NCBI RefSeq assembly: GCF_963853765.1
Contig: NC_088853.1
Coordinates: 39,308,001-39,372,000 of the forward strand
DNA from: Magallana gigas
Taxonomy: Eukaryota
Length of the DNA: 64,000 nt
Direction: 5' to 3'
Shown here: positions 1 to 64,000 of the stretch, piece after piece
Layout: every line of letters begins with the position of its first letter
Position numbering within the stretch: the first letter of the stretch is position 1
The notes under the pieces: model-generated
Database searches by the model: none
What the model saw: only the letters and a program-made list of their open reading frames with translations
Told to the model about the DNA's origin: nothing
Made by a program: the position numbers and the translations under genes

Positions 1-696
1 TATTCACTCGAATTGCAATTAGACCTAAAGTTCGTTTTAACGTGTGGACATTTATTGATCAGAAATCTTTCAAGATTGTACCGTTAATAATTGGTTAATA
101 ACAAGGATCGTTTTTGTTTGCATGTTAGTTTTTATACATGAATGTTAACATTTTACGAGTATGTGATATCTGTCTGATAAAGATTCAGATGCTACCAACG
201 TTTCGCCAATTTCAAATTTCTAAAATGCATTATGCATGTATTGTCAATATGTACTATCGCTAAGCGATGATCATTAACCTGATGTTGAAATGTTTTAATT
301 TTCACTCAAATTCATTGAATCTTTGTCTTTCTTTTCTTTTGAAACGTGAATGTAACTAGAGAAAATGCCGTCTTACAGACAACCCTGTTAACACTTTTTG
401 GAAGACATATAGTATATCTTAGTGAAGCCATATGTGTAGTTTTTTTTTCCAATCAAGGACGAACAGGAGTATACTCTTGATTTGCAATGCACGCGCTATG
501 GAACTATATATAACAGTCGTGTCTCAGTTAAACAAAGACATCACTTTTAACATGCCATAAATGTTCTTTGTATTTTTTTCACTAGTTTGTATACAGTACA
601 TGTACATGTATATTAAAGAAAAAGTGACATCCATAGTAGTTTTAATTAGTAGCCAGTAGACAATCAAATCTAGGAACTACGTATATATACACTCAC

Positions 697-1627
697 GTTT
701 GTGTACAAAGGTTTTAGTGTCTCGTACACGGGGTTTTGAGTACTGCTCGTGATGTCTGTGGTTTTATAATTAAATTTTGGTGAAGTTGTATCCATGTAGA
801 AAAACTCAGTTCCAGTCGTCAGAACAGGATACTTCCTGGCATTTGTTAACTTTGGGACTTTGTAAACGATGAACCTAATATAAATGAAATAATTAAAGAC
901 AGGTATGTTATTTAACATTACGACTCACTATTATTTCATTACTTTACGTATGGCATTTGTTTAATTTATAAAGTGAAACTGACTTTCAAATTGAAAATTG
1001 GAAAATGTTATTTTTCTAAGAAATATATCTGTGCCTACTCAATATAGTTATAGGATTATTTTTTTAAAAAATAGTATAACAATTAGTTGATGTTACACCA
1101 TATCGTAAAATATTGGGTCTGCAATGTGAGTCCATTGATTAATAAATAGTTATATGAACTTACATCAGTGAAATATGTTGACTTTGGTTAAATAGAAGTA
1201 TATCTCATTAAACATTTACTAGTCAAAAATTTGTGACACTTTAAAAACTTTCTGAAGGTTTTTTTCACGAAAAGATACATGTAAATTATATTGGTTGCTG
1301 CAAGGATTATTGTCATCTACGTACTATGTTAAATATAAGAATTTTAACATTGTCAAACACATTTTTTTTTAAACTACCATTTTTGTTTTAATATTTTGAT
1401 CAAAGAATAAGCTGACATTATCTTTACTCCATATTACAGAGAAAAGAAATTAATTCATTATATGTATACCAAAACTATTAAAAAACAGAAATGGTTTTTT
1501 TTTCCATACAAAACATGATACAGTCTTACCAATCAACATCCTTTCCATTCGGATCCTTGCAAGTTATAGTGCAATAAGTAAAGCACTGGTAACCCAGGAA
1601 GATTATCATACAGAGAAGCTGCTTCAT
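697..1627 (-). CDS. DNASE2: Deoxyribonuclease II (plancitoxin-1-like), first two coding exons (1627-1530 and 874-697); the gene continues off the left edge
   Basis: Exon 1 encodes MKQLLCMIIFLGYQCFTYCTITCKDPNGKDVD+TG, followed by donor GTAAG. Exon 2 (acceptor TTAG) starts with G, completing Trp, then FIVYKVPKLTNARKYPVLTTGTEFFYMDTTSPKF...NPVYETLKPLYTN, followed by donor GTGAGT. Signal peptide plus C-x-D-x-x-G-x-x-V-D-W-F-I-V-Y-K is the typical DNase II N-terminus. An acceptor at 1660-1661 implies an upstream UTR exon. Confidence 0.8.
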
Positions 1628-1708
1628 ATTGATATCGTACGGTGTATCTTACATCGTACCTGTACAATATTAAATTGTGTTCTCTTCGTGTGTTTTATAT
1701 ATACTGTT

Positions 1709-1827
1709 TTAATCAATTATTTCTTTTACAATGTGTACATACTAATTCATTGGTTAATTTTACGTATTAATCAATAATTTCCTTTTTTACAATGTGTACA
1801 TTCCAGTTCATTGGTTCATTTTACGTA
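1709..1827. repeat. Imperfect ~60-bp tandem duplication
   Basis: ttaatcaat(t/a)atttc...tttacaatgtgtaca...ttcattggtt(a/c)attttacgta occurs twice head-to-tail. Confidence 0.7.
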
Positions 1828-2121
1828 GCCAATAACTTAAAAGTAAAAACAAATACAAGAGGCTGTTCTTTCATACAAATTGCATGCTACACTAAAATAA
1901 TATATTTCGGCATAATCGATAGCCGACACTTGGCCTGTAACGTTTATTACCAATTTGTCAAATTAATTCATAAACTGATAACGTTTTTACGTGATTTAAA
2001 AAACATAAATATCAGACATTTTTTAAGGAATAATTCATTGTGTTGTATTAAATAATTGTAACTAAACAAGCTACTGTGTAGTTTTTGATTTATAGTTTAA
2101 ATTGATAAATAGGTTTTATAA

Positions 2122-2683
2122 TTAGCCCCCTACCGTTTTTCACCGGTCGGAGGGGACTATAGCTTTCCTCTGCGTCCGTCAGTCCGCCCGTCTGTCTGAT
2201 CCACTTCAGTTTCCCATACTTTCTTTTATTCATGCGTTTGAGGAATAATATGAAAATTGTTGAACAGCTTCAAATGTCAAACTATGGATTAAGTTCACAA
2301 TTTGTAGCGTCTGGTTGACATATTTTCGGGAAAATTATTTTTTATATTCCATTTTTTTTAATGATCGGGTTTGGTGTGCATTGAATTAACGAGGAAAGTA
2401 TGTAGTCAGTAATAATATCGTGCATTATTTCGACCAGTCCATTTCTTGTTTCTAACAAACAAATAAGTGCTGTAAAATAGTGTCAAGCATTGTGTTGTCA
2501 ATTTAATCCAAAGTTTTTTTTTTTATAATAACAGGTGGGTTCATTTTCGGGTTGGTCTGTTGATTTTGGGTACAGAAGACGATAAGAAGTGACATTTTGC
2601 ACAGCAGTGCATTGTTTTCACAAATTTCTAAAAACCGGTAGGGGACCTGTATTGCTTATGCAATAGTCTCAGAATGCTTGGTT
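2122..2683 (-). mobile_element. Non-autonomous Helentron-associated (HINE/DINE-like) element
   Basis: Subterminal inverted repeats CCCCTACCG (2127-2135) and CGGTAGGGG (2636-2644); GTCC/GTCT microsatellite near 2172-2200; short palindrome TATTGC-TTAT-GCAATA near the other end; terminus CTTGGTT in T-rich flanks. Confidence 0.7.
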
Positions 2684-5600
2684 AGTTTTAATAATTCTCA
2701 GGAAAAGTAAGTGATTTGGACAAGCGATTTGTTTTCTGGAGAGAGAGAAAAAAACAAATAGTATACATTGTCGTTTTAAAGCAAAAATATGTATACTTAA
2801 ATAGAAACCAGCAGAAATATACATTTTTTTTATTAGCGTGTGATTCTTGTCGAAAAATAAACATGGACTACTAAATTAGGATAAATGTTATATAATGGAT
2901 TTATAATTATTGCTACTGGCAATCTTTTAATGTATTTTAATTGAAATATACTTTCAATCTGTCACATTTTATAGTTGACCTTAGGAAATATCTTTTCTAT
3001 ATTTCCCCCACGACTAATGACTTGTTAAACGCGTGCTGTATATCAATTAAAATTGATTACATCCATGTATTTAATGTCTACATTGACCAGCTGTTACATT
3101 ACCAATACAAAATAAAAATTGACATGAGTAGTATAGTAAGATAAATGTACAGATTCAATCAATAATTCTTGAGCGCCTTTATTAGTATATTCCTCTGTCG
3201 GCAGGTATGAGGTTCTAAAGTCAATTTAGCAACCACTAATACAAATTACCGTGTTTGCAGAAAAGAAGCACACATTGCAGGAATGTAAACTAGATATAAA
3301 TTTAATGTACATAAATACCTCATAAAATTATCCCAACTCTGTGCAAGTGCATGTATTTATACAGGTATGGAGGACACTTTCATGTATGCGGGATATTTCA
3401 ACAAGTGAGGCTGTAAGCAGCTTTCTCACTTTCAAGAAATACATTTAATATCAGTTACCAAATTTTTAAAATAATTTTTATTCCATTATTTTAGATTCAA
3501 TGCACTAAAAGGCGTTTTCCTTGGGAGTTGATATTTTTTTTATTCTGAATTGTTGAAAGAGAACTTTCGATTGCTTTCAAGACAGCTCAAAATATGCTAT
3601 TGTAACTAAAGAGCATATTTACCGCTGTTGTTTTTGTTAACGATTTGATGGAAAAAATATTTACTTATGGAAGTATTCGTTCGTTATCATACGGTAATAC
3701 CCATCATCTAAAATGTTCTATACATAACTGTGCGATGAGCCGTTTAACTGCACTATGAATTTCTCGGAAATAGGATTTTTATTTTTATTTTATATCAGTT
3801 ATATGTTTTGATATTATATGTCAAATCAAAGAAGAGATATAATAAAGTATCAATATATAATGTTTAACTTATAACGTTCTTTCCCCCTACTGCTGAAAAT
3901 GCAAAGATGTAAATCAGCTGTAAAAAGATTATCGTTTAAGCCCCTGTTTAAAACATACTCAAGAAAATTTTTAAGCAAACTTACTATTCTTTATTCGAAA
4001 CAGACCACTGGGTTAATAAAACCCCTCAGAAGGTCGTGTGCTCTGATCCAAATCTATTAACTGATAGTCGGGCTTAGCCAGTAACTGGTACAGAACCAGT
4101 AAATTGCTTAAATATTGATAAATTTGTTTTTAAAAATAGCATTTACCTGTGTGGGAATGTAAAAATTTGTTATATGTTTACGGTAATGTCAAGACTTTTA
4201 TTTTGGTACTTGATCAAGGACATTGCAAAAATTTTACTCTAAAGGGTAAAAAACTATTGTACAGAATTTAATCTTGCCGTTCACTTTGACAACACTAAAA
4301 TGTTTTAATGTAAAAATCCATCATTTCTGCCCATTGGTACATGTGTAGATAAAGAGGATTAAACATTGTGAATGTTTAATATCGTGCATAACATTGTCCG
4401 TTATTATATGCGTAGTACTAAAACTTCTTCAAAGATGTCTTGTTGCGTAAAATACAGAAAACATGTATGAAACACATAGTGTTTTTTTTTCATTTGTAAC
4501 TTACATTACATCACCTTAGTTGAATGCAGTGAATATTGTATTTTAAGAAGCGACTGCATTTTGAAGATCCGTGCGAGTATAACAGAAACAAAAATTGAAG
4601 AAAACATACATAACTTCTCCTTAACCTGTTAGTCAATATACTGTCGTAGATTTCCAATTATTCTAGATCTCCTAAACCTAATTGATTTTGATTATAATCG
4701 GTGTATTTTGTTAACCTAAGTAAACAATATCGTTCTCGAACAAAAATGAAACAGCTTAATTATCAGTAAGTGTGTGTGTTTGGAACCACAATAATGCTCA
4801 TATTATATAACCAGCTGTCTAAAAAATACATATATAATAGGGACTTCTTTATCACCGCTGTTTAAAACGTAATGATTTAGACATTATTATTGACCAAAAA
4901 AAATATGGGAACATAATTTGATTTTGCCTAATTTACTAACAAATAAAAGCTAAACAACAACTGGGGTTTTTGATATAAATTATATAAATGCCATTCTAAT
5001 TATGAATAGATACAAATGATCGGTTTATCACAAAACAGGGAATTAGAAAAAAAAATGCTTGATGTAACTTTGGTTTGGTAAACATTTGCTTTAGCATAAT
5101 ATTTTGGATGTCAATATACAGGATGTCAATATACAAACAAAACTTCTCAATAACACAAAGTTAATGATCGTCTAAGTTGTTTCAATGTTTAGGTATGCAC
5201 AAGCGCCACTTCAGTGTATGTTTACGATATATCTGGAAACGAGCTCATACCTAGGTCTTCTTACTTAATATTCTGCAAGAAAATAAAAAAAACAAAGGAA
5301 AAGCCAGGAGCAACAAATAAAGCATACATGTATTAAAACATTTCCACGTAAAATAGTTATTGATTTTAAATTTGCATTCATTAGATTACGTTTTTTCCAA
5401 TACTTACTTTTTTGGCGCCAGTTTAATCCGACCGAATAACAAAATGATTGCTTACGCTCCTTTACATACATACCAAAAGTAGATTTACATTCCTCCCAAG
5501 CAATTGCATACGCATCAAGACGAACAAGACCAGAAGTAAACTCCAATAGGGTATACACAGTATACTTTAAACTAAAATGAATGCTGATAAAGTATTTATA

Positions 5601-5822
5601 ACAAATATGGTCTAAATGGATACAGTTATGTTAAAAGGAAAACGTAAAACTATTAGAATACATAATAAAACTAAGCATACTTAAAACAATGTCTGTAAAT
5701 TTGTGTTCACATTACATGGCCTAGAGATTCATAACAACTTAATGTAACATCAATGAAAATATATGTAAATGTAGGACATTTGGAATTGCATATCTGTTAC
5801 ATTAACCTTTCAGCCACCTTAC

Positions 5823-5975
5823 AAATGACGGAATTGCAGGTTTGTCAAATGTTTTCCCATTTTCTTTGGATAAGGTCTTAGTGAATCTACCAGTTTTCTT
5901 TTCAATTTAGCGTGCAATATACAAATTGATTGCAGTTGCTACAATCATTGTCATTAGATTTTCCACAAACGTTAT
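5823..5975 (-). pseudogene. Probable degenerate transmembrane exon of the EGF-array gene
   Basis: Acceptor ACAG at 5976-5977 and donor GTAAGG at 5822. The phase-1 frame reads DNVCGKSNDNDCSNCNQFVYCTLN* (stop 5902-5904). A second frame reads MTMIVATAINLYIAR*IEKKTGRFTK, which resembles the end of a TM helix plus a basic stop-transfer segment. This would imply a frameshift and a stop. Confidence 0.35.
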
Positions 5976-7096
5976 CTGTTTTGATATAAATATTCGATTC
6001 AGAGTTTTACAAGAAAAGAGTATTTAAAAGGTAAAGTTAAACTGATATCAAAAAAGGCAAAAACCTATAAGACTGAATTTGACCATGAACATAATAAAAA
6101 AAGAATAAGTTATTTAGAAATAGTTATGCATCGCATTATTTACATGTGAACCAACATCAAATTCCATTTGAATTATTTTTTACTGTTAACCAACCTAAAG
6201 AGAGTAAGACAATTCTTAATTCTTACTTTGAGATACTTGCACAGTTCGTATTATGATAATATAATATTGTGTGTCTTTTTTGCCGCAACTTTGTTCAAAG
6301 ATAGCACGCCGCTTGCCGGTTTTGCGAAAATTATCAAGCAGTCACCGATGGTGTCAATTGCAGCATGTTTTCAAAACATATTGTGTTTACGTATAATAAA
6401 GTTGGTGTAAATATTGCAGCTATTCTACGAAATGATTTTTTGCTATTCGAAATTTTATCATATAATCATGTCACTAAAAAAACAAAAATCATGTTTTATA
6501 TGTTAAAAATATCCGTTTTAAATAGTAACTTTAAACATAGAAACAATCCAAATGTATTATAAAGAAATGTATCAACTCCCTCATACTACCGAAGATATGT
6601 TACATGATTGACTATGTAACAGAAGTCCACTACATTGTAAATATTCTTAAGCATTTGAAAATTAGCAGCGATCTTTAAAATGAAGTTACAACATGGTACG
6701 AATGTTGAAAGAAAATAACAAGATATCAAACGCAGTTTCCATAAAAAATGCACGACTTACTATAAATTCCCCTTAAAACTATAAGTCTTTGGACTTAGGT
6801 GGATCAAAAATATATTCTAGTACTTGACACATGATAAATATAAAAAATACCTTCTGTCAATGGGCTAAGAAATCCCACGCCTTCTTTTACAAGCTAAGAA
6901 TGTGTATTTGAGGCGTTCTTTTCAACACAATTCATACCATTTCCTCGATATATATAGAATACATATATTTCACGTGTTAATTAACTCCTTTTTTTAAACT
7001 CAACTACTCTTTGACGTTGTGACAAATGGTTTACATTGGATAATAATACCGGTAAAAACAAACAAAATACATATTAAAAAAAAGATTCTACCATAC

Positions 7097-10000
7097 CTTC
7101 ATTGCAGAAATATCCTTTCCAGCCATATATGCACCCAGAATCACACAAACCATTGAATCTATTACACCCAGCGCATGTTGCAATGCATTTTTCTGAACAA
7201 TCTTTGCCAAAAAATCCATCAGGGCATGCTAACGTGAGGCGAACAAATGAAGGTGATATTAAGATTGTATATTTCAATTACAATTCAAAACAATTTGTGT
7301 GGTTTACAAATCCTTTATTTACATTTCAACTTACGAGTTTTGCAGCGACCCCCCTGATGACCAGCATCACAACCGGTTAGACAGGTTCCATTTATAGGAG
7401 AGCATTGGTCGATGTCACGGCAGTATCCACATTTGTTGTTGCATTGATTACCGTAAAATCCGTCACCACAATCTTTTGAAAAAGTTTGATTGCTATGTTT
7501 AACATTATTTATTACCCGATTTAATGCCCAAATACTGTTATTTATATTATCATTAATCTAGTATATCTTCTAGAAAATCCAAAATATATGTCAAACATAT
7601 ACTGCCAATGACTTGACCTGCATGAAAAGCACAAAAGTCTTTAACTTTATGCTTTTATATTAATGTTCATCTATAATTACTCACGTGTTTTACACAGATT
7701 CCCATCGTAACCATCCTCACATCCTGTTAAGCATCGTCCATTGACATTAAAACATTGGTTCACGTCCAGACATTTACCACAAGTTTCACTGCAGTCAATA
7801 CCGTACTGTCCTCTGTTGCAAGCTAAAACGAGTATGTTTATAGATATAAACCTTGATGGTGGAATTTGGGTTCAATTTTGATATTTTCATAGGTACATTA
7901 TTATAGTTTTGTTCGCTGCTGCAGACGTCTTTTAATCCCAAATTCTATCGTCGCTATTCGAGATTTTAGATGTTTCAATACTTGGAGAACTGTTACGGGC
8001 GGTTGTATTAACAATAAGAAATGTATAAATAAAGAAGTATAACTAGTTATTATTTAGGGTTGATAAACTAGTTTATCGTATTACTCATTTCAATAATGTT
8101 ATATATCTCATTTCGTTGTTCTATTTGTTCAGTAATTTATGTGAACATGCATTCATTATAATTCATATTTATCTATACATTGTCATCTTCTCTTGAATTG
8201 TGTACTTTCGAGTTTTGCATAAGAACCCCTGATAACCGGCATCACATCCAATTAAGCATGTTCCATTTATATGAAGACATTTATTCATGCCGCGGCACTG
8301 TCCACAGTTTTCAATGCATTTAAAGCCGTATGAACCGCTCACACAACCTTGTTTATGAAATAATAAATATTTTTAGATAGTCTTATATAGATGCTATATA
8401 AAAAGATACCCAGTTCTTTTCTACTGTACATGTATAACATATTCTTAAATTATGATATAAACAAATTATGCCTATTTGTAAATTTCTTCTGTTCATATAT
8501 TTTGTATTGTACAAATAAAACCTACAATGTATGTAATATTATGGTTTTTTTCGTCACAATTATTTTTTAAGTTGCCTGCTGTGATTTATATAAGAATGCT
8601 TCGTCGTACATGTAACTGTGTACTTACGAGCATTGCATAAGTTTCCTTCATAACCATCGGCACATCCAGTTAAGCAAGTTCCGTGGACATTGGAGCATTT
8701 GTTTATGTCACGACAATGTCCACATGTTTCATTACAGTCAATGCCAAACGACCCTTTTTTGCAAGCTAAAATAAATAACAATACTAACACCTTATAACGA
8801 AAGTTTTTGTTTTATATTATTATTATTGTTTTATGATCAATTTATTACGTTATATGTACTGTGGTCAAATTTGTCTACATTGAATTCTAAAATTACAACT
8901 TTTAATAAAAGAATAAATATATCAAAAGTGAAGTATGAAAAACGTTTACCTTTTTTGAGTGATTAGAGTAACTTTAATTAAACTAAAGGAGAGTCACTAA
9001 AGTGATATTGTATTTTAGTCACTTTTTGAATTCCATATAACGATCAAATTTGAACACACACGCGTGTCTGACCCTTTTTAAAAGGTCAGGGTTCATAATT
9101 TTATTCTGCTTTTTAAAAAAAAAGATGTAAAAATATGCACCTTACATTTTAACTTATTTATGCTAAACCAGTATTTAATGTGCCTCCCTTTGATCAATCA
9201 TCTTTTAAAAATATTTTCCATAAATAAAAGGAATTTGACGCGAATCATTATATATTTTACTACATTGTGTCTCTGATTCCAACAATTGTTTTAAAAATTC
9301 TGTTTATATTCATTTCTGAAATTTGATCTGTTAAATAAAAACAACAAGTTTGTGTCAATAATTGTGTTTCCATTTACGTTGAATAAAACGAGTTTGATTT
9401 AGAACTTCAGTCATTCAAACTGATAACACCCCTCTCCGACAAAAAAAGAAAACATTTGCATGCAATTGACACTGCATTTTACAAGAATGAAACATTGACA
9501 CTATATCTAAGAAGCTGTGATAATATAATTTCATAATGAACTTAAAAGATGATTTGTGATTCAATTAGATATCAACATCAGTCTAAATGATTCATTCTTC
9601 AATCATTTGATTGATCAAATATTATGTATATTCATATGTATATGTAATTTATTCTTTGACATATGTCCTGTTTGTATATCTACTCACGTGATTTACACAA
9701 ATCCCCCTGATACCCAGCACTGCATACGGTTGCACATGTTCAATTGATATGATCACACAGATTGCCATCACTACAGTGTCCACATTTTTCAGTACAGCGT
9801 ATACCGTAAAAATTGATGGCACAGGCTTTAAAATAGAATCAACACAAATGCATTGTTTTCTATTTATTACATAAAACAGCTTTAAACACGGCATATAAAT
9901 GTTTAGTTTTTCGAACGATAAACAGGCCATGCATATATCAGCACCAAGCGATATAAACATTTAATTCCCCTAACACTACATCTTTAAATTTAGAATGTAT

Positions 10001-10957
10001 TTGGTTGATACTAGCTCACGTGTTTTACATAGTTCTCCCTTATAACCAACATCACATCCAGTTAAGCATGTTCCATTGGTATTGGAACATTGGTTCACGT
10101 CAAGGCAATGTCCACATGTTCCATTACATCCAAAGCCATAAAATCCGCTTTCACATGCTAAGACGTTTAAATACAATAAATATCTTTTACTTTCAATGCA
10201 TCAATACATATGTGGTTTAGTAAAATACATTTTTATTTCATCTTTTTGTACAAAAATAGTTTTCAATGATTTAAGAAACGTGTATGTTTTATTGATTGTG
10301 ATTTTAGAATATTGGTAAAGATTTAAATAAAATCCGTAGTTACAAATATATAGTAATGAGTGAAAAAAAACATGTAACTGTATACACTCAAAATTTTAAA
10401 AAAATATATTTTTCAGTGTAAGGAACTAGGTTTATCCCAAAATTGTTCCCACTTATGTTTCCTAAAGTAATAAGCAGAAACTCTTAAAAACACTTCTTTT
10501 TTTTCATGATCGCTTACAATATAGTTGATACCAGATATGATATGATTGATACAAAATTACGGCACTAATGCATTCATTTCACAAACATCTCAATCATAAT
10601 TAAAAGCATGAATAGCTTAAAACTTATCTTTAAAACTCAGGATGTTTGCAGTAAAATTGGTCTGCATTAAAGTGTTCAAAAAATAAAGTTTTTATATTTG
10701 AAATCGCATGAATAAGTAAATATATTTAGATTATAAATATGTTAAAATCTTTATTTTCAATCATTTATCATAAAAATTATTAAAATAAATGCTCATGAAA
10801 ATAAATATATTAGATTATTTGCCTAATTCACAAGTGTGTCCTCTGTACCCTGGTTTGCAGCCCTGACAGGTGCCCGTCTCTATGTGACAGTACTGACAGT
10901 TAACGTCTGGACAGGGAATGGAACAATTTGGTCCTAAATATCCCGTTGTGTTGCAAC
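7097..10957 (-). pseudogene. MEGF10/11-like (scavenger receptor F-like) EGF-repeat gene, eight phase-1 exons, probably defective or partly skipped
   Basis: Exons 10957-10823 (GCNTTGYLGPNCSIPCPDVNCQYCHIETGTCQGCKPGYRGHTCEL), 10157-10020, 9825-9688, 8765-8628, 8347-8210, 7822-7685, 7472-7335 (138 nt each, C-x3-G-x-YG-x2-C-x3-CGHC...NGTC-x2-GC-x2-GY-x-G-x2-C) and 7228-7097. Lesions: in-frame TGA at 9740-9742, GA donor after 8210, GC donor after 10823. No 5' exons were found. Confidence 0.8.
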
Positions 10958-11180
10958 CTTGAAATATAGAACATAAACCACTAAGGTTTATTTGGAATTT
11001 CAAAGTCGAGTTCAACGTAACATGCATTTTTTTGTAATACGACAGTGGACTATATATGGGAATATGTCTATTGCTTAAAATATAGAAAAGAGAATAACTT
11101 AACATATCCATGTAAACGCAAGGTTTTAAATGTAAAAAAAAAAACGACACCCTGTAAGTATATCTAGATAGCCGTCGCAA

Positions 11181-11720
11181 ATTGACGACGAAGACCCAAC
11201 AGAGAATGAAAACATACCTTCAGACATGGGCTGGTAAATGCATCTTAATACATTAAATGATTAATCTACTGGATAAAAATAAATACTGATAAAGTAATTG
11301 AATAGAATGAAAGAAAAAAATATGATAAATTACTGACGTATACATGTCGCTGATTAATGTAAACAGTAGCAAAGGGGGGTGGGGGGGTGGGGGTGGGGGT
11401 GTACGAAACGAGATCGAAATGGATTGGGGATAGGAAGACGGGGTTGAGTGGAATAGAAATTTAGTAAGCCTAGTGTTCGTAATTGTTTGTCACATGTCAA
11501 GCCTATGTAAATGAATTTCCATGCATTCGTTTTGTAATACAGGTGTTCCTGTGAAAACTACACTATTATGCCTACTGCTATTATGCCTACTGCAAGAGAA
11601 TGCAAGTGCTGCAATTTTTATACTGCTATAGAGTCTAGACTAGAGGAGGCCTGTGCATCACAGACCATGAAATATTTGTTGCCAATTGCCTTAACAGATG
11701 GGTCTTGGAAACATGTTTGT
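11181..11720 (+). pseudogene. Spliced remnant of a P2X7 C-terminal-like Cys-rich domain gene (a type often transposon-associated)
   Basis: IDDEDPTENENIPSDMG-W split as TG|gt (11234) ... ag|G (11542), then CSCENYTIMPTAIMPTARECKCC...LEEA; after a frameshift, CITDHEIFVANCLNRWVLETC. Contains a 15-bp tandem duplication (ctattatgcctactg). Confidence 0.55.
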
Positions 11721-11915
11721 GTTAAGATGACTCATAATACTACCATTGAGATCACCTGCTATAATAACATTACCATAGGATCTATAATGACGATATAAAC
11801 TTTCTATATAGTTGAGCTCTTGTATATAAGTATCTTCATTACTATCAGCAGGGAGATATACTCCAACCATATAAAACACTTCACCATTGTTGTATGAAAG
11901 TACAACATTAACAAC
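11715..11915 (-). mobile_element. LINE APE-type endonuclease fragment
   Basis: VVNVVLSYNNGEVFYMVGVYLPADSNEDTYIQELNYIESLYRHYRSYGNVIIAGDLNGS contains the GVYLP and IIAGDLN motifs of LINE endonucleases. Confidence 0.75.
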
Positions 11916-12304
11916 ATATTATTATAAGAATATTATTATATAAAGATATCAAAACCCGACGGGATTTTCATTTTTTTTTTCTTTATATTCCTAACAAATA
12001 GAATTGTAATTAGTATGTTAACAGTACACATTTGTTTTGTACTTTTAATTAATGATGCGGTTTTACTCTACGAAAAAGTTATCATTTAATCAATGCTTGC
12101 TTTGGCATTAAGTATACCAATTTAATTGTGTAGATGTGAATTGTTTAGTGAAAATACTTTTTGTGTGTTTGTATGCTTAATATGAAAAAAAAAACGAAGG
12201 AAATATTTTTAAAAAACATGTCAACACTGCCTTTAGTGTGTATATAGAAATATATGTAGCTTCTTTAAGTCCATCATTTTAATACACATGGAAAAAAGAA
12301 AATA

Positions 12305-12860
12305 GAGGAAGAGTTTCTAAAGCAAGATATGCCTTTACAAAACTATAGAAGATATGGAACTCCAACAATATTAGCAAGAAAACATAAATAAGACCATGTC
12401 AGATACTCCGGTGCTAATGTACCGATGTGAAACATGAAAGATGAACAAAGGGGACGAAAAAAGAAAACAACAGTCTTAGACGAATTCTCAAAATCAGATA
12501 GCAAGATAAGATTATAACACACAATTACTACGAATATCAAACATAAGGCCATTGAGACCAGTTAAATATTCATACGATGGTAATTCAGGGGCATTAACGT
12601 TAGAAGAAAACACAACAATAATTATTACATAGTCCATTTACTAGATACCTGAAAGGCAGAAGAAAGAGAGGAAGAGCATAAACAGAAAAAAAACATTCGA
12701 AAAGGAGAGGAAAGAGGATGAAGATCATGGGCTGGGCTAAGAATACAACTGAAGACAGATGGATGGATTCGTTCTGTTGATGGCACATGGTACAAATCAG
12801 ATAAGTAACAGGAACAGGTAATACACATGCTTATATGACCCACAGTTCATGAAATTAAAA
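12305..12860 (+). mobile_element. Decayed 3' end of an RTE-clade LINE
   Basis: Broken frames read RVSKARYAFTKL*KIWNSNNISKKT, VLMYRCET*KMNKGDEK, LRRILKIR*QDKI and GRRKRGR, matching the conserved post-RT region of RTE elements. Confidence 0.7.
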
Positions 12861-13559
12861 ACAGGTTACAAATTTAATGACATATCATATTTTTAATGCT
12901 TTAATCATTTAACATTGACTTAATGTAAACATTTATTTACAACAGATAATGCAGAATAGCGCCTAAAGCTGCATATACGTTTTCAACATTCTTGGGCTGC
13001 ACTTTGCTTAATCATTGCGAAGATGCAAATCATTTTTCTTGTCCATAAAATAACGGATTACCATTGATTTACATAGCAAGTGGATTGCCAGAATAGCTAC
13101 ATTTTTTTTTCAATCTTTACAATTAACATATGGTTTCTTGTCCCTTTGATTTGAATCATAAATCACTTATGCAATTGAACAACTCAAATCAAACAAATTA
13201 AACTAGAACTGATTATTTACTGACAAACACTTATATAACATGTAATACAACATTACAAAGTAGTGTTAAAACATACTTCTTCCACTTTATAAATGCTCCT
13301 TTACTTCCTTCCATGTAAATACAAATGAGTATGATGTGCATTTGTGGTAAATTCTCAGGGATGTGGTTGCTTTACCTATATGTTCATTTTGATTTTTCTT
13401 CTTCAACTATGTCAAAGGAAGAGTAATAGAAGTCTGACCAAGACTTCAATATGTAAAATCATAAATGTAACATACGCGTGTCAATGTATTCATGAACATC
13501 GTAAGGAACTTATGTGATTAAGCCATGAAGGATTGAGCATACGGGTCAGAAAGGTATCG

Positions 13560-14170
13560 GACGACGTAGAAATTATATTCTAAATTGTAAAATTAAGCCA
13601 AAAAGCAACGTGAAAGTTTCGTGCTTTGATCACTTTTAGTTTCTGAGATCTCGTGGGTACAAAATGAGTTTTAAAAAAGCTACATGAGATAATTGAGATA
13701 TCTCAACGGAAGTAGAATTTTTTTGTTGATATAACATCGCATAGATAACCTCTGTATAGATTTATACTTATATATTTGTTATATGGAAAAAGAATTGAAT
13801 GCGTAAAAATGATTATTTTTCAAGTGCACCCGGTGACGACCGGAAGTTACGACAAACAAAACAAAATAGTTTAAACACATGTACAGCTATAGGTCTATCA
13901 TCCCACAAAGTTTGGATGTCCAAGTGCTTGCCGATTCTGAGATCTCGAGGAAACAAGGTTTTTTGACGCGGGACAGGAAACGGACGACCGGAAATAAATT
14001 TTGAAAAATGAAAAAGAAAACTCTAGATATTTTCATTCTCTATTATCCCTGAAAATTTCAGGGAAATCTATCAAGCCCTCTCTGAGAAAGTCTGCCGACA
14101 AAAAAGGGGGGGGGGGAGAAAAAAACATTACAATCACTATAAGGTCTTCCGTTGTAACGGAAGACCTTAA
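13560..14170 (+). mobile_element. HINE-like element, 3' part (5' boundary uncertain)
   Basis: Ends in a perfect 14-bp hairpin TAAGGTCTTCCGTT-GT-AACGGAAGACCTTA (14140-14169). Internal repeated modules TTCTGAGATCTCG and GACGACCGGAA. Confidence 0.65.
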
Positions 14171-16333
14171 ATATGTTCTAAAAAATAACTTTTTTTGCAT
14201 TGTGACATTATACCATTTATTTTATACATTCAAAGTTATGGCAGCTAATGAATCATAACTGAAAAAAATAAATGGATCACCATGCAATTTTGTACTTAAT
14301 AAGTAATAATTAAATACTATTTATAGTATAGGAGAACAATATCTCTGATGAACATGTACAAATTATATTTGATATAATCTTCCTTATCACGGAATCTGCT
14401 AAACTTTAATTGCCAATTACAGTAATGAGTAAGTCATCTAGATATTGTATTGTATCTTTCATGATGGTATCGTTGACAATAGCAGCATTTATTTAAAAAC
14501 AAAACCAGTGTAAAATTACCAAAAATATGAATTAGTATGATCGTTGATTTTCTTTAATCCATTTAACAAAACCTCTATCTCTTTAAGTCAATATTCTATG
14601 TTTTTTTAACAGTATCGAACGGTTCTTTATTTTTTATAACATAAAAGTATACATTTCAGATAAAAATTTGAGCAAGGAATAGACTGATATCAGGAAGAAA
14701 AGGTCGTTGAGGTCCTGGAAAATCACCTTTTTGTGTTATCAGTCAAAGCATATCAATGGTACTTTTTAACTTATGTGTCCTTATCGCCATGTTACTGATG
14801 GATACAATTCCTGTCGTGGTTTTTTTTCAGTTTCCGTGTTCCAACATGTATTTTATACTACTTCCTTATCATTTTTTTTTATCTTACAAAGCTTTTCATA
14901 TGGCATGCCCTTCCTGTACGATATATATTTAGATAATTACATTCAGTGTATATTTTCCCTCTATGTTTGCATTGGAAAACGTTGTCTATGAATACAATTT
15001 GCCAATTTATGCGCCATGAGCTCAGATACAAACGTCTTCACGTGTTTTGAGTATATTTATTTTTGTAAGGTTAAATGAAACTTTCAATATTACATAATCA
15101 CTTTGATATGTACTTTTGAAAAACAATTATTGATATAGATCTAGTCCTTAATAAAAACAATTTTTCTCCACAAAGTTTCTGGTACTATTTATTTGTCGCG
15201 GATGCTAACTAAATAACATGTTAATATGGCTGTTCCATGTATGTTTCATATCCCTACTCAGAGCACAAATAATGGCTTTATAGCGGCGATACACAATAGT
15301 TTACGCAAATAGTTGGGTGTATCATAGGACCGACGACATCCAAAAATAAGCATTCGATGCTTAAATGAATTATGTTAAAATAAAAAGAAAACACAAGCAA
15401 ACAAAAACACATGACACTGCCAGTGATATTAACATTAGCAGTTCTTTATAAATGAAGTTGAATCTGTTATCAAGAGTTAGTAATTTAAATGGCTTTGTAA
15501 TTGAAGTATATCAAAGACAGAATCATTAGTGCAAACTGATCATATTTTACGATGAAACGTATGTTTTGTAGGCATTTTTAAATATTTTATTTTCAATATA
15601 TACTAACCTCAGTTTGTTTGGGTTTTTTTTACATAAAAAGTATAATTTTTAAAAATGAAAGCAATTCAAGAAGGTAACACAAGCTGTTTTAATAGGAAAA
15701 ATTAATAGTTTGTATTGTCTTTGCATATATGTTGTTAAGAAATCGCTCAAATACTTTGACGAGAAGTGCATACATTTGAGTTCAATACTTTCGTGGCTGC
15801 GTATTGACTTGAGGGAAGTTTGTCAGAGCAGGGCTTGATTTCTTTAAAGTTGAAATTGTACGAGTGATATCTTTTGAAAATAGATAAATACAATGTATTA
15901 TTAAAAGTAAGCACATATTTAATTAATATAAATGCAGGTAAGTAGACGATTTCGCTATGTCAATAAAAATTATATTAAATATACTTCTTTTCAAATTAGT
16001 TTCAGTTTCCTCAAATTATTTTTCATGTTTCCTCTTGTATTTGAGGAGATAAAAAGTTGGTTCTGAAATAACACAGTTATAACATTGATTTATGTTATTT
16101 ATTTTGTTCATTCGACAAGTATCATTTACTTTGAATATATTTTATTTTAGAGGGGGGGGGCTATTTTTTTTGGGGTGGGGGGGGCAAACCTTAAAAAAAA
16201 AAAATCTGTTAGTTTTTTTTACGAAATACATGTACAAGTAGCTTCCCCATCACATGATCGGTTAAGCCGTCAACATCTCTATATAAAACGATTCCGGTAC
16301 GGTTTGACTAAATAAGATTGTAAATTTCATGCA

Positions 16334-19300
16334 ATGTTTATTCCATACGGACAATCGATTTGGCATATCAATGTCTTCATTTTGTGGTTTTGCCTCTTGG
16401 GTGCATCTCAATCTTATGGTAGGTAATTTGCTATATAAATTTATATCCTCTATAATGTACATGAATCGTGTCAAAATGATAGTCATTGTATTCTATTCTT
16501 AAGAAAATTTATTTTTGTCATTTAGCTTCATTTCCAAGTTCCAATAAAACACAGCATGCTACAATGACAGTATTTAAAATTCTATAAAAATCATATTATC
16601 AAGATATATCTGATATCAATAAACTAGAAAATTATTTGCATGATTTTGACTCCATATTATTCAGAGGTGATGTAATTTTTTTTTTTGGGGGGGGGGGGAG
16701 GAATTGCTGTTACCCGCTTTTAAAAGAGTATATTATTTCATAACAGAGCACGGTAAAGCCTAACGCTAAGACGTTTCCAGTACACTATGTTTGTTATGAT
16801 ACCTTTTATTTTTTTTTCAATTTTTAGTCCCAATATTAACTCTGATTTTCTAAAACAACTTTAGATTTGCTCACAATTGTTGGAGAATTATGTTTGTTCG
16901 TTGATGCTTTAATTCTTTCACTGTTCATCTATTCAATAACAGTACAGAAAAACATTGAATGTCAGATCATGTTACTAGAACTTTCAACCAAATATTGACT
17001 GATTAGTGGGTTTTTTTTTTGGGGGGGGGGGGGGAGGGGCAGTTTGATGCAAAGATAAATGATGTATCATACCAAAAATCTAGCATATTAAAATACAATT
17101 GCGCAAATGCAATTTAGATTTTTGGCATTATCTTGCGTTTAACAGTTTGTATCGGGTTTTCCCGATTTTAATTTATCCTGTCATTACAAACCGTTTCTCC
17201 ATGACTTCCGGCGACGGCATCTTTTTGGACAATTTCGAAAAGATCCATATTTGTTTCTAGCCTATGCCATCATACTAAAACATTGTATCCTTATTAATTT
17301 TGCACATAGATTGTCTTACAATTTGCAATTTGAGGTTTGATTATCAACTGGTTTCAGATCCAATTTACATAACAATATGAGCATTAATAATGTAATTATC
17401 TAATTAAAACCTTCGGACCTTTTAACGGAATGATTGTTTTCAATCACATGTTCGAGCTTATAGTGGTAAATTTGAACCATATTTTTTATTTCAATTTGTT
17501 AACAGCTATCTATATTATGAACTGAAGAAATGTCGTTAATTTTTATTGCATTGTCCTTATCTCTTTTTCGCGTGCCCTGTAATCTTTAAATGAAATGAAA
17601 AATTGTAGATGCATTATTCCATGAATTTGCGTCCATTTAAATACGAATCATATGACACAGCATACTCAGTGTTTACTTTTATCACTTAATGAACTTAATC
17701 ATAACTTGTGAGATTCAACTTGCAGAAAATGTTGCTTTACACAAACGTGCATTCCAACTGAATCCGTATGACGGAACAAATAAAACCTTCGACGCAAGTA
17801 ATGCAGTAGATGGACTCAAGTCTAACTTACATTGGAATGGAGGTCAATGTGCTGTATCAGCTCTTGGAAAAGAAATCGCTGCCTGGTGGGTAAACCTCGG
17901 CAGTCTCCACATCATCCACCACATCACTGTGTATTTCAGGACAAATAATGGCATTTGGGGTAAAGTATACGAACTTTAAAAATATTAGTATCATAATGCC
18001 TGCATAAACCTTTAGAAAACACACGTAAACAGTTGATAAACCTTCTTTAAGTTACAGATTTTCTTATGCTTATGTTTATATATCAACAATAAACATTATA
18101 ATATAATAGTCCTTTGCTTCATACTAATAAAAACTGCCATAGGTGTCAGAATGGATTTTAAATGATAGAGGGAATGTACAAACTCGGCGGTTGTGTCAAA
18201 CCTGCGTATTTATGATGTTACATGTTATTGCTATGAAATAAAAAAGCACAGTGTTAGAGATAAGTGATAATTAGGAGGAACAATTGAACGTGGTAATCAG
18301 TCCATAATGACGAAAATGTAAAGTAAAATCAAGTATATATTAAAAAATTCATCCTTGTAGGGAGTTTGAAATGAATAATTACTTTGGTACTGCTTATCTT
18401 ATCAATTTTTGTAATGGACTGTATCATTTTCAGATAACAGAAACAACGCAACAGCTTCTGTTCTAGGATTTTCACTGTATGTTTCCAACACTTCAGATAG
18501 ATTACAAGGAAAATTGTGTTTCAAGGATGATCACTTTAACAGAAGCACTATACCTGCTGTTTTTAGCACGATGTGTTATGTTTTGGGACAATATGTCATC
18601 TATTACAACGAGAGACTGAAAGGGGTTTCCTATCCTAGCGATTATAATTCAGATGCTGAAAATGATTTATGTGAAGTCGAGGTGTATGGTAAGAAATGCT
18701 AACTGTTGTAACGCAAGTCCTTATAAAAAAAACTAAAGTGTTTTTCCTCGTTTTTATTTTCAATTCTCAGTACATGACTAGCAGTGATTTAATAAATATA
18801 CCATTTTGTCATTTATCGATATATGAGTATAATGATTATGTATTATTTTCATATTTGAGATCAAATATAGTTGAAAGAAAAAAAATAAGCTTTTGCGTAA
18901 GCAGAAAAACTAATTGCTTCTTTATTAATCAAAGCATTTGATATTAAATATTCTGGGTATATACTTATTAAAAGAAGGATTTCAGAGATGTTCTTAAGCA
19001 TCTAAGCATTTAAAACTGATCAAAAGTGTACACTTTTCCTCCAACGAATGTAAAAAAAAAAAGACAATTAGATTAGTACAATAATTCTGAATTATACTAT
19101 ACATTAGAAAAGCGTTGGGTTCTTAAAAACATGAAGAATTGTGATTGGTGATCTAATGTAAAAATAATACTGTCTATCTATTTTTAATTTTTCTTCAATT
19201 AACGCCTTTGTAAAACTATTAATTTTATTTCATACTGTATACATTTTTTTAAAGTTTAAATCACCGCATACAAACCCATGTTAAATGTTGTTTTTCGTTC

Positions 19301-20234
19301 GTTAGAAAACGATTTCTAAGTCGAAAGTACATATTCACATAATACGATTATTATGCAAATATACGGCGGCGTGGAAGGGCCAGATGAACAAATAAAAAGT
19401 TCTTATTTGTTCGGACAAATAAGTTATCTGTTCGGACGAATTACGATTTGTTCGGACGAATAAGTTATTTGTTCGGACGAATTACGATTTGTTCGGACGA
19501 ATTAGGATTTGTTCGGACGAATAAGTTATTTGTTCGGACGAATTAGGATTTGTTCGGACGAATTACATATTTGTTCGGATAAAATAAGTTATTTGTTCGG
19601 ACGAATAAGTTATTTGTTCGGACGAATTAGGATTTGTTCGGACGAATTAGGATTTGTTCGGACGAATTACGATTTGTTCGGACGAATAAGTTATTTGTTC
19701 GGACGAATTAGGATTTGTTCGGACGAATTACATATTTGTTCGGACAAATAAGTTATTTGTTCGGACAAATAAGTTATTTGTTCGGACGAATTAGGATTTG
19801 TTCGGACGAATTACGATTTGTTCGGACGAATTACGATTTGTTCGGACGAATAAGTTATTTGTTCGGACGAATTACGATTTGTTCGGACGAATTACATATT
19901 TGTTCGGAAAAATAAGTTATTTGTTCGGACAAATAAGTTATTTGTTCGGACGAATTACGTTTTGTTATTTGTTCGGACGAATTAGGATTTGTTCGGACGA
20001 ATTACGATTGTTCGGACGAATTAGGATTTGTTCGGACGAATAAGTTATTTGTTCGGACGAATTAGGATTTGTTCGGACGAATTAGATATTTGTTCGGACG
20101 AATTAGGATTTGTTCGGACGAATTAGATGTTAGTTCGGACAAATAACTTATTTGTTCGGACAAATAACTTATTTGTTCGGACGAATTAGGATTTGTTCGG
20201 ACGAATAAGTTATTAATAGTGGTACATGTACATG

Positions 20235-20281
<47 letters not shown>

Positions 20282-22095
20282 TCATAATCATGGATACATA
20301 AATGTGAAAAGTATATTCAGTTTACATGATCATGCGCAGATCCAGAAAAATTTACCGGGTTGGTGGTGGTGGGGGGGGGGTCTGATAGATAGTTTTGTTT
20401 GTGGGGTGGGGGTGCAAGGCCCCCCTACCACCCCGGCTCTAGATCCGCGTATAGATGTATGCCAACTGTAGCCAGCGCAGGTTTTTTCTTTGCTAACTAT
20501 AAGTTTTATTTCGCGCAATGCCAGAAGAAATGATTCCAATAGTCATAATTATATGATTCCGCAGGTGGATTTCGATTGTCGATGTTTATATTGAAATATA
20601 GTCATTCTCCTGTTTACTTGGGACACTGGACATACGAAATTATCTTTCGCCTTAACTTTATACATATACATGTATACGATCAAAGTTAACTGATATGCTT
20701 CGTGGAATTGTAATAATCGCACAATTACTTAAGTGACTTATAAAACAAACCAGTTTTTACTTATACTTTATAATATAAAGACTACATGTATATTTAGACT
20801 ACATGTATCTGCCCTGGTAATGATGTAGATGAAAGGGGGGGGGGGTCAAGCCACCCCTTTCCTTCAAATGATAAATTGCTAATAATATAGACATAGGTGT
20901 TACATGTAAACTATCTGACATGTATGCAATATCTGACATATTGTGCTGTCAAGCTCAATTTTCAAACTCTATCTATCTAAAAAAATTGGAGTTATATTAT
21001 CATGGTGCCATGGGTTTCCGATAGTCTAAAACTAATGTTAACCTTAATGGTTGTCTCATTAGTCAACTTTGAATCTATTTCATTTTTAAAATCAGACATA
21101 GCATCAAAAATCGTCGATACAAAATCAAAGTTAGTCGTCATCATATACAGTTTTTATCTATAAATAACCTGGATGCCTCATTCGACCGATGAAAATAGGC
21201 GTCAGATGTTTACGATAGTATGATTCATAAATAATATTTTTCAATGATAGTTAAGAAAAATGAGATACAACCTTTTGAAAATATTGTATAAAATTGTCAA
21301 TTGTTTTGTAAGCTTTTATTTCACCTTAAATCGTCCAATTATTTTAATTTTCCCCATAACTTGATTCAATCAGTTATGATTATTCAATCAGTTATGATTA
21401 TTGATAATGTTTTTATTTGCGCTCCTAAGATTCCAAACATAGGAAAACTTTACAAAGCCACATGATAATTTTAACATGCAAATACGTCATCAGAGGTCTA
21501 TTTGACGGACAATAAGTATTTTTATCATTAAATTCTATTTTTATTACTTTTTTGCATTATAGTTAGGATGTTGGGTTATTTTGCTGACTTTATATTATAA
21601 AGTATAAGTAAAAATTAGTTTGTTTTATAAGTCACTTAAGTAACTGTGCGATTATTACAATTCCACGAAGTATATCAGTTAACTTTGATCGTATACATGT
21701 ATATGTATAAAGTTAAGGCGAAAGATAATTTCGTATGTCCAGTGTCCCAAGTAAACAGGAGAATGACTATATTTTCAATATAAACACCGACAATCGAAAT
21801 CCACCTGCGGAATCATATAATTATGACTATTGGAATCATTTCTTCTGGCATTGCGCGAAATAACACTAAGTCTTATAGTTAGCTAAGAAAAACCTGCGCT
21901 GCCTAGAGTTGGCATACATCTATACGCGGATCTAGAGCCGGGGTGGTCGGGGGGCCTTGCACCCCCACCCCGCAAACAAAACTATCTATCAGACCTCCCC
22001 CCCCCCACCACTACCAACCCGGTAAATTTTTCTGGATCCGCGCATGATCATGTAAACTGAATATACTTTTCACATTTATGTATCCATGATTATGA

Positions 22096-22146
<51 letters not shown>

Positions 22147-24182
22147 CATGTACCACTATTAATAACTTATTCGTCCGAACAAATCCTAATTCGTCCGAAC
22201 AAATCCTAATTCGTCCGAACAAATCCTAATTCGTCCGAACAAATAAGTTATTTGTCCGAACAAATAGCTAATTCGTCCGAACAAATCCTAATTCGTCCGA
22301 ACAAATAACTTATTTGTCCGAACAAATCATAATTTGTCCGAACAAATAACTTATTTGTCCGAACAAATCCTAATTCGTCCGAACAAATCCTAGTTCGTCC
22401 GAACAAATCCTAGTACGTCCGAACAAATAACTTATTTGTCCGAACAAATAACTTATTTGGCCGAACAAATAGCTAATTCGTCCGAACAAATCGTAATTCG
22501 TCCGAACAAATAATTTATTTGTCCGAACGAATCCTAATTCGTCCGAACAAATCCTAATTCGTCCGAACAAATAACTTATTCGTCCGAACAAATAGCTAAT
22601 TCGTCCGAACGAATAAGATTATTATTTTTTCTCATCTGGCCCTTCCACGCCGCCGTACAAATATAAAAAATAAATCAACAAAAAAAAAATGCGGGTAAAG
22701 TTATGATCAATAATTTTAAAAGTATCTGTAATAAAAATCTGTAGAGGTATGTTGTAGGCTGTCCTTTACAAATAACGCATTGCGATGTCTTGGACAAAGT
22801 TGATTGTGTCTGTTTGGCCTGTAAACTTGGTTACCATGGTGATCAGTGTGAACGAGGTATATTCTTATATGCATTCATATTTTCTTAATGCCATTCATAT
22901 TTAAATACATGCATGTTGTATTACTACAAACTATCATTCCAAGACAACTTAAGCAGTTTAACAGATCTATTTACTAGTTATAAATTCAGGTATTCTTGCT
23001 CAACGCATGCGATACACTACTTAAAAAAACGACATTAGCTATCGCATATTTCAAAATACATGATTTATCTGTACATGAAAGGTAATTTGTCGTCTGGCTC
23101 ATATAGCTAGTTCGATTGATCTAGAAATATAAACCATTTTTAAAAAGTTACGTTGCTTACAGAATGGGTTTGATGATAAGTAAAAATAAGCAATGTTCGA
23201 TCTTTATGCTATAAAATTGTATATTAAGTATTGATTATTATTATCCAAAATGAATGATGCACTTTAGATGATCAAAATGTTGAATGGTTAGTTAAATATG
23301 TTATACATTAATGTTTATGCTATTGCATTGCTATCTTAAATAATCTCAATACTCACCCAAATTGATCCTAATACATTGCATACATTTATATATTTTTTTT
23401 CTTCATGAAGTTAAAATATCACAGGATAAACCTTTGCCATTTAGTGAACTGAATGTTAACTGATTGGTCTGGAAAGGTGACTGAATGGCATAGCTATGGC
23501 ATTCAATTACCTTGCAGTTACCGATCACTCACATTTCAGTTCACTGAATGGCAGAGATTCATCATGTGTATATCTTCTCAAATAAGTTTGATTTTGTATA
23601 TATTTGTCTACATTCATGCAACCTAACTTTGATTTAAAAGAAACAAAACAAATGAATGCAAATTGAAAAAAAAATCAAACCAGCTTTACTTTTTAAGTTT
23701 GTGAGATTTTGGTATAATTGTAGGGTATTTAATTGATGTAAGATTTAACATTTTATTTTAAATTGACATTTTATTCAAAATTTGTTATATCATCCTCAAC
23801 TGATGTCGAAGTTAAAAGCCAGACTCCTGTACTGCAAGGTCTGATCGGTGGCCTCAGTGTCTCGATTTTAATCATCGTTGTACTTATTCTCTATACTGTA
23901 CAAACAAGGTGAAATATGATATCAATAACTGCGAATTTTTTTTCATTTGAATATTTACAATTTGTCAATTTGACATCAATTATAAACGAAATATATTTTT
24001 TACAAACGTTTAGAATTTCAATGAGAAGGAACCCTCCATTATTGAATGCAATAGAATTAAGGAATGACGCCAACTCATGTGTTACTGGAAGCAATTATAC
24101 TGTGAATAGTTACACTGAGTTCGGATGGTCCAGTAACACTGACCCATATTATACGATCCAGGAGATGACAGGTGTAGTTTAG
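16334..24182 (+). CDS. Receptor copy A: signal peptide / F-type-lectin-like domain / EGF / TM / cytoplasmic tail
   Basis: Exons 16334-16418 (MFIPYGQSIWHINVFILWFCLLGASQSY), 17726-17959 (ENVALHKRAFQ...NAVDG...WWVNLG), 18434-18688 (...LGFSLYVSN...CEVEVY), 22758-22856 (EGF-like), 23791-23908 (TM; its acceptor is TAT instead of TAG) and 24014-24182. All frames are compatible. Confidence 0.8.
19403..20222 (+). repeat. 20/21-bp satellite array in the left arm of the foldback element
   Basis: Interspersed variants TTTGTTCGGACGAATTAGGA, TTTGTTCGGACGAATAAGTTA, TTTGTTCGGACGAATTACGA and ...TTACATA. Confidence 0.95.
20237..20278. repeat. (GA)n microsatellite, mirrored as (TC)n at about 22098-22143
   Basis: Direct inspection; lies within both foldback arms. 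Confidence 0.95.
20331..20452. mobile_element. Small MITE-like insert within the foldback arm, mirrored at about 21922-22046
   Basis: Short inverted ends CATGCGC(A/G)GATCCAG ... CTAGATCCGCGTAT around a G-run-rich core. Confidence 0.55.
22162..22618 (-). repeat. 20/21-bp satellite array in the right arm (inverted, shorter)
   Basis: Units TTCGTCCGAACAAATCCTAA and TTTGTCCGAACAAATAACTTA are reverse complements of the left-arm units. Confidence 0.95.
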
Positions 24183-26374
24183 AACTTATTCTTTAACACA
24201 ATCGAAAGTTTTTCAAGTCATTTGCCCTAAGAAAAATTAAAAATGGAAGGAAACTGAAGAATTATGATAATTTCAGCAAATATACCAAAAAAAATCATGT
24301 ATTTTTTAAATTGATTTGGAGGTTTTTGATTAATCAATCAAATATAAATGATATTTTTAGATTATATTTTACACAACTTTCTTGCAACGGATATTAACTG
24401 ATATTTGTGATTTAGTTAAAAAAAAAATACTGATCAATTAGAATTATAATTGATGATTTGTTCATGTTAATAATGTATATAACTGTTTTGTATCTTGAAA
24501 ATAACGAATAATATCATAGTACTAAAACTGTACTATTTTTTTATTACAGTAATCAATTATTAATGTATGTCAAAAAAAAGTGTTTGAATATTTGCTTTCA
24601 TAAAAAAGGATAATAACGATAGATGTGTATGAGTTCTGAAATATAATAAAGTCGTTTTTTTTTTCTTATGCTGCATTGTTATTTACTATTCATTGAGATT
24701 ATTATATATCAACTGAATATAATGATGTGTGCGTTCCATATCTAAATTGTTAGTTTAATTCCATATTTTAGCCAACTTTTTTAACAATTTGTTAAATAAA
24801 TGAAAATCAAAAAAAATAAAAATGGAACCATATCTGACAAAATATTGAATATTTAAGACATTCTGCTCTATTCTCTACTTATCAGACGAAAAACAAACTA
24901 TTCTCAATATCTTTACTTTGAACTTGGGTGTTGATTTTACGTCCTTCTTTCTTTGTTCTGTTTTTATTTTATCTTATTTCTTTTTTTTTAATTTTCTTTT
25001 TTTGTTGCTATTCAGAAATATTACATTTTTTATAGGTTTATATGACTAGGTACATGCACATGCGCCTGAAAAGGATAATGTTCACTAAGCCCAAAAGTCG
25101 AACAAATATTGTACTTCGAGGGTAGCTACATTAATGCATCGTACCGATCGATGAAAATTGCAAAAAATGATTTCATTTTTGATTCAATGAGAAACTGTTA
25201 TTATCATTTACAACTGAATGTTATCTTGCGAGGAAAATTTTAAGGTGTCAATACATGACCAAGGTGAATTAAAATCCCAAATTCTCCTTTGATTTTTTTC
25301 CGCCTTGGACGGAGACTGATTTTTGACGAATAAAACTGGTAAGATATCTGCTGTTCTGCTATTGTAATAAATTGGTGTGTTTTGAAATATCGATGCGTTT
25401 TGTTGCCAGAGTAGCGTGAAAACACATGAGCTTGTTTTCAATCACATGTGTAACTTCGACATAAACATACACTTTTGCCCTTTTTTGTGGGGGGAGGGGG
25501 GGTTAAAGTGCATACTAAGTGTTGTTCTAAGAAATGCTCACGGGAAGTTTTACAAAAGCTCGTTTATTACCTGTATCTAAGGTTGCATTTCTATTTTTGT
25601 TAGATATATTTAGAGAAACTCAATGATGTTAGTAGTGAAACCTGTATTAAATATAGGGTTGAAGTCAAAATCAAACACACAGACAAAACGCATAATTTCT
25701 TTAGATAATAGAAATGAAAATAACCTTTTGTTTTGGAAAATCTATGTTGGTCAACTTTAGAGAAAATCTAATGGTATATTTACCTCGTAAGTCAAGTGGA
25801 GGCGGATATAAGTTTTTTATCGTTTCAATTAATTTTATCATCATAATATCAGCCAATTAGAGGACTAGGAATTAATCAATCATTATAAGACGTGTGCTGA
25901 TAATGAACAGTGTTCCAAATCGAAAGGACAAATACAAAACACAAACAGAGCAAGCACGGACACCTAAAATAACTATAGGTAGGGTCAGTTGCCATGGAGG
26001 AGTTAGAATCCTCTGCTTACTGGCCATACCTGCAATGATTATTAGCAAATATTAAAAAAATGTCTAAAGACACAGATTGATATTAGATACAACTTTTACC
26101 TTATTAATTACTTACATCATATAATTAATGTGTTATCTGCTGCTAATGTCGTTACATACCATAGCACACAAAATAATAAAAGTGATGTTATATATATACA
26201 TATAACATGCCTGTATAGTACGATTTTATCAAAATGCGTGTGCATCCAATTGATCAGGATCGAAATTGAATGACTATGAAAGTTTAAAGAACAAATGGAG
26301 GTCGGTTTGTGACCAATGATTCTTTGAATATATCACCTTATTATAAATATTATTCTCCATTCATTTACAGGTAT

Positions 26375-26777
26375 TGTAGCGTTTCTATTTTCTCAACGTT
26401 TCTCCTTTTTAAAGAATAAGTCTGCGTGGTTCTCACAATTTTAATAAAAGGTAATAATCCAAGAAACATATGTATAAATTCATTCAAAACTTGTGCAATT
26501 CTAACCTACTACTCTGCTAGATAAAACCACCCGCACTGAACTTAAGCCAATCTCCCTTTATATATAACGTCTCTAGAATAACTCCTCAATCACGTGCATA
26601 ATTCACTCCTAATAATAAAATCAACTCCTCTCTTTAAAATAACTCCTCACTATGTTTCATAACAAATACAATTTAGGTCAGAGATGAGGAGTTAATATCA
26701 ATTAGTAAACAAAGTTCATACGTTAAAGAAAGAAATAAACTAGATAAAATTAAAATGAATAATATAACTTTGCTTCA
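26375..26777 (-). repeat. 3' LTR
   Basis: Matches 33437-33839; I found one substitution (26703 T vs 33765 C). Adjacent PPT GGGGGGAG on the minus strand at about 26778-26785. Confidence 0.95.
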
Positions 26778-26896
26778 CTCCCCCCTGCACAAGTTTTGAC
26801 TCCGACAAAACAATAATAAACATTGATAAACAAAACAAAACAAAATATTATACAATTACTAAAAATAGTCTGATATATATACATATATACAAAATG

Positions 26897-27288
26897 TCAC
26901 TCGGGATTTGAACTCTGTCTCTTTAGTTCCGCTAGGAAAATTGATATTTCCTCCAAAGTTCTTTGCGCAAAAATGTTCGCACTTTGTCTATCCATGTTTT
27001 CGCAAACATTAATTTCCATCGTTCTCTGTTCATTGATCACCTCACCATCTTTTATAACCGAAACACTGGTCATATTTAGTCCGATTGATCGTGTCACGAC
27101 AACTTCACGAGTATCTTCGTACACTTCCTGTTGATCGTCTTCTTCTTCATCTGATATCATGATGAAATCCATAGATATTTCATCGTTAGAATGAGCAATA
27201 GTGTCACTGTCTTGAAGTCATCTTCATTCTCATCTGACGAAATGTCACTGTAATCCGGGTTTTTAATAATTCTGTCGTTAAAATCCAT
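26897..27288 (-). CDS. Gypsy accessory acidic ORF (one apparent 1-nt frameshift near 27220)
   Basis: ATG at 27288 gives MDFNDRIIKNPDYSDISSDENEDD; a shifted frame gives QDSDTIAHSNDEISMDFIMISDEEEDDQQEV...LAELKRQSSNPE*. The two starts are 116 nt apart, one short of in-frame. Confidence 0.6.
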
Positions 27289-27307
27289 GATTTTTGGAAT
27301 AAACAGT

Positions 27308-27526
27308 TTAAAAACACAAATCAAAATCATTTATCAGCTGTTCATCGTAATCATAATGTCTATTGTGAAAATGTCTGCGCAGATTTTCTCTTCGCTTAAA
27401 AACTCTATCACAAAACATGCACTGAAATAAGTTTACATTTTCTTTGTGTTGATGGTTGAAACGTCTTTTAAAATTATCCAATCTGGTAAAAACAATTCCA
27501 CATTTATCACATAATACAGTCTTCAT
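27308..27526 (-). CDS. Gypsy accessory ORF with two C2H2 zinc fingers
   Basis: MKTVLCDKCGIVFTRLDNFKRRFNHQH ... FQCMFCDRVFKRRENLRRHFHNRH. The ATG overlaps the last pol codons. Finger 1 appears to have H>R. Confidence 0.75.
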   Translation of the reverse strand: MKTVLCDKCGIVFTRLDNFKRRFNHQHKENVNLFQCMFCDRVFKRRENLRRHFHNRHYDYDEQLINDFDLCF

Positions 27527-30500
27527 AATATCTTTGTGGCTTGCGAATGACTCTTCCCCGCATAGTTTTCTTAGGCATACCCACGGTCTGTTGATCACGT
27601 GGTTGGTCAGTTCGAGGAGGATCTTGAATTGGAATACACAACTTCGGGTTTGTCTTTGGCGCGTTAGCTTTTCCCACGCGCGGTGTTTTGGCGGCATCTT
27701 TTGAATTTGAGGAGGGATCCAGCTCAGGCGTGTTGACAGTTTTGCTCGGCATCTCTTTGAATTTGAGGAGGTGTTTCAGTTTTAACTCTGCTGTTTTTCG
27801 TATCTGGAATGATTTTATGTTGTCAGCATGGACAATGACGGGATTAAATTTTCTCGAATGTTTAATTTCAAACAACACATCACTTAATTTTTTCGTAATA
27901 ATCCATGGTCCAGTCCAGTTTCGAGCTAATTTAAGTTTTGTGCCAACAATTTGTTTGGGCTGAAATCTCCGTACAATATCACCTCCGTTATAAGTTTTCC
28001 GCACAGCTGTTTTATCATAATGTCTGTTTTGTCTGCACACTGCTCCCGAAGTTCTCTCTCTAGCGAATTTATGTACAAGCTCCAAATTTTTGCACAAATT
28101 TTTCACATATTTTGTTTCCGATATTTTCTCTCCTTTTCCGATTTCCAGAGATTCCGTTTGTAAATCTACGGGTATAGTCATCTCCGAACCAAACATCATG
28201 CGAAAAGGCGTAATTACAGTCGTTTCGTGAACTGATGAGTTTTATGCCATCACAACACAATCAATATAATCGTCCCAGTCAGTTTGTTTCACATTTATAT
28301 ACTTAGACAACATATCTTAAATTGTTCGATTGAGTCGTTCTACCATTCCGTCAGATCTTGGACGGAATGCAGTTGTTCTTGTTTTCGCTCTGTCAAACAT
28401 AGAGCACAGATGTTTAAACACTAAACTTTCAAACTGTACACCTTTATCACTGTGAAATTCGTATGGGCACCCGTATCTTTTTATCCAGCCCCGGAAAAAT
28501 ACATTAGCTATCGTTTTTGCTTCCATATTTGGTATCGGAAATATTTCCGCAAATTTACTGAAATAATCCGATATAACTAAAATGTACACATTATCAATTG
28601 CGGTATTAGGAAATGGTCCTGCTATATCTGCTGCAACTCTTTCAAATCTTCCACCAACGGTATAGGTTTCCATATAATGTCGTCTTTTTCTTCCAGGATT
28701 TTTCCGTTCTTCACATACTTCACAGGACTTCACATAATCACGAACATTTTGTCTCATCCCCGGCCAATAATATGATGAAAAGGAAGCTCTTTGCTGCGTT
28801 CTGTAAATTCCCATATGTCCTGAGGTAGGCGCATCGTGTAAATACCACATTACATCCTCGCGAAGTCTATTCGGAGTACAAATACGTAGTCTATTTTCAT
28901 CTTTTTCTGTCCAAAGAATACACAAAACATCATTATGAATTCGTAACAATTCCCAACGTGCATGCCAAAATGTACACTCTGGGTGTAAATGTGAAATGTC
29001 CTGGTACGAGGGTTTGTCTTTTCCCATTTTAAGCAACTTTAAAATAGGAAATATTCCGTCATCATTCTCTTGTGCCTTACGTATGTTCTCGTACGATAAC
29101 TCGTTTACTGGCATCTCAACACTTATGGCTCGCTTTGGTCTATTTTCCGTGCGTCCTTTCTTCTTGCTTTTTACTTCAGAACAATGGTCCTCACTAAATA
29201 AATTCACAATATTACAAATTATATTTTCTTGGTCACATATTCCACTTTCACTGATATCGTTCCTTAGTTCGTGTACATGCGATTGCTGCTTTCCATCATA
29301 AATGTCACTTAATTTTCGATTGCACTGTCTACAAACTTCTTCACTGTCGTTTGCATAATTTGACGGTAAACGCGATAAAGCGTCTGCATTACTGTGACGT
29401 TTTCCCGGTCGGTGAATAATTTTGAAATCAAACGCCGATAACTGCTGTAACCACCGACAGACTTGGCCATCTGGATCTCTAAACCTATGTAACCAGGTTA
29501 AGGAACCGTGATCAGTACGTAAAATAAATTCCCGTCCAAGAAGATAATGTTTAAAATGTTTTATAAAAAAAACAACAGCCAACATTTCCTTTCTCGTTAC
29601 ACAGTAGTTTTTCTCATGGGAATTTAAAGTTCGGCTGGCATACTGCATCACTTTTTCTTCACCATTTTGAATTTGTGACAAAACACAACCAATCGCATCA
29701 TTACTAGCATCTGTATCTAGCACAAATGGTCCACCATCTACATCTGGATATCCAAGTATAGGAGAATGTATAAGCTTATCTCGAAGTTCGTGAAAAGCAT
29801 GATCACATTCCGGCGTCCAGTTCCATACTCCATTTTTCTTAGTTAAAGCATGAAGGCACTTGGCTGTTTCTGCAAATCCTTTGACAAACTTCCGGTAATA
29901 TGACATAATTCCCAAAAATCTTCGTAAATCTGATACGTTTTAAGGAAGTCGTATGTTCCTAATTGCTTCTATTTTCTTCGGGTCTGTGTGCACACCATAT
30001 CTTGAAACTACATGTCCCAGAAATTCTACTTCCTGTCTGAAGAAAAAGCATTTCGATGGCTTTAATTTTAGGTTTGCTGAGTCCAGTCTGTCACAAACTT
30101 GATTAAGATTTTCTAAATGTTCTTGAAAACTTTTTCCAAACACAATAATGTCATCAAGATATAAAACAGCAATGTTCCACTGTAATCCACAAAGAGCTTT
30201 TTCTATTATCCTTTGGAATGTCGCCGGGGCGTTGCACAACCCAAACGGCATGACGCTATATTGATATAGTCCTCCTCTGGGAGTCGCAAATGCTGTTTTC
30301 TCCTTATCTCTCTCCGACATCTGTACTTGATGATACGCCATGTTTAAGTCTAGGGAGGTAAACCACATCGATCCAACTAAAGCGTCCAAGTTGTCATCTA
30401 TTCTTGGTATTGGATATGCGTCCTTTATCGTTCTCGAATTGAGTCTTCGATAATCCACACATACGCGCCATGTTTTGTCTTTCTTTTGCACCAAAACAAG

Positions 30501-31697
30501 CTGAGATGACCACGGACTATGGGATTTTTCTATTATTCCCAAGTCCTCCAATTTCTGAATCTCATTATCCAGAATATCACGCTTGAATAAAGGCATGTTC
30601 CGCGATGCCTCCTTGAAAGGTAGTTCGTCATTCAGAACAATATGATGTTCTCCTAAAGTTGTCTGTTCTAAGCGTCTATTAGGATCAGCAAATGTAGCAA
30701 CGCGTTTCTGCAGAAACTTCTTAAATAAACTTGCCTCTTGATCAGAGAGGTAAATCCGACCTTTTTCATACACAGGAATTAAATGAGCAGGTAATTCCTT
30801 TGGATTCTTTTCCTCCACTAAATAAACTTCCTCTGAATTCAGGCGTTCACTATTAGAAACTTTAATAACAGGAGAAAATATTGCTATTCTAGCATTTTGT
30901 TTTACTGTCACTTCTGCTCTTCCCAGATTAAACAATCTTAAATATCCGTTAAATGTTCTTGTGTTTAACAGAGTTCTTGCAACCAGCAACTTATGTTTAT
31001 GCAGAAAATCTGATAACACAACTGGTATTCCTTCACTGTTCTCCGGGTAAGTGAATTCCGTTTGGATAACAACTTCGTGTCCTGGTGGCGCAGAAATGTC
31101 CTGACTTGCTATTATCCAGTTGGTACGTCTAAGACAAGCATTATTACCAAGAACTTTAACAAACAATCCCCCATTCTCATGATCCCAATTACATCTAAAA
31201 TATGAATAAAAATCTGCTCCTAATAAATTCTGAGAAACTCTACCAACGAATACCCTTAAATCCGTTTCAAAATCATCAAAGTTTAACGGCATATGCGCTG
31301 TTCCTAGTACATATAAATCTTGGCCACTTGCAGTCACAAACTTCTTTCTTGCTGGCTCCAGCACTGGTCGATTTTCTGGAGGAATTTTATTAAATATATC
31401 TTCTGCTATGAAGGTATTTTTCGCTCCAGTGTCTACCTTCCACGTAACAAATGTACCTTGTATCAGTCCATCAACGTAGAATCCTATCTTGTTTTTACTT
31501 GCATTTATTTTATAACAAGATGGGAAATCTTCAGATTCTTCTGTCACATCTCTTCCATTTTCATCATCAACGAGTTTGTCATTAGTTGTGGTTCTTTGAT
31601 AATTAGAAGATGAAGAATCGTTATCAGAATTAGCACCAGGCCAGTCTATGTAGCCGTCCGACGCATGGCCTACTGCCTCGGCGGCGCGTCTTTTCCC
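27507..31697 (-). pseudogene. pol: Gypsy pol (protease, RT, RNase H, integrase) with three in-frame TAA stops
   Basis: Motifs KVDTGA, YLDDII, LDTDAS, HDAPTSGH...CEVC and DIAGP...HSDKG...VERLN. One reading frame, interrupted at 29940-29942, 28317-28319 and 28242-28244. Confidence 0.93.
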
Positions 31698-32932
31698 TGA
31701 GGAACTGCTCCGCCATTCTCCCTCCTTGCAACTGAATTTGTACTAGGACATTGATTTCTCAAATGACTTAATGATCCACAGGTATAACATCTCTTTCTGG
31801 TGTTATAATTCTTTCCATTTTGATAACTTTTATCAATTCCACGGGATAGTTGTTTTGGGTTGACTGTGTAGATATCCCTTCTAACTGTCTTAGAATTTTT
31901 CAATGACGGTTCCTCGCCTACCCGAATACACTCTTCTTGCATGGCTGATGTAACTGCCTCCTGAATTGTTTTCGGCCTCGTCCTCTTAACTGACATTCGG
32001 AACTCCTCATTTTCAGATCAGTTATCCAGAAACGTTTTTAAACTGTTTTCATCGACGCATGCTCTGTTTCCAGGATAAGCTCTTCTGAATAAATCTTCAA
32101 TCACTTGTCCATAATCTCTAAATGTCTCATTAACGTGTTTTCGGCGTAATTTTGCTTCTGCAATGTAACTATCCTTCAGAGCTGTATATCAAAATCTCTG
32201 ATTTAAAGCTTCTGTCAAATGCTGATAATTGCCCATGGTGTTGTCTGGAAGTCCATAAGCATATGTCTCTGCTTGGCCACGTAAAGTAGTTAACAGCACA
32301 CCCCTCTTTCTTTGTACAGTCCACTGATTTAAATTAGCAACGTTCTCAAAATATCTGAAGAATTCAGTCCAGGTAGTCGATCCATCTCCGGAAAATGTCC
32401 TTTTGACTGGAATGTTGACACTACTTTCAGTCTGATTAGTAACTTCTGGAGTTGCCAGAAAATCACTTCTACCTCTTGGAGTCGCACCCCGCACGGAACG
32501 TTGTCGATATCTTCCAGCTGTTCTTCCAGTTGATATCCAGCATTTATACAATACACTAATTAATATCACAAAAATAATCAAAAATATTAACACAATGATC
32601 AGTTCTCGTGTAGCCCACATTACTATTCCTCCAGGAAAGAACTGATAGGCGACATACAACAGAGTTGTAAAAATAGGAATCACTCCGAACCAAAATCCTA
32701 TTAATTGTCCCCATCCTGTTGAATTGCTCACATATGCGGTGCCCTCGGTTGTTGCTAGTTCTGTTTCTACAGCAGGGGTATTCAAATCTTCTCTGTACAT
32801 CGGACACACAGGAGAATCAGCTTCATTGAATTCCTTTAACAAGTTCCGACGCACGGCAGTACGCGGTGAAGATTCCGGTATATTTGTAGTTCCTCGAGGC
32901 GTAGTCATCATGTCACTATTTTCTGGTTGCAT
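31670..32932 (-). pseudogene. gag: Gypsy gag with N-terminal hydrophobic segments, CCHC knuckle and two in-frame TGA stops
   Basis: FSGDGSTTWTEFFRYFENVANLNQW capsid-like motif and CYTCGSLSHLRNQC. Stops at 32189-32191 and about 32018-32020 with frame preserved. Confidence 0.85.
31691..31697 (-). promoter_or_regulatory. Putative -1 ribosomal frameshift slippery site G GGA AAA
   Basis: X XXY YYZ heptamer in gag frame (CAG GGA AAA). The -1 frame is open and continuous with pol. A downstream GC-rich segment has GACGC...GCGTC pairing potential. Confidence 0.6.
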
Positions 32933-33048
32933 ATGCAACAAACAAAGTAAAACAACATGAGTCACTAAAACAGCACTTACAAAAATATCCAGCTTGCTAA
33001 GTTCTACTACTATTCAAACAACTAAATCTAGAAGAATTCACAGAAAGT

Positions 33049-33300
33049 TTATCGGTACGCCACACGTGTTTCTGTAAATGCTTTAATTCTGCAGCCACAG
33101 AACGGACATTTGTAAAATTCACTTTTCTTTCCGATTGCTGTAATAATGTAGTGACGATTCTCGTTGTTCTTGAACATAACAAAACAATTGGGACACTCTC
33201 TTCGGTCACTTACGTTAATTTGTCCAAGGAGAATAAGATTTCCATTTTCTACAATGTCATAATAGTTCACAAATCTTTGTCGTCCTTGATAATCCATCAC
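33049..33300 (-). CDS. Gypsy 5' accessory ORF, putative zinc ribbon (two CxxC)
   Basis: 83-aa intact ORF between PBS and gag, containing ECPNCF...x24...KCPFCGC. Confidence 0.6.
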   Translation of the reverse strand: MMDYQGRQRFVNYYDIVENGNLILLGQINVSDRRECPNCFVMFKNNENRHYIITAIGKKSEFYKCPFCGCRIKAFTETRVAYR

Positions 33301-33414
33301 TATGCACTATGCATTAATAAATCCCTCCAAAAGTAATAATAATTCCACACGTCAAAAGTTAATCAAATAATTTAAAGATTTTCACTTTAATCCATAATTA
33401 CTAATATTAAAATT

Positions 33415-33434
33415 GAATCCCACCGCTGCCACCA
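33415..33434 (-). promoter_or_regulatory. Primer-binding site complementary to tRNA-Leu
   Basis: The plus strand GAATCCCACCGCTGCCACCA equals the 3' end (with CCA) of eukaryotic tRNA-Leu of the AAG/TAG type; it lies 2 nt from the 5' LTR. Confidence 0.85.
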
Positions 33435-33436
33435 CT

Positions 33437-33839
33437 TGTAGCGTTTCTATTTTCTCAACGTTTCTCCTTTTTAAAGAATAAGTCTGCGTGGTTCTCACAA
33501 TTTTAATAAAAGGTAATAATCCAAGAAACATATGTATAAATTCATTCAAAACTTGTGCAATTCTAACCTACTACTCTGCTAGATAAAACCACCCGCACTG
33601 AACTTAAGCCAATCTCCCTTTATATATAACGTCTCTAGAATAACTCCTCAATCACGTGCATAATTCACTCCTAATAATAAAATCAACTCCTCTCTTTAAA
33701 ATAACTCCTCACTATGTTTCATAACAAATACAATTTAGGTCAGAGATGAGGAGTTAATATCAATCAGTAAACAAAGTTCATACGTTAAAGAAAGAAATAA
33801 ACTAGATAAAATTAAAATGAATAATATAACTTTGCTTCA
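33437..33839 (-). repeat. 5' LTR
   Basis: 403-bp match to 26375-26777; adjacent to the PBS. Confidence 0.95.
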
Positions 33840-34379
33840 GTATATTTAATTTATCCGATTATCAATCCAACAAATCTACGGATATATTTTTATCTCCTTT
33901 TAGAAGAGTTCATGATTCTTACCTCTACGTTTTGCGCGATAAATAGCATCCTTTTATTCTGTCGAATCAATGAAGAAAGATAGAGAATATGGTAACGTCT
34001 TTTCAATAAGCTGTGAAGTTGTTAGTGCCTAATTTTGAAACTCTTAAACTAATGACAGAACTGAGGTATGGTTACATCAATCTATAACTGTGTGCTTCAT
34101 GGACAGTTCAAGGTTTAGTAAGTTGACCCGAAAATTATTAAAAAGAGCAAATGACACTCATGGATTTTAAAATGTTCGGGTTAATATTTCATTGTATGAA
34201 ACAAAACGACAACATCGCGCGATTAGGAGCTCATATAATGTAAGGAGTATACCGTCACAACAGCCGTCGTGTGCCCAGTCATCAAGCAATAAAGAACATC
34301 AATAAGTATTTACAATCATTATAAATGGTTTACTCATATCGGGTAATTTTATCATAGGTGTTACTATTAGTGCGTACTT

Positions 34380-34730
34380 CAGCGACGTGAACGCGTTTTC
34401 CTGCTGTTGTCCCCAGATACAGACTGTCCTTTCCGTGTCAAATCTGTCAGCGGCGCTGAAATTACTGAAAAGTTAAGCATCAGTCTTCTATAAAAACCAA
34501 CAAGTTCCAAGAATGACCTAACCTGTTTCTTAGTGGTACATGTAGGTGTTGTAACCTCCTGGATAGCTGCGACTTTCTCGATCGTAGAGTAGGACAACTG
34601 ATGCGACCTCAGCTTCTGACTTGCGTAGAAAACAGGTTTCTTCACTCCATCTACTTCTTGCAACAACACTGCACCAACACCTGCATCTGACTGAAATATA
34701 AATGGTTCATAGTAAACAAAAAGAACAGCC
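34380..34730 (-). mobile_element. Old Gypsy RT-connection/RNase H fragment in permuted order (copy 1 of 3)
   Basis: QSDAGVGAVLLQEVDGVKKPVFYASQKL...YSTIEK joined to VAAIQEVTTPT...KKQVRSFLELVGFYRR...APLTDLTRKG. Confidence 0.75.
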
Positions 34731-34856
34731 CGAGTATAGTCCAATACCGACCAATACCTGAAGTGACAAAATTTTGGCACCGAAAAGGATATGAATAAAG
34801 TAAAAACCAGAGGTACCCTACAGGAAAATGTACGAATAAACTAATTTATTGATTGT

Positions 34857-34859
<3 letters not shown>

Positions 34860-34941
<82 letters not shown>
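34860..34941. repeat. (TA)n microsatellite, about 41 units
   Basis: Direct inspection. Confidence 0.95.
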
Positions 34942-34946
<5 letters not shown>

Positions 34947-36679
34947 GATTTTGACCTAGTTGCGAAAGTTGGCTATCCAATAGCAGTTGATACTTGCAAA
35001 CTTGTATTTTTGTTACTCTTGCTAGCATACTGAATATGAAAAATGATAATAACATGTTTAATATGGCGTTACATACCATTTAAGTATATAAATCGAAGCG
35101 TTGCTGATGTATTAAAGCAGTGATAAGTAGCAAAGCCATGTGAACTCTAATTTATTGCTTGAATCAATGATCATTGTTCAGAGTTTACATTGATACCATT
35201 ACAGACAAATTCTAAACAAACTTAGAACAACAATATAATGAGCTTAATGATCTTTGTTAAGGGGGGGGGAGGCATTCTTAATTAAAATTATGTTCGTTTA
35301 GGTATATTTCAGTCTGAGCTGTGTGATATAAGGGGTGGATCTGTGTGGTTTTTAGGTCAAGTGACATTAGGATATTAATGGTAATAGCGCGGGTTTTGTG
35401 GTCATTCTACCGCTCGTTAGGACGTAGTGAAGATGTAATGGCTACCAGTAAATTGTTATAATAATTATATACGCAATATGTGTGTTCAATATTATGATTT
35501 TGGTGTGTGTTTTTGTAGTGAAATATGTTCTAACGAGCAGCAATCCATATTCATGATTTTGTTATTTTTCAATTGATTCGGCATATCCATACTATATTAG
35601 AGTATAATTATTTTATATTCGAACAAAAGGAGTGAGAGATAATATAAAGTATGTTTTCAATTCTTGAAGGGTGTACTAGTGAATGAATGGTCTAGTAACT
35701 TTCTATACAAAAGCACTGCTCGGAATTCATTATCTTAGAAATAATATATATATACCTCTACTCTAAACCCAAATGATTAAAATCCTGTCCAATTCCACGT
35801 TGTATTTGTGACCATCTTTTATTTCCGTTACAAAGCGAAACGAATGCAGGGACTGCAAAAAATCATGTTTTTTTTATTTATTATTGTGTGACCTACATCA
35901 AATACAGCATTGGTGCTTCTTCAGAGTATTGAAAACACATATATAAACTCAGAGTAAATTTTGTTTTTACTCTGCAAAGCTACTGATGGATGTTTTGCAT
36001 TGCAATGGTCATCAGCTGTTTTGATCACAAACCATCAACAAGAACTGTGAACGATATCATTGCCTAGCCGCCTAACTAAAAGTCATTTTTGATAATTGTC
36101 TAATTAAACTTATTTCTATTAAATAATGTAAACAATAATGTGTGTTTTCGAAAAATATAAATGATTTGGTCGAACAATGAGAGATAACTTTGAATTTTGG
36201 GTTAAGATAGCTAATTTCATAATATCAACTAACGATAGACGGATTTTTTAAAAAAACATCTGAATCAAAAATGCCTTTAGTGTGTTTTATATCTTGTTAC
36301 TAAGTAAATTAGTGACAAAGGATTTGTTTTTTTGGTTTTTTTTTTCTTTCTGTTTTTTTTTTGGGGGGGGGGAGCAATAGTCTACAGACCAAAATGCATT
36401 CTAACAAATGCATCTAGCATTGCATCGGTTCAAAATTTATTTATTTTTTTGTTTATTTTTTTAAAGGGGGATGAAGTCTCTGATTTACAGCCTCTTACAA
36501 ATGTTTTTAAAAGAGCCACTTATAAACTTTTCTTAATGAAGGTAATTGTTCATTTCAGTTATTTTACATCTCATATGTGCATAAACAAGGTGGAATAACA
36601 GATCATCACAAAATGGCTGACCGCTGATCGAAACGGCATTTCGTTTTACTAAAAGGATTTTATGGACTGAAAAATGTAA

Positions 36680-36752
36680 CTTACTCCATTGCCGAGTGGA
36701 TAAAGTGTCGGGCTTGTGATTCATACATTCCGAGTTCGAAACCTACAGGGGC
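36680..36752 (+). other. tRNA-derived sequence (SINE head or tRNA pseudogene)
   Basis: A-box-like TGCCGAGTGG, anticodon-loop-like CTTGTGA and B-box-like GAGTTCGAAAC; no proper acceptor stem. A paralog lies at about 60257-60330. Confidence 0.5.
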
Positions 36753-38232
36753 TTTTGTTGTTACTTACTGAAATAATTATTTAAGGTATTCATTTTTTTT
36801 ACCTTAAACTGCAAAGTTTTCCCCTATTTGACATTTGTACAGTTTATCATTACATCTTTCATTATCAAAAAAATTCCTGTTAATTTGAGTGATTTTTCCA
36901 GGTGTGTTATTCCACTTTAAACCCAATCTCGACAGACGGTTAAATACTGTTGATTGAAGGCAAGAACCCACAGAAGGGAGTACTAGACTCATCGTTTTTA
37001 GTAACAAGTCATGCCAATAAAAATTGCAAGCATTTATAATTTGAGCCAATGATTGTAAATACGAATGGAGGTGGCGATATCTCCTGTTATCTGATGGTAC
37101 AGTTTGTTACGTTTTCCTTGTTTTAAAATAGATATTTGTGGAAACAAAAAGCAATATATTATTTGCGTAAACAAAGTGCCATGTTACTTAGTTGTACAAC
37201 TTTTCTAATCTGTTGATTTTTCTTCCTTGAGGACACAAGTCTCTGGAAAAAACGGCGTCATCAGATATGTTTTTACATATTACCGAAATAGATCAAAGAA
37301 ATATGAATGTGGTGCTGCAAATACCTCATTTTATGTAAAATAAATTATTGTCCAGCATTCATATTAACTGACATGTAAGAATTACCTTTGTTTTACGTTA
37401 TAAAATCAAAATATAATGATAATGTAAGGATTTTTAACGTTATGTACTAAAGCACTATTTGTGTAGCAAAAGCCCATGAATTAATGAAGCAATTTTTCTT
37501 TCCATTCTGACAGAGTACATAATTATATGATTTGGAGTATTGTCACCTCCAAACTTCATGAGCTACATGTACATATTTCTTTATCGTGAGGAATTTAGAC
37601 CAATAAAAAATTGGCAATTATTAAAATGAATTAAAAGTATTTAAAAACTAAAAATAATAAATCAGAAATATTTCGTATATCGATTTCAAATATATTTTAT
37701 ATTGTACGTGTACAATAAAAAGTGTGTGCGTGATATTCAATGTTATACATTTACGGTTTTGGTAAACAATTTTAAATTCATTATTCAGATAAAATCATGA
37801 TTGGCTTATACATTTGATTATGAAAATATAAAAAAATTGTTGAATTTTTATAACGTGTTCTAACATTGAATCAAAATTAAAGTAATAAGCTTTCTTAAAA
37901 TTCAAGAAGAGCAACGGTAAGAAATCGCAATGCTTGCATTATTAGTATTTACTGTTCATATATATAAAAAGGAAGATAAAAAAGTAACACAGAACCTATT
38001 ATGTCTCTCACCGAAAGAAAAATTACAGAAATTCTGCAATTGCATTGGTCTCGAAGAAAAAAATATCATGCAGTCCTATTGCCGGGTTTTTTTTATTCTT
38101 AATCTTCCTTATCAATACTACGCCCCTTTAAACAAGTACCCTTTAACCTTTACATATTTAAACTCACTTCATTCTCTAAATATCGTCAGTTTTTAGAAAG
38201 ATCTGAGAATACCAAGCCTACAGTATTCTAAG

Positions 38233-41200
38233 ATGTACTTTCTGTTCTGTCATTCTATATGTCTCCTTGGTGTCCTGTCCATGTTGTCCAGTATGTTAGA
38301 AGTAACAGAGGCGTATGGTGAGTTAATGTTTTAGCTTACTTTATATCAAAATAGTTACTTTTGATCAAGATCAATCTAATTTTCCAGAATTAAATAATTA
38401 TTTTAACTTTTTACTTGGGTGTGGGGGTATACACAAAGAGGTAACCTTTTAAGAGAGTTAATATTAGTTATTTTGTTTTATATCGTTACGAATTAGCCTT
38501 CATAACGCTCGATGGTACATGTATGTAACTTAGGAATATGGTAAACCAATACAAACATCAATAATATATTCAATTGACAGAGTATATCTCTTAACATATT
38601 TGAAAAAAAAGATATTTATTTTTTATTTCTGGCACCGCTGCCACAAAATAATGAACGTACTCAGCCTCAATTCTCAACTTAAGTGTTAAGAACATCCTCA
38701 ACTTAGATATTCTGCAAATCGCCGCAACCAACCATATAAAACAATGTATTAAGTAGTGTTGGTTTTGTTAAGCTCTCAACTCATCAATTTTAAGGGCAGT
38801 TTGGTGCAAAAACAAATGATTTACCATCCCAAAAATATACTTCGTTAAATAAATACGCGCAAATGACCTTTGCATTTTACTTATTTTCTTTTTCTTTTTT
38901 GCAACATCGTTTATTACTCAGCTTAAATCGTGTTTTCCCATTACCTATCGCTGCCCCGTGACGTCCGGTGACGGCATCTTTTTAAGTCAATTTCAAAGAT
39001 TCATTTTCCTTTTGTAAACGATTTTGTTATCGATACATTTTATAGCAATGTGAATATTGAGGTTTAGATACTATTTGATTTAAGATCCAATTTTAAAAAA
39101 ATACGAGCATCGATATTGTAACTATCTTCATCAAATGTTGAAAGCTTCATACCATTTAACGGAATGAATGTTTTCAATTGCATGTTTGAAGTTATATACT
39201 TGTATATGTGAAGCATGTTCTTATTTGCATTTGTTAAAAACTACATGTAATTATATTTTGAATAGAAAAAAGGGCGATATTGTGATTTAAAATTACCTTA
39301 TCTCATACCCCCCATTCTCGGTAATGAGCACATTGATTGATTGTATATGTATTAATCCATAAATTTGTACATGAATGTGTTTAAATACAAATCATATGAT
39401 ACAGTATATTCAGTGTCTATCAGTTAATGAACGTAATGATAACTTGTAAGATTTAACTTACAGAAAATGTTGCCTTACACAAACCCGCATTTCAATTGCA
39501 TCCGTATGACAAAAATAATAAAACATTCGACGCAACTAATGCAGTAGATGGACTAAAGTCTGACTTATCTTGGACGGGAGGTCAATGTGCTGTATCAGCT
39601 CTTGAAAAAGAAATCGCCGCCTGGTGGGTAAACCTTGGCAGACTTCACATCATCCACCACATCACCGTGTATTTCAAGACAAAAAATGCCATTTGGGGTA
39701 GGGTATACCTATAGTTTATTTAATTTTTTCGAACCAGTCATCAAACCAAATTATTGATTTCTTAATACCTGCATTAAACTTTGAAAAAAAAACCATCATG
39801 TAAGTTGATTAGGATATCTTTAAGTAACAGATTTTTTTTAAAAAGATATTTTTAATGTTTCTATAAGAGCTAATAGAAGCTCTCAAAGGTTTCAGATTCC
39901 TATTCAATGATTATGGGAACAAACAAACTTGGCGTTTGTGCAAAACCTGCGTACTTACAACATAATATTTCATGGTTCTAAATGAAATCAGGAGAATATT
40001 TAGAAATTATGTGTTCAGACAGACCATTTCACTTGGTAATTAGTCAATGGTCGCGGAAATGGGAGAATCAATTAAGTGTTAAAGTATTGACACTTAAGCG
40101 GTGCTTGAAGTGAATAATTACATTTGTACAGGTTAGCTAATCATTTTTGTAATAGTATATATCCTTTGCAGATAACACAAACAACGCTACATCCACCTTT
40201 CTAGGATTTTCACTCTATGTTTCCAACACAACAGATAGATTGCAAGGAAAATTATGTTTCAAGGATAATTACTTTAACAGAAGCACTATTCCTGCAGTGT
40301 TTAGCACAATATGTTATGTACAAGGACAATATGTCATCTACTACAACGAGAGATTGAAAGGGGTTACCTATCCTAGCGATTATAATTCAGATGCTGAAAA
40401 TGATTTATGTGAAGTCGAGGTGTATGGTAAGATATGCTTACTGTGGCTACTGTGGCTACTCTAGTCTGGCATGGCTTCCTCTTAAAGAAAACCGAAGTGT
40501 TATTTAATTTGTAATTCTAGGAATATGATTAGTTGTAATCTTTTTCTCAAATCGCAATTATGAAACATACATCTGGTTAGAAAATATTCAGTGGCACAAC
40601 TGGCTACTTTAAATTTTGTTTTTATCCACTGCTATTTCTGGAAATTGACTCTAGATTTTTTTCTGCTATTTTAAAAGATCAGTTCAAAATACATGTATAT
40701 TTACCACAGAATATGTTAGTAAATACATATTTGGCAATTAAACGCAAATTTCAAATCCACATTGAATGTTTGATTAAATATTAATGGAAAAGAATAATTT
40801 ACATTATTTGAGAGAAAATTAAAACTGTTCCAATTTGTTTTCAATAGGATTACTGACTAATTTATTTCTTTTAGGTTCAACTATTAATGAAAAAAGTGCA
40901 TCTTCAGATGATTAACATTTCAAATAACTCTCGTTTAAAATCATTTTTATAATCTTCTCTAAGACGTCTGTTTTCGGGAGGGGAGGGGGGGGGGGGTGTT
41001 ACAACATAAATATATATTGTAACGGTAGTCATTTTGAGATACATTGCTTTTTTAGCTATTAAATTTGCTGCTGCTTCATTTGTTATAAAAGATTTTTTTT
41101 TTAAACAATTAATTCGATTTTCTGCTCTTTACAATTTTTTAAAGTTAAAATCACCTCATACAAACCTCATATTAAATATAGTTTGGTAAGTGATTTTTAA

Positions 41201-42737
41201 GTCCAGTGTGCATCAGCGCATGATATAATTATATACAAATGAAAATAATTTATACACACAACATAAAAGTAAAATTATAATCAATTATTTTGAGATACAT
41301 CTGCAATAAAAGCGTTTGTTGTAGGTTGTCCGGTACAAACGACTCATTGCGATGTGTTTGACGCAGTTGAATGTGTCTGTCTGGCCTGTAAACCTGGTTA
41401 CCATGGTGACACGTGTAAAGGAGGTAAATTTTTATATATATATATTTATTTTTTCGTAATGCCGTTCATATTTAAATACTTGGTGTACTACTACATTCAT
41501 GGTGCACTACTTTCATTTCAAGACAACAACTTTAGCAGTTTAAAAGATGTATTTACTACTTATAAATTCAGGTATTCTTGCTCCACGCATGCAACACACT
41601 ATTAAACAATGTATACAGTTTACGCTTTTATTAGCAAAACAAAAAACAAAAACAAAAACAAAAACTTCCCAAAAAAAAAACACGACATTAGCAAGTGCAC
41701 GTATCCAAATACATGATTAATCTCCACATGAAAGGTGATTTGTCGTCTGACTCATATAACTATTTCGATTGAAACATAAACCATTTTTAAAAATTTACGT
41801 AGCATATAGAATGAATATGATCACAAGTAAAAATAAGCAATGTTCGATCGTAATGCCATACAATTATATATCATGCATTGAGTATTAATTTACAAAGAAA
41901 ATGATGCATTTTAGATGATCAAAATGTTGAATGCTTAGTTAAATATGTTATACAATGCTAATGTTATTGCAATGGTATCTTAAATAATCTTATCTGCTCA
42001 TTCAAAATGATCATAACACATTGCATACATCAATCTTCTGTCTTCATGAACTTAAAATAAATCTTTCCAAATAAGTTTGATTGTGCATATATTTATGTAC
42101 GCCATGTCACCTAACCTTGATTTGAAAAAAAAAGCAACAATAAAAGCAAATTTGAAAAATAAACCCAGCTTTATTTTTCTAGTTTGTTAGATTTTGGTAT
42201 TAATTGTGCGAATGTCATGGTGTGTTTCTCTGATGTAAGATTTTACATTTTATTTGAAATTGACATATTATTCAAAATTTGTTATAGCATCCTCAACTGA
42301 TGTCGAAGTTAAAAGCCAGACACCTGTACTGCAAGGTGTTATAGCATCCTCAACTGATGTCGAAGTTAAAAGCCAGACACCTGTACTGCAAGGTCTAATC
42401 GGTGGTCTCAGTGTCTCGATTTTGATCATAGTTGTACTTATTCTCCATATTGTACAGACAAGGTAAAATACAAAATCAAAATTGTGAATTTTATTTTATT
42501 TTTATATTACAATTTATCAATTTGAAATGAATTATAAATGAGATTTGTTTCTTACATTATTTAAGAGTTTCAATGAGAAGGAACCATCAAATATTGAATG
42601 CAATAGAATTAAGAAATGGCGCCAACTCAACAAACTCATCTGTTACTGGAAGCAATTATACTGGGAATAGTTACACTGAGTTCGGATGGTCCAGGGAGAC
42701 TGACCAGTATTCTACGGAGATGACAGGTGTAGTTTAG
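38233..42737 (+). CDS. Receptor copy B (F-type-lectin-like / EGF / TM / tail), apparently intact
   Basis: Exons 38233-38317 (MYFLFCHSICLLGVLSMLSSMLEVTEAY), 39464-39697, 40172-40426, 41325-41423, 42288 (or 42345)-42462 and 42566-42737. Canonical splice sites, open frame. Confidence 0.85.
42281..42394 (+). repeat. Perfect 57-bp tandem duplication spanning the TM-exon acceptor
   Basis: gttatagcatcctcaactgatgtcgaagttaaaagccagacacctgtactgcaaggt x2 (42281-42337, 42338-42394). Confidence 0.95.
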
Positions 42738-45339
42738 AACTTATTCTTTAACACAATCGAAAGTTTTTCAAGTCATTTGCCCTTAGAAAAATTGAAAATG
42801 GAAGGAAATTGAAGAATAATGATAATTTCAGCAAATATACAAAAAAGTCATGTATTTTTGAAATTGATTTGGAGGTTTTTGATTAATCAATCAAATATTT
42901 ATGATATTTTAGAAAGATTATATTGTACACAACTTTCTTGCAACGGATAACAACTGATATTTGTGATTTATGTAAAATAAAAAATACTGATCAACTAGAA
43001 TTTTAATTGATGTTTTGTTCATGTTGATAATGTATATAACTGTTCTGTATTTTGAAAATAACGAATAATGTCATAGTACTATTTTTTTTTTTTTTTATTA
43101 CAGTAACCAATTAATAATGTATGTCAAAAAAGATGTTTGAATATTTGCTTTCATAAAATAGGATAATAACGACATATGTGTATGAGTTCTGAAATATAAT
43201 AAAGTCGGTCTTTTTCTTATGCTGCATTGTTATTTACTGATCATTGAGATTATTATATATCAATTGAATTAAATGATGTGTAAATTCCATATCTTAAATG
43301 TTAATTTAATTCCATACTTAAGCCAAATTTTTACAATTTGTTAAAAAAAAAACCAAAAAAAAAAACCCCGAAAAAAAAAATATCTCTGACAAAATGGTGA
43401 ATAGTTAAGACATTCTGCTCTATTTTCTACATTTCAGACGAAAAAAAAAATATTCTCAATATCTTTACTATGAACTTGAGTGTTGATTTTACGTCCTTCT
43501 TTCTTTTTTTCTGTTTTTATTTTATTTTTTTATTTTTTTATTTTTTTGTTGCTATTCAGAAATATTTTTATATGACTAGGTACATGCACATGCTCCTGAA
43601 AAGGATAATGTTCATTATGCCCAGAAGTCGGACAAATATTGTGCTTCGATGGTAGCTACATTAATTCCTCGCACAAATCGAAGAAAACTGAAAAAATTGA
43701 TTTCATTTTATGATTCAATGACAAATTGTCATTTCAAACTGAATGTTATCTTGCGAGGAAAATTTTAAGGTGTCAAAACATGTGTAAGACGTCTGTTGTT
43801 CCGTTATTGAAATAATACGAGGTGCTTTGAAATATTGATGCCTGTTGTTGCCGGAGTAGGGTTAAAAAACCACCTGAGCTTGTTTTCAATCACATGTGTA
43901 ACTTCGACGTAAACAAACCCTATGGTCTTTTCTTGGAGCGGGGTTATTAAAATGCATATCAAGTGTTGTTCTAAGAAATACTCTGGGCAAGCTTTACATA
44001 ACTTTGATTGGAACTAATAATGTGTATCAAAGGTTGCATTGTTTTTGTTAAATATATTTAGAGATATTCAATTATGTTAAGAGTGACACCTGCACAAAGC
44101 ATAGGATTGAAGTCAAAATTAAACACACACAAATCGCGAAATTTCTTTATATAACAGAAATGATAATAACCTATTGTAGCATTTTGGAAAATCCTAATCT
44201 ATGTTTGGAAAATGAAATCATCTAATAGCATCTTACCTCGTAAGTCAAGTGGAGGTGAATATAAGTTTGAATTTTATCATCACAATATCAGCCAATTAGA
44301 GGGCTAGGAATTAATCAAACATGACCTGTGGTGAAAGCGAACAGTGCTCAAAATCAACATTACGAAGGAAAGATACAAAGCAGGATCACAAAGCAAACAA
44401 GGACATCTAAAATAATTAGAAGTAGGATCAGCTGCCATGGAGGAGTTAGAATCCTCTTCTGACTGGTCACACCCGCTGTGATCATTCGCAAATATTTAAC
44501 CAATGTCCAAAGACACAGATTGGTTTTAAATACAACATTTATCTTATAAATTACTTGCAGCATATATTTCACGTGTCGTCTGGTGCTAATGTCGTTACAT
44601 ACCATAACACACAAAATGATAAAAAGTGATGCAATGCTTTATATACATATAACATGTTTGTATACTTGTATGCTTGTTTATCAAAATGCGTGTGCATCCA
44701 ATTTATCAGGATCGAAATTGAATGAATATTAAAGTTTAAAGAACAAATTGAGGTCAGTTTGTGACCAATGATTCTTTGAGTATATAACCTTATTATAAAT
44801 ATTATTATTTCTTCATTTTCAGGTATATTTAATTTCGTATATCAATCCAACAAATCTACAGAAATTGGTATCTCTTTTCAGATAATTTCATTATTCTCTT
44901 TGTTTCATTCATACCTCTGATTTTGAACGAGTAATGACATCCTTTTATTTTGTCGAATAAATGAAGAAAGATAAACAATATGGTAACTTATTTTCAATAA
45001 GCTGTGTAGTTGTTAGTCATAAGTGCCTAATTTGAAAACTCTTAAACTAATGACAGAACTGAGGTATAATTACATCTATCTATAACTATGTGTTTCATGG
45101 GCAGATCAAACGTTTACTCATAGATTTTGAAATGTTCAGGTTAATATTTCATTGTATGAAACAAAATGACAAAATAGCGCAAAAAGGAATTCACATAATT
45201 TAAGGAGTACACTCTCACGACAGCCGTTTTGTGTCCAATCAGTCAAGCAATAAAGAAAATCAAAAAGTATTTACAATTTTTATAAATGGTTTACTCATAT
45301 CGGGTAATTTTAACACAGGTGTTACCAATAGTGCGCATT

Positions 45340-45720
45340 TCAGCGACGAAAACGTGTTTACCTGCTGTTGTCGCCAGATACCCTAGTTAGGCTGTCCTTT
45401 CCGTGTCAAATCTGTCAGCGGCGCTGCATTAGCTGAACATATTCTATAAAAACAAACACGTCCCAAGAATGACCTTACCTGTTTCGTAGTGGTAGGTGTT
45501 CAAAACTCTTGGATAGCTGCGACTTTCTCGATCGTATAGTAGGACAACTGATGCGACTTCAGCTTCTGACTTGCGTAAAAAACCCGATTTTCTTCATTTT
45601 CATCTTCCTCTTGCAACAACACTCCACCAATACCTGCATCTGACTGCAATATAAATGGTTTTATAGTAAACAAATAGAACAGCCCGAGTATAGTCCATTA
45701 CTTACAAATACCTGAAGTGA
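45340..45720 (-). mobile_element. Permuted Gypsy fragment, copy 2 (more decayed)
   Basis: Same sequence and junction (ATC GAG AAA GTC GCA GCT ATC) as 34380-34730. Confidence 0.7.
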
Positions 45721-48700
45721 CAAAATTTGAGGCACCAAAAAGGATATGAACATTAAAAAAAACCAGAGGTACATTACAGAAAAATGTATTGATATGACAT
45801 ATACATATTATAAGATTTTGACCTATGTGCGAAAGATGTTTATCTAATAGCAGTTTATACTTGCAAATTCGTGTTTTTGATACTCTGGCTAGCTTACTTT
45901 ATTTGAATGATAATTGAAATATCTTTTCCATGGCGTTACATAACATTTACTGTATATCAATTGAGGCGATGCTAATGTATTAAAGCGATTATAAGTAGGA
46001 AAAGCCATGTGAACTCTAATTTATTGTTTGAAACGATGATCATATTTCAGATTAAACATTGTTACGATTACAGTCAAATTCTATACAAACTTACAACATC
46101 AATATAATGAGCTTATTGATCTTTTTAGGGGGGAGGGGGCATTCCTACTTAAAATTATGTTCGTTTGGGTTTATTTCTGTGTAAGCTGTGTGCTATAAGG
46201 GGTGGATTTGTGTGGTTTTTAGGTCACATGACATTAGGATATAAATGGTAATGCGGGTTTTGTGGTCATTTTACCGCTCGTTAGGACGTAGTGAAGGTGT
46301 AATGACTACCAGTAAATTACTATTATAATTATAAATGTAATATGTGTGTTCAATATTATGGTGTTGGTGTGTTTGTTTTGTTTTGTTATTTTGTTTTTGT
46401 AAGGATATACTGTATAAATATTCTAACAAGCAGCAATACATATTCATGAGTTTGTTTGGTTTTGTTTTTAATTGGTTCAGCGTATTCATACTATATCAGA
46501 GTATAATTTTATTTATATTCAAACGAAAGGAATGAGGTAGAATATAAAGTATATTCTCTATTCTTGAAGTGTGCACTAATGAATGATTGGTCCAGTACCT
46601 TTCTAAACAAAAGTATTGCTTGGAATTTATTATCTTAGAAAAAATATTAACTTATATACCTGTACTATCAAACCCATATGATCCAAATCATGTCAAATTA
46701 CACGATGTATTTGTGGCAATCTTATATTTCCGTCACAAAGCGAAACGAATGGAGGGACTGCAGCAAATCATTCTTTTTAAAATTTATTACTCTGTGACCT
46801 TCATCACACACAGCATTGGCGCTTCTTCAGAATATTGAAGACACTTATAAACTCAAAAGTAAATTTTGTTTTTACTCCGCAAAGCTACTGATGGATGTTT
46901 TGCATAGCAATGGACATCAGTTGTTTTGATCACAAAACACAAACAAGAGCTGCAAACGATAGCATTGCCTAGTCGCCTAACTTAAAGTCATTTTTGATAA
47001 TTGTCTAATTAAACATATTTCTATTACATAATGTAAACATTAATGTATATTTTCGTAAACTATTTGGTCAAACAAAGAGAGACGATTTGAAAGTTGGGTT
47101 AAAATAGCTCATTTCATAATATATACAAACGATAAACGGAGTTTTTAAATATCATCTGAAAACAAAAAAATCCTTCTGGGGGGTTTTATATTTTGTTATT
47201 TAGCATATTCATAACAAAGGATTTGTTGTTTTCAGTGAGGGAATATGTCTACAGATCAAAATACATTATAAAAAATGCATAGTGCATTGTAACGTTGCAA
47301 AATTTAATTTTTGATTTTTCTTTGTTTTGTTTTTTGTTTTTGTTTTTTTTTGGGTTTTTTTCTGTGTTTTTTTTGTAAGGGGGGGGGGGGGGGTGAAGTC
47401 TCTTATTTACAGCCTCTTACATATGTTTTTAAGAGAGCCACTTATAAACTTTCCTTAATGAAGGTTATTGTTCATTTGAGGTTTTTTTTTTTTTTACATT
47501 TCATATGTTCATAAACGAGTAAGTATAAAATCTACAGTTGTATTTCAATTATCATTTCTTTGAACACTTTTGCTAACTTTACAGTTTCTTTCTGCTAAAT
47601 CCGTCATCTTATATTTTCAAAGATGTGTCATTGTAAACATTTAACTGAAGCGTAATATACTTACAATCTGTATATAAATTATACGAAATTAAACCCAATC
47701 TCGACAGTACGATTAAATAATGTTGATTGGAGGCAAGAACCCACAAAAGGGAGTACAAGAATCATTGTTTTAGTAACAAGTCTTGTCAATGAAAATTGCA
47801 GGCATTTATAATTTGAGCCAATAATTGTAAATACTAATGGAAGTGGCCATCTCTCCTGTTTCTGATGGTACAGTTTGTGTCGTTTTCCTTGTTTTAAAAT
47901 AGATATTTGTGGAAACAAAAAGGAAAATATTATTTGCGTAAACAAAGTGCCATGTTACTACCTTGTACAACTTCTCTAATCTGTTGTTTTTTCTTCCTTA
48001 AAGACACACGTCTCTGACAAAACGGCGTCATCAGAGATGTTTTTAGTTATTACCGAAATATATCAAAGAAATATGAATGTGGTGATGCAAATACCTTATA
48101 TCATATAAACTATATTATTGTCTAACATTCATATTAACTAACATGTATGAATTTACTTTGTTTTACGTTATAAAATATAATGATAGTGTAAGAATTTTAA
48201 CGCTCTGTACTACAGCAGTACTTGTGTAGCAAAAAACTATGATTTAATGAAGCAATTTGTCTAAACATTCTAACAAACTACATATATGATTTGAATATGT
48301 ATTGTCACCTCCATACTTCAAGAGCTACACGTTTCTCTATGTAAAGGAATTTAGACCAATGGAAAATTGGCAATTATTTCGAATTAAAAGTGTGCTGTTT
48401 ATCAATTATCGCTAATAATAATAAATCAGAAATATTTCATTTATCGATTTAAAACATATAATATCATGTACGTGTACAATTAAAAGCGTGTGCGTGATAT
48501 ACAATGTTATACATCTACAGTTATGGTAAACAATTCTAAATTCATTATTCAGATAAAATCATGATTGACTTATACGTCTGATTATGAAAATAAAAAAAAA
48601 ATTGTTGAATTTTTATAACGTGTTCTAACATTGAATCACAATTAAAGGAATAAGCTTTCTTAAAATTCAAGAACAGCAACGGTAAGAAATCGCAATGCTT

Positions 48701-48981
48701 GCATTATTAGTATTTACTATTTATATCTATAAAAAGGAAGATAGAAAAGTAACACAGAACCTTTTATGTCTCTCACCGAGAGAAAAATACGGAAATTCTG
48801 CAATTGCATTGGTCTCGAGGAAAATATTATCATGCAATCCTATTCCTGTTTTTTTTTATTCTTAATCTTCCTTTTCAATACTACGCCCCTTTAAACCTCT
48901 ACATATTTAAAATCAGTCTATTCTTTAAATATCGTCAGTTTTTAGAAAGATCTGAGAATACCAAGCCTACATTATTCTAAG

Positions 48982-51900
48982 ATGTACTTTCTTTTCTGTC
49001 ATTCTATGTGTCTCCTTAGTGTCCTGTCTATGTTGTCCAGTATGTTAGAAGTATCAGAGGCGTATGGTGAGTTAATGTTTTCGCTTACTTTATAACAAAA
49101 AAGTTACTTTTGATCAAGATCATATTATTATTATTATTTTTATCTTATTTATCAGAATTAAATAATTATTTTAACTTTTTACCTTGTTGTGGGGGGTATA
49201 CACAAAGTGGTAACCTTATTAGGGCGTTAAGATAAGTTATTTTTTTCTATATCATCACGCATTAGACTTAATTCTTTTTGTCAACATCTTAACACTTTAT
49301 GGTACATGTATGTAACTAAGAAAAATGGTTAACCAATACACACATCAATATAATATTTAATTGACAGAGTATACCTCTTAACATATTGGAAACAAATGAT
49401 GTTTTTCCTTCTGGCACCGCCGCCACACAAAAATGACGTAATCAGCCTCAATTCTCAAATGAAGTTTAAATAAATACGCGCAAATGACCTTTGCATTTTA
49501 CTTTCTTTCTTTTTTCTTTTTGCATCATCGTTTATAACTCAGCTTGAATCGTGTTTTCCCATTATCTATCGCTGTTCCGTGACTTCCGGTGACGGAATCT
49601 ACTTGAGTCAATTTCAAAGATTCATTTTCCTTTATTTGAATATTTTGGTTTAGATACTATTTGATATAAGATCCAATTTAAAAAAAAAAATTCGAGCATC
49701 GATATTGTACCTATCTTCATCAAATGTTGAAAGATACAGACCTTTCAACGGAATGAATGTTTTCAATTGCATGTTTGAAGTTATACTTGTATATTTGAAG
49801 CATGTTCTTATTAGCATTTGTTGAAAACTACATGTAATTATATTTTGAATAGAAAAAAGGGCGATATTGTGATTTAAAATTACCTTATCTCATACCCTCC
49901 ATCCTCGGTAATGAGCAAACGATCGATTGTACATGTATTAATCCATAAATTTGTACGTGTATGTGTTTAAATACAAATCATATTATACAGTATATTCATT
50001 GTCTATCACTTAATGAACTTAATGATAATTTGTAAGATTTAACCTACAGAAAATGTTGCCTTACACAAACCTGCATTTCAATTGCATCCGTATGACAGAA
50101 ACAATAAAACATTCGACGCAACTAACGCAGTAGATGGACTAAAGTCTGACTTATCTTGGACGGGAGGTCAATGTGCTGTATCAGCTCTTGGAAAAGAAAT
50201 CGCCACCTGGTGGGTAAACCTCGGCAGACTTCACGTCATCCACCACATCACTGTGTATTTCAAGACAAATAATGGCATTTGGGGTAGGGTATACCTATAG
50301 TTAATTTATTATTTTCGAACCAGTCATCAAACAAAAATATTGATCTCGTTAAACCTGTATTAAACTTTGAAAAAAAAACATGTAAAAAGTTGAATAAAAT
50401 CTCTTTAAGTAACAGATTTTTTTTAAAAAAGATATTTTTAATGTTTCTATATGAGCTAATACATGTAAAAAAAACACTCAGAGGTTTCAGATTTATATTC
50501 AATGATTATGGGAACAAACAAACTTGGCGCTTGTGCAAAACCTGTGTTCTTACAATGTACAACATACATGAAATATGTATTGGTTTTAAATGAAATAAGG
50601 AGAATATTTAGAAATTATGTGTTCAGACAGACCATTTTACTTGGTAATCAGTCAATGATCGCGGCAATGGGAGAATCAATTAACTGTTAAAGTATTGACC
50701 CTTAAGCGGTGCTTGAAGTGAATAATTACATTTTTACAGGTTATCTAATCATTTTGGTAATAGTATATATCCTTTGCAGATTTCACAAACAATGCTACAT
50801 CCACCTTTCTAGGATTTTCAATCTATGTTTCCAACACAACAGATAGATTGCAAGGAAAATTATGTTTCAAGGATAATAACTTTAACACAAGCACTATTCC
50901 TGCAGTGTTTAACACAATATGTTATGTACAAGGACAATATGTCATCTACTACAACGAAAGACTGAAAGGGGTTACCTATCCTAGCGATTATAATTCAGAT
51001 GCTGAAAATGATTTATGTGAAGTCGAGGTGTATGGTAAGATTTGCTTACTGTGGTTACTGTGGCTACTCTAGTCTGGCGTGGCTTCCTCTTAAAGAAAAC
51101 TGAAGTGTTATTTAATTTGTAATTCTAGGAATATGATTAGTTGTAATTTTTTTTTCTCAAATCGCAATTCTCAAACATACATCTGTTTAGAAAATATTTA
51201 GTGTCACAATTCACTACTTAAAATTTTGTTTTTTATCCATTACTATTTCTGGAAATTTACTCTAGATTTTTTTTGTCTACTGTTTTAAAAGATCGGTTCA
51301 AAATACATGTATATTTACAACAGAAAATGTTAGTAAATACATATTTGGCAATTAAACGCAAATTTCAAATCCACATTGAACGTTTTGATTAAATAGTAAT
51401 GGTAAAAGATAATTTACATTATATGTTGGAAAATTAAAACTGTTCCAATTTGTTTTCAATAGGATTACTGGCTAATTCATTTCTTTTAGGTTCAATTATT
51501 ATTGAAAAAAAGTGCATCTTCAGATGATTAACGTTTCAAAAAATATTTCGTTTAAAATCATATTTATAANNNNNNNNNNNNNNNNNNNNNNNNNNNNNNN
51601 NNNNNNNNNNNNNNNNNNNNNNNNNNNNNNNNNNNNNNNNNNNNNNNNNNNNNNNNNNNNNNNNNNNNNNNNNNNNNNNNNNNNNNNNNNNNNNNNNNNN
51701 NNNNNNNNNNNNNNNNNNNNNNNNNNNNNNNNNNNNNNNNNNNNTTAGATATATTGCTTTTTTAGCTATTAAATTTGCTGGTTTCATTTGTTATATAAGA
51801 TTTTTTTATACAACACTTAACGCCTTATTTAAACAACTGATTTGATTTTCTGCTCTCTACAATTTTTTAAAGTTAGAATCACCTCATACAAACCTCATAT

Positions 51901-53430
51901 TAAATGTAGTTTGGTAAGTAATTTTTAAGTCCCACAACACAACATAACTGTAAAATTATAATCAATTATTTGAGATACATCTGCAATATAAGCGTTTGTT
52001 GTAGGTTGTCCGGTACAAACGACTCATTGCGATGTGTTTGACACAGTTGAATGTGTCTGTCTGGCCTGTAAACCTGGTTACCATGGTGACANNNNNNNNN
52101 NNNNNNNNNNNNNNNNNNNNNNNNNNNNNNNNNNNNNNNNNNNNNNNNNNNNNNNNNNNNNNNNNNNNNNNNNNNNNNNNNNNNNNNNNNNNNNNNNNNN
52201 NNNNNNNNNNNNNNNNNNNNNNNNNNTTGAATACATGGTGTACTTCTACAAACTTTTATTTCAAGACAACAAATTTAGCAGTTTAAATGATTTATTTACT
52301 ACTTATAAATTCAGGTATTCTTGCTCAGCGCATGCAATACACTATTAAACAATGTATACAGTTTACGCTTTTGATAACAAGAAAAAAAAATGAAAAAAAC
52401 GACATTAGCAAGCGCCCATATCCAAATACATGATAAATCTTCACATGAAAGGTAATTTGTCGTCTGGCTCATATAACTATTTTGGATTGATAAAGAAACA
52501 TAAACTATTTTCAAAAATTTACGTTGCATATAGAATGAATATGATCACAAGTAAAAATAAGCAATGTACAATCGTAATGCCATACAATGATATATCATGT
52601 ATTGATTATTTATTTACAAAGTAAATGATGCATTTTAGATGATCAAAATGTTGAATGCTTAGTTAAATATGTTATACAATGCTTATGTTATTGCAATGGT
52701 ATCTTAAATAATCTTATCTGCTTATTCAAAATGATCATGATACATTGCATACATCAAAATTTTTTTTTATGAACTTAAAATATATCTTTCCAAATAAGTT
52801 TGATTGTGTATATATTCATTTACGCCATGTAACCTAACCTTAAATTAAAAGAAAAGAACAACAATAAAAGCAAATTTGAAAAAAAAACTTTAAACCTGCT
52901 TTATTATTTTAAGTTTGTAAGATTTTGGAATTAATTGAACAAATGTCATGGTGTATTTATCTGATGTAAGACTTTACATTTCAATTCACGTACATAATTT
53001 GAAATTAACATTCTATTCAAAATTGTTATAGAATTCTCAACTGATGTCAAAAAAAATAACTGCACTCATGCACTGCAAGGTCTGATCGGTGGACTCAGTG
53101 TCTCGATTTTGATCATCGTTGTACTTATTCTCTATATTGTACAGACAAGGTAAAATACGATAACAATATGGTGAATTTTATTTTATTTTGATATTAAAAT
53201 TTATCAATTTGAAACCAATTATAACTGTGATTTATTTCTTACGTAATTTTAGAATTTCAATGAGAAGGAACCCTCCAATATTGAATGCAATAGAATTAAG
53301 GAATGGCGCCAACTCAGTCAACACTCTTGATGCTGGAAGCAATTATACTGTTAATAGTTACACTGAGCTCGGATGGTCCAGGATAACTGACCCATATTAT
53401 ACGATCCAAGAGATGACAGGTGTAGTTTAA
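48982..53430 (+). CDS. Receptor copy C (F-type-lectin-like / EGF / TM / ITAM-like tail)
   Basis: Exons 48982-49066, 50050-50283, 50780-51034, 52005 to about 52103 (end lies in the N gap), 53032-53149 and 53253-53430. Open frames throughout the visible sequence. Confidence 0.85.
51570..51744. other. Assembly gap (175 N)
   Basis: Run of N. Confidence 1.
52092..52226. other. Assembly gap (135 N) covering the end of the copy C EGF exon
   Basis: Run of N. Confidence 1.
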
Positions 53431-56229
53431 AACTTATTCTTTAAAACAATCGAAAATTTTTCAAGTCATTTGCCCTTAGAAAAGTTAAAAATCGACACAA
53501 ATTGAAGAATAATTATAATTTCAGCAAATATACATGTATTTTTGAAATTGATTTCGATGTTTTTGATTAATCAAAGCATGAACGCAGAAATATTTATGAT
53601 ATTTTGAGAAAGATTATATTGAACTCAATTTTTTTGAGTTTAACGCAAATAAACTGATATTTGTGATTTGGTTACAAAAAAAACTACAGATCAATTAGAA
53701 TTTTAATTGATGTTTTGTTCATGTTATTAATATATATAACTGTTTTGTATTTTTGAAATAACGAAAAATATCATAGTACTAAAACTACACTAATTTATTT
53801 TAGTACACTAACCAATTAATAATGTATGTCAAAAAAGATGAAAATTCCCCTTAATATATATTTTGAAGAGTGTGCACATTAGAAAACATGAAACAATGAA
53901 TCAGTTGATAACTGTAAATTGAAATGTATTTTTATGTTATAGACTTTTGAATATTTGCTTTCATAAAAAAGGATATTAACGATATATGTGTATGAGTTCT
54001 GAAATATAATAAAGTCGTTTTTTTTTTCTTGTGCTGCATTTTTATTTAGTGTTCATTGAGATTATCATATATCAATTAAATATAATGATGTGTGCGTTCA
54101 TTATCATAATTGTTAATTCAATTCCATATTTTAGCCAATTTTTTACAATTTATTAAAAAAAAAAGAAAATAAAAAATAAAAATTGAACCATATCTGACAA
54201 AATGGTGAATAGCTAAGACATTCTGCTCTATTCTCTACATTTCAGACAAAAAACCCATCAAAGTTTTGGGTGTAGATTTAACGTCCCTTTTTCTGTTTTT
54301 TTAATTTATTTTTTTTAATTTTTGTTTGTCTTTGTTTTGTTGCTATTCAGAAATATTGCTATTTTTATTGGTTTATATGATTTGGTACATGCACATGCAC
54401 CTGAAAAGAATAATGTTCACCAAGCCTGGAGGTCGAAAAAATAATGTATTTCTATGTAAGCTACATACATTCATCGTACCAATCGAACAAAACTGATAAA
54501 AATGATTTCATTTTTTGATTCAATGACAAATTGTTACTGTCATTTCAAACAGAATGTTATCTTGCGAGGAAAATTTTAAGGTGTCAAAACATGACTTAGG
54601 CGAATTAAAATCCCAAATCCCCTTTTGAATTGTTTCCGCCTTGGACAGAGACTGATTTTTGATGAATAAAAATACATGTGTAAGACGTCTGTTGTTCCGT
54701 TATTGTAATAATACGAGGTGTTTTAAGATATCGATGCTTGTTATTGCCGGATTAGGGTAAAAAAAACCACCTGAGCTCGTTTTCAATCACATGTGTAACT
54801 TCGACGTAAACAAACAATCTTGCCTTTTTTTTGGAGCGGGGTTATTAAAATGCATATCAAGTGTTGTTCTAAGAAATACTCAGGGGAAGCTTTACATAAC
54901 CTTGATTGGAACTTATAATCTGTATCTAAGGTTGCATTGTTTTTGTTTAATATATTTAGAGAAATTCAATTATGTTAAGAGTGACAACTGCACTAAGCAT
55001 AGGATTGAAGTCAAAATTAAACACACAGACAAATCGCAAAATTTCTTTACAAAAAAAAAAATGATAATAACCTATTGTAGCGTTTTGGAAAATCCCACTC
55101 TATTTTTGAAAAATGAGAACATCTAATGGCATACTTACCTCGTAAGTCAAGTGGAGGCGAATATAGGTTTGAATTTTATCATTACAATATCAGTCAATTA
55201 GAGGGCTAAGAATTAATCAATCATGGCATGTGATAACGAACAGTGTTCAAAATCGGACATCTAAAATAATTAGAAGTAGGATTAAGTGCCATGGAGGAGT
55301 AAGAATCATCTGCTGACTGGTCACATCCGCCGTAATTATTCGAAAATATTAAAATCAATGTCCATGGACACAGATTGATTTTAAATACAACTTTTATCTT
55401 ATCAATTATTTGCAGCATATCTATAACGTGTCGTCTGCTGCTAATGTCGTTACATACCAGGACACACAAAATGAAAAAAAAAGTGATGCAATGTTATACA
55501 TGTATATACATATAACATGCTTCTATACTACGATTCTATCAAAATGTGTGTGCATCTAATTTATCAGGATCGAAATTGAATGAATATGAAAGTTTAAAGA
55601 ACAAATTGAGGTCAGTTTGTGACTAATGATTCTTTGAGTACATTACCTTATTATAAATACTACTATCTATTCATCTTCAGGTATATTCAATTTCATATAT
55701 CAATCCAACAAATCTACAGAAATTAGTATCTCTTTTAAGATGATTTCATTATTCTTTTTGTTTCATTCATACCTCTTAGTTTTGAATGAATAATGACATC
55801 CTTTAATTCTGTTGAATCAATGAAGAATGATAGACAATATAGTAATTTCTTTTCAATCAGCTGTGTAGTTGTCAGTCATAAGTGCCTAATTTGAAAACTA
55901 TTAATCTAATGACAGAACTGAGGTATAATTACATCAATCTATAACTATGAGCTTCATGGACAGTTCAAAGTTTAATAAGTTGACCCGAAAATTATTAAAG
56001 ATAGCAAGTGACACTCATATAGTTTAAAATGTTTAGGTTAGGTTAATATTTCATTTTTTGAAACAAAACGACAAAATCGCACGAATAGGAACTCGTATAA
56101 TTTAAGTAGTAAAATGTTACGACAGCTGTCGTGTGTCCAATCAGTCACTCAATACAGAACAATAAGTATTTACAGTATTTATAAATGGTTTACTCATATC
56201 GGGTAATTTTGTCACAGGACACAGGTGTA

Positions 56230-56610
56230 CTTCAGCGAAGTAAACGCATTTTCATGTTGTTGTCCCCAGATACAGACTGTCCTTTTCGTGTCAAATCTGT
56301 CAGCGGTGCTGAAATTGCTGAAAAGTTAGGTATAATTCTTCTATAAAACCCAACAAGTCCCAAGAATGACCTAACCTGTTTCGAAGTGGTAGTTGTTCAA
56401 AAGTCTTGGATAGCTGCGACTTTCTCGATCGTATAGTAGGACAATTGATGCGACTTCAGCTTCTGATTTGCGTAAAAAACGAGTTTCTTCACTCAGTCTT
56501 CCTCTTGCAAAAACACTGCACCAACACCTGCATTTGACTGCAATATAAATGGTTTTATAGTAAACAAATAGAACAACCCGAGTATAGTCCATTACTGACC
56601 AATACCTGAA
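56230..56610 (-). mobile_element. Permuted Gypsy fragment, copy 3
   Basis: Same sequence and junction as 34380-34730. Confidence 0.7.
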
Positions 56611-56714
56611 GTGACAAAATTTGAGGCACCAAAAAGGATATGAACATGAAACAAAAACCAGAGGTACCCTACAGGGAAAAAAAATGCATTCATAAATCTA
56701 CTGATTGTGACATA

Positions 56715-57299
56715 TCTATACTACTATATTAAAATAATTGACTCGAATTTGGTCTTTAATACCGAGAAATCGGAAGTATATTGTCTTTTGTTTTATATAT
56801 TTTATAAACATTTGATTACATGCAAAAAGGTTACATTATATTTGTTAGGAGAGTGAAGATAGAATGCTATATCGTAAAAATGAATAATGTCCCACGAACC
56901 CAGTTTTACAAAGTAAATACGTGTACGTTGGTGAAAAGGTGTTCATTCTTCCATTCTATGGATTAAAATGTTTAGTTGAAAGGTATTTGCAGTCTCAAAA
57001 AGGTTTTTTTGGGATGAATTCGACGGTTATTTTCAAGGCAGTTTCATTAACTTTCTCCAAAATCGTTCCAGAGCGATTTTTTGTTACAATACGGATATAA
57101 GGGAGGCATTCTAACTGTGGTGAGGGCCTTTCCCGAGACACAGTTGGATTATTCAAACTAACGAAAGTGTAGTAAAATTAATAGCATTATTAAAGGCTTA
57201 TAGCTTTGTTATGTAAATGTCAATAATAAGGTGTGTCAATGTACATATTTCGTAATTATCCAGTACGCAATGTCAACCCGTGCACGGGTCAAAGTCTAG
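56715..57299 (+). mobile_element. Non-autonomous canonical Helitron (585 bp)
   Basis: Starts with TC, ends with CTAG, lies between A and T with no TSD, and has the palindrome ACCCGTGCACGGGT (57276-57289) just before the end. Absent in the A and B spacers. Confidence 0.85.
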
Positions 57300-57443
57300 T
57301 ATACATTATAAGAAGTTGACCTATTTGCGAAAGCTGGCTATCCAATAGCAGTTCATACTTGCAAATTCATGTTTTTGATACTCTTGCTAGCTTACTTTAT
57401 TGGAACGATAAATAAAACATATTTGCCCCGGCGTTACCTACCA

Positions 57444-57645
57444 TTCAGGCACGTAGCATCGGGGGGGGGGGGGGGGGGGGGGGCAGCCCCATCCTCCCCA
57501 CTTTTTCTCGCAGCAACAATTTGTCTAATATTTACATATAAAAAGTTGAATTATCATGGAGCCCCCCCCCCTCACTTTTTTGGGAGAATGTAAGAAATTG
57601 AAAATATGAAAAAAAGGAAATGAGGAGTAAAATTGAAGTTATACA
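57444..57645 (+). mobile_element. Truncated MITE-like insert
   Basis: Begins CAGGCACGTAGCATC followed by G and C runs; absent from the paralogous spacers; second terminus not found. Confidence 0.45.
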
Positions 57646-58422
57646 GTACGCCATGCTAATGTATTAAAGCAATTATAAGTAGGAAAAGGCATGTGAACTC
57701 TAATTTATTGCTTGAAACGATGATCGTTGTTCAGATTATACATTGTTACGATTTCAGTCAAATTCTAAACAAGCTTAGAACATCATTATAATGAGCTTAA
57801 TGGTCTTTGTTGGGGGGGGGGTTTCTTTATTAAAACTATGTTCGTATTGGTTTGGTATAATTCTGTGTGAGCTATGTGATATAAGGGGCGGATCTGTGTG
57901 GTTTTTAGGTCACGTGACATTAGGATATATATAGTAATAGCGCAGGTTTTGTGGGCATTCTACCGCTTGTTAGGACATAGTAAAAGTGTAATGGCTACCA
58001 GTAAACTGTTATTATGATTATATATGCAACATGTGTGTTCAATATTATGTTGTTGATGTGTTTTTTTGTTATGAAATATACTGTATAAATGTTCTAACGA
58101 GCAGCAACCCATATGCATTTGTTTGTTATTTTTCAATTGATTTAGCATATTCATACTATATTAGATTATAATTATTTTATATTCGAAATAAAAGAGTAAG
58201 GGAGAATATAAAGTATGTTTTCGATTCTTGAAGTGTGTACTAGTGAATGATTGGTCCAGTACATTTCTATACAAAAGAATTGTTTGTAATTCCTTATCTT
58301 AGAAATAATAATTTAATACCTCTGCTATTAAACCAAAATCATGTCCAAATACACGGTGTATTTGTGACAATCTTATATTTCTGTTACAAGGCGAAACGAA
58401 TGCACGGACTCCAGCAAATCAC

Positions 58423-59273
58423 TTTTTTGCGTGGACCCTGAGGTCCACGCAGAAAATATATAAGTGAGGTTAAACTGGATGCTATGGGGGAAAATTCAAC
58501 CTGCGCATGAGCGAGCCTGGTTCCTGTGCGTAATGGGTAGCTCAGGGAACCAGTCGATCCCACGTTTATCTGAATCGGGATCGGGATTCCGTGCCATATG
58601 CACACATAAGTTCAAAAGCGTTGTAATTGTAAAGTTGTCGGTAAACAGTACAGAAACAAAGTATTCCTTTGAAAGAAATGATTGGCATGTGATATGAACT
58701 ACCAGTATTATGAAATATGTTAATGTTATGCCGAAACTACAACATGCATCAAATAGCATAATTTGCAATGTTTTGTTGTTTTCCGAATACACATGTAACT
58801 TAACTTTACTTTTACAGTAGGCGAGGCTAGAAAACTTCCTGATTAATTTTTTAAGCATTTAAGTATGATTGAATAATTATGTCACAGTATAAAAGTTTAA
58901 ATCTCAAGAAAAATGCATCAAAATATGAAATTTTTAATTTACACAAAGCTGTCACTGCAGAGTTAACAAAGTAGTGCGAATCGTAATGTGTGCGCAAATA
59001 GTAGAATTCACCGCATGCCTGATACTATATATGCAAACTTCTTTCATAGATAGATCATAATTATTTTAGAAGTATGAATCCTTTAAATTCTGAGATAAAA
59101 GTCAGGGCTGTACATACATGTATACGTAATACAACATACAAATTGAGTGGTTAAAAGAAGAGGGCTAGAGTCGGTGGAATCTCTGATAATCTTAAGGCTT
59201 TCACGTTTTCGTTGGAAACACATGCAAATGGTCCACGTATTGTAGTCCTTTTTTAAAGGAAAGCAACTTGTTA
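58423..59273 (-). mobile_element. HINE-like element specific to the C-D spacer
   Basis: 10-bp hairpin TGCGTGGACC-CTGA-GGTCCACGCA (58428-58451); subterminal repeat GGTCCACG at 59230-59237; end CTTGTT; inserted in a T-run that is uninterrupted in paralogs. Confidence 0.75.
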
Positions 59274-60256
59274 TATTTATTACTGTGTGACCTTCATCAC
59301 AAACAGCATTTGTGATTCTTCCGAATATTGAAGACACTTATAAACTCAAAGTAAATTTCTTTTTTACTCCGCAAAGCTACTGATGGATTTTTGCATAGCA
59401 ATGGACATCAGCTGTTTTGATCACAAAACATCAACAAGAACTGCGAACGATAGCATTGCCAAGTCGTCTAACTAAAAGTCATATTTTGATATTTGTCTAA
59501 TGAAACATATTTCTAATTAATAATGTAAACATTTATGTATGTTTTCGTAGAATATAAATGATATTGTCGAACAAAGAGAGATAACTTTGAATTTTGGGTT
59601 GAAATAGCTCATTCATAATACAAACTAAAAATAAACGGATTTTTTAAAAAATCATCTGAAACAAAAAATCCTTTTAGGGGGTTTTATATCTTGTTATAAA
59701 GCATATTCATAATAAAAGGGTTGTTGTTCTCAGTATGGGGGGGGGGGGTGTATGTCTACAGACCAAAATACATTATAAAAAATGCATACATCATTGTAAC
59801 GTTTCAACTTTTAATTTTTATTTTTTTTTTTTGTATTTGGTTCTTTTTTTTAGTAAAGGGGGGGGGGGGGAGTCTCTGATTAACAGCACTTTTACAAACG
59901 ATTTTAAGAGAGTCACTTATAAACTTTCCTTAATGAAGGTTATTTTTCATTTGAGTTATGTTTACATCTCATATGTGCATAAAAACATAAGTATGAAATC
60001 TACAGCTGTACTTCATTTATCTTTTTCTTAGAACATTTTTGCTGACTTAACAGGGTTTTTTTTCTGCTAAATCAGTCACCTTACATTTTCAAAGATATGT
60101 CATTGTAAATATTTTACTGAAGCGCAATATTCTGTAAAATCTGTATATAAACTGTACTTAATTAAGGTGGAATAACACATTCTCACAAAATGGCTGACTG
60201 CTGATCAAAACGACATTTCATTTTATTAAAAGGATTTTATGAACTGAAACATGTAT

Positions 60257-60330
60257 CTTACTCCATAGTAAAGTAGATAAAGTGTCGGACTTGTGATCCG
60301 TAGATTCCGAGTTCGAATCCCACAGGGGCT
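60257..60330 (+). other. tRNA-derived sequence (paralog of 36680-36752)
   Basis: CGGA-CTTGTGA-TCCG stem-loop and GAGTTCGAATCC B-box. Confidence 0.5.
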
Positions 60331-60926
60331 TTCGTTGTTACTTACTGGAATAATTTTTTTAGATATTCGTTTTATTTATCCCCAAACTGCAAAATTTTCG
60401 CTTATTTGACATTTGTACTGTTTATTTATCATTATATCGTTCATTATAAAAAAATCCTGTTAATTTGAGTGGCTTTTTCCAGGTGTTTTATTCAACCTTA
60501 AACCCAATCTCGACAGTACGAATAAATAATGTTGATTGAAGGCAAGAACACAAAAGGGAGTACAAGAATGATTGTTTTAGTAAAAAGTCATGTCAATAAA
60601 AATTGCAAGCATGTATAATTTAAACCAATAATTGTAAATACGAATGGAGATGGCGATATCTCCTGTTATCTGATGGTACAGTTTGATACGTTTTCCTTGT
60701 TTTGAAATAAACATTTGTGGAAACAAAAAGCAATATATGATTTGTGTAAACAAGGTGCCATGTTACTAAGTTGTACAACTTCTCTAATTTGATTTTTGTC
60801 TTCCTTAAAGGCGCACGTCTCTGACAAAACGGTGTCATCAGATATATATTATTGTTAGACATTCATATTAATTAACACGCATGAACTAACTTTGTTTTAC
60901 ATTATAAAATTAAAATGTAATGATAA

Positions 60927-61441
60927 AAGGACTTTTTGATCAACATTTTCTTTTTCTTATTTTATGTATGAAATAGTTTACTTGCTCATTTTGAATGACT
61001 GACCAAAATTTGAATGTTAGAAGTCAAGTATTAAGAAAAGTACAGAGGTAAAAAAAAGTTATTGTTATGTTAACAAAGCTGGAGTCTTATATTTGCTTAC
61101 AATTTATGTATAGTGTGGAATTACCATTTTTTAATAAAATGATTCGTGGCAAACAAGGTAAACTGATCAATATGTTAAATAGTTAATATAATAAACATAA
61201 AAAAGCAACACTTGATTGAGACTTATACCAATTAAACACATTTATAAACCATAACAAAGCTCGAGTTTTGTTTACAAAACAAAGATTTTCAAACTTTGTT
61301 TCTTGCTTATAACTCAATATTTGACTTTTAAATTTTAATAATGCATTTACCTTACCAAGTACCAATATTAACCATTCTAAACATTAAAAAAAAAAGAAAT
61401 GAAAAGTTAAATGTTGACCTCAAATCGTGTCCAAGTCCCTT
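60927..61441. mobile_element. Kolobok-like non-autonomous DNA transposon
   Basis: Right end TTGACCTCAAATCGTGTCCAAGTCCCTT|TAA and degenerate left end TAA|AAGGACTT...TCAACATTT. The empty site in the A spacer reads gataatgtaagg. Confidence 0.5.
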
Positions 61442-62228
61442 TAATGTAAGGATTGTTTACGATATGTACTAAAGCACTACTACATGTAGTGTAGCAAAAA
61501 CATAAATTAATGAAGCAATTTTTCTTAACATTCTTACAAAGTACTTAAGCTTCAAGGGTTACATGTTTCTCTATCTTAGGGAATTTTGACCAATGAAAAG
61601 TTGGCAATTATTTTTAATTTGAATTATGCTGTTTTATCAATTATCTCTTAAAATAATAAATCAGAAATCTTTCGTATATCGATTTGAAACATATTTCATC
61701 ATGAACGTGTACAATAAAAAGCGTGTGTGCGCAATACGATGTTATAATCTAACAGTTATGGTAAATCATTTTAAATTCATTTTTCGGATTAAATCATGAT
61801 TGGCTTATACATCTGCCAAAATAAGAATCGTGTTGCATATTGATTACGTGTTTTAACATTGAATTACAATTAAAAGAATTAGCGTTATTAAAATCTAAGA
61901 ACAGCAGCGGTAAGAAATTGCAATGCTTGCATTATTTGATTTACATTGATAAAAAGGAAGATAGGAAAATAACACAGAACCATTTTTGTATCTCATCGAT
62001 AAAAAAACAAAAACAGGAATTCCACAATTGCATCTCATCTCGAGGGAAAAAAATCATGCAATCCTTATTCCTACAAATTCTGTTTTTGTTATTCTTCAAC
62101 TTCCTTATCAATACTACGCCCCTTTATACATTTCCCCTTTAACCTTTACATTTTTTAAATCAATTTATCTTTTAAAAATCGTCAGTTTTCATCAAGATTT
62201 GAGAATACAAAGTCTGCATCATTCTACG

Positions 62229-63858
62229 ATGTACCTTCTGATTTGTCATGAGTTGGGTCTCCTTGTTGTCCTGACCATGTTGTTAAATATGTTAGAAGTA
62301 ACAGAGGCGTATGGTGAGTTAATGTTTTAGTTTACTTTATATCAAAATTCTTACTATTGATCAAGTGCATATTTTCTTTTTAATATAGTTTTATTTTATT
62401 TAACATAATTGAAAATCGTTGTTAACCCTTTCTTTTTCTTTTTCTTTTTTTTTTGGGGGGGGGGGGGGGGTGCATACAAGCTGGAAAGTGTTAACCTTTT
62501 AAGGACCTTAAGATTTGATATTATTTTAGTTTTTTTTTAGTTTTTTATAGTTATTATCATCACGAATTAGACTTGTACAGTTTCTGTCAACACCTTAACG
62601 CTTCATGGTACATTAATGTGACTAAGGAATTTGGTTAACCAATACACACATCAATTATATATTTAAATGACAGTGAATCCCTCTTAACATTTTTGAAAAA
62701 AATGATATTTTCCCTTCTGGCACTGCCGCCACCAAAAACCTAACGTACTCAGCCCCAATTCTCAACTTAAGTGTTAAAAATATCTTGGAAATTCTTAAAA
62801 TCGCCGCAACCAACTGTATTAAATATGTACTAAGTGGTGTTGGATTTTTTCAAGTTCTCAACTCTACTGAGTACATACTGATGAATGTAGATAATAAGCA
62901 TCGATGTTAGAAAAAACCGTAACGTACATGTATTACATTATATTGTCTGCTTTGATAGTACTTTATGTAATAAGTCTAAACTTATTTGATTGTTGAATAT
63001 TGTAAAACGACAATATACAATGAAGGTCTTAAATGACCCCTTCCCGCAGAGTTTCCCCTCTAAAAAGAAAATTGAAATTTCATAGTTAAATTGTACATAT
63101 ATATTTCTGAAGCACAAAAACCTGGGGGGGTTTTTCTTCATTATTATAATATTGATTCAAATGCCTTCAAACTTAATAATTTTATGAAAACATTAAAATA
63201 AACATGTATCTGTCATGTAACCATTGTTTGCAAAACTTTTTTTATTTTCTTGCAGTTTTTTTCAGTACTATTTTGAACGCGTCTCACAAATACACAATAC
63301 ATTTCAATCATCGATGAATCTATTTTAAACAAATATAGCAATCATTTTACTTGTTCAATCTACTCTGTGCATTTCCTTGTCAAAACTATTTATGTTTATA
63401 ATAAATGATTTTAAGTGTATTACAAATACCGTTGAACTTTTGATGTTAAACACTATCATTAAGTACAATCGATAAGATAAATGTTTTTTTTTTAAAGGCT
63501 TTTCATACAAGATTGAACTCTGCTTTAGAATTATTATATGATACATAAAACATTTTTTTTTTCAAATTTGAATCATAGGGTCAAAATTACATTTCCCTAA
63601 TGTTCCTGAGTTTATTTTTCCCTACAGAAAATGTTGCCCTTTACATGCCATCATATCAGAGTAACCCGTATAAAGGCAATGTTATATATGACGCAGCCAA
63701 TGCAGTTGATGGACTTAAGTCAGATCTAAGCATCGACGGTGGTCAATGCGCGGTGTCCGCAACAGGACATGAAACTGCTATCTGGAGAGTAGACCTTGGC
63801 AGCGTCCACTTCATCGATCACATCACGTTGTATTTTATGACGGATAACCAATGTTGGG
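62229..63858 (+). CDS. Receptor copy D, first two exons (divergent lectin domain); continues off the right edge
   Basis: Exon 62229-62313 (MYLLICHELGLLVVLTMLLNMLEVTEAY) and exon 63628-63858 (ENVALYMPSYQSNPYKGNVIYDAANAVDGLKSDLSIDGGQCAVSATGHETAIWRVDLG...CW). Confidence 0.8.
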
Positions 63859-64000
63859 GTAATTACTAAATCATTGCTAGAAACAGATAAAACTTTACGA
63901 ATAACTCACTCTTAATAAACGTAAAGGCAAAACGAAAATATAATTTTAAACATTAAAAACTTATAAACATTGACCAGCAAGGGAAGTATGTTTAAATTAA

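Follow-up and report, generated by a model that had tools for sequence, protein, structure and literature searches.

Four neighbouring genes (A, B, C and D) form a tandem array in the genome of the Pacific oyster, Magallana (Crassostrea) gigas, and belong, as ordinary members, to a gene expansion that is known but uncharacterised. They probably encode type I membrane proteins of an oyster family in which a divergent F-type lectin fold has lost the fucose-binding triad, with a putative function in non-canonical surface ligand binding and tyrosine signalling. The proteins would be located on the cell surface, where loops on top of the barrel would engage a ligand by a mode other than canonical fucose binding, and the tyrosine motifs of the tail would transmit the signal, as the multi-EGF relatives probably do.

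Within the analysed stretch of DNA (64,000 nucleotides, referred to as the window), the array extends from the ATG of gene A at position 16334 to the end of exon 2 of gene D at position 63858, the limits that had been given in the original prediction; all peptide motifs quoted there were recovered at their places on the plus strand, and the four neighbouring genes are real; the products of B correspond exactly to two NCBI isoforms, and NCBI proteins match C and D exactly wherever these can be read. Alignment between the repeat units (approximately 10.7 and 13.2 kb) revealed that genes and spacers are collinear across whole units. The larger A-to-B spacing of 21.9 kb is due to a 7.5-kb retrotransposon together with an intron insertion: The spacer contains, outside the genes, a young LTR retrotransposon of the Ty3/gypsy type (26375-33839, minus strand) with LTRs of 404 bp that differ by 1 mismatch and have TG..CA ends, a GTAT target duplication, and CCHC, protease, RT, RNase H and integrase domains. 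A tblastn search for further lectin-type exons across the window yielded four copies only, and none adjoined the minus-strand EGF exons of the window. The neighbouring gene at 7098-10976 is a long family member with MEGF-type EGF repeats.

The six-exon models of A and B have AG/GT at all boundaries (with alternative AGs at the exon-5 acceptor of A) and open frames. Gene B (38233-42737, plus strand) comprises exons at 38233-38317, 39464-39697, 40172-40426, 41325-41423, 42288 or 42345-42462, and 42566-42737; the two acceptors of exon 5 were created by a 57-bp tandem duplication, and the resulting models are 100% identical to the Magallana gigas proteins XP_065922968.1 (339 aa) and XP_065922973.1 (320 aa). 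Gene C (48982-53430, plus strand; exons 48982-49066, 50050-50283, 50780-51034, 52005-52091, 53032-53149 and 53253-53430) is interrupted by two assembly gaps with flanks collinear with B. The first (51570-51744) lies inside intron 3 (flanks equivalent to B 40952 and 41037) and corresponds to 84 bp in B; the second (52092-52226; 60 bp in B) runs from the 3' end of the EGF exon across the donor site into the beginning of intron 4. By comparison with B, it hides the last 12 nt of the EGF exon, so that the codon of the sixth Cys of C is unread. Residues 1-220 and 226-322 of XP_065922980.1 are identical to the window sequence on either side of this gap; since only four codons and one split codon are left between the matched parts, C stays in frame over the gap. 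Of gene D, only exon 1 (62229-62313) and exon 2 (63628-63858) are present (62229-63858, plus strand), the remainder being located outside the window; both exons are 100% identical to residues 1-105 of an annotated 454-aa protein (P0368).

Gene A (16334-24182, plus strand) deviates from the other copies in several respects. Its exon 1 (16334-16418, signal peptide) is not homologous to exon 1 of B, C and D and matches the spliced transcripts L001/L002; it is followed by exons 2 and 3 for the lectin-fold domain (17726-17959 and 18434-18688), an EGF-like exon (22758-22856), the TM exon (23812 or 23839-23908) and an exon for the tail and stop codon (24014-24182). At the exon-5 acceptor, A has AT where B and C use AG, and intron 3 holds a 3.3-kb foldback-like insertion; no identical or A-type protein was found as an annotated product in 5.8 billion clusters including the NCBI annotation. 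As both the canonical exon-5 acceptor and an annotated product are missing, gene A may be inactive. These features, including the intron insertion, would also agree with a partly decaying array in which A and possibly other genes are pseudogenes or unexpressed copies retained by recency alone. This explanation is rather unlikely, because the open frames are retained in all six exons of A, two in-frame AGs downstream of the AT site offer alternative acceptors, expressed relatives use the exon 1 type of A, and the dN/dS ratio between A and B is 0.22.

In A, B and C, a hydrophobic N-terminus of 28 residues (putative signal peptide) is followed by the lectin-fold domain, an EGF-like module, a short stalk, a TM helix (246-268) with the adjacent basic stretch QTR(V/I)SMRR, and a disordered, tyrosine-containing tail of approximately 60 residues. 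Judged by hydrophobicity and the positive-inside pattern, from which signal peptide and topology were called, the combination of signal peptide, single TM segment, post-TM basic residues and tail is that predicted for a type I membrane protein; spliced transcripts from a close relative demonstrate that this architecture is expressed there. The original prediction of a compact receptor with one EGF module in four genes thus holds for A, B and C and fails for D: The annotated product of D has approximately 27 Cys in the part that joins the lectin domain to the TM segment, equivalent to about four EGF-like modules, and D, to judge from this protein, is a long multi-EGF form. The EGF-like module of A and B possesses six Cys (the sixth of C being located inside the second gap); it is atypical in A, B and C, with Pfam EGF_laminin matches below threshold (E=0.04 and 0.15), and was modeled in B as two short hairpins with a pLDDT of 73-78. 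The tails of A and C share a YYTI motif that is missing in B, which has QYSTEM where the others have PYYTIQEM. NPxY was found in none of the A, B and C tails and in 1 of 60 family tails; YxEL-type motifs recur among the latter.

The assignment as F-type-lectin-like was confirmed with regard to fold and homology and does not extend to the defining fucose-binding motif. In comparisons of the family profile with known structures, FBP32 (E=2.7e-10) and eel agglutinin (E=7e-9) were matched. The AF2 model of B had block-mean pLDDT values above 90 over residues 31-190, and its best Foldseek matches were 1k12, 3cqo, 4gwi, 3lei and 2j1r (E 1e-10 to 4e-9), with target-normalised TM scores of 0.75-0.80 for single-domain F-type lectins and 0.43 for the two-domain 3cqo. 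According to both the profile and the AlphaFold/Foldseek comparison, the modeled domain is a jellyroll of the F-type and is nearest to F-type lectins (AAA, 1K12; FBP32, 3CQO; SpX-1; lectinolysin), with which it shares the AVDG cation motif and the C-terminal strand (CEVEV, here CEVEVYG). Discoidin/F5/8 type C and CBM32 domains (PF00754, PF22633) have the same galactose-binding-domain-like superfold and ranked below the F-type lectins in profile and structure searches alike. In Pfam, PF22633 (15-29 bits) and PF00754 (below threshold) were the only matches to the domain, all scores being at or under threshold; single exons gave weak matches to PF22633, PF00754 and EGF_laminin (none for exon 3), and full-length relatives remained below threshold.

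The fucose-binding motif of F-type lectins is HX24RXDX4(R/K) (PMC5712786). Aligned to AAA and FBP32 by HMM, the oyster domain lacks this pattern: The equivalent of the fucose-binding His (AAA His52) is Val72, a Val in A-D, and His was found at this position in 0 of 125 relatives, which have V, I, L, A, M, K or G instead. The first Arg of the motif (R79 equivalent) is represented by R, K, K and M, and the D81 equivalent by N, K, N and D in A, B, C and D, respectively. The seven residues most frequent at the final position in the 125 relatives include no basic one (G, D and N being the commonest). By contrast with F-type lectins, the oyster domain lacks the terminal basic residue and also the vicinal Cys-Cys, its CDR4-like loop contains an N-glycosylation sequon and exceeds theirs by approximately 10 residues, and it is membrane-anchored via EGF and TM segments instead of being secreted. 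The NAVDG core is present in all four genes, as predicted, and conforms to the cation motif hhDGx; A, V, D and G are retained in 122, 123, 124 and 121 of 125 relatives, respectively, and the x position is occupied by L or R, not by a small polar residue (AAA binds there via the backbone). C70 aligns with AAA Cys50 and the Cys of LCEVEV (C186) with Cys146; among the 125 relatives, C70 and C135 are invariant, and C154 and C186 are conserved in 123 and 122, respectively. From this conservation, the equivalent of the AAA disulfide Cys50-Cys146 appears to be kept, and probably that of Cys108-Cys124 as well.

By homology, the variable segments named in the original prediction correspond to CDR1, CDR2 and the loop that follows the fucose-binding His in F-type lectins. 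In B, the apex of the CDR1-like loop (YDKNNKT, placed by alignment to AAA) is encoded at 39505-39525 and the CDR2-like loop (SDLSWTG, placed by profile alignment) at 39559-39579, both on the plus strand; the plus-strand equivalents are located at 17767-17787 and 17821-17841 in A, 50091-50111 and 50145-50165 in C, and 63669-63689 and 63720-63740 in D. The statement that paralog differences fall mainly into these short segments was overstated for A, B and C, as the three segments hold 6 of the 15 exon-2 differences (6/18 versus 9/60 residues, p=0.10). Strand versus non-strand positions in A, B and C did not differ significantly (p=0.06), and between D and B, strands and loops differ equally. Wider loop definitions gave significant results: In the loops defined by the F-type lectin CDRs, including the CDR4-like loop (absent from the segments of the prediction), 15 of 48 positions differed versus 14 of 118 in the remainder (p=0.006; the counts stem from three related paralogs and are non-independent); A/B/C differences are approximately 3.4-fold enriched in the loops homologous to CDR1, CDR2 and CDR4. 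Among 14 distinct exon-2 peptides of the subfamily, which are related sequences, 7 of 12 positions with at least three states were located within the 18 residues of the predicted segments (p=0.005); such positions cluster at 44-46, 64/66, 75-76 and 102/104.

Pairwise dN/dS ratios were 0.22-0.39 for the whole domain, 0.24-0.79 for the loops and 0.09-0.26 outside the loops, so that loop values were 2-7 times those of the rest of the domain in the A-B, A-C and B-C comparisons. The maximum of 0.79 corresponds to 6 nonsynonymous and 2 synonymous changes, and a dN/dS above 1 was reached in no pair or partition of A, B and C, the only complete paralogs. In consequence, diversifying selection is not demonstrated. 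Moreover, the variable sites are the high-entropy, weakly constrained positions across the whole family (p=9e-6): The paralogs would differ preferentially in the loops because constraint on the domain is weakest there. The previously proposed diversifying innate recognition receptor is therefore not borne out by these data.

The overall purifying selection and the very recent duplication of B and C (dS about 0.08) would also be compatible with a non-immune role, e.g. in cell adhesion, corpse clearance, settlement, shell formation or gamete interaction, with loop differences resulting from neutral drift after recent duplication. In relatives, the domain also occurs fused to bodies of adhesion GPCRs and receptor tyrosine phosphatases, which are typical adhesion and signalling contexts; however, a surface receptor with lectin fold suits the recognition of foreign glycans equally well, and a non-immune role is conceivable rather than likely.

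In oysters, recognition is germline-encoded and lectin-like genes have undergone very large expansions. The massive expansion of the present family (at least 615 clusters at 50% identity, E≤1e-3; all named matches from Ostreidae), the loop enrichment with its clustered multi-state positions, and the elevated loop dN/dS would be expected of an innate immune recognition repertoire with recognition loops changed by positive selection. Precedents exist among F-type lectins: Eel F-lectin isoforms vary mainly in CDR1 and CDR2, similar to A, B and C, and in oyster sperm bindin, a protein of the same species and fold superfamily, the surroundings of the binding pocket are likewise variable (PMC5712786). 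Bindin, however, is a secreted acrosomal protein built from F-lectin repeats, the His-Arg-Arg triad being retained in several of them, and its positive selection has been demonstrated, whereas A-C have one membrane-anchored domain per protein, no triad, and omega below 1. As relaxed constraint accounts for the same pattern, and only three complete, related paralogs are available, an immune repertoire of this kind is unlikely. Less probable still is that the A/B/C-type genes represent a germline-encoded variable recognition set under diversifying selection at 44-46, 64/66 and 102/104, with the triad-less fold retooled for a new ligand class across a family of hundreds; if true, this retooled fold would span hundreds of oyster-specific receptors including the adhesion-GPCR and tyrosine-phosphatase fusions.

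Members of the family were automatically given names such as MEGF10, draper-like or SR-F-like. Similar to MEGF10/Draper/CED-1 and SR-F (SCARF), the oyster proteins are of predicted type I topology with short Tyr-containing tails, the long members (D and the gene at 7098-10976) have MEGF-type EGF repeats, and in profile searches the family EGF region matches the EGF repeats of Tie2 and SCARF1. Conversely, the lectin-fold N-terminal domain is missing from MEGF10, Draper and SCARF, and Pfam detected an EMI domain neither in any exon nor in the relative P0327. A, B and C moreover have a single EGF-like module, and NPxY is rare in the family tails; the genes are not orthologs of MEGF10, Draper or SCARF. 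A search of the literature on the architecture, on oyster receptors with FTP domain, and on the gene and protein identifiers retrieved no specific paper.

The automatic names borne by most relatives (MEGF10, draper, scavenger receptor F) are misleading and do not denote orthology. The present analysis has modest practical value: It supplies correct gene models, establishes what the domain is and names a small number of loop positions as candidates. For the oyster family as a whole, the hundreds of membrane receptors with F-lectin fold and without fucose triad constitute a concrete candidate set for surface recognition.

Gene models were built from stop-free segments, paralog alignment and inspection of the boundaries; in this stretch of about 30% G+C with intron-rich genes, the six-exon models showed GT...AG at every intron, and intron phases were identical across all copies. 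Four genes were delineated on the + strand: gene A (exons 16334-16418, 17726-17959, 18434-18688, 22758-22856, 23812 or 23839-23908, 24014-24182), gene B (38233-38317, 39464-39697, 40172-40426, 41325-41423, 42288 or 42345-42462, 42566-42737), gene C (48982-49066, 50050-50283, 50780-51034, 52005-52091 followed by N, 53032-53149, 53253-53430) and gene D (62229-62313, 63628-63858, then the window end). The peptide motifs quoted in the original prediction were all present on this strand at these four places; tblastn revealed no fifth copy in the window. Annotated but uncharacterized proteins already exist for B, C and D. Two models were made for B, whose exon-5 acceptor is duplicated, one with the upstream and one with the downstream copy; they were identical over full length to M. 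gigas XP_065922968.1 (339 aa) and XP_065922973.1 (320 aa), and both isoforms exist because a 57-bp tandem duplication (42282-42395) has copied the exon-5 acceptor together with a stalk segment (SSTDVEVKSQTPVLQG). Residues 1-220 of C equalled XP_065922980.1, and the 105 residues of D inside the window form the start of P0368, a 454-aa M. gigas database protein. These identities assign the window to the Pacific oyster's 76-Mb chromosome. No product of gene A was found among database proteins of comparable length. The exon-5 acceptor, ttatAG in B and C, reads ttatAT in A and is followed by two in-frame AGs, so that gene A may be spliced differently or be inactive.

Gene A, at the array edge, has a first exon unrelated to its counterparts in B, C and D but matched (76-80%) by the first exon of two intronless contigs of 1.2 kb, L001 (7-114) and L002 (29-118), from sequencing runs SRR31729890 and SRR14492801. 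These transcripts code for 322- and 323-aa proteins of the A/B/C architecture whose lectin domain lies at about the same distance from each of A, B and C, and their exon junctions agree with the gene models. A close relative is therefore transcribed and spliced as modelled, evidence that concerns this relative and not the four window genes. Gene C is interrupted by two gaps, one in intron 3 (51570-51744) and one starting 87 nt into the EGF exon (52092-52226), the latter covering the donor, the beginning of intron 4 and, by comparison with the 99-nt exon of B, 12 nt of this exon. The flanks of both gaps are collinear with B, where the corresponding stretches measure 84 and 60 bp; the written gap lengths are thus merely nominal. 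In the annotated C protein, residues 1-220 and 226-322 match what the window encodes; the remainder under the second gap, 4 codons plus one split codon, is exactly what an in-frame copy would require.

The proteins of A, B and C begin with a hydrophobic N-terminus of 28 residues, followed by a domain of about 165 residues that exons 2 and 3 encode jointly. Next come an EGF-like module with six Cys (the gap hides the sixth in C), a short stalk, a transmembrane helix (LIGGLSVSILIIVVLIL...) with adjoining QTR(I/V)SMRR, and a tail of about 60 residues whose tyrosines lie in NSYTEF and, in A and C, PYYTIQEM. Membrane topology signals are evident in these sequences; exposure at the cell surface, ligand recognition by the loops at the top of the domain, signalling via the tail tyrosines and any immune role are putative. 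The compact one-EGF form predicted for all four genes applied to A, B and the gap-interrupted C, but not to D: its annotated product is a long form with approximately 27 Cys in about four MEGF-type EGF-like modules between lectin domain and transmembrane helix.

The assignment of the N-terminal domain as F-type-lectin-like was confirmed by fold and homology. Pfam gave only weak matches, to PF22633 (F5_F8_type_C_2; cut-off 27.8 bits), with 28.7 bits for D exon 2, 18.1 for A and 15.5 for B. A profile of 125 relatives matched the solved F-type lectins FBP32 (3cqo, E=2.7e-10) and eel agglutinin (1k12, 7e-9), followed by SpX-1 and lectinolysin; the AlphaFold2 model of the gene B protein (block-mean pLDDT >90 over residues 31-190) retrieved with Foldseek the same F-lectins best from the PDB (1k12, E=1.7e-10, TM 0.76 on target), then CBM32 modules. 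The F-lectin cation motif hhDGx (motif definitions from Vasta et al. 2017, PMC5712786) is present as AVDG, conserved in 121-124 of the 125 relatives, and the cysteines equivalent to the two F-lectin disulfides are retained (C70 and C135 invariant, C154 in 123/125, C186 in 122/125). In contrast, the fucose triad, HX24RXDX4(R/K), is lost: The histidine position aligns with Val72 and is His in 0/125 relatives, the first Arg is R in A, K in B and C and M in D, and the seven commonest residues at the last position include no basic one. By fold and homology the domain is hence an F-lectin, but one not expected to bind fucose in the canonical way.

Of the 166 domain residues, 29 varied among A, B and C, 7/67 in strands versus 22/99 outside them (p=0.06). 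The three segments to which the original prediction had mainly attributed the differences correspond, by alignment with eel agglutinin, to the apex of CDR1, to CDR2 and to the loop that follows the His position. They held only 6 of the 15 exon-2 differences (6/18 versus 9/60, p=0.10), whereas 7 of the 12 positions with at least three states (36, 44-46, 53, 64, 66, 75, 76, 91, 102, 104) among 14 distinct subfamily exon-2 peptides fell within these 18 residues (p=0.005, indicative only, since the peptides are related). With addition of the overlooked CDR4-like loop, located where exons 2 and 3 join, the concentration became 15/48 versus 14/118 (p=0.006). Diversifying selection was not borne out by pairwise dN/dS, which amounted to 0.22 (A-B), 0.27 (A-C) and 0.39 (B-C) for the whole domain, 0.24-0.79 for the CDR-like loops and 0.09-0.26 elsewhere. 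The variable sites are high-entropy positions family-wide (Mann-Whitney p=9e-6), and the differences between D and B were as frequent in strands as in loops. The pattern is the one that surface loops under relaxed constraint produce; positive selection, though unproven, may act at a few sites.

Both genes and spacers align collinearly from unit to unit. Measured from start to start, B and C are 10,749 bp apart, C and D 13,247 bp and A and B 21,899 bp; the copies B and C are recent (dS ~0.08), A is older (0.3-0.4) and D saturated. The greater spacing of A and B contains a 7,465-bp LTR retrotransposon and, in intron 3 of A, an insertion of about 3.3 kb. The former (26375-33839, - strand) is a young Ty3/gypsy-type element with 404-bp LTRs 1 base apart, TG..CA ends, a GTAT target duplication and the domain order CCHC knuckle, protease, RT, RNase H, integrase; its RT ORF (29943-31742) and RNase H-integrase ORF (28320-29939) share a frame with one stop between them, and a 274-aa ORF (32192-33013) with no assigned function lies upstream of the CCHC part. 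The latter, a foldback-like insertion (19362-22657), accounts for the 4.1-kb length of this intron versus 0.9 kb in B; it carries two arrays of a tandem repeat of 20/21 bp (41 bp), inverted relative to each other (19403-20214 and 22169-22616), and its arms are ~90% identical out to 20780 and 21588, adjoining GA/CT microsatellites. An RT/RNase H remnant (34382-34840, - strand; also ~45.2-45.8 and ~56.2-56.7 kb) is common to the A, B and C unit spacers, indicating an older retroelement fragment duplicated along with the genes. MEGF-type EGF-repeat exons at 7098-10976 (- strand) share 66-78% identity with EGF parts of family members, and the first (10976-10818) corresponds to the module located behind the lectin domain in relatives; as no lectin-type exon was found between 10976 and 16300, this run is either a gene for EGF repeats only or a family member that has been truncated.

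With B exon 3 alone as query, 615 clusters (50% identity) were retrieved at E<=1e-3 and 331 at 1e-10; all named matches belonged to Ostreidae (Magallana/Crassostrea, Saccostrea, Ostrea), and many members are located on the same M. gigas chromosome. Relatives are automatically named MEGF6/10/11, draper-like, CED-1-like, scavenger receptor F1/F2-like, Tie-1 or angiopoietin receptor-like, or FTP domain-containing. The genes are not orthologs of MEGF10 or Draper, because no EMI domain was detected in the family and NPxY occurs in 1 of 60 family tails; a YxEL-type motif is recurrent in the tails. In oysters, the triad-less domain is also found N-terminal to other bodies: in an adhesion GPCR (GAIN + 7tm_2), in receptor tyrosine phosphatases and in proteins that have Ig and LDL-receptor class A domains (database proteins P0040, P0105, P0133, P0247 and P0254). 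The original observation was largely right, with corrections concerning the long form of D, the gap in C and the defective canonical acceptor of A, and its interpretation correct on the fold and unproven on diversifying selection and immunity. The triad-less lectin-fold domain behaves as a mobile extracellular module, and genes A-D are ordinary members of a large, annotated yet uncharacterised oyster gene family.

Follow-up and report, generated by a model that had tools for sequence, protein, structure and literature searches.

A bivalve Ty3/gypsy lineage without env encodes a C2H2 protein predicted to bind words repeated in its own LTR

The window analysed here is a 64,000-nucleotide stretch of Magallana gigas DNA (assembly GCF_963853765.1, contig NC_088853.1, forward-strand positions 39,308,001 to 39,372,000). 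It contains a young Ty3/gypsy element whose parts all lie on the minus strand between two 403-bp LTRs (Table 1). The hallmarks of Ty3/gypsy (Metaviridae) are present, including TG...CA LTRs, a short target duplication, a primer binding site (PBS) and a polypurine tract (PPT), as is the order of gag followed by protease, RT, RNase H and integrase in pol. The RT is closest to the Ty3 type, with E 1.7e-62 for Ty3 RT vs 4e-22 or weaker for retroviral RTs. The complement of the PBS has 11 pattern matches in the genome, and both of the two examined are tRNA-Leu(aag) genes. We found seven full-length copies of this family, the window copy and six sisters; the window copy is damaged, with three premature stops in pol alone, and all three accessory frames are intact in the six sisters. 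A sequence-only reading of the window had proposed that accessory ORFs flank gag-pol on the sense strand and that none resembles env. Both proposals held: the interval from pol to the PPT carries the C2H2 and acidic ORFs only, env (signal plus membrane anchor) is absent from it, and no env family was matched.

Table 1. Features of the window element, from its 5' to its 3' end (positions in the window)
Feature	Position	Strand	Remark
5' LTR, TG...CA, 403 bp	33437-33839	-	1 mismatch vs 3' LTR
Four GAGGAG(TT) words in U3, predicted C2H2 sites	33644-33753		motif count; 33644-33649, 33687-33692, 33705-33710 (-); 33748-33753 (+)
TATA-like box TATATAAA	33619-33626	-	putative, pattern match; nearest GAGGAG 17 nt upstream
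PBS, tRNA-Leu(AAG)	33416-33434	-	complement-pattern search of genome
ORF0, 82 aa, beta-hairpin and CxxC...CxxC zinc ribbon	33049-33297	-	no named family
gag, 420 codons, capsid region, CCHC knuckle	31670-32932	-	2 premature stops in window copy
Gag predicted membrane helices, two, N-terminal	about 32648-32704 and 32546-32602	-	unmentioned by the sequence-only reading
pol: protease, degenerate dUTPase-like stretch, RT, RNase H, integrase	27507-31742	-	-1 frame vs gag
Three GAGGAG words in pol tail	27614-27770	+	88-239 nt upstream of C2H2 ATG
C2H2 ORF (N-half of ORF3), 72 aa	27308-27526	-	ATG 20 nt inside pol end
Acidic ORF (probable C-half of ORF3)	26897-27288	-	begins 19 nt past C2H2 stop
PPT	26778-26786	-	
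3' LTR	26375-26777	-	identical four GAGGAG words at 26582-26691
Target site duplication GTAT, 4 bp	26371-26374		other copy 33840-33843

A two-CxxC ORF of 83 aa had been read between the PBS and gag; the ORF is there, one residue shorter. ORF0 carries the cysteine pairs CPNC and CPFC, its frame is open in all seven copies of the window family, its four cysteines are invariant, and its predicted model (pLDDT 80) is all-beta. The best alignments to zinc ribbons of the TFIIS/RPB9/NrdR type reach a Z of only 3.0-3.2 over ~40 residues, and a Foldseek search gave no match at E<=0.001. Searches for remote relatives returned 43 matches among 870 candidates and 42 among 1.84 billion representatives. Every strong match is an unnamed member of the family; the weak end of the list consists of multi-finger C2H2 proteins, which align through chance cysteines and were rejected, and ten distant matches have no protein names attached. 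In the ESM Atlas, ORF0 matched just small bacterial or viral zinc-ribbon-like clusters (first match <=141 shared features), and in metagenome, viral and GTDB contigs the scans found nothing beyond short CxxC matches at 5 loci, so that the DNA context described here is that of the present genome. Within it, ORF0 relatives sit 5' of gag in 20 of 22 matches outside the family. Family F10 has two ORF0 paralogues in tandem.

At the 3' end, the two-finger C2H2 ORF whose ATG overlaps the end of pol was confirmed. It matches Pfam zf-C2H2 above the cut-off (E 1e-5) with the pattern C-x2-C-x12-H-x3-5-H, and has the recognition helices RLDNFKR and RRENLRR followed by a short acidic-aromatic tail; the first His of finger 1 is missing in the window copy and present in all six sisters. 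The finger model aligns to CTCF (Z 4.4) and Tramtrack (Z 3.9) with an rmsd of about 5 over 55 residues. Outside the family, its best genome matches are the ORF3s of other elements (40-48%), above other zinc-finger frames. The acidic ORF, described as about 130 aa long and starting 20 nt after the C2H2 stop, starts 19 nt after it in the window copy, where it is frameshifted near 27215, after about 25 codons; in 6/6 sisters it is a 131-aa open frame. It contains a YxDISSDE motif, 35 D/E among 131 aa and, at its C-terminal end, a hairpin-helix domain.

Because finger and acidic parts are fused in related families, the C2H2 and acidic ORFs probably represent a single gene, ORF3, that has been split, though for the acidic half the similarity is statistically weak. 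The predicted ORF3 model runs from two canonical fingers through a helical extension and an acidic, disordered middle part (pLDDT <50 at residues 90-183) to the hairpin-helix end. For the C-terminal domain there was no match in the ESM Atlas or in the ORF3 fold search, whose result list was filled by the fingers. We also considered that a programmed +1 frameshift or readthrough may link the two ORFs: the C2H2 stop comes after a T run and varies between TAA and TGA, but the spacer differs in length in one sister, so the two frames do not keep one constant relation. Polypyrimidine-AG acceptor-like stretches lie 5' of the ORF3 ATG in four families.

The arrangement of ORF0 before gag and ORF3 after pol occurs in seven families of the genome with pol about 50% identical. 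Those with a fused finger-acidic-C-terminal ORF3 are F10 (L010), F11 (L011, L014), F16 (L016, L042), F19 (L019, L020, L022, L043), F27 (L027, L041) and F34 (L034, decayed). The related element L033 shares the PBS and the membrane-helix Gag but lacks ORF0 and ORF3. Trees did not settle the family order (window family and F11 as a single clade, p-AU 0.52); one tree omitted rows <110 aa (L008, L034), and L024 gave no match. The Gag frame includes the hydrophobic helices in 6/6 families scanned. A hydrophobic in-frame stretch 5' of the gag ATG occurs in only three of seven loci compared and is probably a T-rich leader. The two-helix Gag is common to mussel relatives.

The sequence-only reading had suggested ORF conservation and dN/dS as a check, and the outcome is conservation: the cassette is kept in the seven families and between-family dN/dS is well below 1, although these saturated values come from protein-guided alignment and are biased low, the close pairs being the reliable ones. 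For ORF0, dN/dS is 0.06 between L016 and L019 (p 4e-15), and for ORF3 it is 0.11-0.28 within F19 and 0.32 within F11; the acidic ORF within the window family has a pN/pS of 0.32 (p 0.007). Judged by these substitution ratios, the accessory cassette is under purifying selection. ORF0 and its companions are not chance frames, given the position of ORF0 relatives before gag and the low between-family ratios. Copies can evidently move without an ORF3 of their own, since it is missing from L009, a young copy of F10, and ends after finger 1 in two copies of F34.

A helix with Arg at -1, Asn at 3 and Arg at 6 reads GAG, as in the example RSDNLVR (PMC5260015), and one with Glu at 6 reads CAG, as in the example RADNLTE (PMC3237566). 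By this code the helices of the window family are predicted to target GAG-GAG. Upstream of the TATA-like box, U3 carries GAGGAG four times vs 0.15 expected (2000 dinucleotide shuffles, p<=5e-4); the flanking DNA has 0.04 such words per 403 bp. Three of the five internal occurrences fall in the pol tail (0.38 expected), and such clusters of cognate words before ORF3 are found in two of the seven families (the window family and F11, the latter with 2) and in none of the five whose words form dyads. The words before TATA differ between families: GAGGAG/GGGGAG in F10, three GAGGAG and four GGGGAG in F11, GAGCA(A/G) x4 in F16 and F19, G(A/G)GTGA in F27 and CAGGA(G/T) in F34. Fingers with Arg6 face a G-led triplet in 10/10 cases and those without it face C or T in 4/4 (nominal p 0.001; the 14 finger-triplet pairs share ancestry and represent about 2-4 independent changes). 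Glu6 in finger 2 and CAG-led words both occur in F34 alone, whose LTR had been seen before its finger was read. Finger 1 of F16, F19 and F27 deviates from the standard code base by base; that of F16 has Arg at -1, yet three of its four words end in A. The words also form inverted pairs, exactly two with a 5-bp spacer in each of F10, F16, F19 and F27 (p 0.001-0.005 each vs shuffles) and two of the CAG type in F34; both control LTRs lack them. The GAG core was derived from the protein first, and the dyad pattern and family words were picked after the LTRs had been seen. Taken together, these comparisons support a match between finger helices and U3-repeated words that co-varies across families.

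Our preferred reading, to which we give a probability of roughly 0.6, is that in this env-less bivalve Ty3/gypsy lineage the C2H2 part of ORF3 binds the words in its own U3 and likely activates transcription. Since ORF3 and the U3 word change together across the seven families, these elements likely make a private transcription switch. In this model, fingers 2 and 1 would contact the 5' and 3' triplets, respectively. In five families ORF3 would dimerise, via the helical extension after finger 2, on inverted words 5 bp apart. Inverted sites with this spacing are the geometry of engineered zinc-finger nucleases. The window family and F11 would lack the helical extension and use unpaired sites, and in the window family the split gene would yield two products, a finger protein of 72 aa that has an acidic tail itself and another protein of 131 aa. 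The acidic disordered half would recruit the transcription machinery, and each family would thereby have a positive-feedback loop of its own. ORF0, which travels with ORF3, would most likely serve this circuit as a zinc-ribbon cofactor, the least-supported step of the model. We lean, with slightly more reserve, towards the fuller picture in which factor and operator co-change into private circuits, mostly with dimers but with a monomeric, split factor in the window family; the lineage would then count as a 'complex' retrotransposon that has a zinc-ribbon cofactor next to its regulator and anchors its Gag in membranes.

ORF3 could also bind its own LTR and repress it, which would control copy number; it might block the TATA region, or recruit a co-repressor through YxDISSDE or the C-terminal domain. 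This reading draws on the same site and finger evidence as activation, and in the six families measured only about 9-17 bp separate the nearest word from TATA, a position that suits a repressor as well. The low copy number (the seven full-length copies) and the few transcripts in adult-type RNA (14, 11, 0 and 13 element reads per about 11 million in each of four raw runs, which are shallow and gave no joints among the element reads) point the same way. However, the several upstream words resemble an enhancer array, and ORF3 has an acidic, aromatic-studded disordered region, which is the usual make-up of activation domains; we regard repression as unlikely. Less likely again is that ORF3 binds the LTR for anti-silencing, or for tethering cDNA in nuclear import or integration. 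LTR recognition by sequence would fit both purposes, and anti-silencing proteins such as VANC remove silencing marks sequence-specifically from cognate copies. The ORF3 hairpin-helix domain and ORF0, neither with a known fold match, could recruit chromatin factors. Against this, the words concentrate before TATA rather than at the LTR tips or element-wide, and Pfam and fold searches found no enzyme or chromatin-reader domain. Of the regulatory or anti-silencing module that had been proposed from the letters, the regulatory half is supported and made specific by the finger-word match and its co-variation, whereas the anti-silencing half has no direct support because the searches turned up neither a chromatin-enzyme domain nor any known suppressor domain.

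We regard as improbable, more so than either of these, that the U3 words are host-factor sites, the finger match a coincidence and the ORF3 target elsewhere. Promoters often contain purine-rich boxes, neither RxxNLxR helices nor GAG-rich words are rare, and the patterns were in part chosen after the fact. L010 and L011 have GAGnAG words downstream of TATA as well, and the GAGGAG columns are not over-conserved in diverged LTR relics (82/102 vs 684/800 for other U3 columns, p 0.19, with overlapping loci counted twice), where the words are perfect only in L070 and L075. Coincidence would, however, have to account for the changes from GAG to CAG (F34) and from GAG to CAA or TGA (F16, F19, F27), which accompany loss of Arg6 in the matching finger, for the 5-bp spacing kept in five families with otherwise very different LTRs, and for the want of such words before TATA in L033, the outgroup without ORF3. 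A last reading, in which the accessory ORFs are passengers without selective effect, either pieces captured from the host or frames open by chance, is almost certainly wrong and largely refuted by dN/dS: both 3' ORFs are damaged in the window copy, ORF0 has a dN/dS of 1.4 against the decayed relative L008 and window-family counts are too few for significance (ORF0 p 0.19, C2H2 ORF p 0.30), but placement is identical in seven families with divergent pol, the majority of informative pairs give 0.06-0.3, and the best outside matches of the C2H2 ORF are other ORF3s.

The closest functional parallel to a self-activating ORF3 is Tas (Bel1) of foamy viruses, a transactivator that binds its own LTR and an internal promoter in a positive feedback (PMC9143442). 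Like Tas, ORF3 is a 3'-end accessory gene of an LTR retroelement, though its LTR binding is a prediction, and the three cognate words just before the finger ORF of the window family recall the Tas internal promoter. Unlike ORF3, Tas is carried by an env-bearing retrovirus, not an env-less Ty3/gypsy element, and is not described as C2H2 in the account of PMC9143442 drawn on here; the ORF3 helices change with the LTR word. Tas activation is demonstrated, whereas that of ORF3 is inferred from its acidic disordered region, and the likeness is functional, with no homology seen. In the MDG1 group, as presented by Voichek et al. (bioRxiv 10.1101/2025.03.14.642691), sORF1 is a predicted helix-turn-helix protein, in contrast to the all-beta zinc ribbon of ORF0, sORF2 is a separate single-pass protein, whereas our lineage has two helices inside Gag, and no room is left after pol for the ORF that our lineage accommodates. 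A separate short membrane protein before gag is absent here, ORF0 being a predicted soluble beta protein. The aORF-3S class resembles ORF3 as a conserved sense ORF in the env position, but the described examples are env-like, come from plants or insects and often have membrane helices, and the account of them drawn on here contains no C2H2 DNA-binding protein with candidate LTR sites (Vicient and Casacuberta, PMC7264820). Thomas-Bulle et al. (PMC6238403) defined by RT the mollusc Gypsy clades MolGy1-16, Mag, CsRN1 and Cigr-1, from the same hosts and superfamily, and our lineage probably falls in one of them; the words 'ORF', 'zinc', 'PBS' and 'transmembrane' are absent from the main text of that paper, so no such layout is described there. 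We found no description of the layout in the literature covered, with Repbase, GyDB and most subscription journals outside that coverage.

The general view is that LTR retrotransposons borrow their transcription factors from the host. Transactivators that bind DNA and are encoded by the element itself are known from complex retroviruses, foamy viruses among them, and C2H2 proteins usually feature as weapons of the host against transposons. What is new here is that the finger helices predict GAG-GAG and that GAGGAG repeats upstream of the TATA-like box of the same element. The two-helix Gag offers a lead of its own, on the way in which elements without env engage membranes. Together the seven families amount to a natural matrix of proteins and sites, testable with short oligonucleotides and reporters, and would illustrate the co-evolution of a regulator with its operator, a shift from paired to unpaired sites and the survival of a gene split. 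If confirmed, the usual roles would be reversed, with a C2H2 protein carried by a transposon and reading its own promoter.

The element in the window is a complete LTR retrotransposon, with one mismatch between its LTRs, a 4-bp GTAT duplication at its bounds, a polypurine tract and a tRNA-Leu(AAG) primer site. Its gag and pol follow the Ty3/gypsy order and, among solved structures, Ty3 is nearest to its reverse transcriptase (RT); it is a Ty3/gypsy member and, in agreement with the sequence-only reading, bears no env. The three extra ORFs named in that reading lie where it placed them, with the corrections that the small CxxC ORF before gag (ORF0) is one residue shorter and that this copy is damaged. 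The window copy (26375–33839), ~2% off its sisters, has five premature stops (two in gag, three in pol); its acidic ORF is frameshifted and its finger 1 no longer has one of the histidines. Yet its LTRs differ at that single position; probably its template was already defective when copied and was helped in trans. These sisters, the six other full-length copies of its family (W), are ~98% identical; ORF0 and the 131-aa acidic ORF are open in all six, and the finger 1 histidine is present in 6/6, a finger 1 cysteine being missing in one. Another sister observation is a duplication of ~450 nt spanning the gag–pol junction of L006 (~2800–3280). Relatives that carry a name are proteins of oyster, and the RNA runs containing the element bear an oyster label, which points to an oyster-like host. 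The tail of the C2H2 ORF (27308–27340, – strand) is acidic with spaced Phe and Leu, which we take to resemble short acidic activation motifs.

Features of the window (positions in the window)
Feature	Position	Strand	Remarks
5' LTR	33437-33839	-	403 bp
3' LTR	26375-26777	-	403 bp
ORF0	33049-33297	-	82 aa
Two predicted membrane helices of Gag	32546-32704	-	preceded by ~75 polar residues
Weak dUTPase-like stretch	~30860-31110	-	between protease and RT; Pfam E 0.18
Two-finger C2H2 ORF	27308-27526	-	72 aa; starts 20 nt inside pol end
Acidic ORF		-	starts 19 nt after C2H2 ORF; frameshifted in window copy
Tandem array	22141-22634		~20-nt units, both orientations

A genome search returned 29 ORF0 matches, 22 of them outside W and 20 of these 22 followed directly by gag. 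The outside matches make up six further families (F10, F11, F16, F19, F27 and F34), with pol ~50% and RT–RNase H 67–77% identical. Five carry a single ORF of ~190–260 aa, 5–30 nt past pol (ORF3; decayed in F34), which joins a pair of C2H2 fingers to an acidic middle containing a YxxISSDE motif and to a C-terminal domain that is conserved. The W finger ORF has its best matches outside W in these ORF3s, with the genome's other zinc-finger frames ranking lower, and the W acidic ORF has motif, order and position in common with the fused gene at a statistically weak similarity (pairwise E 0.0085; blastp to F11 E 0.008; profile search E 0.13 among 1416 frames, where a sister's acidic frame was absent at E<1). 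From these comparisons, we consider it quite probable that the two W ORFs are halves of one split gene. F11 keeps a Met just before YEDISSDEE, where the W acidic ORF begins (L011:7221–7868), and an internal start at that position may have preceded the split. Several loci vary the layout: L033 has its PBS and Gag type in common with the window element but lacks both ORF0 and ORF3; in an F10 locus an additional, diverged ORF0 paralogue lies immediately before the usual one (L010:1277–1498); L009 is a deleted form without ORF3; L036 and L039 have the same truncation following finger 1; and in L016 the acidic middle is missing, with fingers and C-terminal domain still in frame.

Judged by substitution ratios, ORF0 and ORF3 are under purifying selection. 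The conservation check attached to the sequence-only reading bore it out, the frames being kept in the sisters and in the six related families, with ORF3 decayed in F34, and dN/dS being mostly well under 1. For ORF0 it is 0.06 between L016 (F16) and L019 (F19) (p 4e-15), 0.08–0.30 in most other pairs and 0.48 for W/L016, versus 1.4 against the decayed L008; for ORF3 it is 0.11–0.32 in close pairs. Within W, pN/pS is 0.38 for ORF0 and 0.45 for the fingers, neither significant taken alone, and 0.32 for the acidic ORF (p 0.007); gag (0.47) and pol (0.38) are similar.

Both W fingers combine Arg at helix positions –1 and 6 with Asn at 3, a pattern that reads GAG (RSDNLVR, table in PMC5260015), and the W LTR holds four GAGGAG words, each followed by TT, in the 213 bp upstream of its TATA-like box, versus 0.15 expected from shuffles (p<=5e-4); flanking DNA has 0.04 per LTR length. 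Where finger 1 has Arg6 (F10, F11) the words are GAGGAG and GGGGAG; where it does not (F16, F19) the word is GAGCA(A/G), four times; F27 has G(A/G)GTGA. In F34 alone, finger 2 has Glu in place 6 of its helix; helices of this pattern, such as RADNLTE, read CAG (table in PMC3237566), and CAGGA(G/T) words occur in the LTR of the same copy. Across the seven families a G-led triplet stands opposite 10 of 10 Arg6 fingers and C or T opposite 4 of 4 others, matches that count as ~2–4 independent changes rather than 14 because the fingers are related, and for which the words were chosen after the LTRs had been seen, the F34 LTR already being in view when its finger was examined. Sequence comparison supports the view that the finger helices predict, and co-vary with, words in their own LTR.

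Upstream of the TATA-like box, inverted pairs of words separated by 5 bp occur exactly twice in each of F10, F16, F19 and F27 (p 0.001–0.005 each; F10 scores at other spacers too), F34 has two of CAG type that a GAG-based scan missed, and none was found in W, F11 or two control LTRs. The finger-2 triplets point to the pair centre, so whatever comes after finger 2 would sit over the spacer, as does the part after the fingers in zinc-finger nucleases. A helix–strand–helix extension follows finger 2 in the five dyad families (model residues 58–81, and alignment) and is absent from W and F11, which suggests, from models and alignment, that ORF3 is a dimer in the five and a monomer in these two. 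As W and F11 are mutually closest by RT identity (83% vs 71–76%), the difference may be one event, which the family tree neither shows nor rejects.

ORF0 is predicted to fold as a beta-hairpin with a zinc ribbon (pLDDT 80); its four cysteines are invariant, and Pfam, sequence and structure searches gave no significant match. Since it occurs together with ORF3 it could, at low confidence, be a cofactor of an ORF3 circuit. In Gag, the six families scanned all have two hydrophobic helices ahead of the capsid region. Of 171 Gag relatives found, 120 were listed; both helices are present in 85 of these, proteins named from Mytilus included, while 10 have one helix and 25 none, many being shortened. 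The helices, which by prediction may anchor particles to membranes, are older than the ORF0/ORF3 cassette because L033 also has them. Two Gag relatives labelled as proteins from a bacterial symbiont genome bin (P0239, P0240) are probably host DNA in that bin.

Additional sense ORFs downstream of pol are an established type of layout (PMC7264820), the window element is not of the MDG1-type sORF kind (bioRxiv 10.1101/2025.03.14.642691), and ORF3, as predicted here, would work like foamy-virus Tas while not belonging to the Tas family (PMC9143442). A literature search, with Repbase and GyDB outside its scope, found no description of the ORF0 and ORF3 layout, and word searches found no mention of zinc fingers in two mollusc transposon surveys (PMC6238403, main text, and PMC10294476).

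The idea of a regulatory or anti-silencing module is supported in its regulatory part, and made more specific, by the cassette, the selection, the words and their co-variation; its anti-silencing part went unsupported. Against the preferred reading, set out last below, element RNA is scarce (14, 11, 0 and 13 matching reads across four runs, ~18–19% of each run read), the columns that make up the sites show no excess conservation in relics of the LTR, copies lacking ORF3 have also moved, and internal cognate words precede ORF3 in only 2 of 7 families. Acceptor-like stretches lie before the ORF3 ATG in four families. Repression by an ORF3 that binds its own LTR could draw on the scarcity of RNA and on the finger–word match, with the acidic half pointing the other way, and we think it unlikely. 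A role in anti-silencing or tethering, which sequence-specific LTR recognition would serve as well but to which the clustering of the words upstream of the TATA-like box runs counter, is a weaker candidate still. Coincidence of the words with host sites, favoured by their choice after the LTRs had been seen and opposed by their co-variation with the fingers, is the least credible of these. To the reading we prefer, we give a probability of roughly 0.6: ORF3 would bind the U3 of its own LTR, its acidic half, predicted to be disordered, would activate transcription, and each family would thereby get a private feedback loop.

What the first reader, a model, noticed from the sequence alone, without database searches (positions are those of the whole stretch)
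53359..53406. ITAM-consensus motif in copy C, weakened in A and broken in B
The copy C tail reads YTEL-GWSRITDP-YYTI, i.e. YxxL-x8-YxxI, which fits the ITAM consensus YxxL/I-x6-8-YxxL/I. Copy A has YTEF-x8-YYTI. Copy B has YTEF-x8-YSTE because of substitutions and a 2-codon deletion. Paralogs with near-identical ectodomains may therefore differ in signalling (activating vs decoy). Draper/MEGF10 signal through ITAM-type tyrosines and Syk-family kinases (established); that these genes do so is inference.
Basis: partly seen in the sequence, partly recalled or inferred. Interest (0 to 1): 0.7.

Follow-up and report, generated by a model that had tools for sequence, protein, structure and literature searches.

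The report
ITAM-like tail in oyster receptor paralog
One of three tandem Pacific-oyster genes for a small lectin-like membrane protein ends in a tyrosine motif that fits the immune-signalling ITAM pattern. The fit comes from one letter change to an older non-ITAM motif in a fast-evolving tail, so it is a lead to test, not evidence of signalling.

Summary
Window 53359-53406 encodes YTEL-GWSRITDP-YYTI. Copy A (24111-24158) has YTEF-x8-YYTI, and copy B (42672-42719) has YTEF-x8-YSTE with a 6-nt deletion.

The stretch lies in the true last coding exon (53253-53430) of Magallana gigas XP_065922980.1. This is a 322-aa type I membrane protein: signal peptide, F-type-lectin-like domain, one EGF, a TM helix, and a 58-aa disordered tail. 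Spliced transcript contigs of two sister lineages confirm every junction. They run straight past the stop, so the ACAG|GT donor is not used.

The Leu is kept in the C orthologue of C. angulata and in an older C. gigas model. Lineages A, B and a fourth lineage (O) all have Phe, so Leu arose by a single TTC>CTC change. The shared pattern is YxxΦ-x8-YxxΦ, not ITAM.

The tail evolves nearly neutrally (dN/dS 0.5-0.9, against 0.2-0.4 for the ectodomain). This tail type was found only in these close relatives. A shuffled tail matches the ITAM pattern in 1-2% of trials.

The proteins are not Draper/MEGF10 members: no EMI domain, one EGF, no NPxY. The "activating versus decoy" idea is untested. Oyster Syk and an ITAM receptor (CgIgR) are already published. 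Interest is low to moderate.

The parts
53359..53406 (+). Copy C tail motif YTEL-GWSRITDP-YYTI, which fits the ITAM consensus. The Leu codon CTC is at 53368-53370.
53253..53430 (+). Last coding exon of copy C. It encodes the 58-aa cytoplasmic tail and ends with stop TAA at 53428-53430.
   Evidence: The C-terminus is identical to XP_065922980.1.
53032..53149 (+). Stalk + transmembrane exon of copy C. The donor is AG|GTAAAA, phase 2.
   Evidence: AF2 predicts a helix at residues 235-268.
53431..53670 (+). Probable 3'UTR of copy C, with AATAAA at 53648. The end point is approximate.
   Evidence: homologous transcript contigs run colinear with the genome for 94-155 nt past the stop.
52005..52091 (+). 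EGF-like exon of copy C. Its 3' end lies in the N run 52092-52226, which was left unfilled.
50780..51034 (+). Second exon of the F-type-lectin-like domain, copy C.
50050..50283 (+). First exon of the F-type-lectin-like domain, copy C.
48982..49066 (+). Signal-peptide exon of copy C (ATG at 48982, donor G|GTGAGT).
   Evidence: It matches the N-terminus of XP_065922980.1.
24111..24158 (+). Copy A tail motif YTEF-GWSSNTDP-YYTI. The tail exon is 24014-24182.
42672..42719 (+). Copy B tail motif YTEF-GWSRETDQ-YSTE, with a 6-nt deletion. The tail exon is 42566-42737.

Best explanation
The stretch is the end of the real cytoplasmic tail of a small type I membrane protein, M. gigas XP_065922980.1. The protein has a signal peptide, an F-type-lectin-like beta-sandwich, one EGF, a TM helix, and a 58-aa disordered tail. 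It belongs to a young tandem family (A, B, C, plus a fourth lineage O seen only in other samples). The family shares two tyrosine motifs eight residues apart, Y-T-E/Q-F/L and Y-Y-T-I/V, that is YxxΦ-x8-YxxΦ. Copy C fits the ITAM consensus only because of one derived TTC>CTC (Phe>Leu) transition. If the tyrosines are used at all, I think they most likely act as generic YxxΦ-type short linear motifs, meaning tyrosine-based sorting or endocytosis signals read by adaptor complexes. For those signals Phe, Leu, Ile and Val at +3 are interchangeable. On that reading the F/L difference does not split the paralogs into 'activating' and 'decoy' receptors. Shown: the motif, the gene model, the topology, the polarity of the change, and the weak constraint. 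Inferred: the sorting-signal function.
For: Gene model. My spliced A and B models equal the NCBI proteins exactly, and C's model ends in the same tail. Spliced transcript contigs L007 and L008 reproduce all exon junctions and continue colinear past the stop.

Topology. A signal-peptide exon is present. AF2 gives a confident beta-sandwich, a TM helix at 235-268, and a tail with pLDDT below 40. Basic residues follow the TM.

Polarity. A, B and O all have TTC and only C has CTC. In the tail exon O is the most distant lineage (dS 0.22-0.42, against 0.14-0.17 among A, B and C).

Conserved pattern. All 16 tails examined carry Y-x-x-F/L. Lineages A, C and O carry YY(T/S)(I/V). Only the three C-lineage tails match the ITAM pattern.

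Weak constraint. Tail dN/dS is 0.48-0.90, against 0.21-0.39 for the ectodomain.

Restricted distribution. This tail type occurs three times in the 564-Mb genome. Two searches of 5.8 billion proteins found only close relatives.

No family-wide ITAM. None of 13 more distant relatives with a TM and a tail match the pattern.
Against: Leu is retained in the C orthologue of C. angulata and in an independent older C. gigas model, so it is not a private or assembly variant. From memory and not tested here: pY-T-E-L is close to what Syk-family SH2 domains prefer. The x8 spacing is canonical, and oyster has Syk and a working ITAM receptor (PMC6994640). The sorting-signal function is itself untested, and the near-neutral dN/dS also fits no function at all. 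All dN/dS values rest on few substitutions (4-25 per comparison).
Confidence: 0.45

Rival explanations
1. Neutral by-product. The tail is a fast-drifting, largely unconstrained appendage of a young lineage-specific gene family. Neither the tyrosines nor the F/L difference has a specific function, and the ITAM match is chance.
For: Tail dN/dS is 0.5-0.9. In the motif-bearing distal half dN is about equal to or above dS in most pairs. Indels occur in every lineage, and B lost the second motif through a deletion and a Y>S change. Reference copy A has a broken TM-exon acceptor, and an annotated isoform drops the tail altogether. The chance of a pattern match is 1-2% per tail and needs only one transition here. 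No homologous tail was found outside close relatives.
Against: The first-motif Tyr, the GWS that follows it, the first Tyr of the YY pair and the last six residues E-M/L-TGVV are unchanged in all 16 tails. Meanwhile the membrane-proximal half accumulates indels. Transcripts are spliced and in frame in several samples.
Confidence: 0.33
2. Genuine ITAM in copy C. After ligand-driven clustering, a Src-family kinase phosphorylates both tyrosines and the tandem SH2 domains of oyster Syk dock. C would then be an activating receptor, while A (Phe at +3) and B (second motif lost) would be weak or decoy partners with similar ectodomains.
For: C is an exact match to YxxL-x8-YxxI in a disordered cytoplasmic tail. 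Leu is kept in three independent C-lineage sequences. CgSyk with two SH2 domains and the ITAM-bearing receptor CgIgR are reported in C. gigas (PMC6994640). Drosophila Draper-I (ITAM) versus Draper-II (ITIM) is a precedent for variants that differ in signalling (PMC4503800). The B and C lectin-like domains are 93% identical.
Against: The ITAM state is derived by one conservative transition and is absent from A, B and O. There is no sign of purifying selection on the tail. The tail is not conserved beyond very close relatives. No acidic residues lie upstream of the first Tyr. The link to Draper/MEGF10 fails on architecture. No phosphorylation or binding data exist, and no expression profile was obtained.
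Confidence: 0.14

Closest known systems
Canonical ITAM receptors and adaptors (Ig-alpha/beta, FcR-gamma, DAP12; in oyster, CgIgR, PMC6994640)
   Same: Copy C has YxxL-x8-YxxI in a short, disordered cytoplasmic tail of a type I membrane protein. The species has a Syk kinase with tandem SH2 domains.
   Different: The consensus occurs in only one of four lineages and is one substitution from YxxF. The tail is not conserved and not visibly constrained. No phosphorylation or Syk binding has been shown. The ectodomain is lectin-like, not Ig.
Draper / CED-1 / MEGF10 / Jedi engulfment receptors
   Same: Single-pass membrane proteins with EGF-type modules and tyrosine motifs in the tail. Draper-I signals through Src42A, its ITAM and Shark (PMC4503800).
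   Different: No EMI domain, one EGF instead of an array of about 15, and no NPxY. The tail is 58 aa rather than about 150-200 aa. From memory: Draper's ITAM has x11 spacing, against x8 here. The N-terminal domain has an F-type-lectin fold.
Bivalve-expanded 'F-lectin-like domain + laminin-type EGF' proteins (often auto-annotated MEGF10/11-like or scavenger receptor class F, e.g. K1PUW9; the neighbouring unit D)
   Same: Same N-terminal domain: 618 library hits at E<=0.001, with 50-80% identity in the second domain exon. Same phase-1 exon structure. Unit D, next door, has the same domain plus at least four EGF repeats.
   Different: A, B and C are minimal versions with a single EGF and their own lineage-specific TM and tail. 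The tails of relatives are unrelated.
Tyrosine-based YxxΦ sorting signals (from memory, e.g. transferrin receptor YTRF, TGN38 YQRL)
   Same: Y-T-E-F/L and Y-Y-T-I/V fit YxxΦ. They lie more than 30 residues from the membrane in a disordered tail. Interchange of F, L, I and V matches what is seen across the lineages.
   Different: No trafficking data exist. YxxΦ is a very loose pattern, so the match by itself carries little information.
F-type lectins (Anguilla agglutinin 1K12, striped bass 3CQO, lectinolysin, SpX-3 CBM47)
   Same: Best Foldseek matches of the predicted ectodomain: E 1e-10 to 1e-8, TM-score by target 0.72-0.82.
   Different: Sequence identity is about 20%. Pfam gives only a sub-threshold PF22633 hit. 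Fucose-binding residues were not checked.

Membership tests
[quoted passage not shown] | YxxL/I-x6-8-YxxL/I sequence | tested here: met
   Copy C reads YTEL-x8-YYTI. The motif is not met in A (YTEF), B (YTEF...YSTE) or O (YTQF...YYTV).
[quoted passage not shown] | Located in the cytoplasmic domain of a membrane receptor or adaptor | tested here: met
   There is a signal-peptide exon, a TM helix at 235-268 followed by basic residues, and a disordered tail. The NCBI model and the transcripts agree.
[quoted passage not shown] | Both Tyr and both +3 Leu/Ile conserved among homologues | tested here: not met
   The first-motif Tyr is present in all tails. The second Tyr of the YY pair is Ser in reference copy B. 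The first +3 residue is Phe in three of four lineages. Leu is a derived TTC>CTC change.
[quoted passage not shown] | Dual tyrosine phosphorylation and binding of Syk/ZAP-70/Shark tandem SH2 domains | not testable with these tools
   This needs phosphopeptide binding or cell assays. The complex predictor cannot model phosphotyrosine, so no job was sent.
[quoted passage not shown] | A Syk-family kinase is present in the organism | not tested
   Taken from the literature: CgSyk with two SH2 domains and a kinase domain co-precipitates with CgIgR (PMC6994640).
Draper / CED-1 / MEGF10 | N-terminal EMI domain followed by an array of EGF repeats | tested here: not met
   Pfam finds no EMI and no EGF array. 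The gene has one 33-codon EGF exon. The N-terminal domain has an F-lectin fold.
Draper / CED-1 / MEGF10 | NPxY motif in the tail | tested here: not met
   None of the 16 tails listed contains NPxY.
F-type lectin / galactose-binding-like domain | Beta-sandwich fold matching solved F-type lectins | tested here: met
   AF2 pLDDT is 80-95 over residues 30-195. The top Foldseek hit is 1K12 at E 1.3e-10, followed by CBM32/47 modules.
F-type lectin / galactose-binding-like domain | Pfam family score above the gathering threshold | tested here: not met
   PF22633 scores 16.4-17.3 bits against a cut-off of 27.8.
YxxΦ tyrosine-based sorting signal | Y-x-x-bulky hydrophobic in a cytosolic tail, at least 7 residues from the membrane | tested here: met
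   YTE(F/L) and YYT(I/V) lie 33-48 residues after the TM in lineages A, C and O. The pattern is loose, so this is weak evidence.
YxxΦ tyrosine-based sorting signal | Adaptor (AP-2 mu2) binding and Tyr-dependent internalisation | not testable with these tools
   This requires cell-biological assays.

The most novel reading that the evidence does not exclude
A young, lineage-specific tandem cluster of lectin-like receptors in Magallana has evolved a 'paired receptor' set by point changes in the tail. Copy C would have gained a Syk-recruiting ITAM through one Phe>Leu change before the gigas/angulata split. Copy A would be a weak or non-signalling partner, also made as a TM-less soluble isoform. 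Copy B would have lost the second tyrosine motif. This would be an invertebrate parallel to vertebrate activating/inhibitory paired receptors, caught at its origin.
Probability: 0.1. Interest if true: 0.6.

Novelty: new member of a known kind. Interest (0 to 1): 0.25.

Why it matters
If the copy C tail really recruits Syk, this cluster would show how an activating receptor arises from a non-signalling paralog by a single nucleotide change, inside a family with almost the same ligand-binding domain. It would also add a lectin-type ITAM receptor to the one Ig-type example known in oysters. As things stand, the value is mostly corrective. The motif is real and the gene model holds. However, the match is derived, lineage-restricted and sits in a weakly constrained tail. 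The Draper/MEGF10 analogy does not hold.

Tried and rejected
(1) Laying RNA reads. No reads were laid. Direct splice and polyA evidence for copy C itself is therefore missing. The only hint is that runs guessed to be RNA hold 13-25% of the words of 52230-54200, close to the roughly 27% that is exonic.

(2) Exact look-up of the ATG-started tail ORFs of A, B and C. None is in the protein collection, so I could not estimate the population frequency of the Leu allele.

(3) Pfam on the tail alone gave nothing.

(4) Paper searches for the LOC and UniProt identifiers and for the SRA run accessions found nothing. The species of lineage O is unknown.

(5) Rooting the A/B/C/O clade with distant outgroups left it unresolved. 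Polarity therefore rests on three lineages against one and on the tail-exon dS values.

(6) I considered complex prediction with the Syk SH2 domains and did not run it. Phosphotyrosine cannot be modelled, and I do not claim binding.

(7) ITIM/ITSM, Grb2-type YxN and class I PDZ readings of the tail were checked by eye and do not fit.

(8) The N runs 51570-51744 and 52092-52226 were left unfilled. The 3' end of C's EGF exon is therefore not given.

Full report
**The observation**

Window 53359-53406 translates to YTELGWSRITDPYYTI. The homologous stretches are YTEFGWSSNTDPYYTI in copy A (24111-24158) and YTEFGWSRETDQYSTE in copy B (42672-42719). A three-way DNA alignment shows B's 6-nt deletion and its P>Q and Y>S changes. 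It also shows that C differs from A and B at the first Tyr+3 position by CTC against TTC, at window base 53368.

**Genomic setting**

The window holds tandem repeat units of about 10.8 kb:
- A, partial, at about 17356-26374.
- B at about 34010-44870.
- C at about 45000-55860.
- D from about 55860 onward.

The genome has 564 Mb in 29 contigs, and the window lies on a contig of 76,070,991 bp. NCBI Magallana gigas proteins sit on a contig of exactly that length.

**Gene model**

I worked out the exons from open frames, splice sites and phases. For copy C they are:

| Exon | Window coordinates |
|---|---|
| Signal peptide | 48982-49066 |
| Lectin-like domain, exon 1 | 50050-50283 |
| Lectin-like domain, exon 2 | 50780-51034 |
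| EGF | 52005 onward; the 3' end lies in the N run 52092-52226, left unfilled |
| Stalk + TM | 53032-53149 |
| Tail | 53253-53430, stop TAA at 53428-53430 |

My spliced translations of A and B are identical to XP_065922985.1 and XP_065922973.1. XP_065922980.1 (322 aa, 'uncharacterized protein') is copy C and ends in the same tail.

Two spliced transcript contigs from public runs reproduce every exon junction. L008 is A-like and comes from SRR8856672. L007 belongs to a fourth lineage that I call O and comes from SRR31729890. Both continue colinear with the genome for 94-155 nt beyond the stop.

Direct read evidence for copy C itself could not be obtained. The only hint is that runs guessed to be RNA hold 13-25% of the sampled words of 52230-54200. 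That is close to the roughly 27% of this stretch that is exon plus 3'UTR.

**What the protein is**

Pfam gives only a sub-threshold hit to PF22633, the NedA-like galactose-binding domain (16-17 bits against a cut-off of 27.8), and weak EGF hits. An AlphaFold2 model built on a 32-sequence alignment shows:
- a confident beta-sandwich (pLDDT 80-95),
- a small EGF module,
- a TM helix at residues 235-268,
- a tail with pLDDT below 40, meaning disordered.

Foldseek places the ectodomain with F-type lectins and CBM32/47 modules. The best match is 1K12 at E 1.3e-10, with TM-score by target 0.72-0.82.

The domain belongs to a large bivalve expansion. A library search gave 618 hits at E<=0.001, many of them joined to arrays of laminin-type EGF repeats. 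Unit D next door is such a gene, with at least four EGF repeats and no similar tail.

A, B and C are therefore minimal members of that family. They are not Draper/CED-1/MEGF10 proteins. They have no EMI domain, a single EGF and no NPxY, and the tail is 58 aa long.

**Distribution and polarity of the motif**

The genome holds only three tails of this type. Two searches of 5.8 billion protein clusters with the tail, or with TM plus tail, found only close relatives. Cluster members supplied 16 tails:

| Lineage | Sources | Motif |
|---|---|---|
| C | M. gigas reference, C. angulata XP_052695868.1, older C. gigas XP_011441105.1 | YTEL...YYTI |
| A | six sequences | Y(T/N)EF...YY(T/S)I |
| B | four sequences | YTEF...Y(S/Y)TE, deletion shared by both species |
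| O | four Logan transcript proteins; the tail ORF is seen on more than 80 contigs | YTQF...YYTV |

Only lineage C matches the ITAM pattern.

A protein tree could not resolve the order of A, B, C and O. In the tail exon, however, O is the most distant lineage. Its dS to A, B and C is 0.22-0.42, against 0.14-0.17 among A, B and C. A, B and O all carry TTC. Phe is therefore ancestral, and Leu is a single derived transition. It predates the split of the gigas and angulata sequences. What the family shares is YxxΦ-x8-YxxΦ.

**Constraint**

Nei-Gojobori estimates give dN/dS of 0.21-0.39 for the lectin-like domain and 0.48-0.90 for the tail. In the motif-bearing distal half, dN is about equal to or above dS in most pairs. 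Counts are small, at 4-25 substitutions per comparison.

Indels occur in every lineage. On the other side, several residues are unchanged in all 16 tails: the first-motif Tyr, the following GWS, the first Tyr of the YY pair and the last six residues E-(M/L)-TGVV.

Identity between paralogs is mosaic. Signal peptide and ectodomain are closest between B and C. Stalk and TM are closest between A and B. The tail is closest between A and C. This suggests exchange between the copies. 'Near-identical ectodomains' holds for B-C (93%) but not for A-C (84%).

**Chance**

Shuffling the C tail gives the ITAM pattern in 1.1% of trials with x6-8 spacing and 2.4% with x6-12. None of 13 more distant relatives with a TM and a tail match it. 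A single such match is mildly unusual. Across all membrane-protein tails of a genome it is expected many times, and here it needed one conservative substitution.

**Interpretation**

The machinery for ITAM signalling exists in this species. CgSyk has two SH2 domains and co-precipitates with the ITAM-bearing receptor CgIgR (PMC6994640). Draper-I against Draper-II is a precedent for variants with opposite signalling (PMC4503800).

Nothing in the sequence evidence singles out copy C as an ITAM receptor beyond the text match. The conserved pattern tolerates F, L, I and V at +3. That is what YxxΦ-type sorting signals tolerate. From memory, Syk-family SH2 domains do not.

I rank the readings as follows:
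- 0.45: a shared generic YxxΦ-type motif, with the F/L difference having no consequence.
- 0.33: no specific function.
- 0.14: a genuine ITAM in C with A and B as weak or decoy partners.

All three can be separated by phosphopeptide-SH2 binding, chimeric-tail signalling and Tyr-mutant trafficking assays.

**Novelty and score**

ITAM-Syk signalling in oysters is published. This would be at most a new member of that kind, with a lectin-type ectodomain. The interesting version is a paired-receptor set born by one substitution. It is not excluded, but I give it about 10%. Overall interest is 0.25.

Noticed in passing
window 23789-23790 (copy A, just before the TM exon 23791-23908): In this assembly the TM-exon splice acceptor of copy A reads AT instead of AG. 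A 98%-identical allele from another sample (L005) has AG, as do copies B and C. NCBI annotates an isoform X2 (XP_065922987.1, 227 aa) that skips the TM exon and ends after three out-of-frame residues. That isoform would be a soluble protein without any tail.
   Followed up: partly
window 42282-42344 (copy B): A 57-nt tandem duplication includes the TM-exon acceptor. This gives two usable acceptors and two annotated isoforms of 320 and 339 aa (XP_065922973.1 and XP_065922968.1). The same duplication is in C. angulata XP_052694183.1.
   Followed up: partly
copies A, B, C, whole genes: Mosaic similarity between the paralogs. Signal peptide and ectodomain are closest between B and C (89-93%). Stalk and TM are closest between A and B (95%). 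The tail is closest between A and C (85%). This suggests gene conversion or unequal exchange between the tandem copies.
   Followed up: partly
window 55860-64000 and L004 (window-equivalent 64001-72000): Unit D is a diverged paralog. Its lectin-domain exons are 61% and 76% identical to C's. It has at least four MEGF-type EGF repeat exons and no A/B/C-type TM or tail within 8 kb. It is probably the long 'MEGF10/11-like' form from which the short genes derive.
   Followed up: partly
L006, L007, L009-L016 (Logan contigs, mostly the SRR14864xxx-SRR14865xxx series): A fourth lineage, O, encodes a 323-aa protein with tail YTQF...YYTV and an A-like signal peptide. It is common in public runs and is spliced as mRNA. 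Its tail type was not found in this assembly. It is either another species' orthologue or a presence/absence paralog. The species could not be determined.
   Followed up: partly
L008 positions 322-571 against window 18434-18689: The A-like transcript contig uses an acceptor 6-7 nt downstream of the annotated one in the second lectin-domain exon (ATAACAG|AAAC). This breaks the reading frame, so it is an unproductive splice variant or an assembly error.
   Followed up: no
window 53410-53427 and the homologous ends of A and B: The last six residues, E-(M/L)-T-G-V-V, are invariant in all 16 tails. They are the best-conserved part of the tail. From memory: a C-terminal valine signal for ER export is a possible reading. 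It does not fit class I PDZ ligands.
   Followed up: no
P0001, P0003, P0115 (distant relatives of the same domain family): Their unrelated cytoplasmic tails carry an acidic patch followed by Y-(Q/V)-E-L. This resembles hemITAM-type single YxxL motifs. The Y-T-E-F/L in A, B and C may be a remnant of this recurrent motif.
   Followed up: no
Nothing was laid, and I did not send these letters to any search tool afterwards.
   Followed up: no
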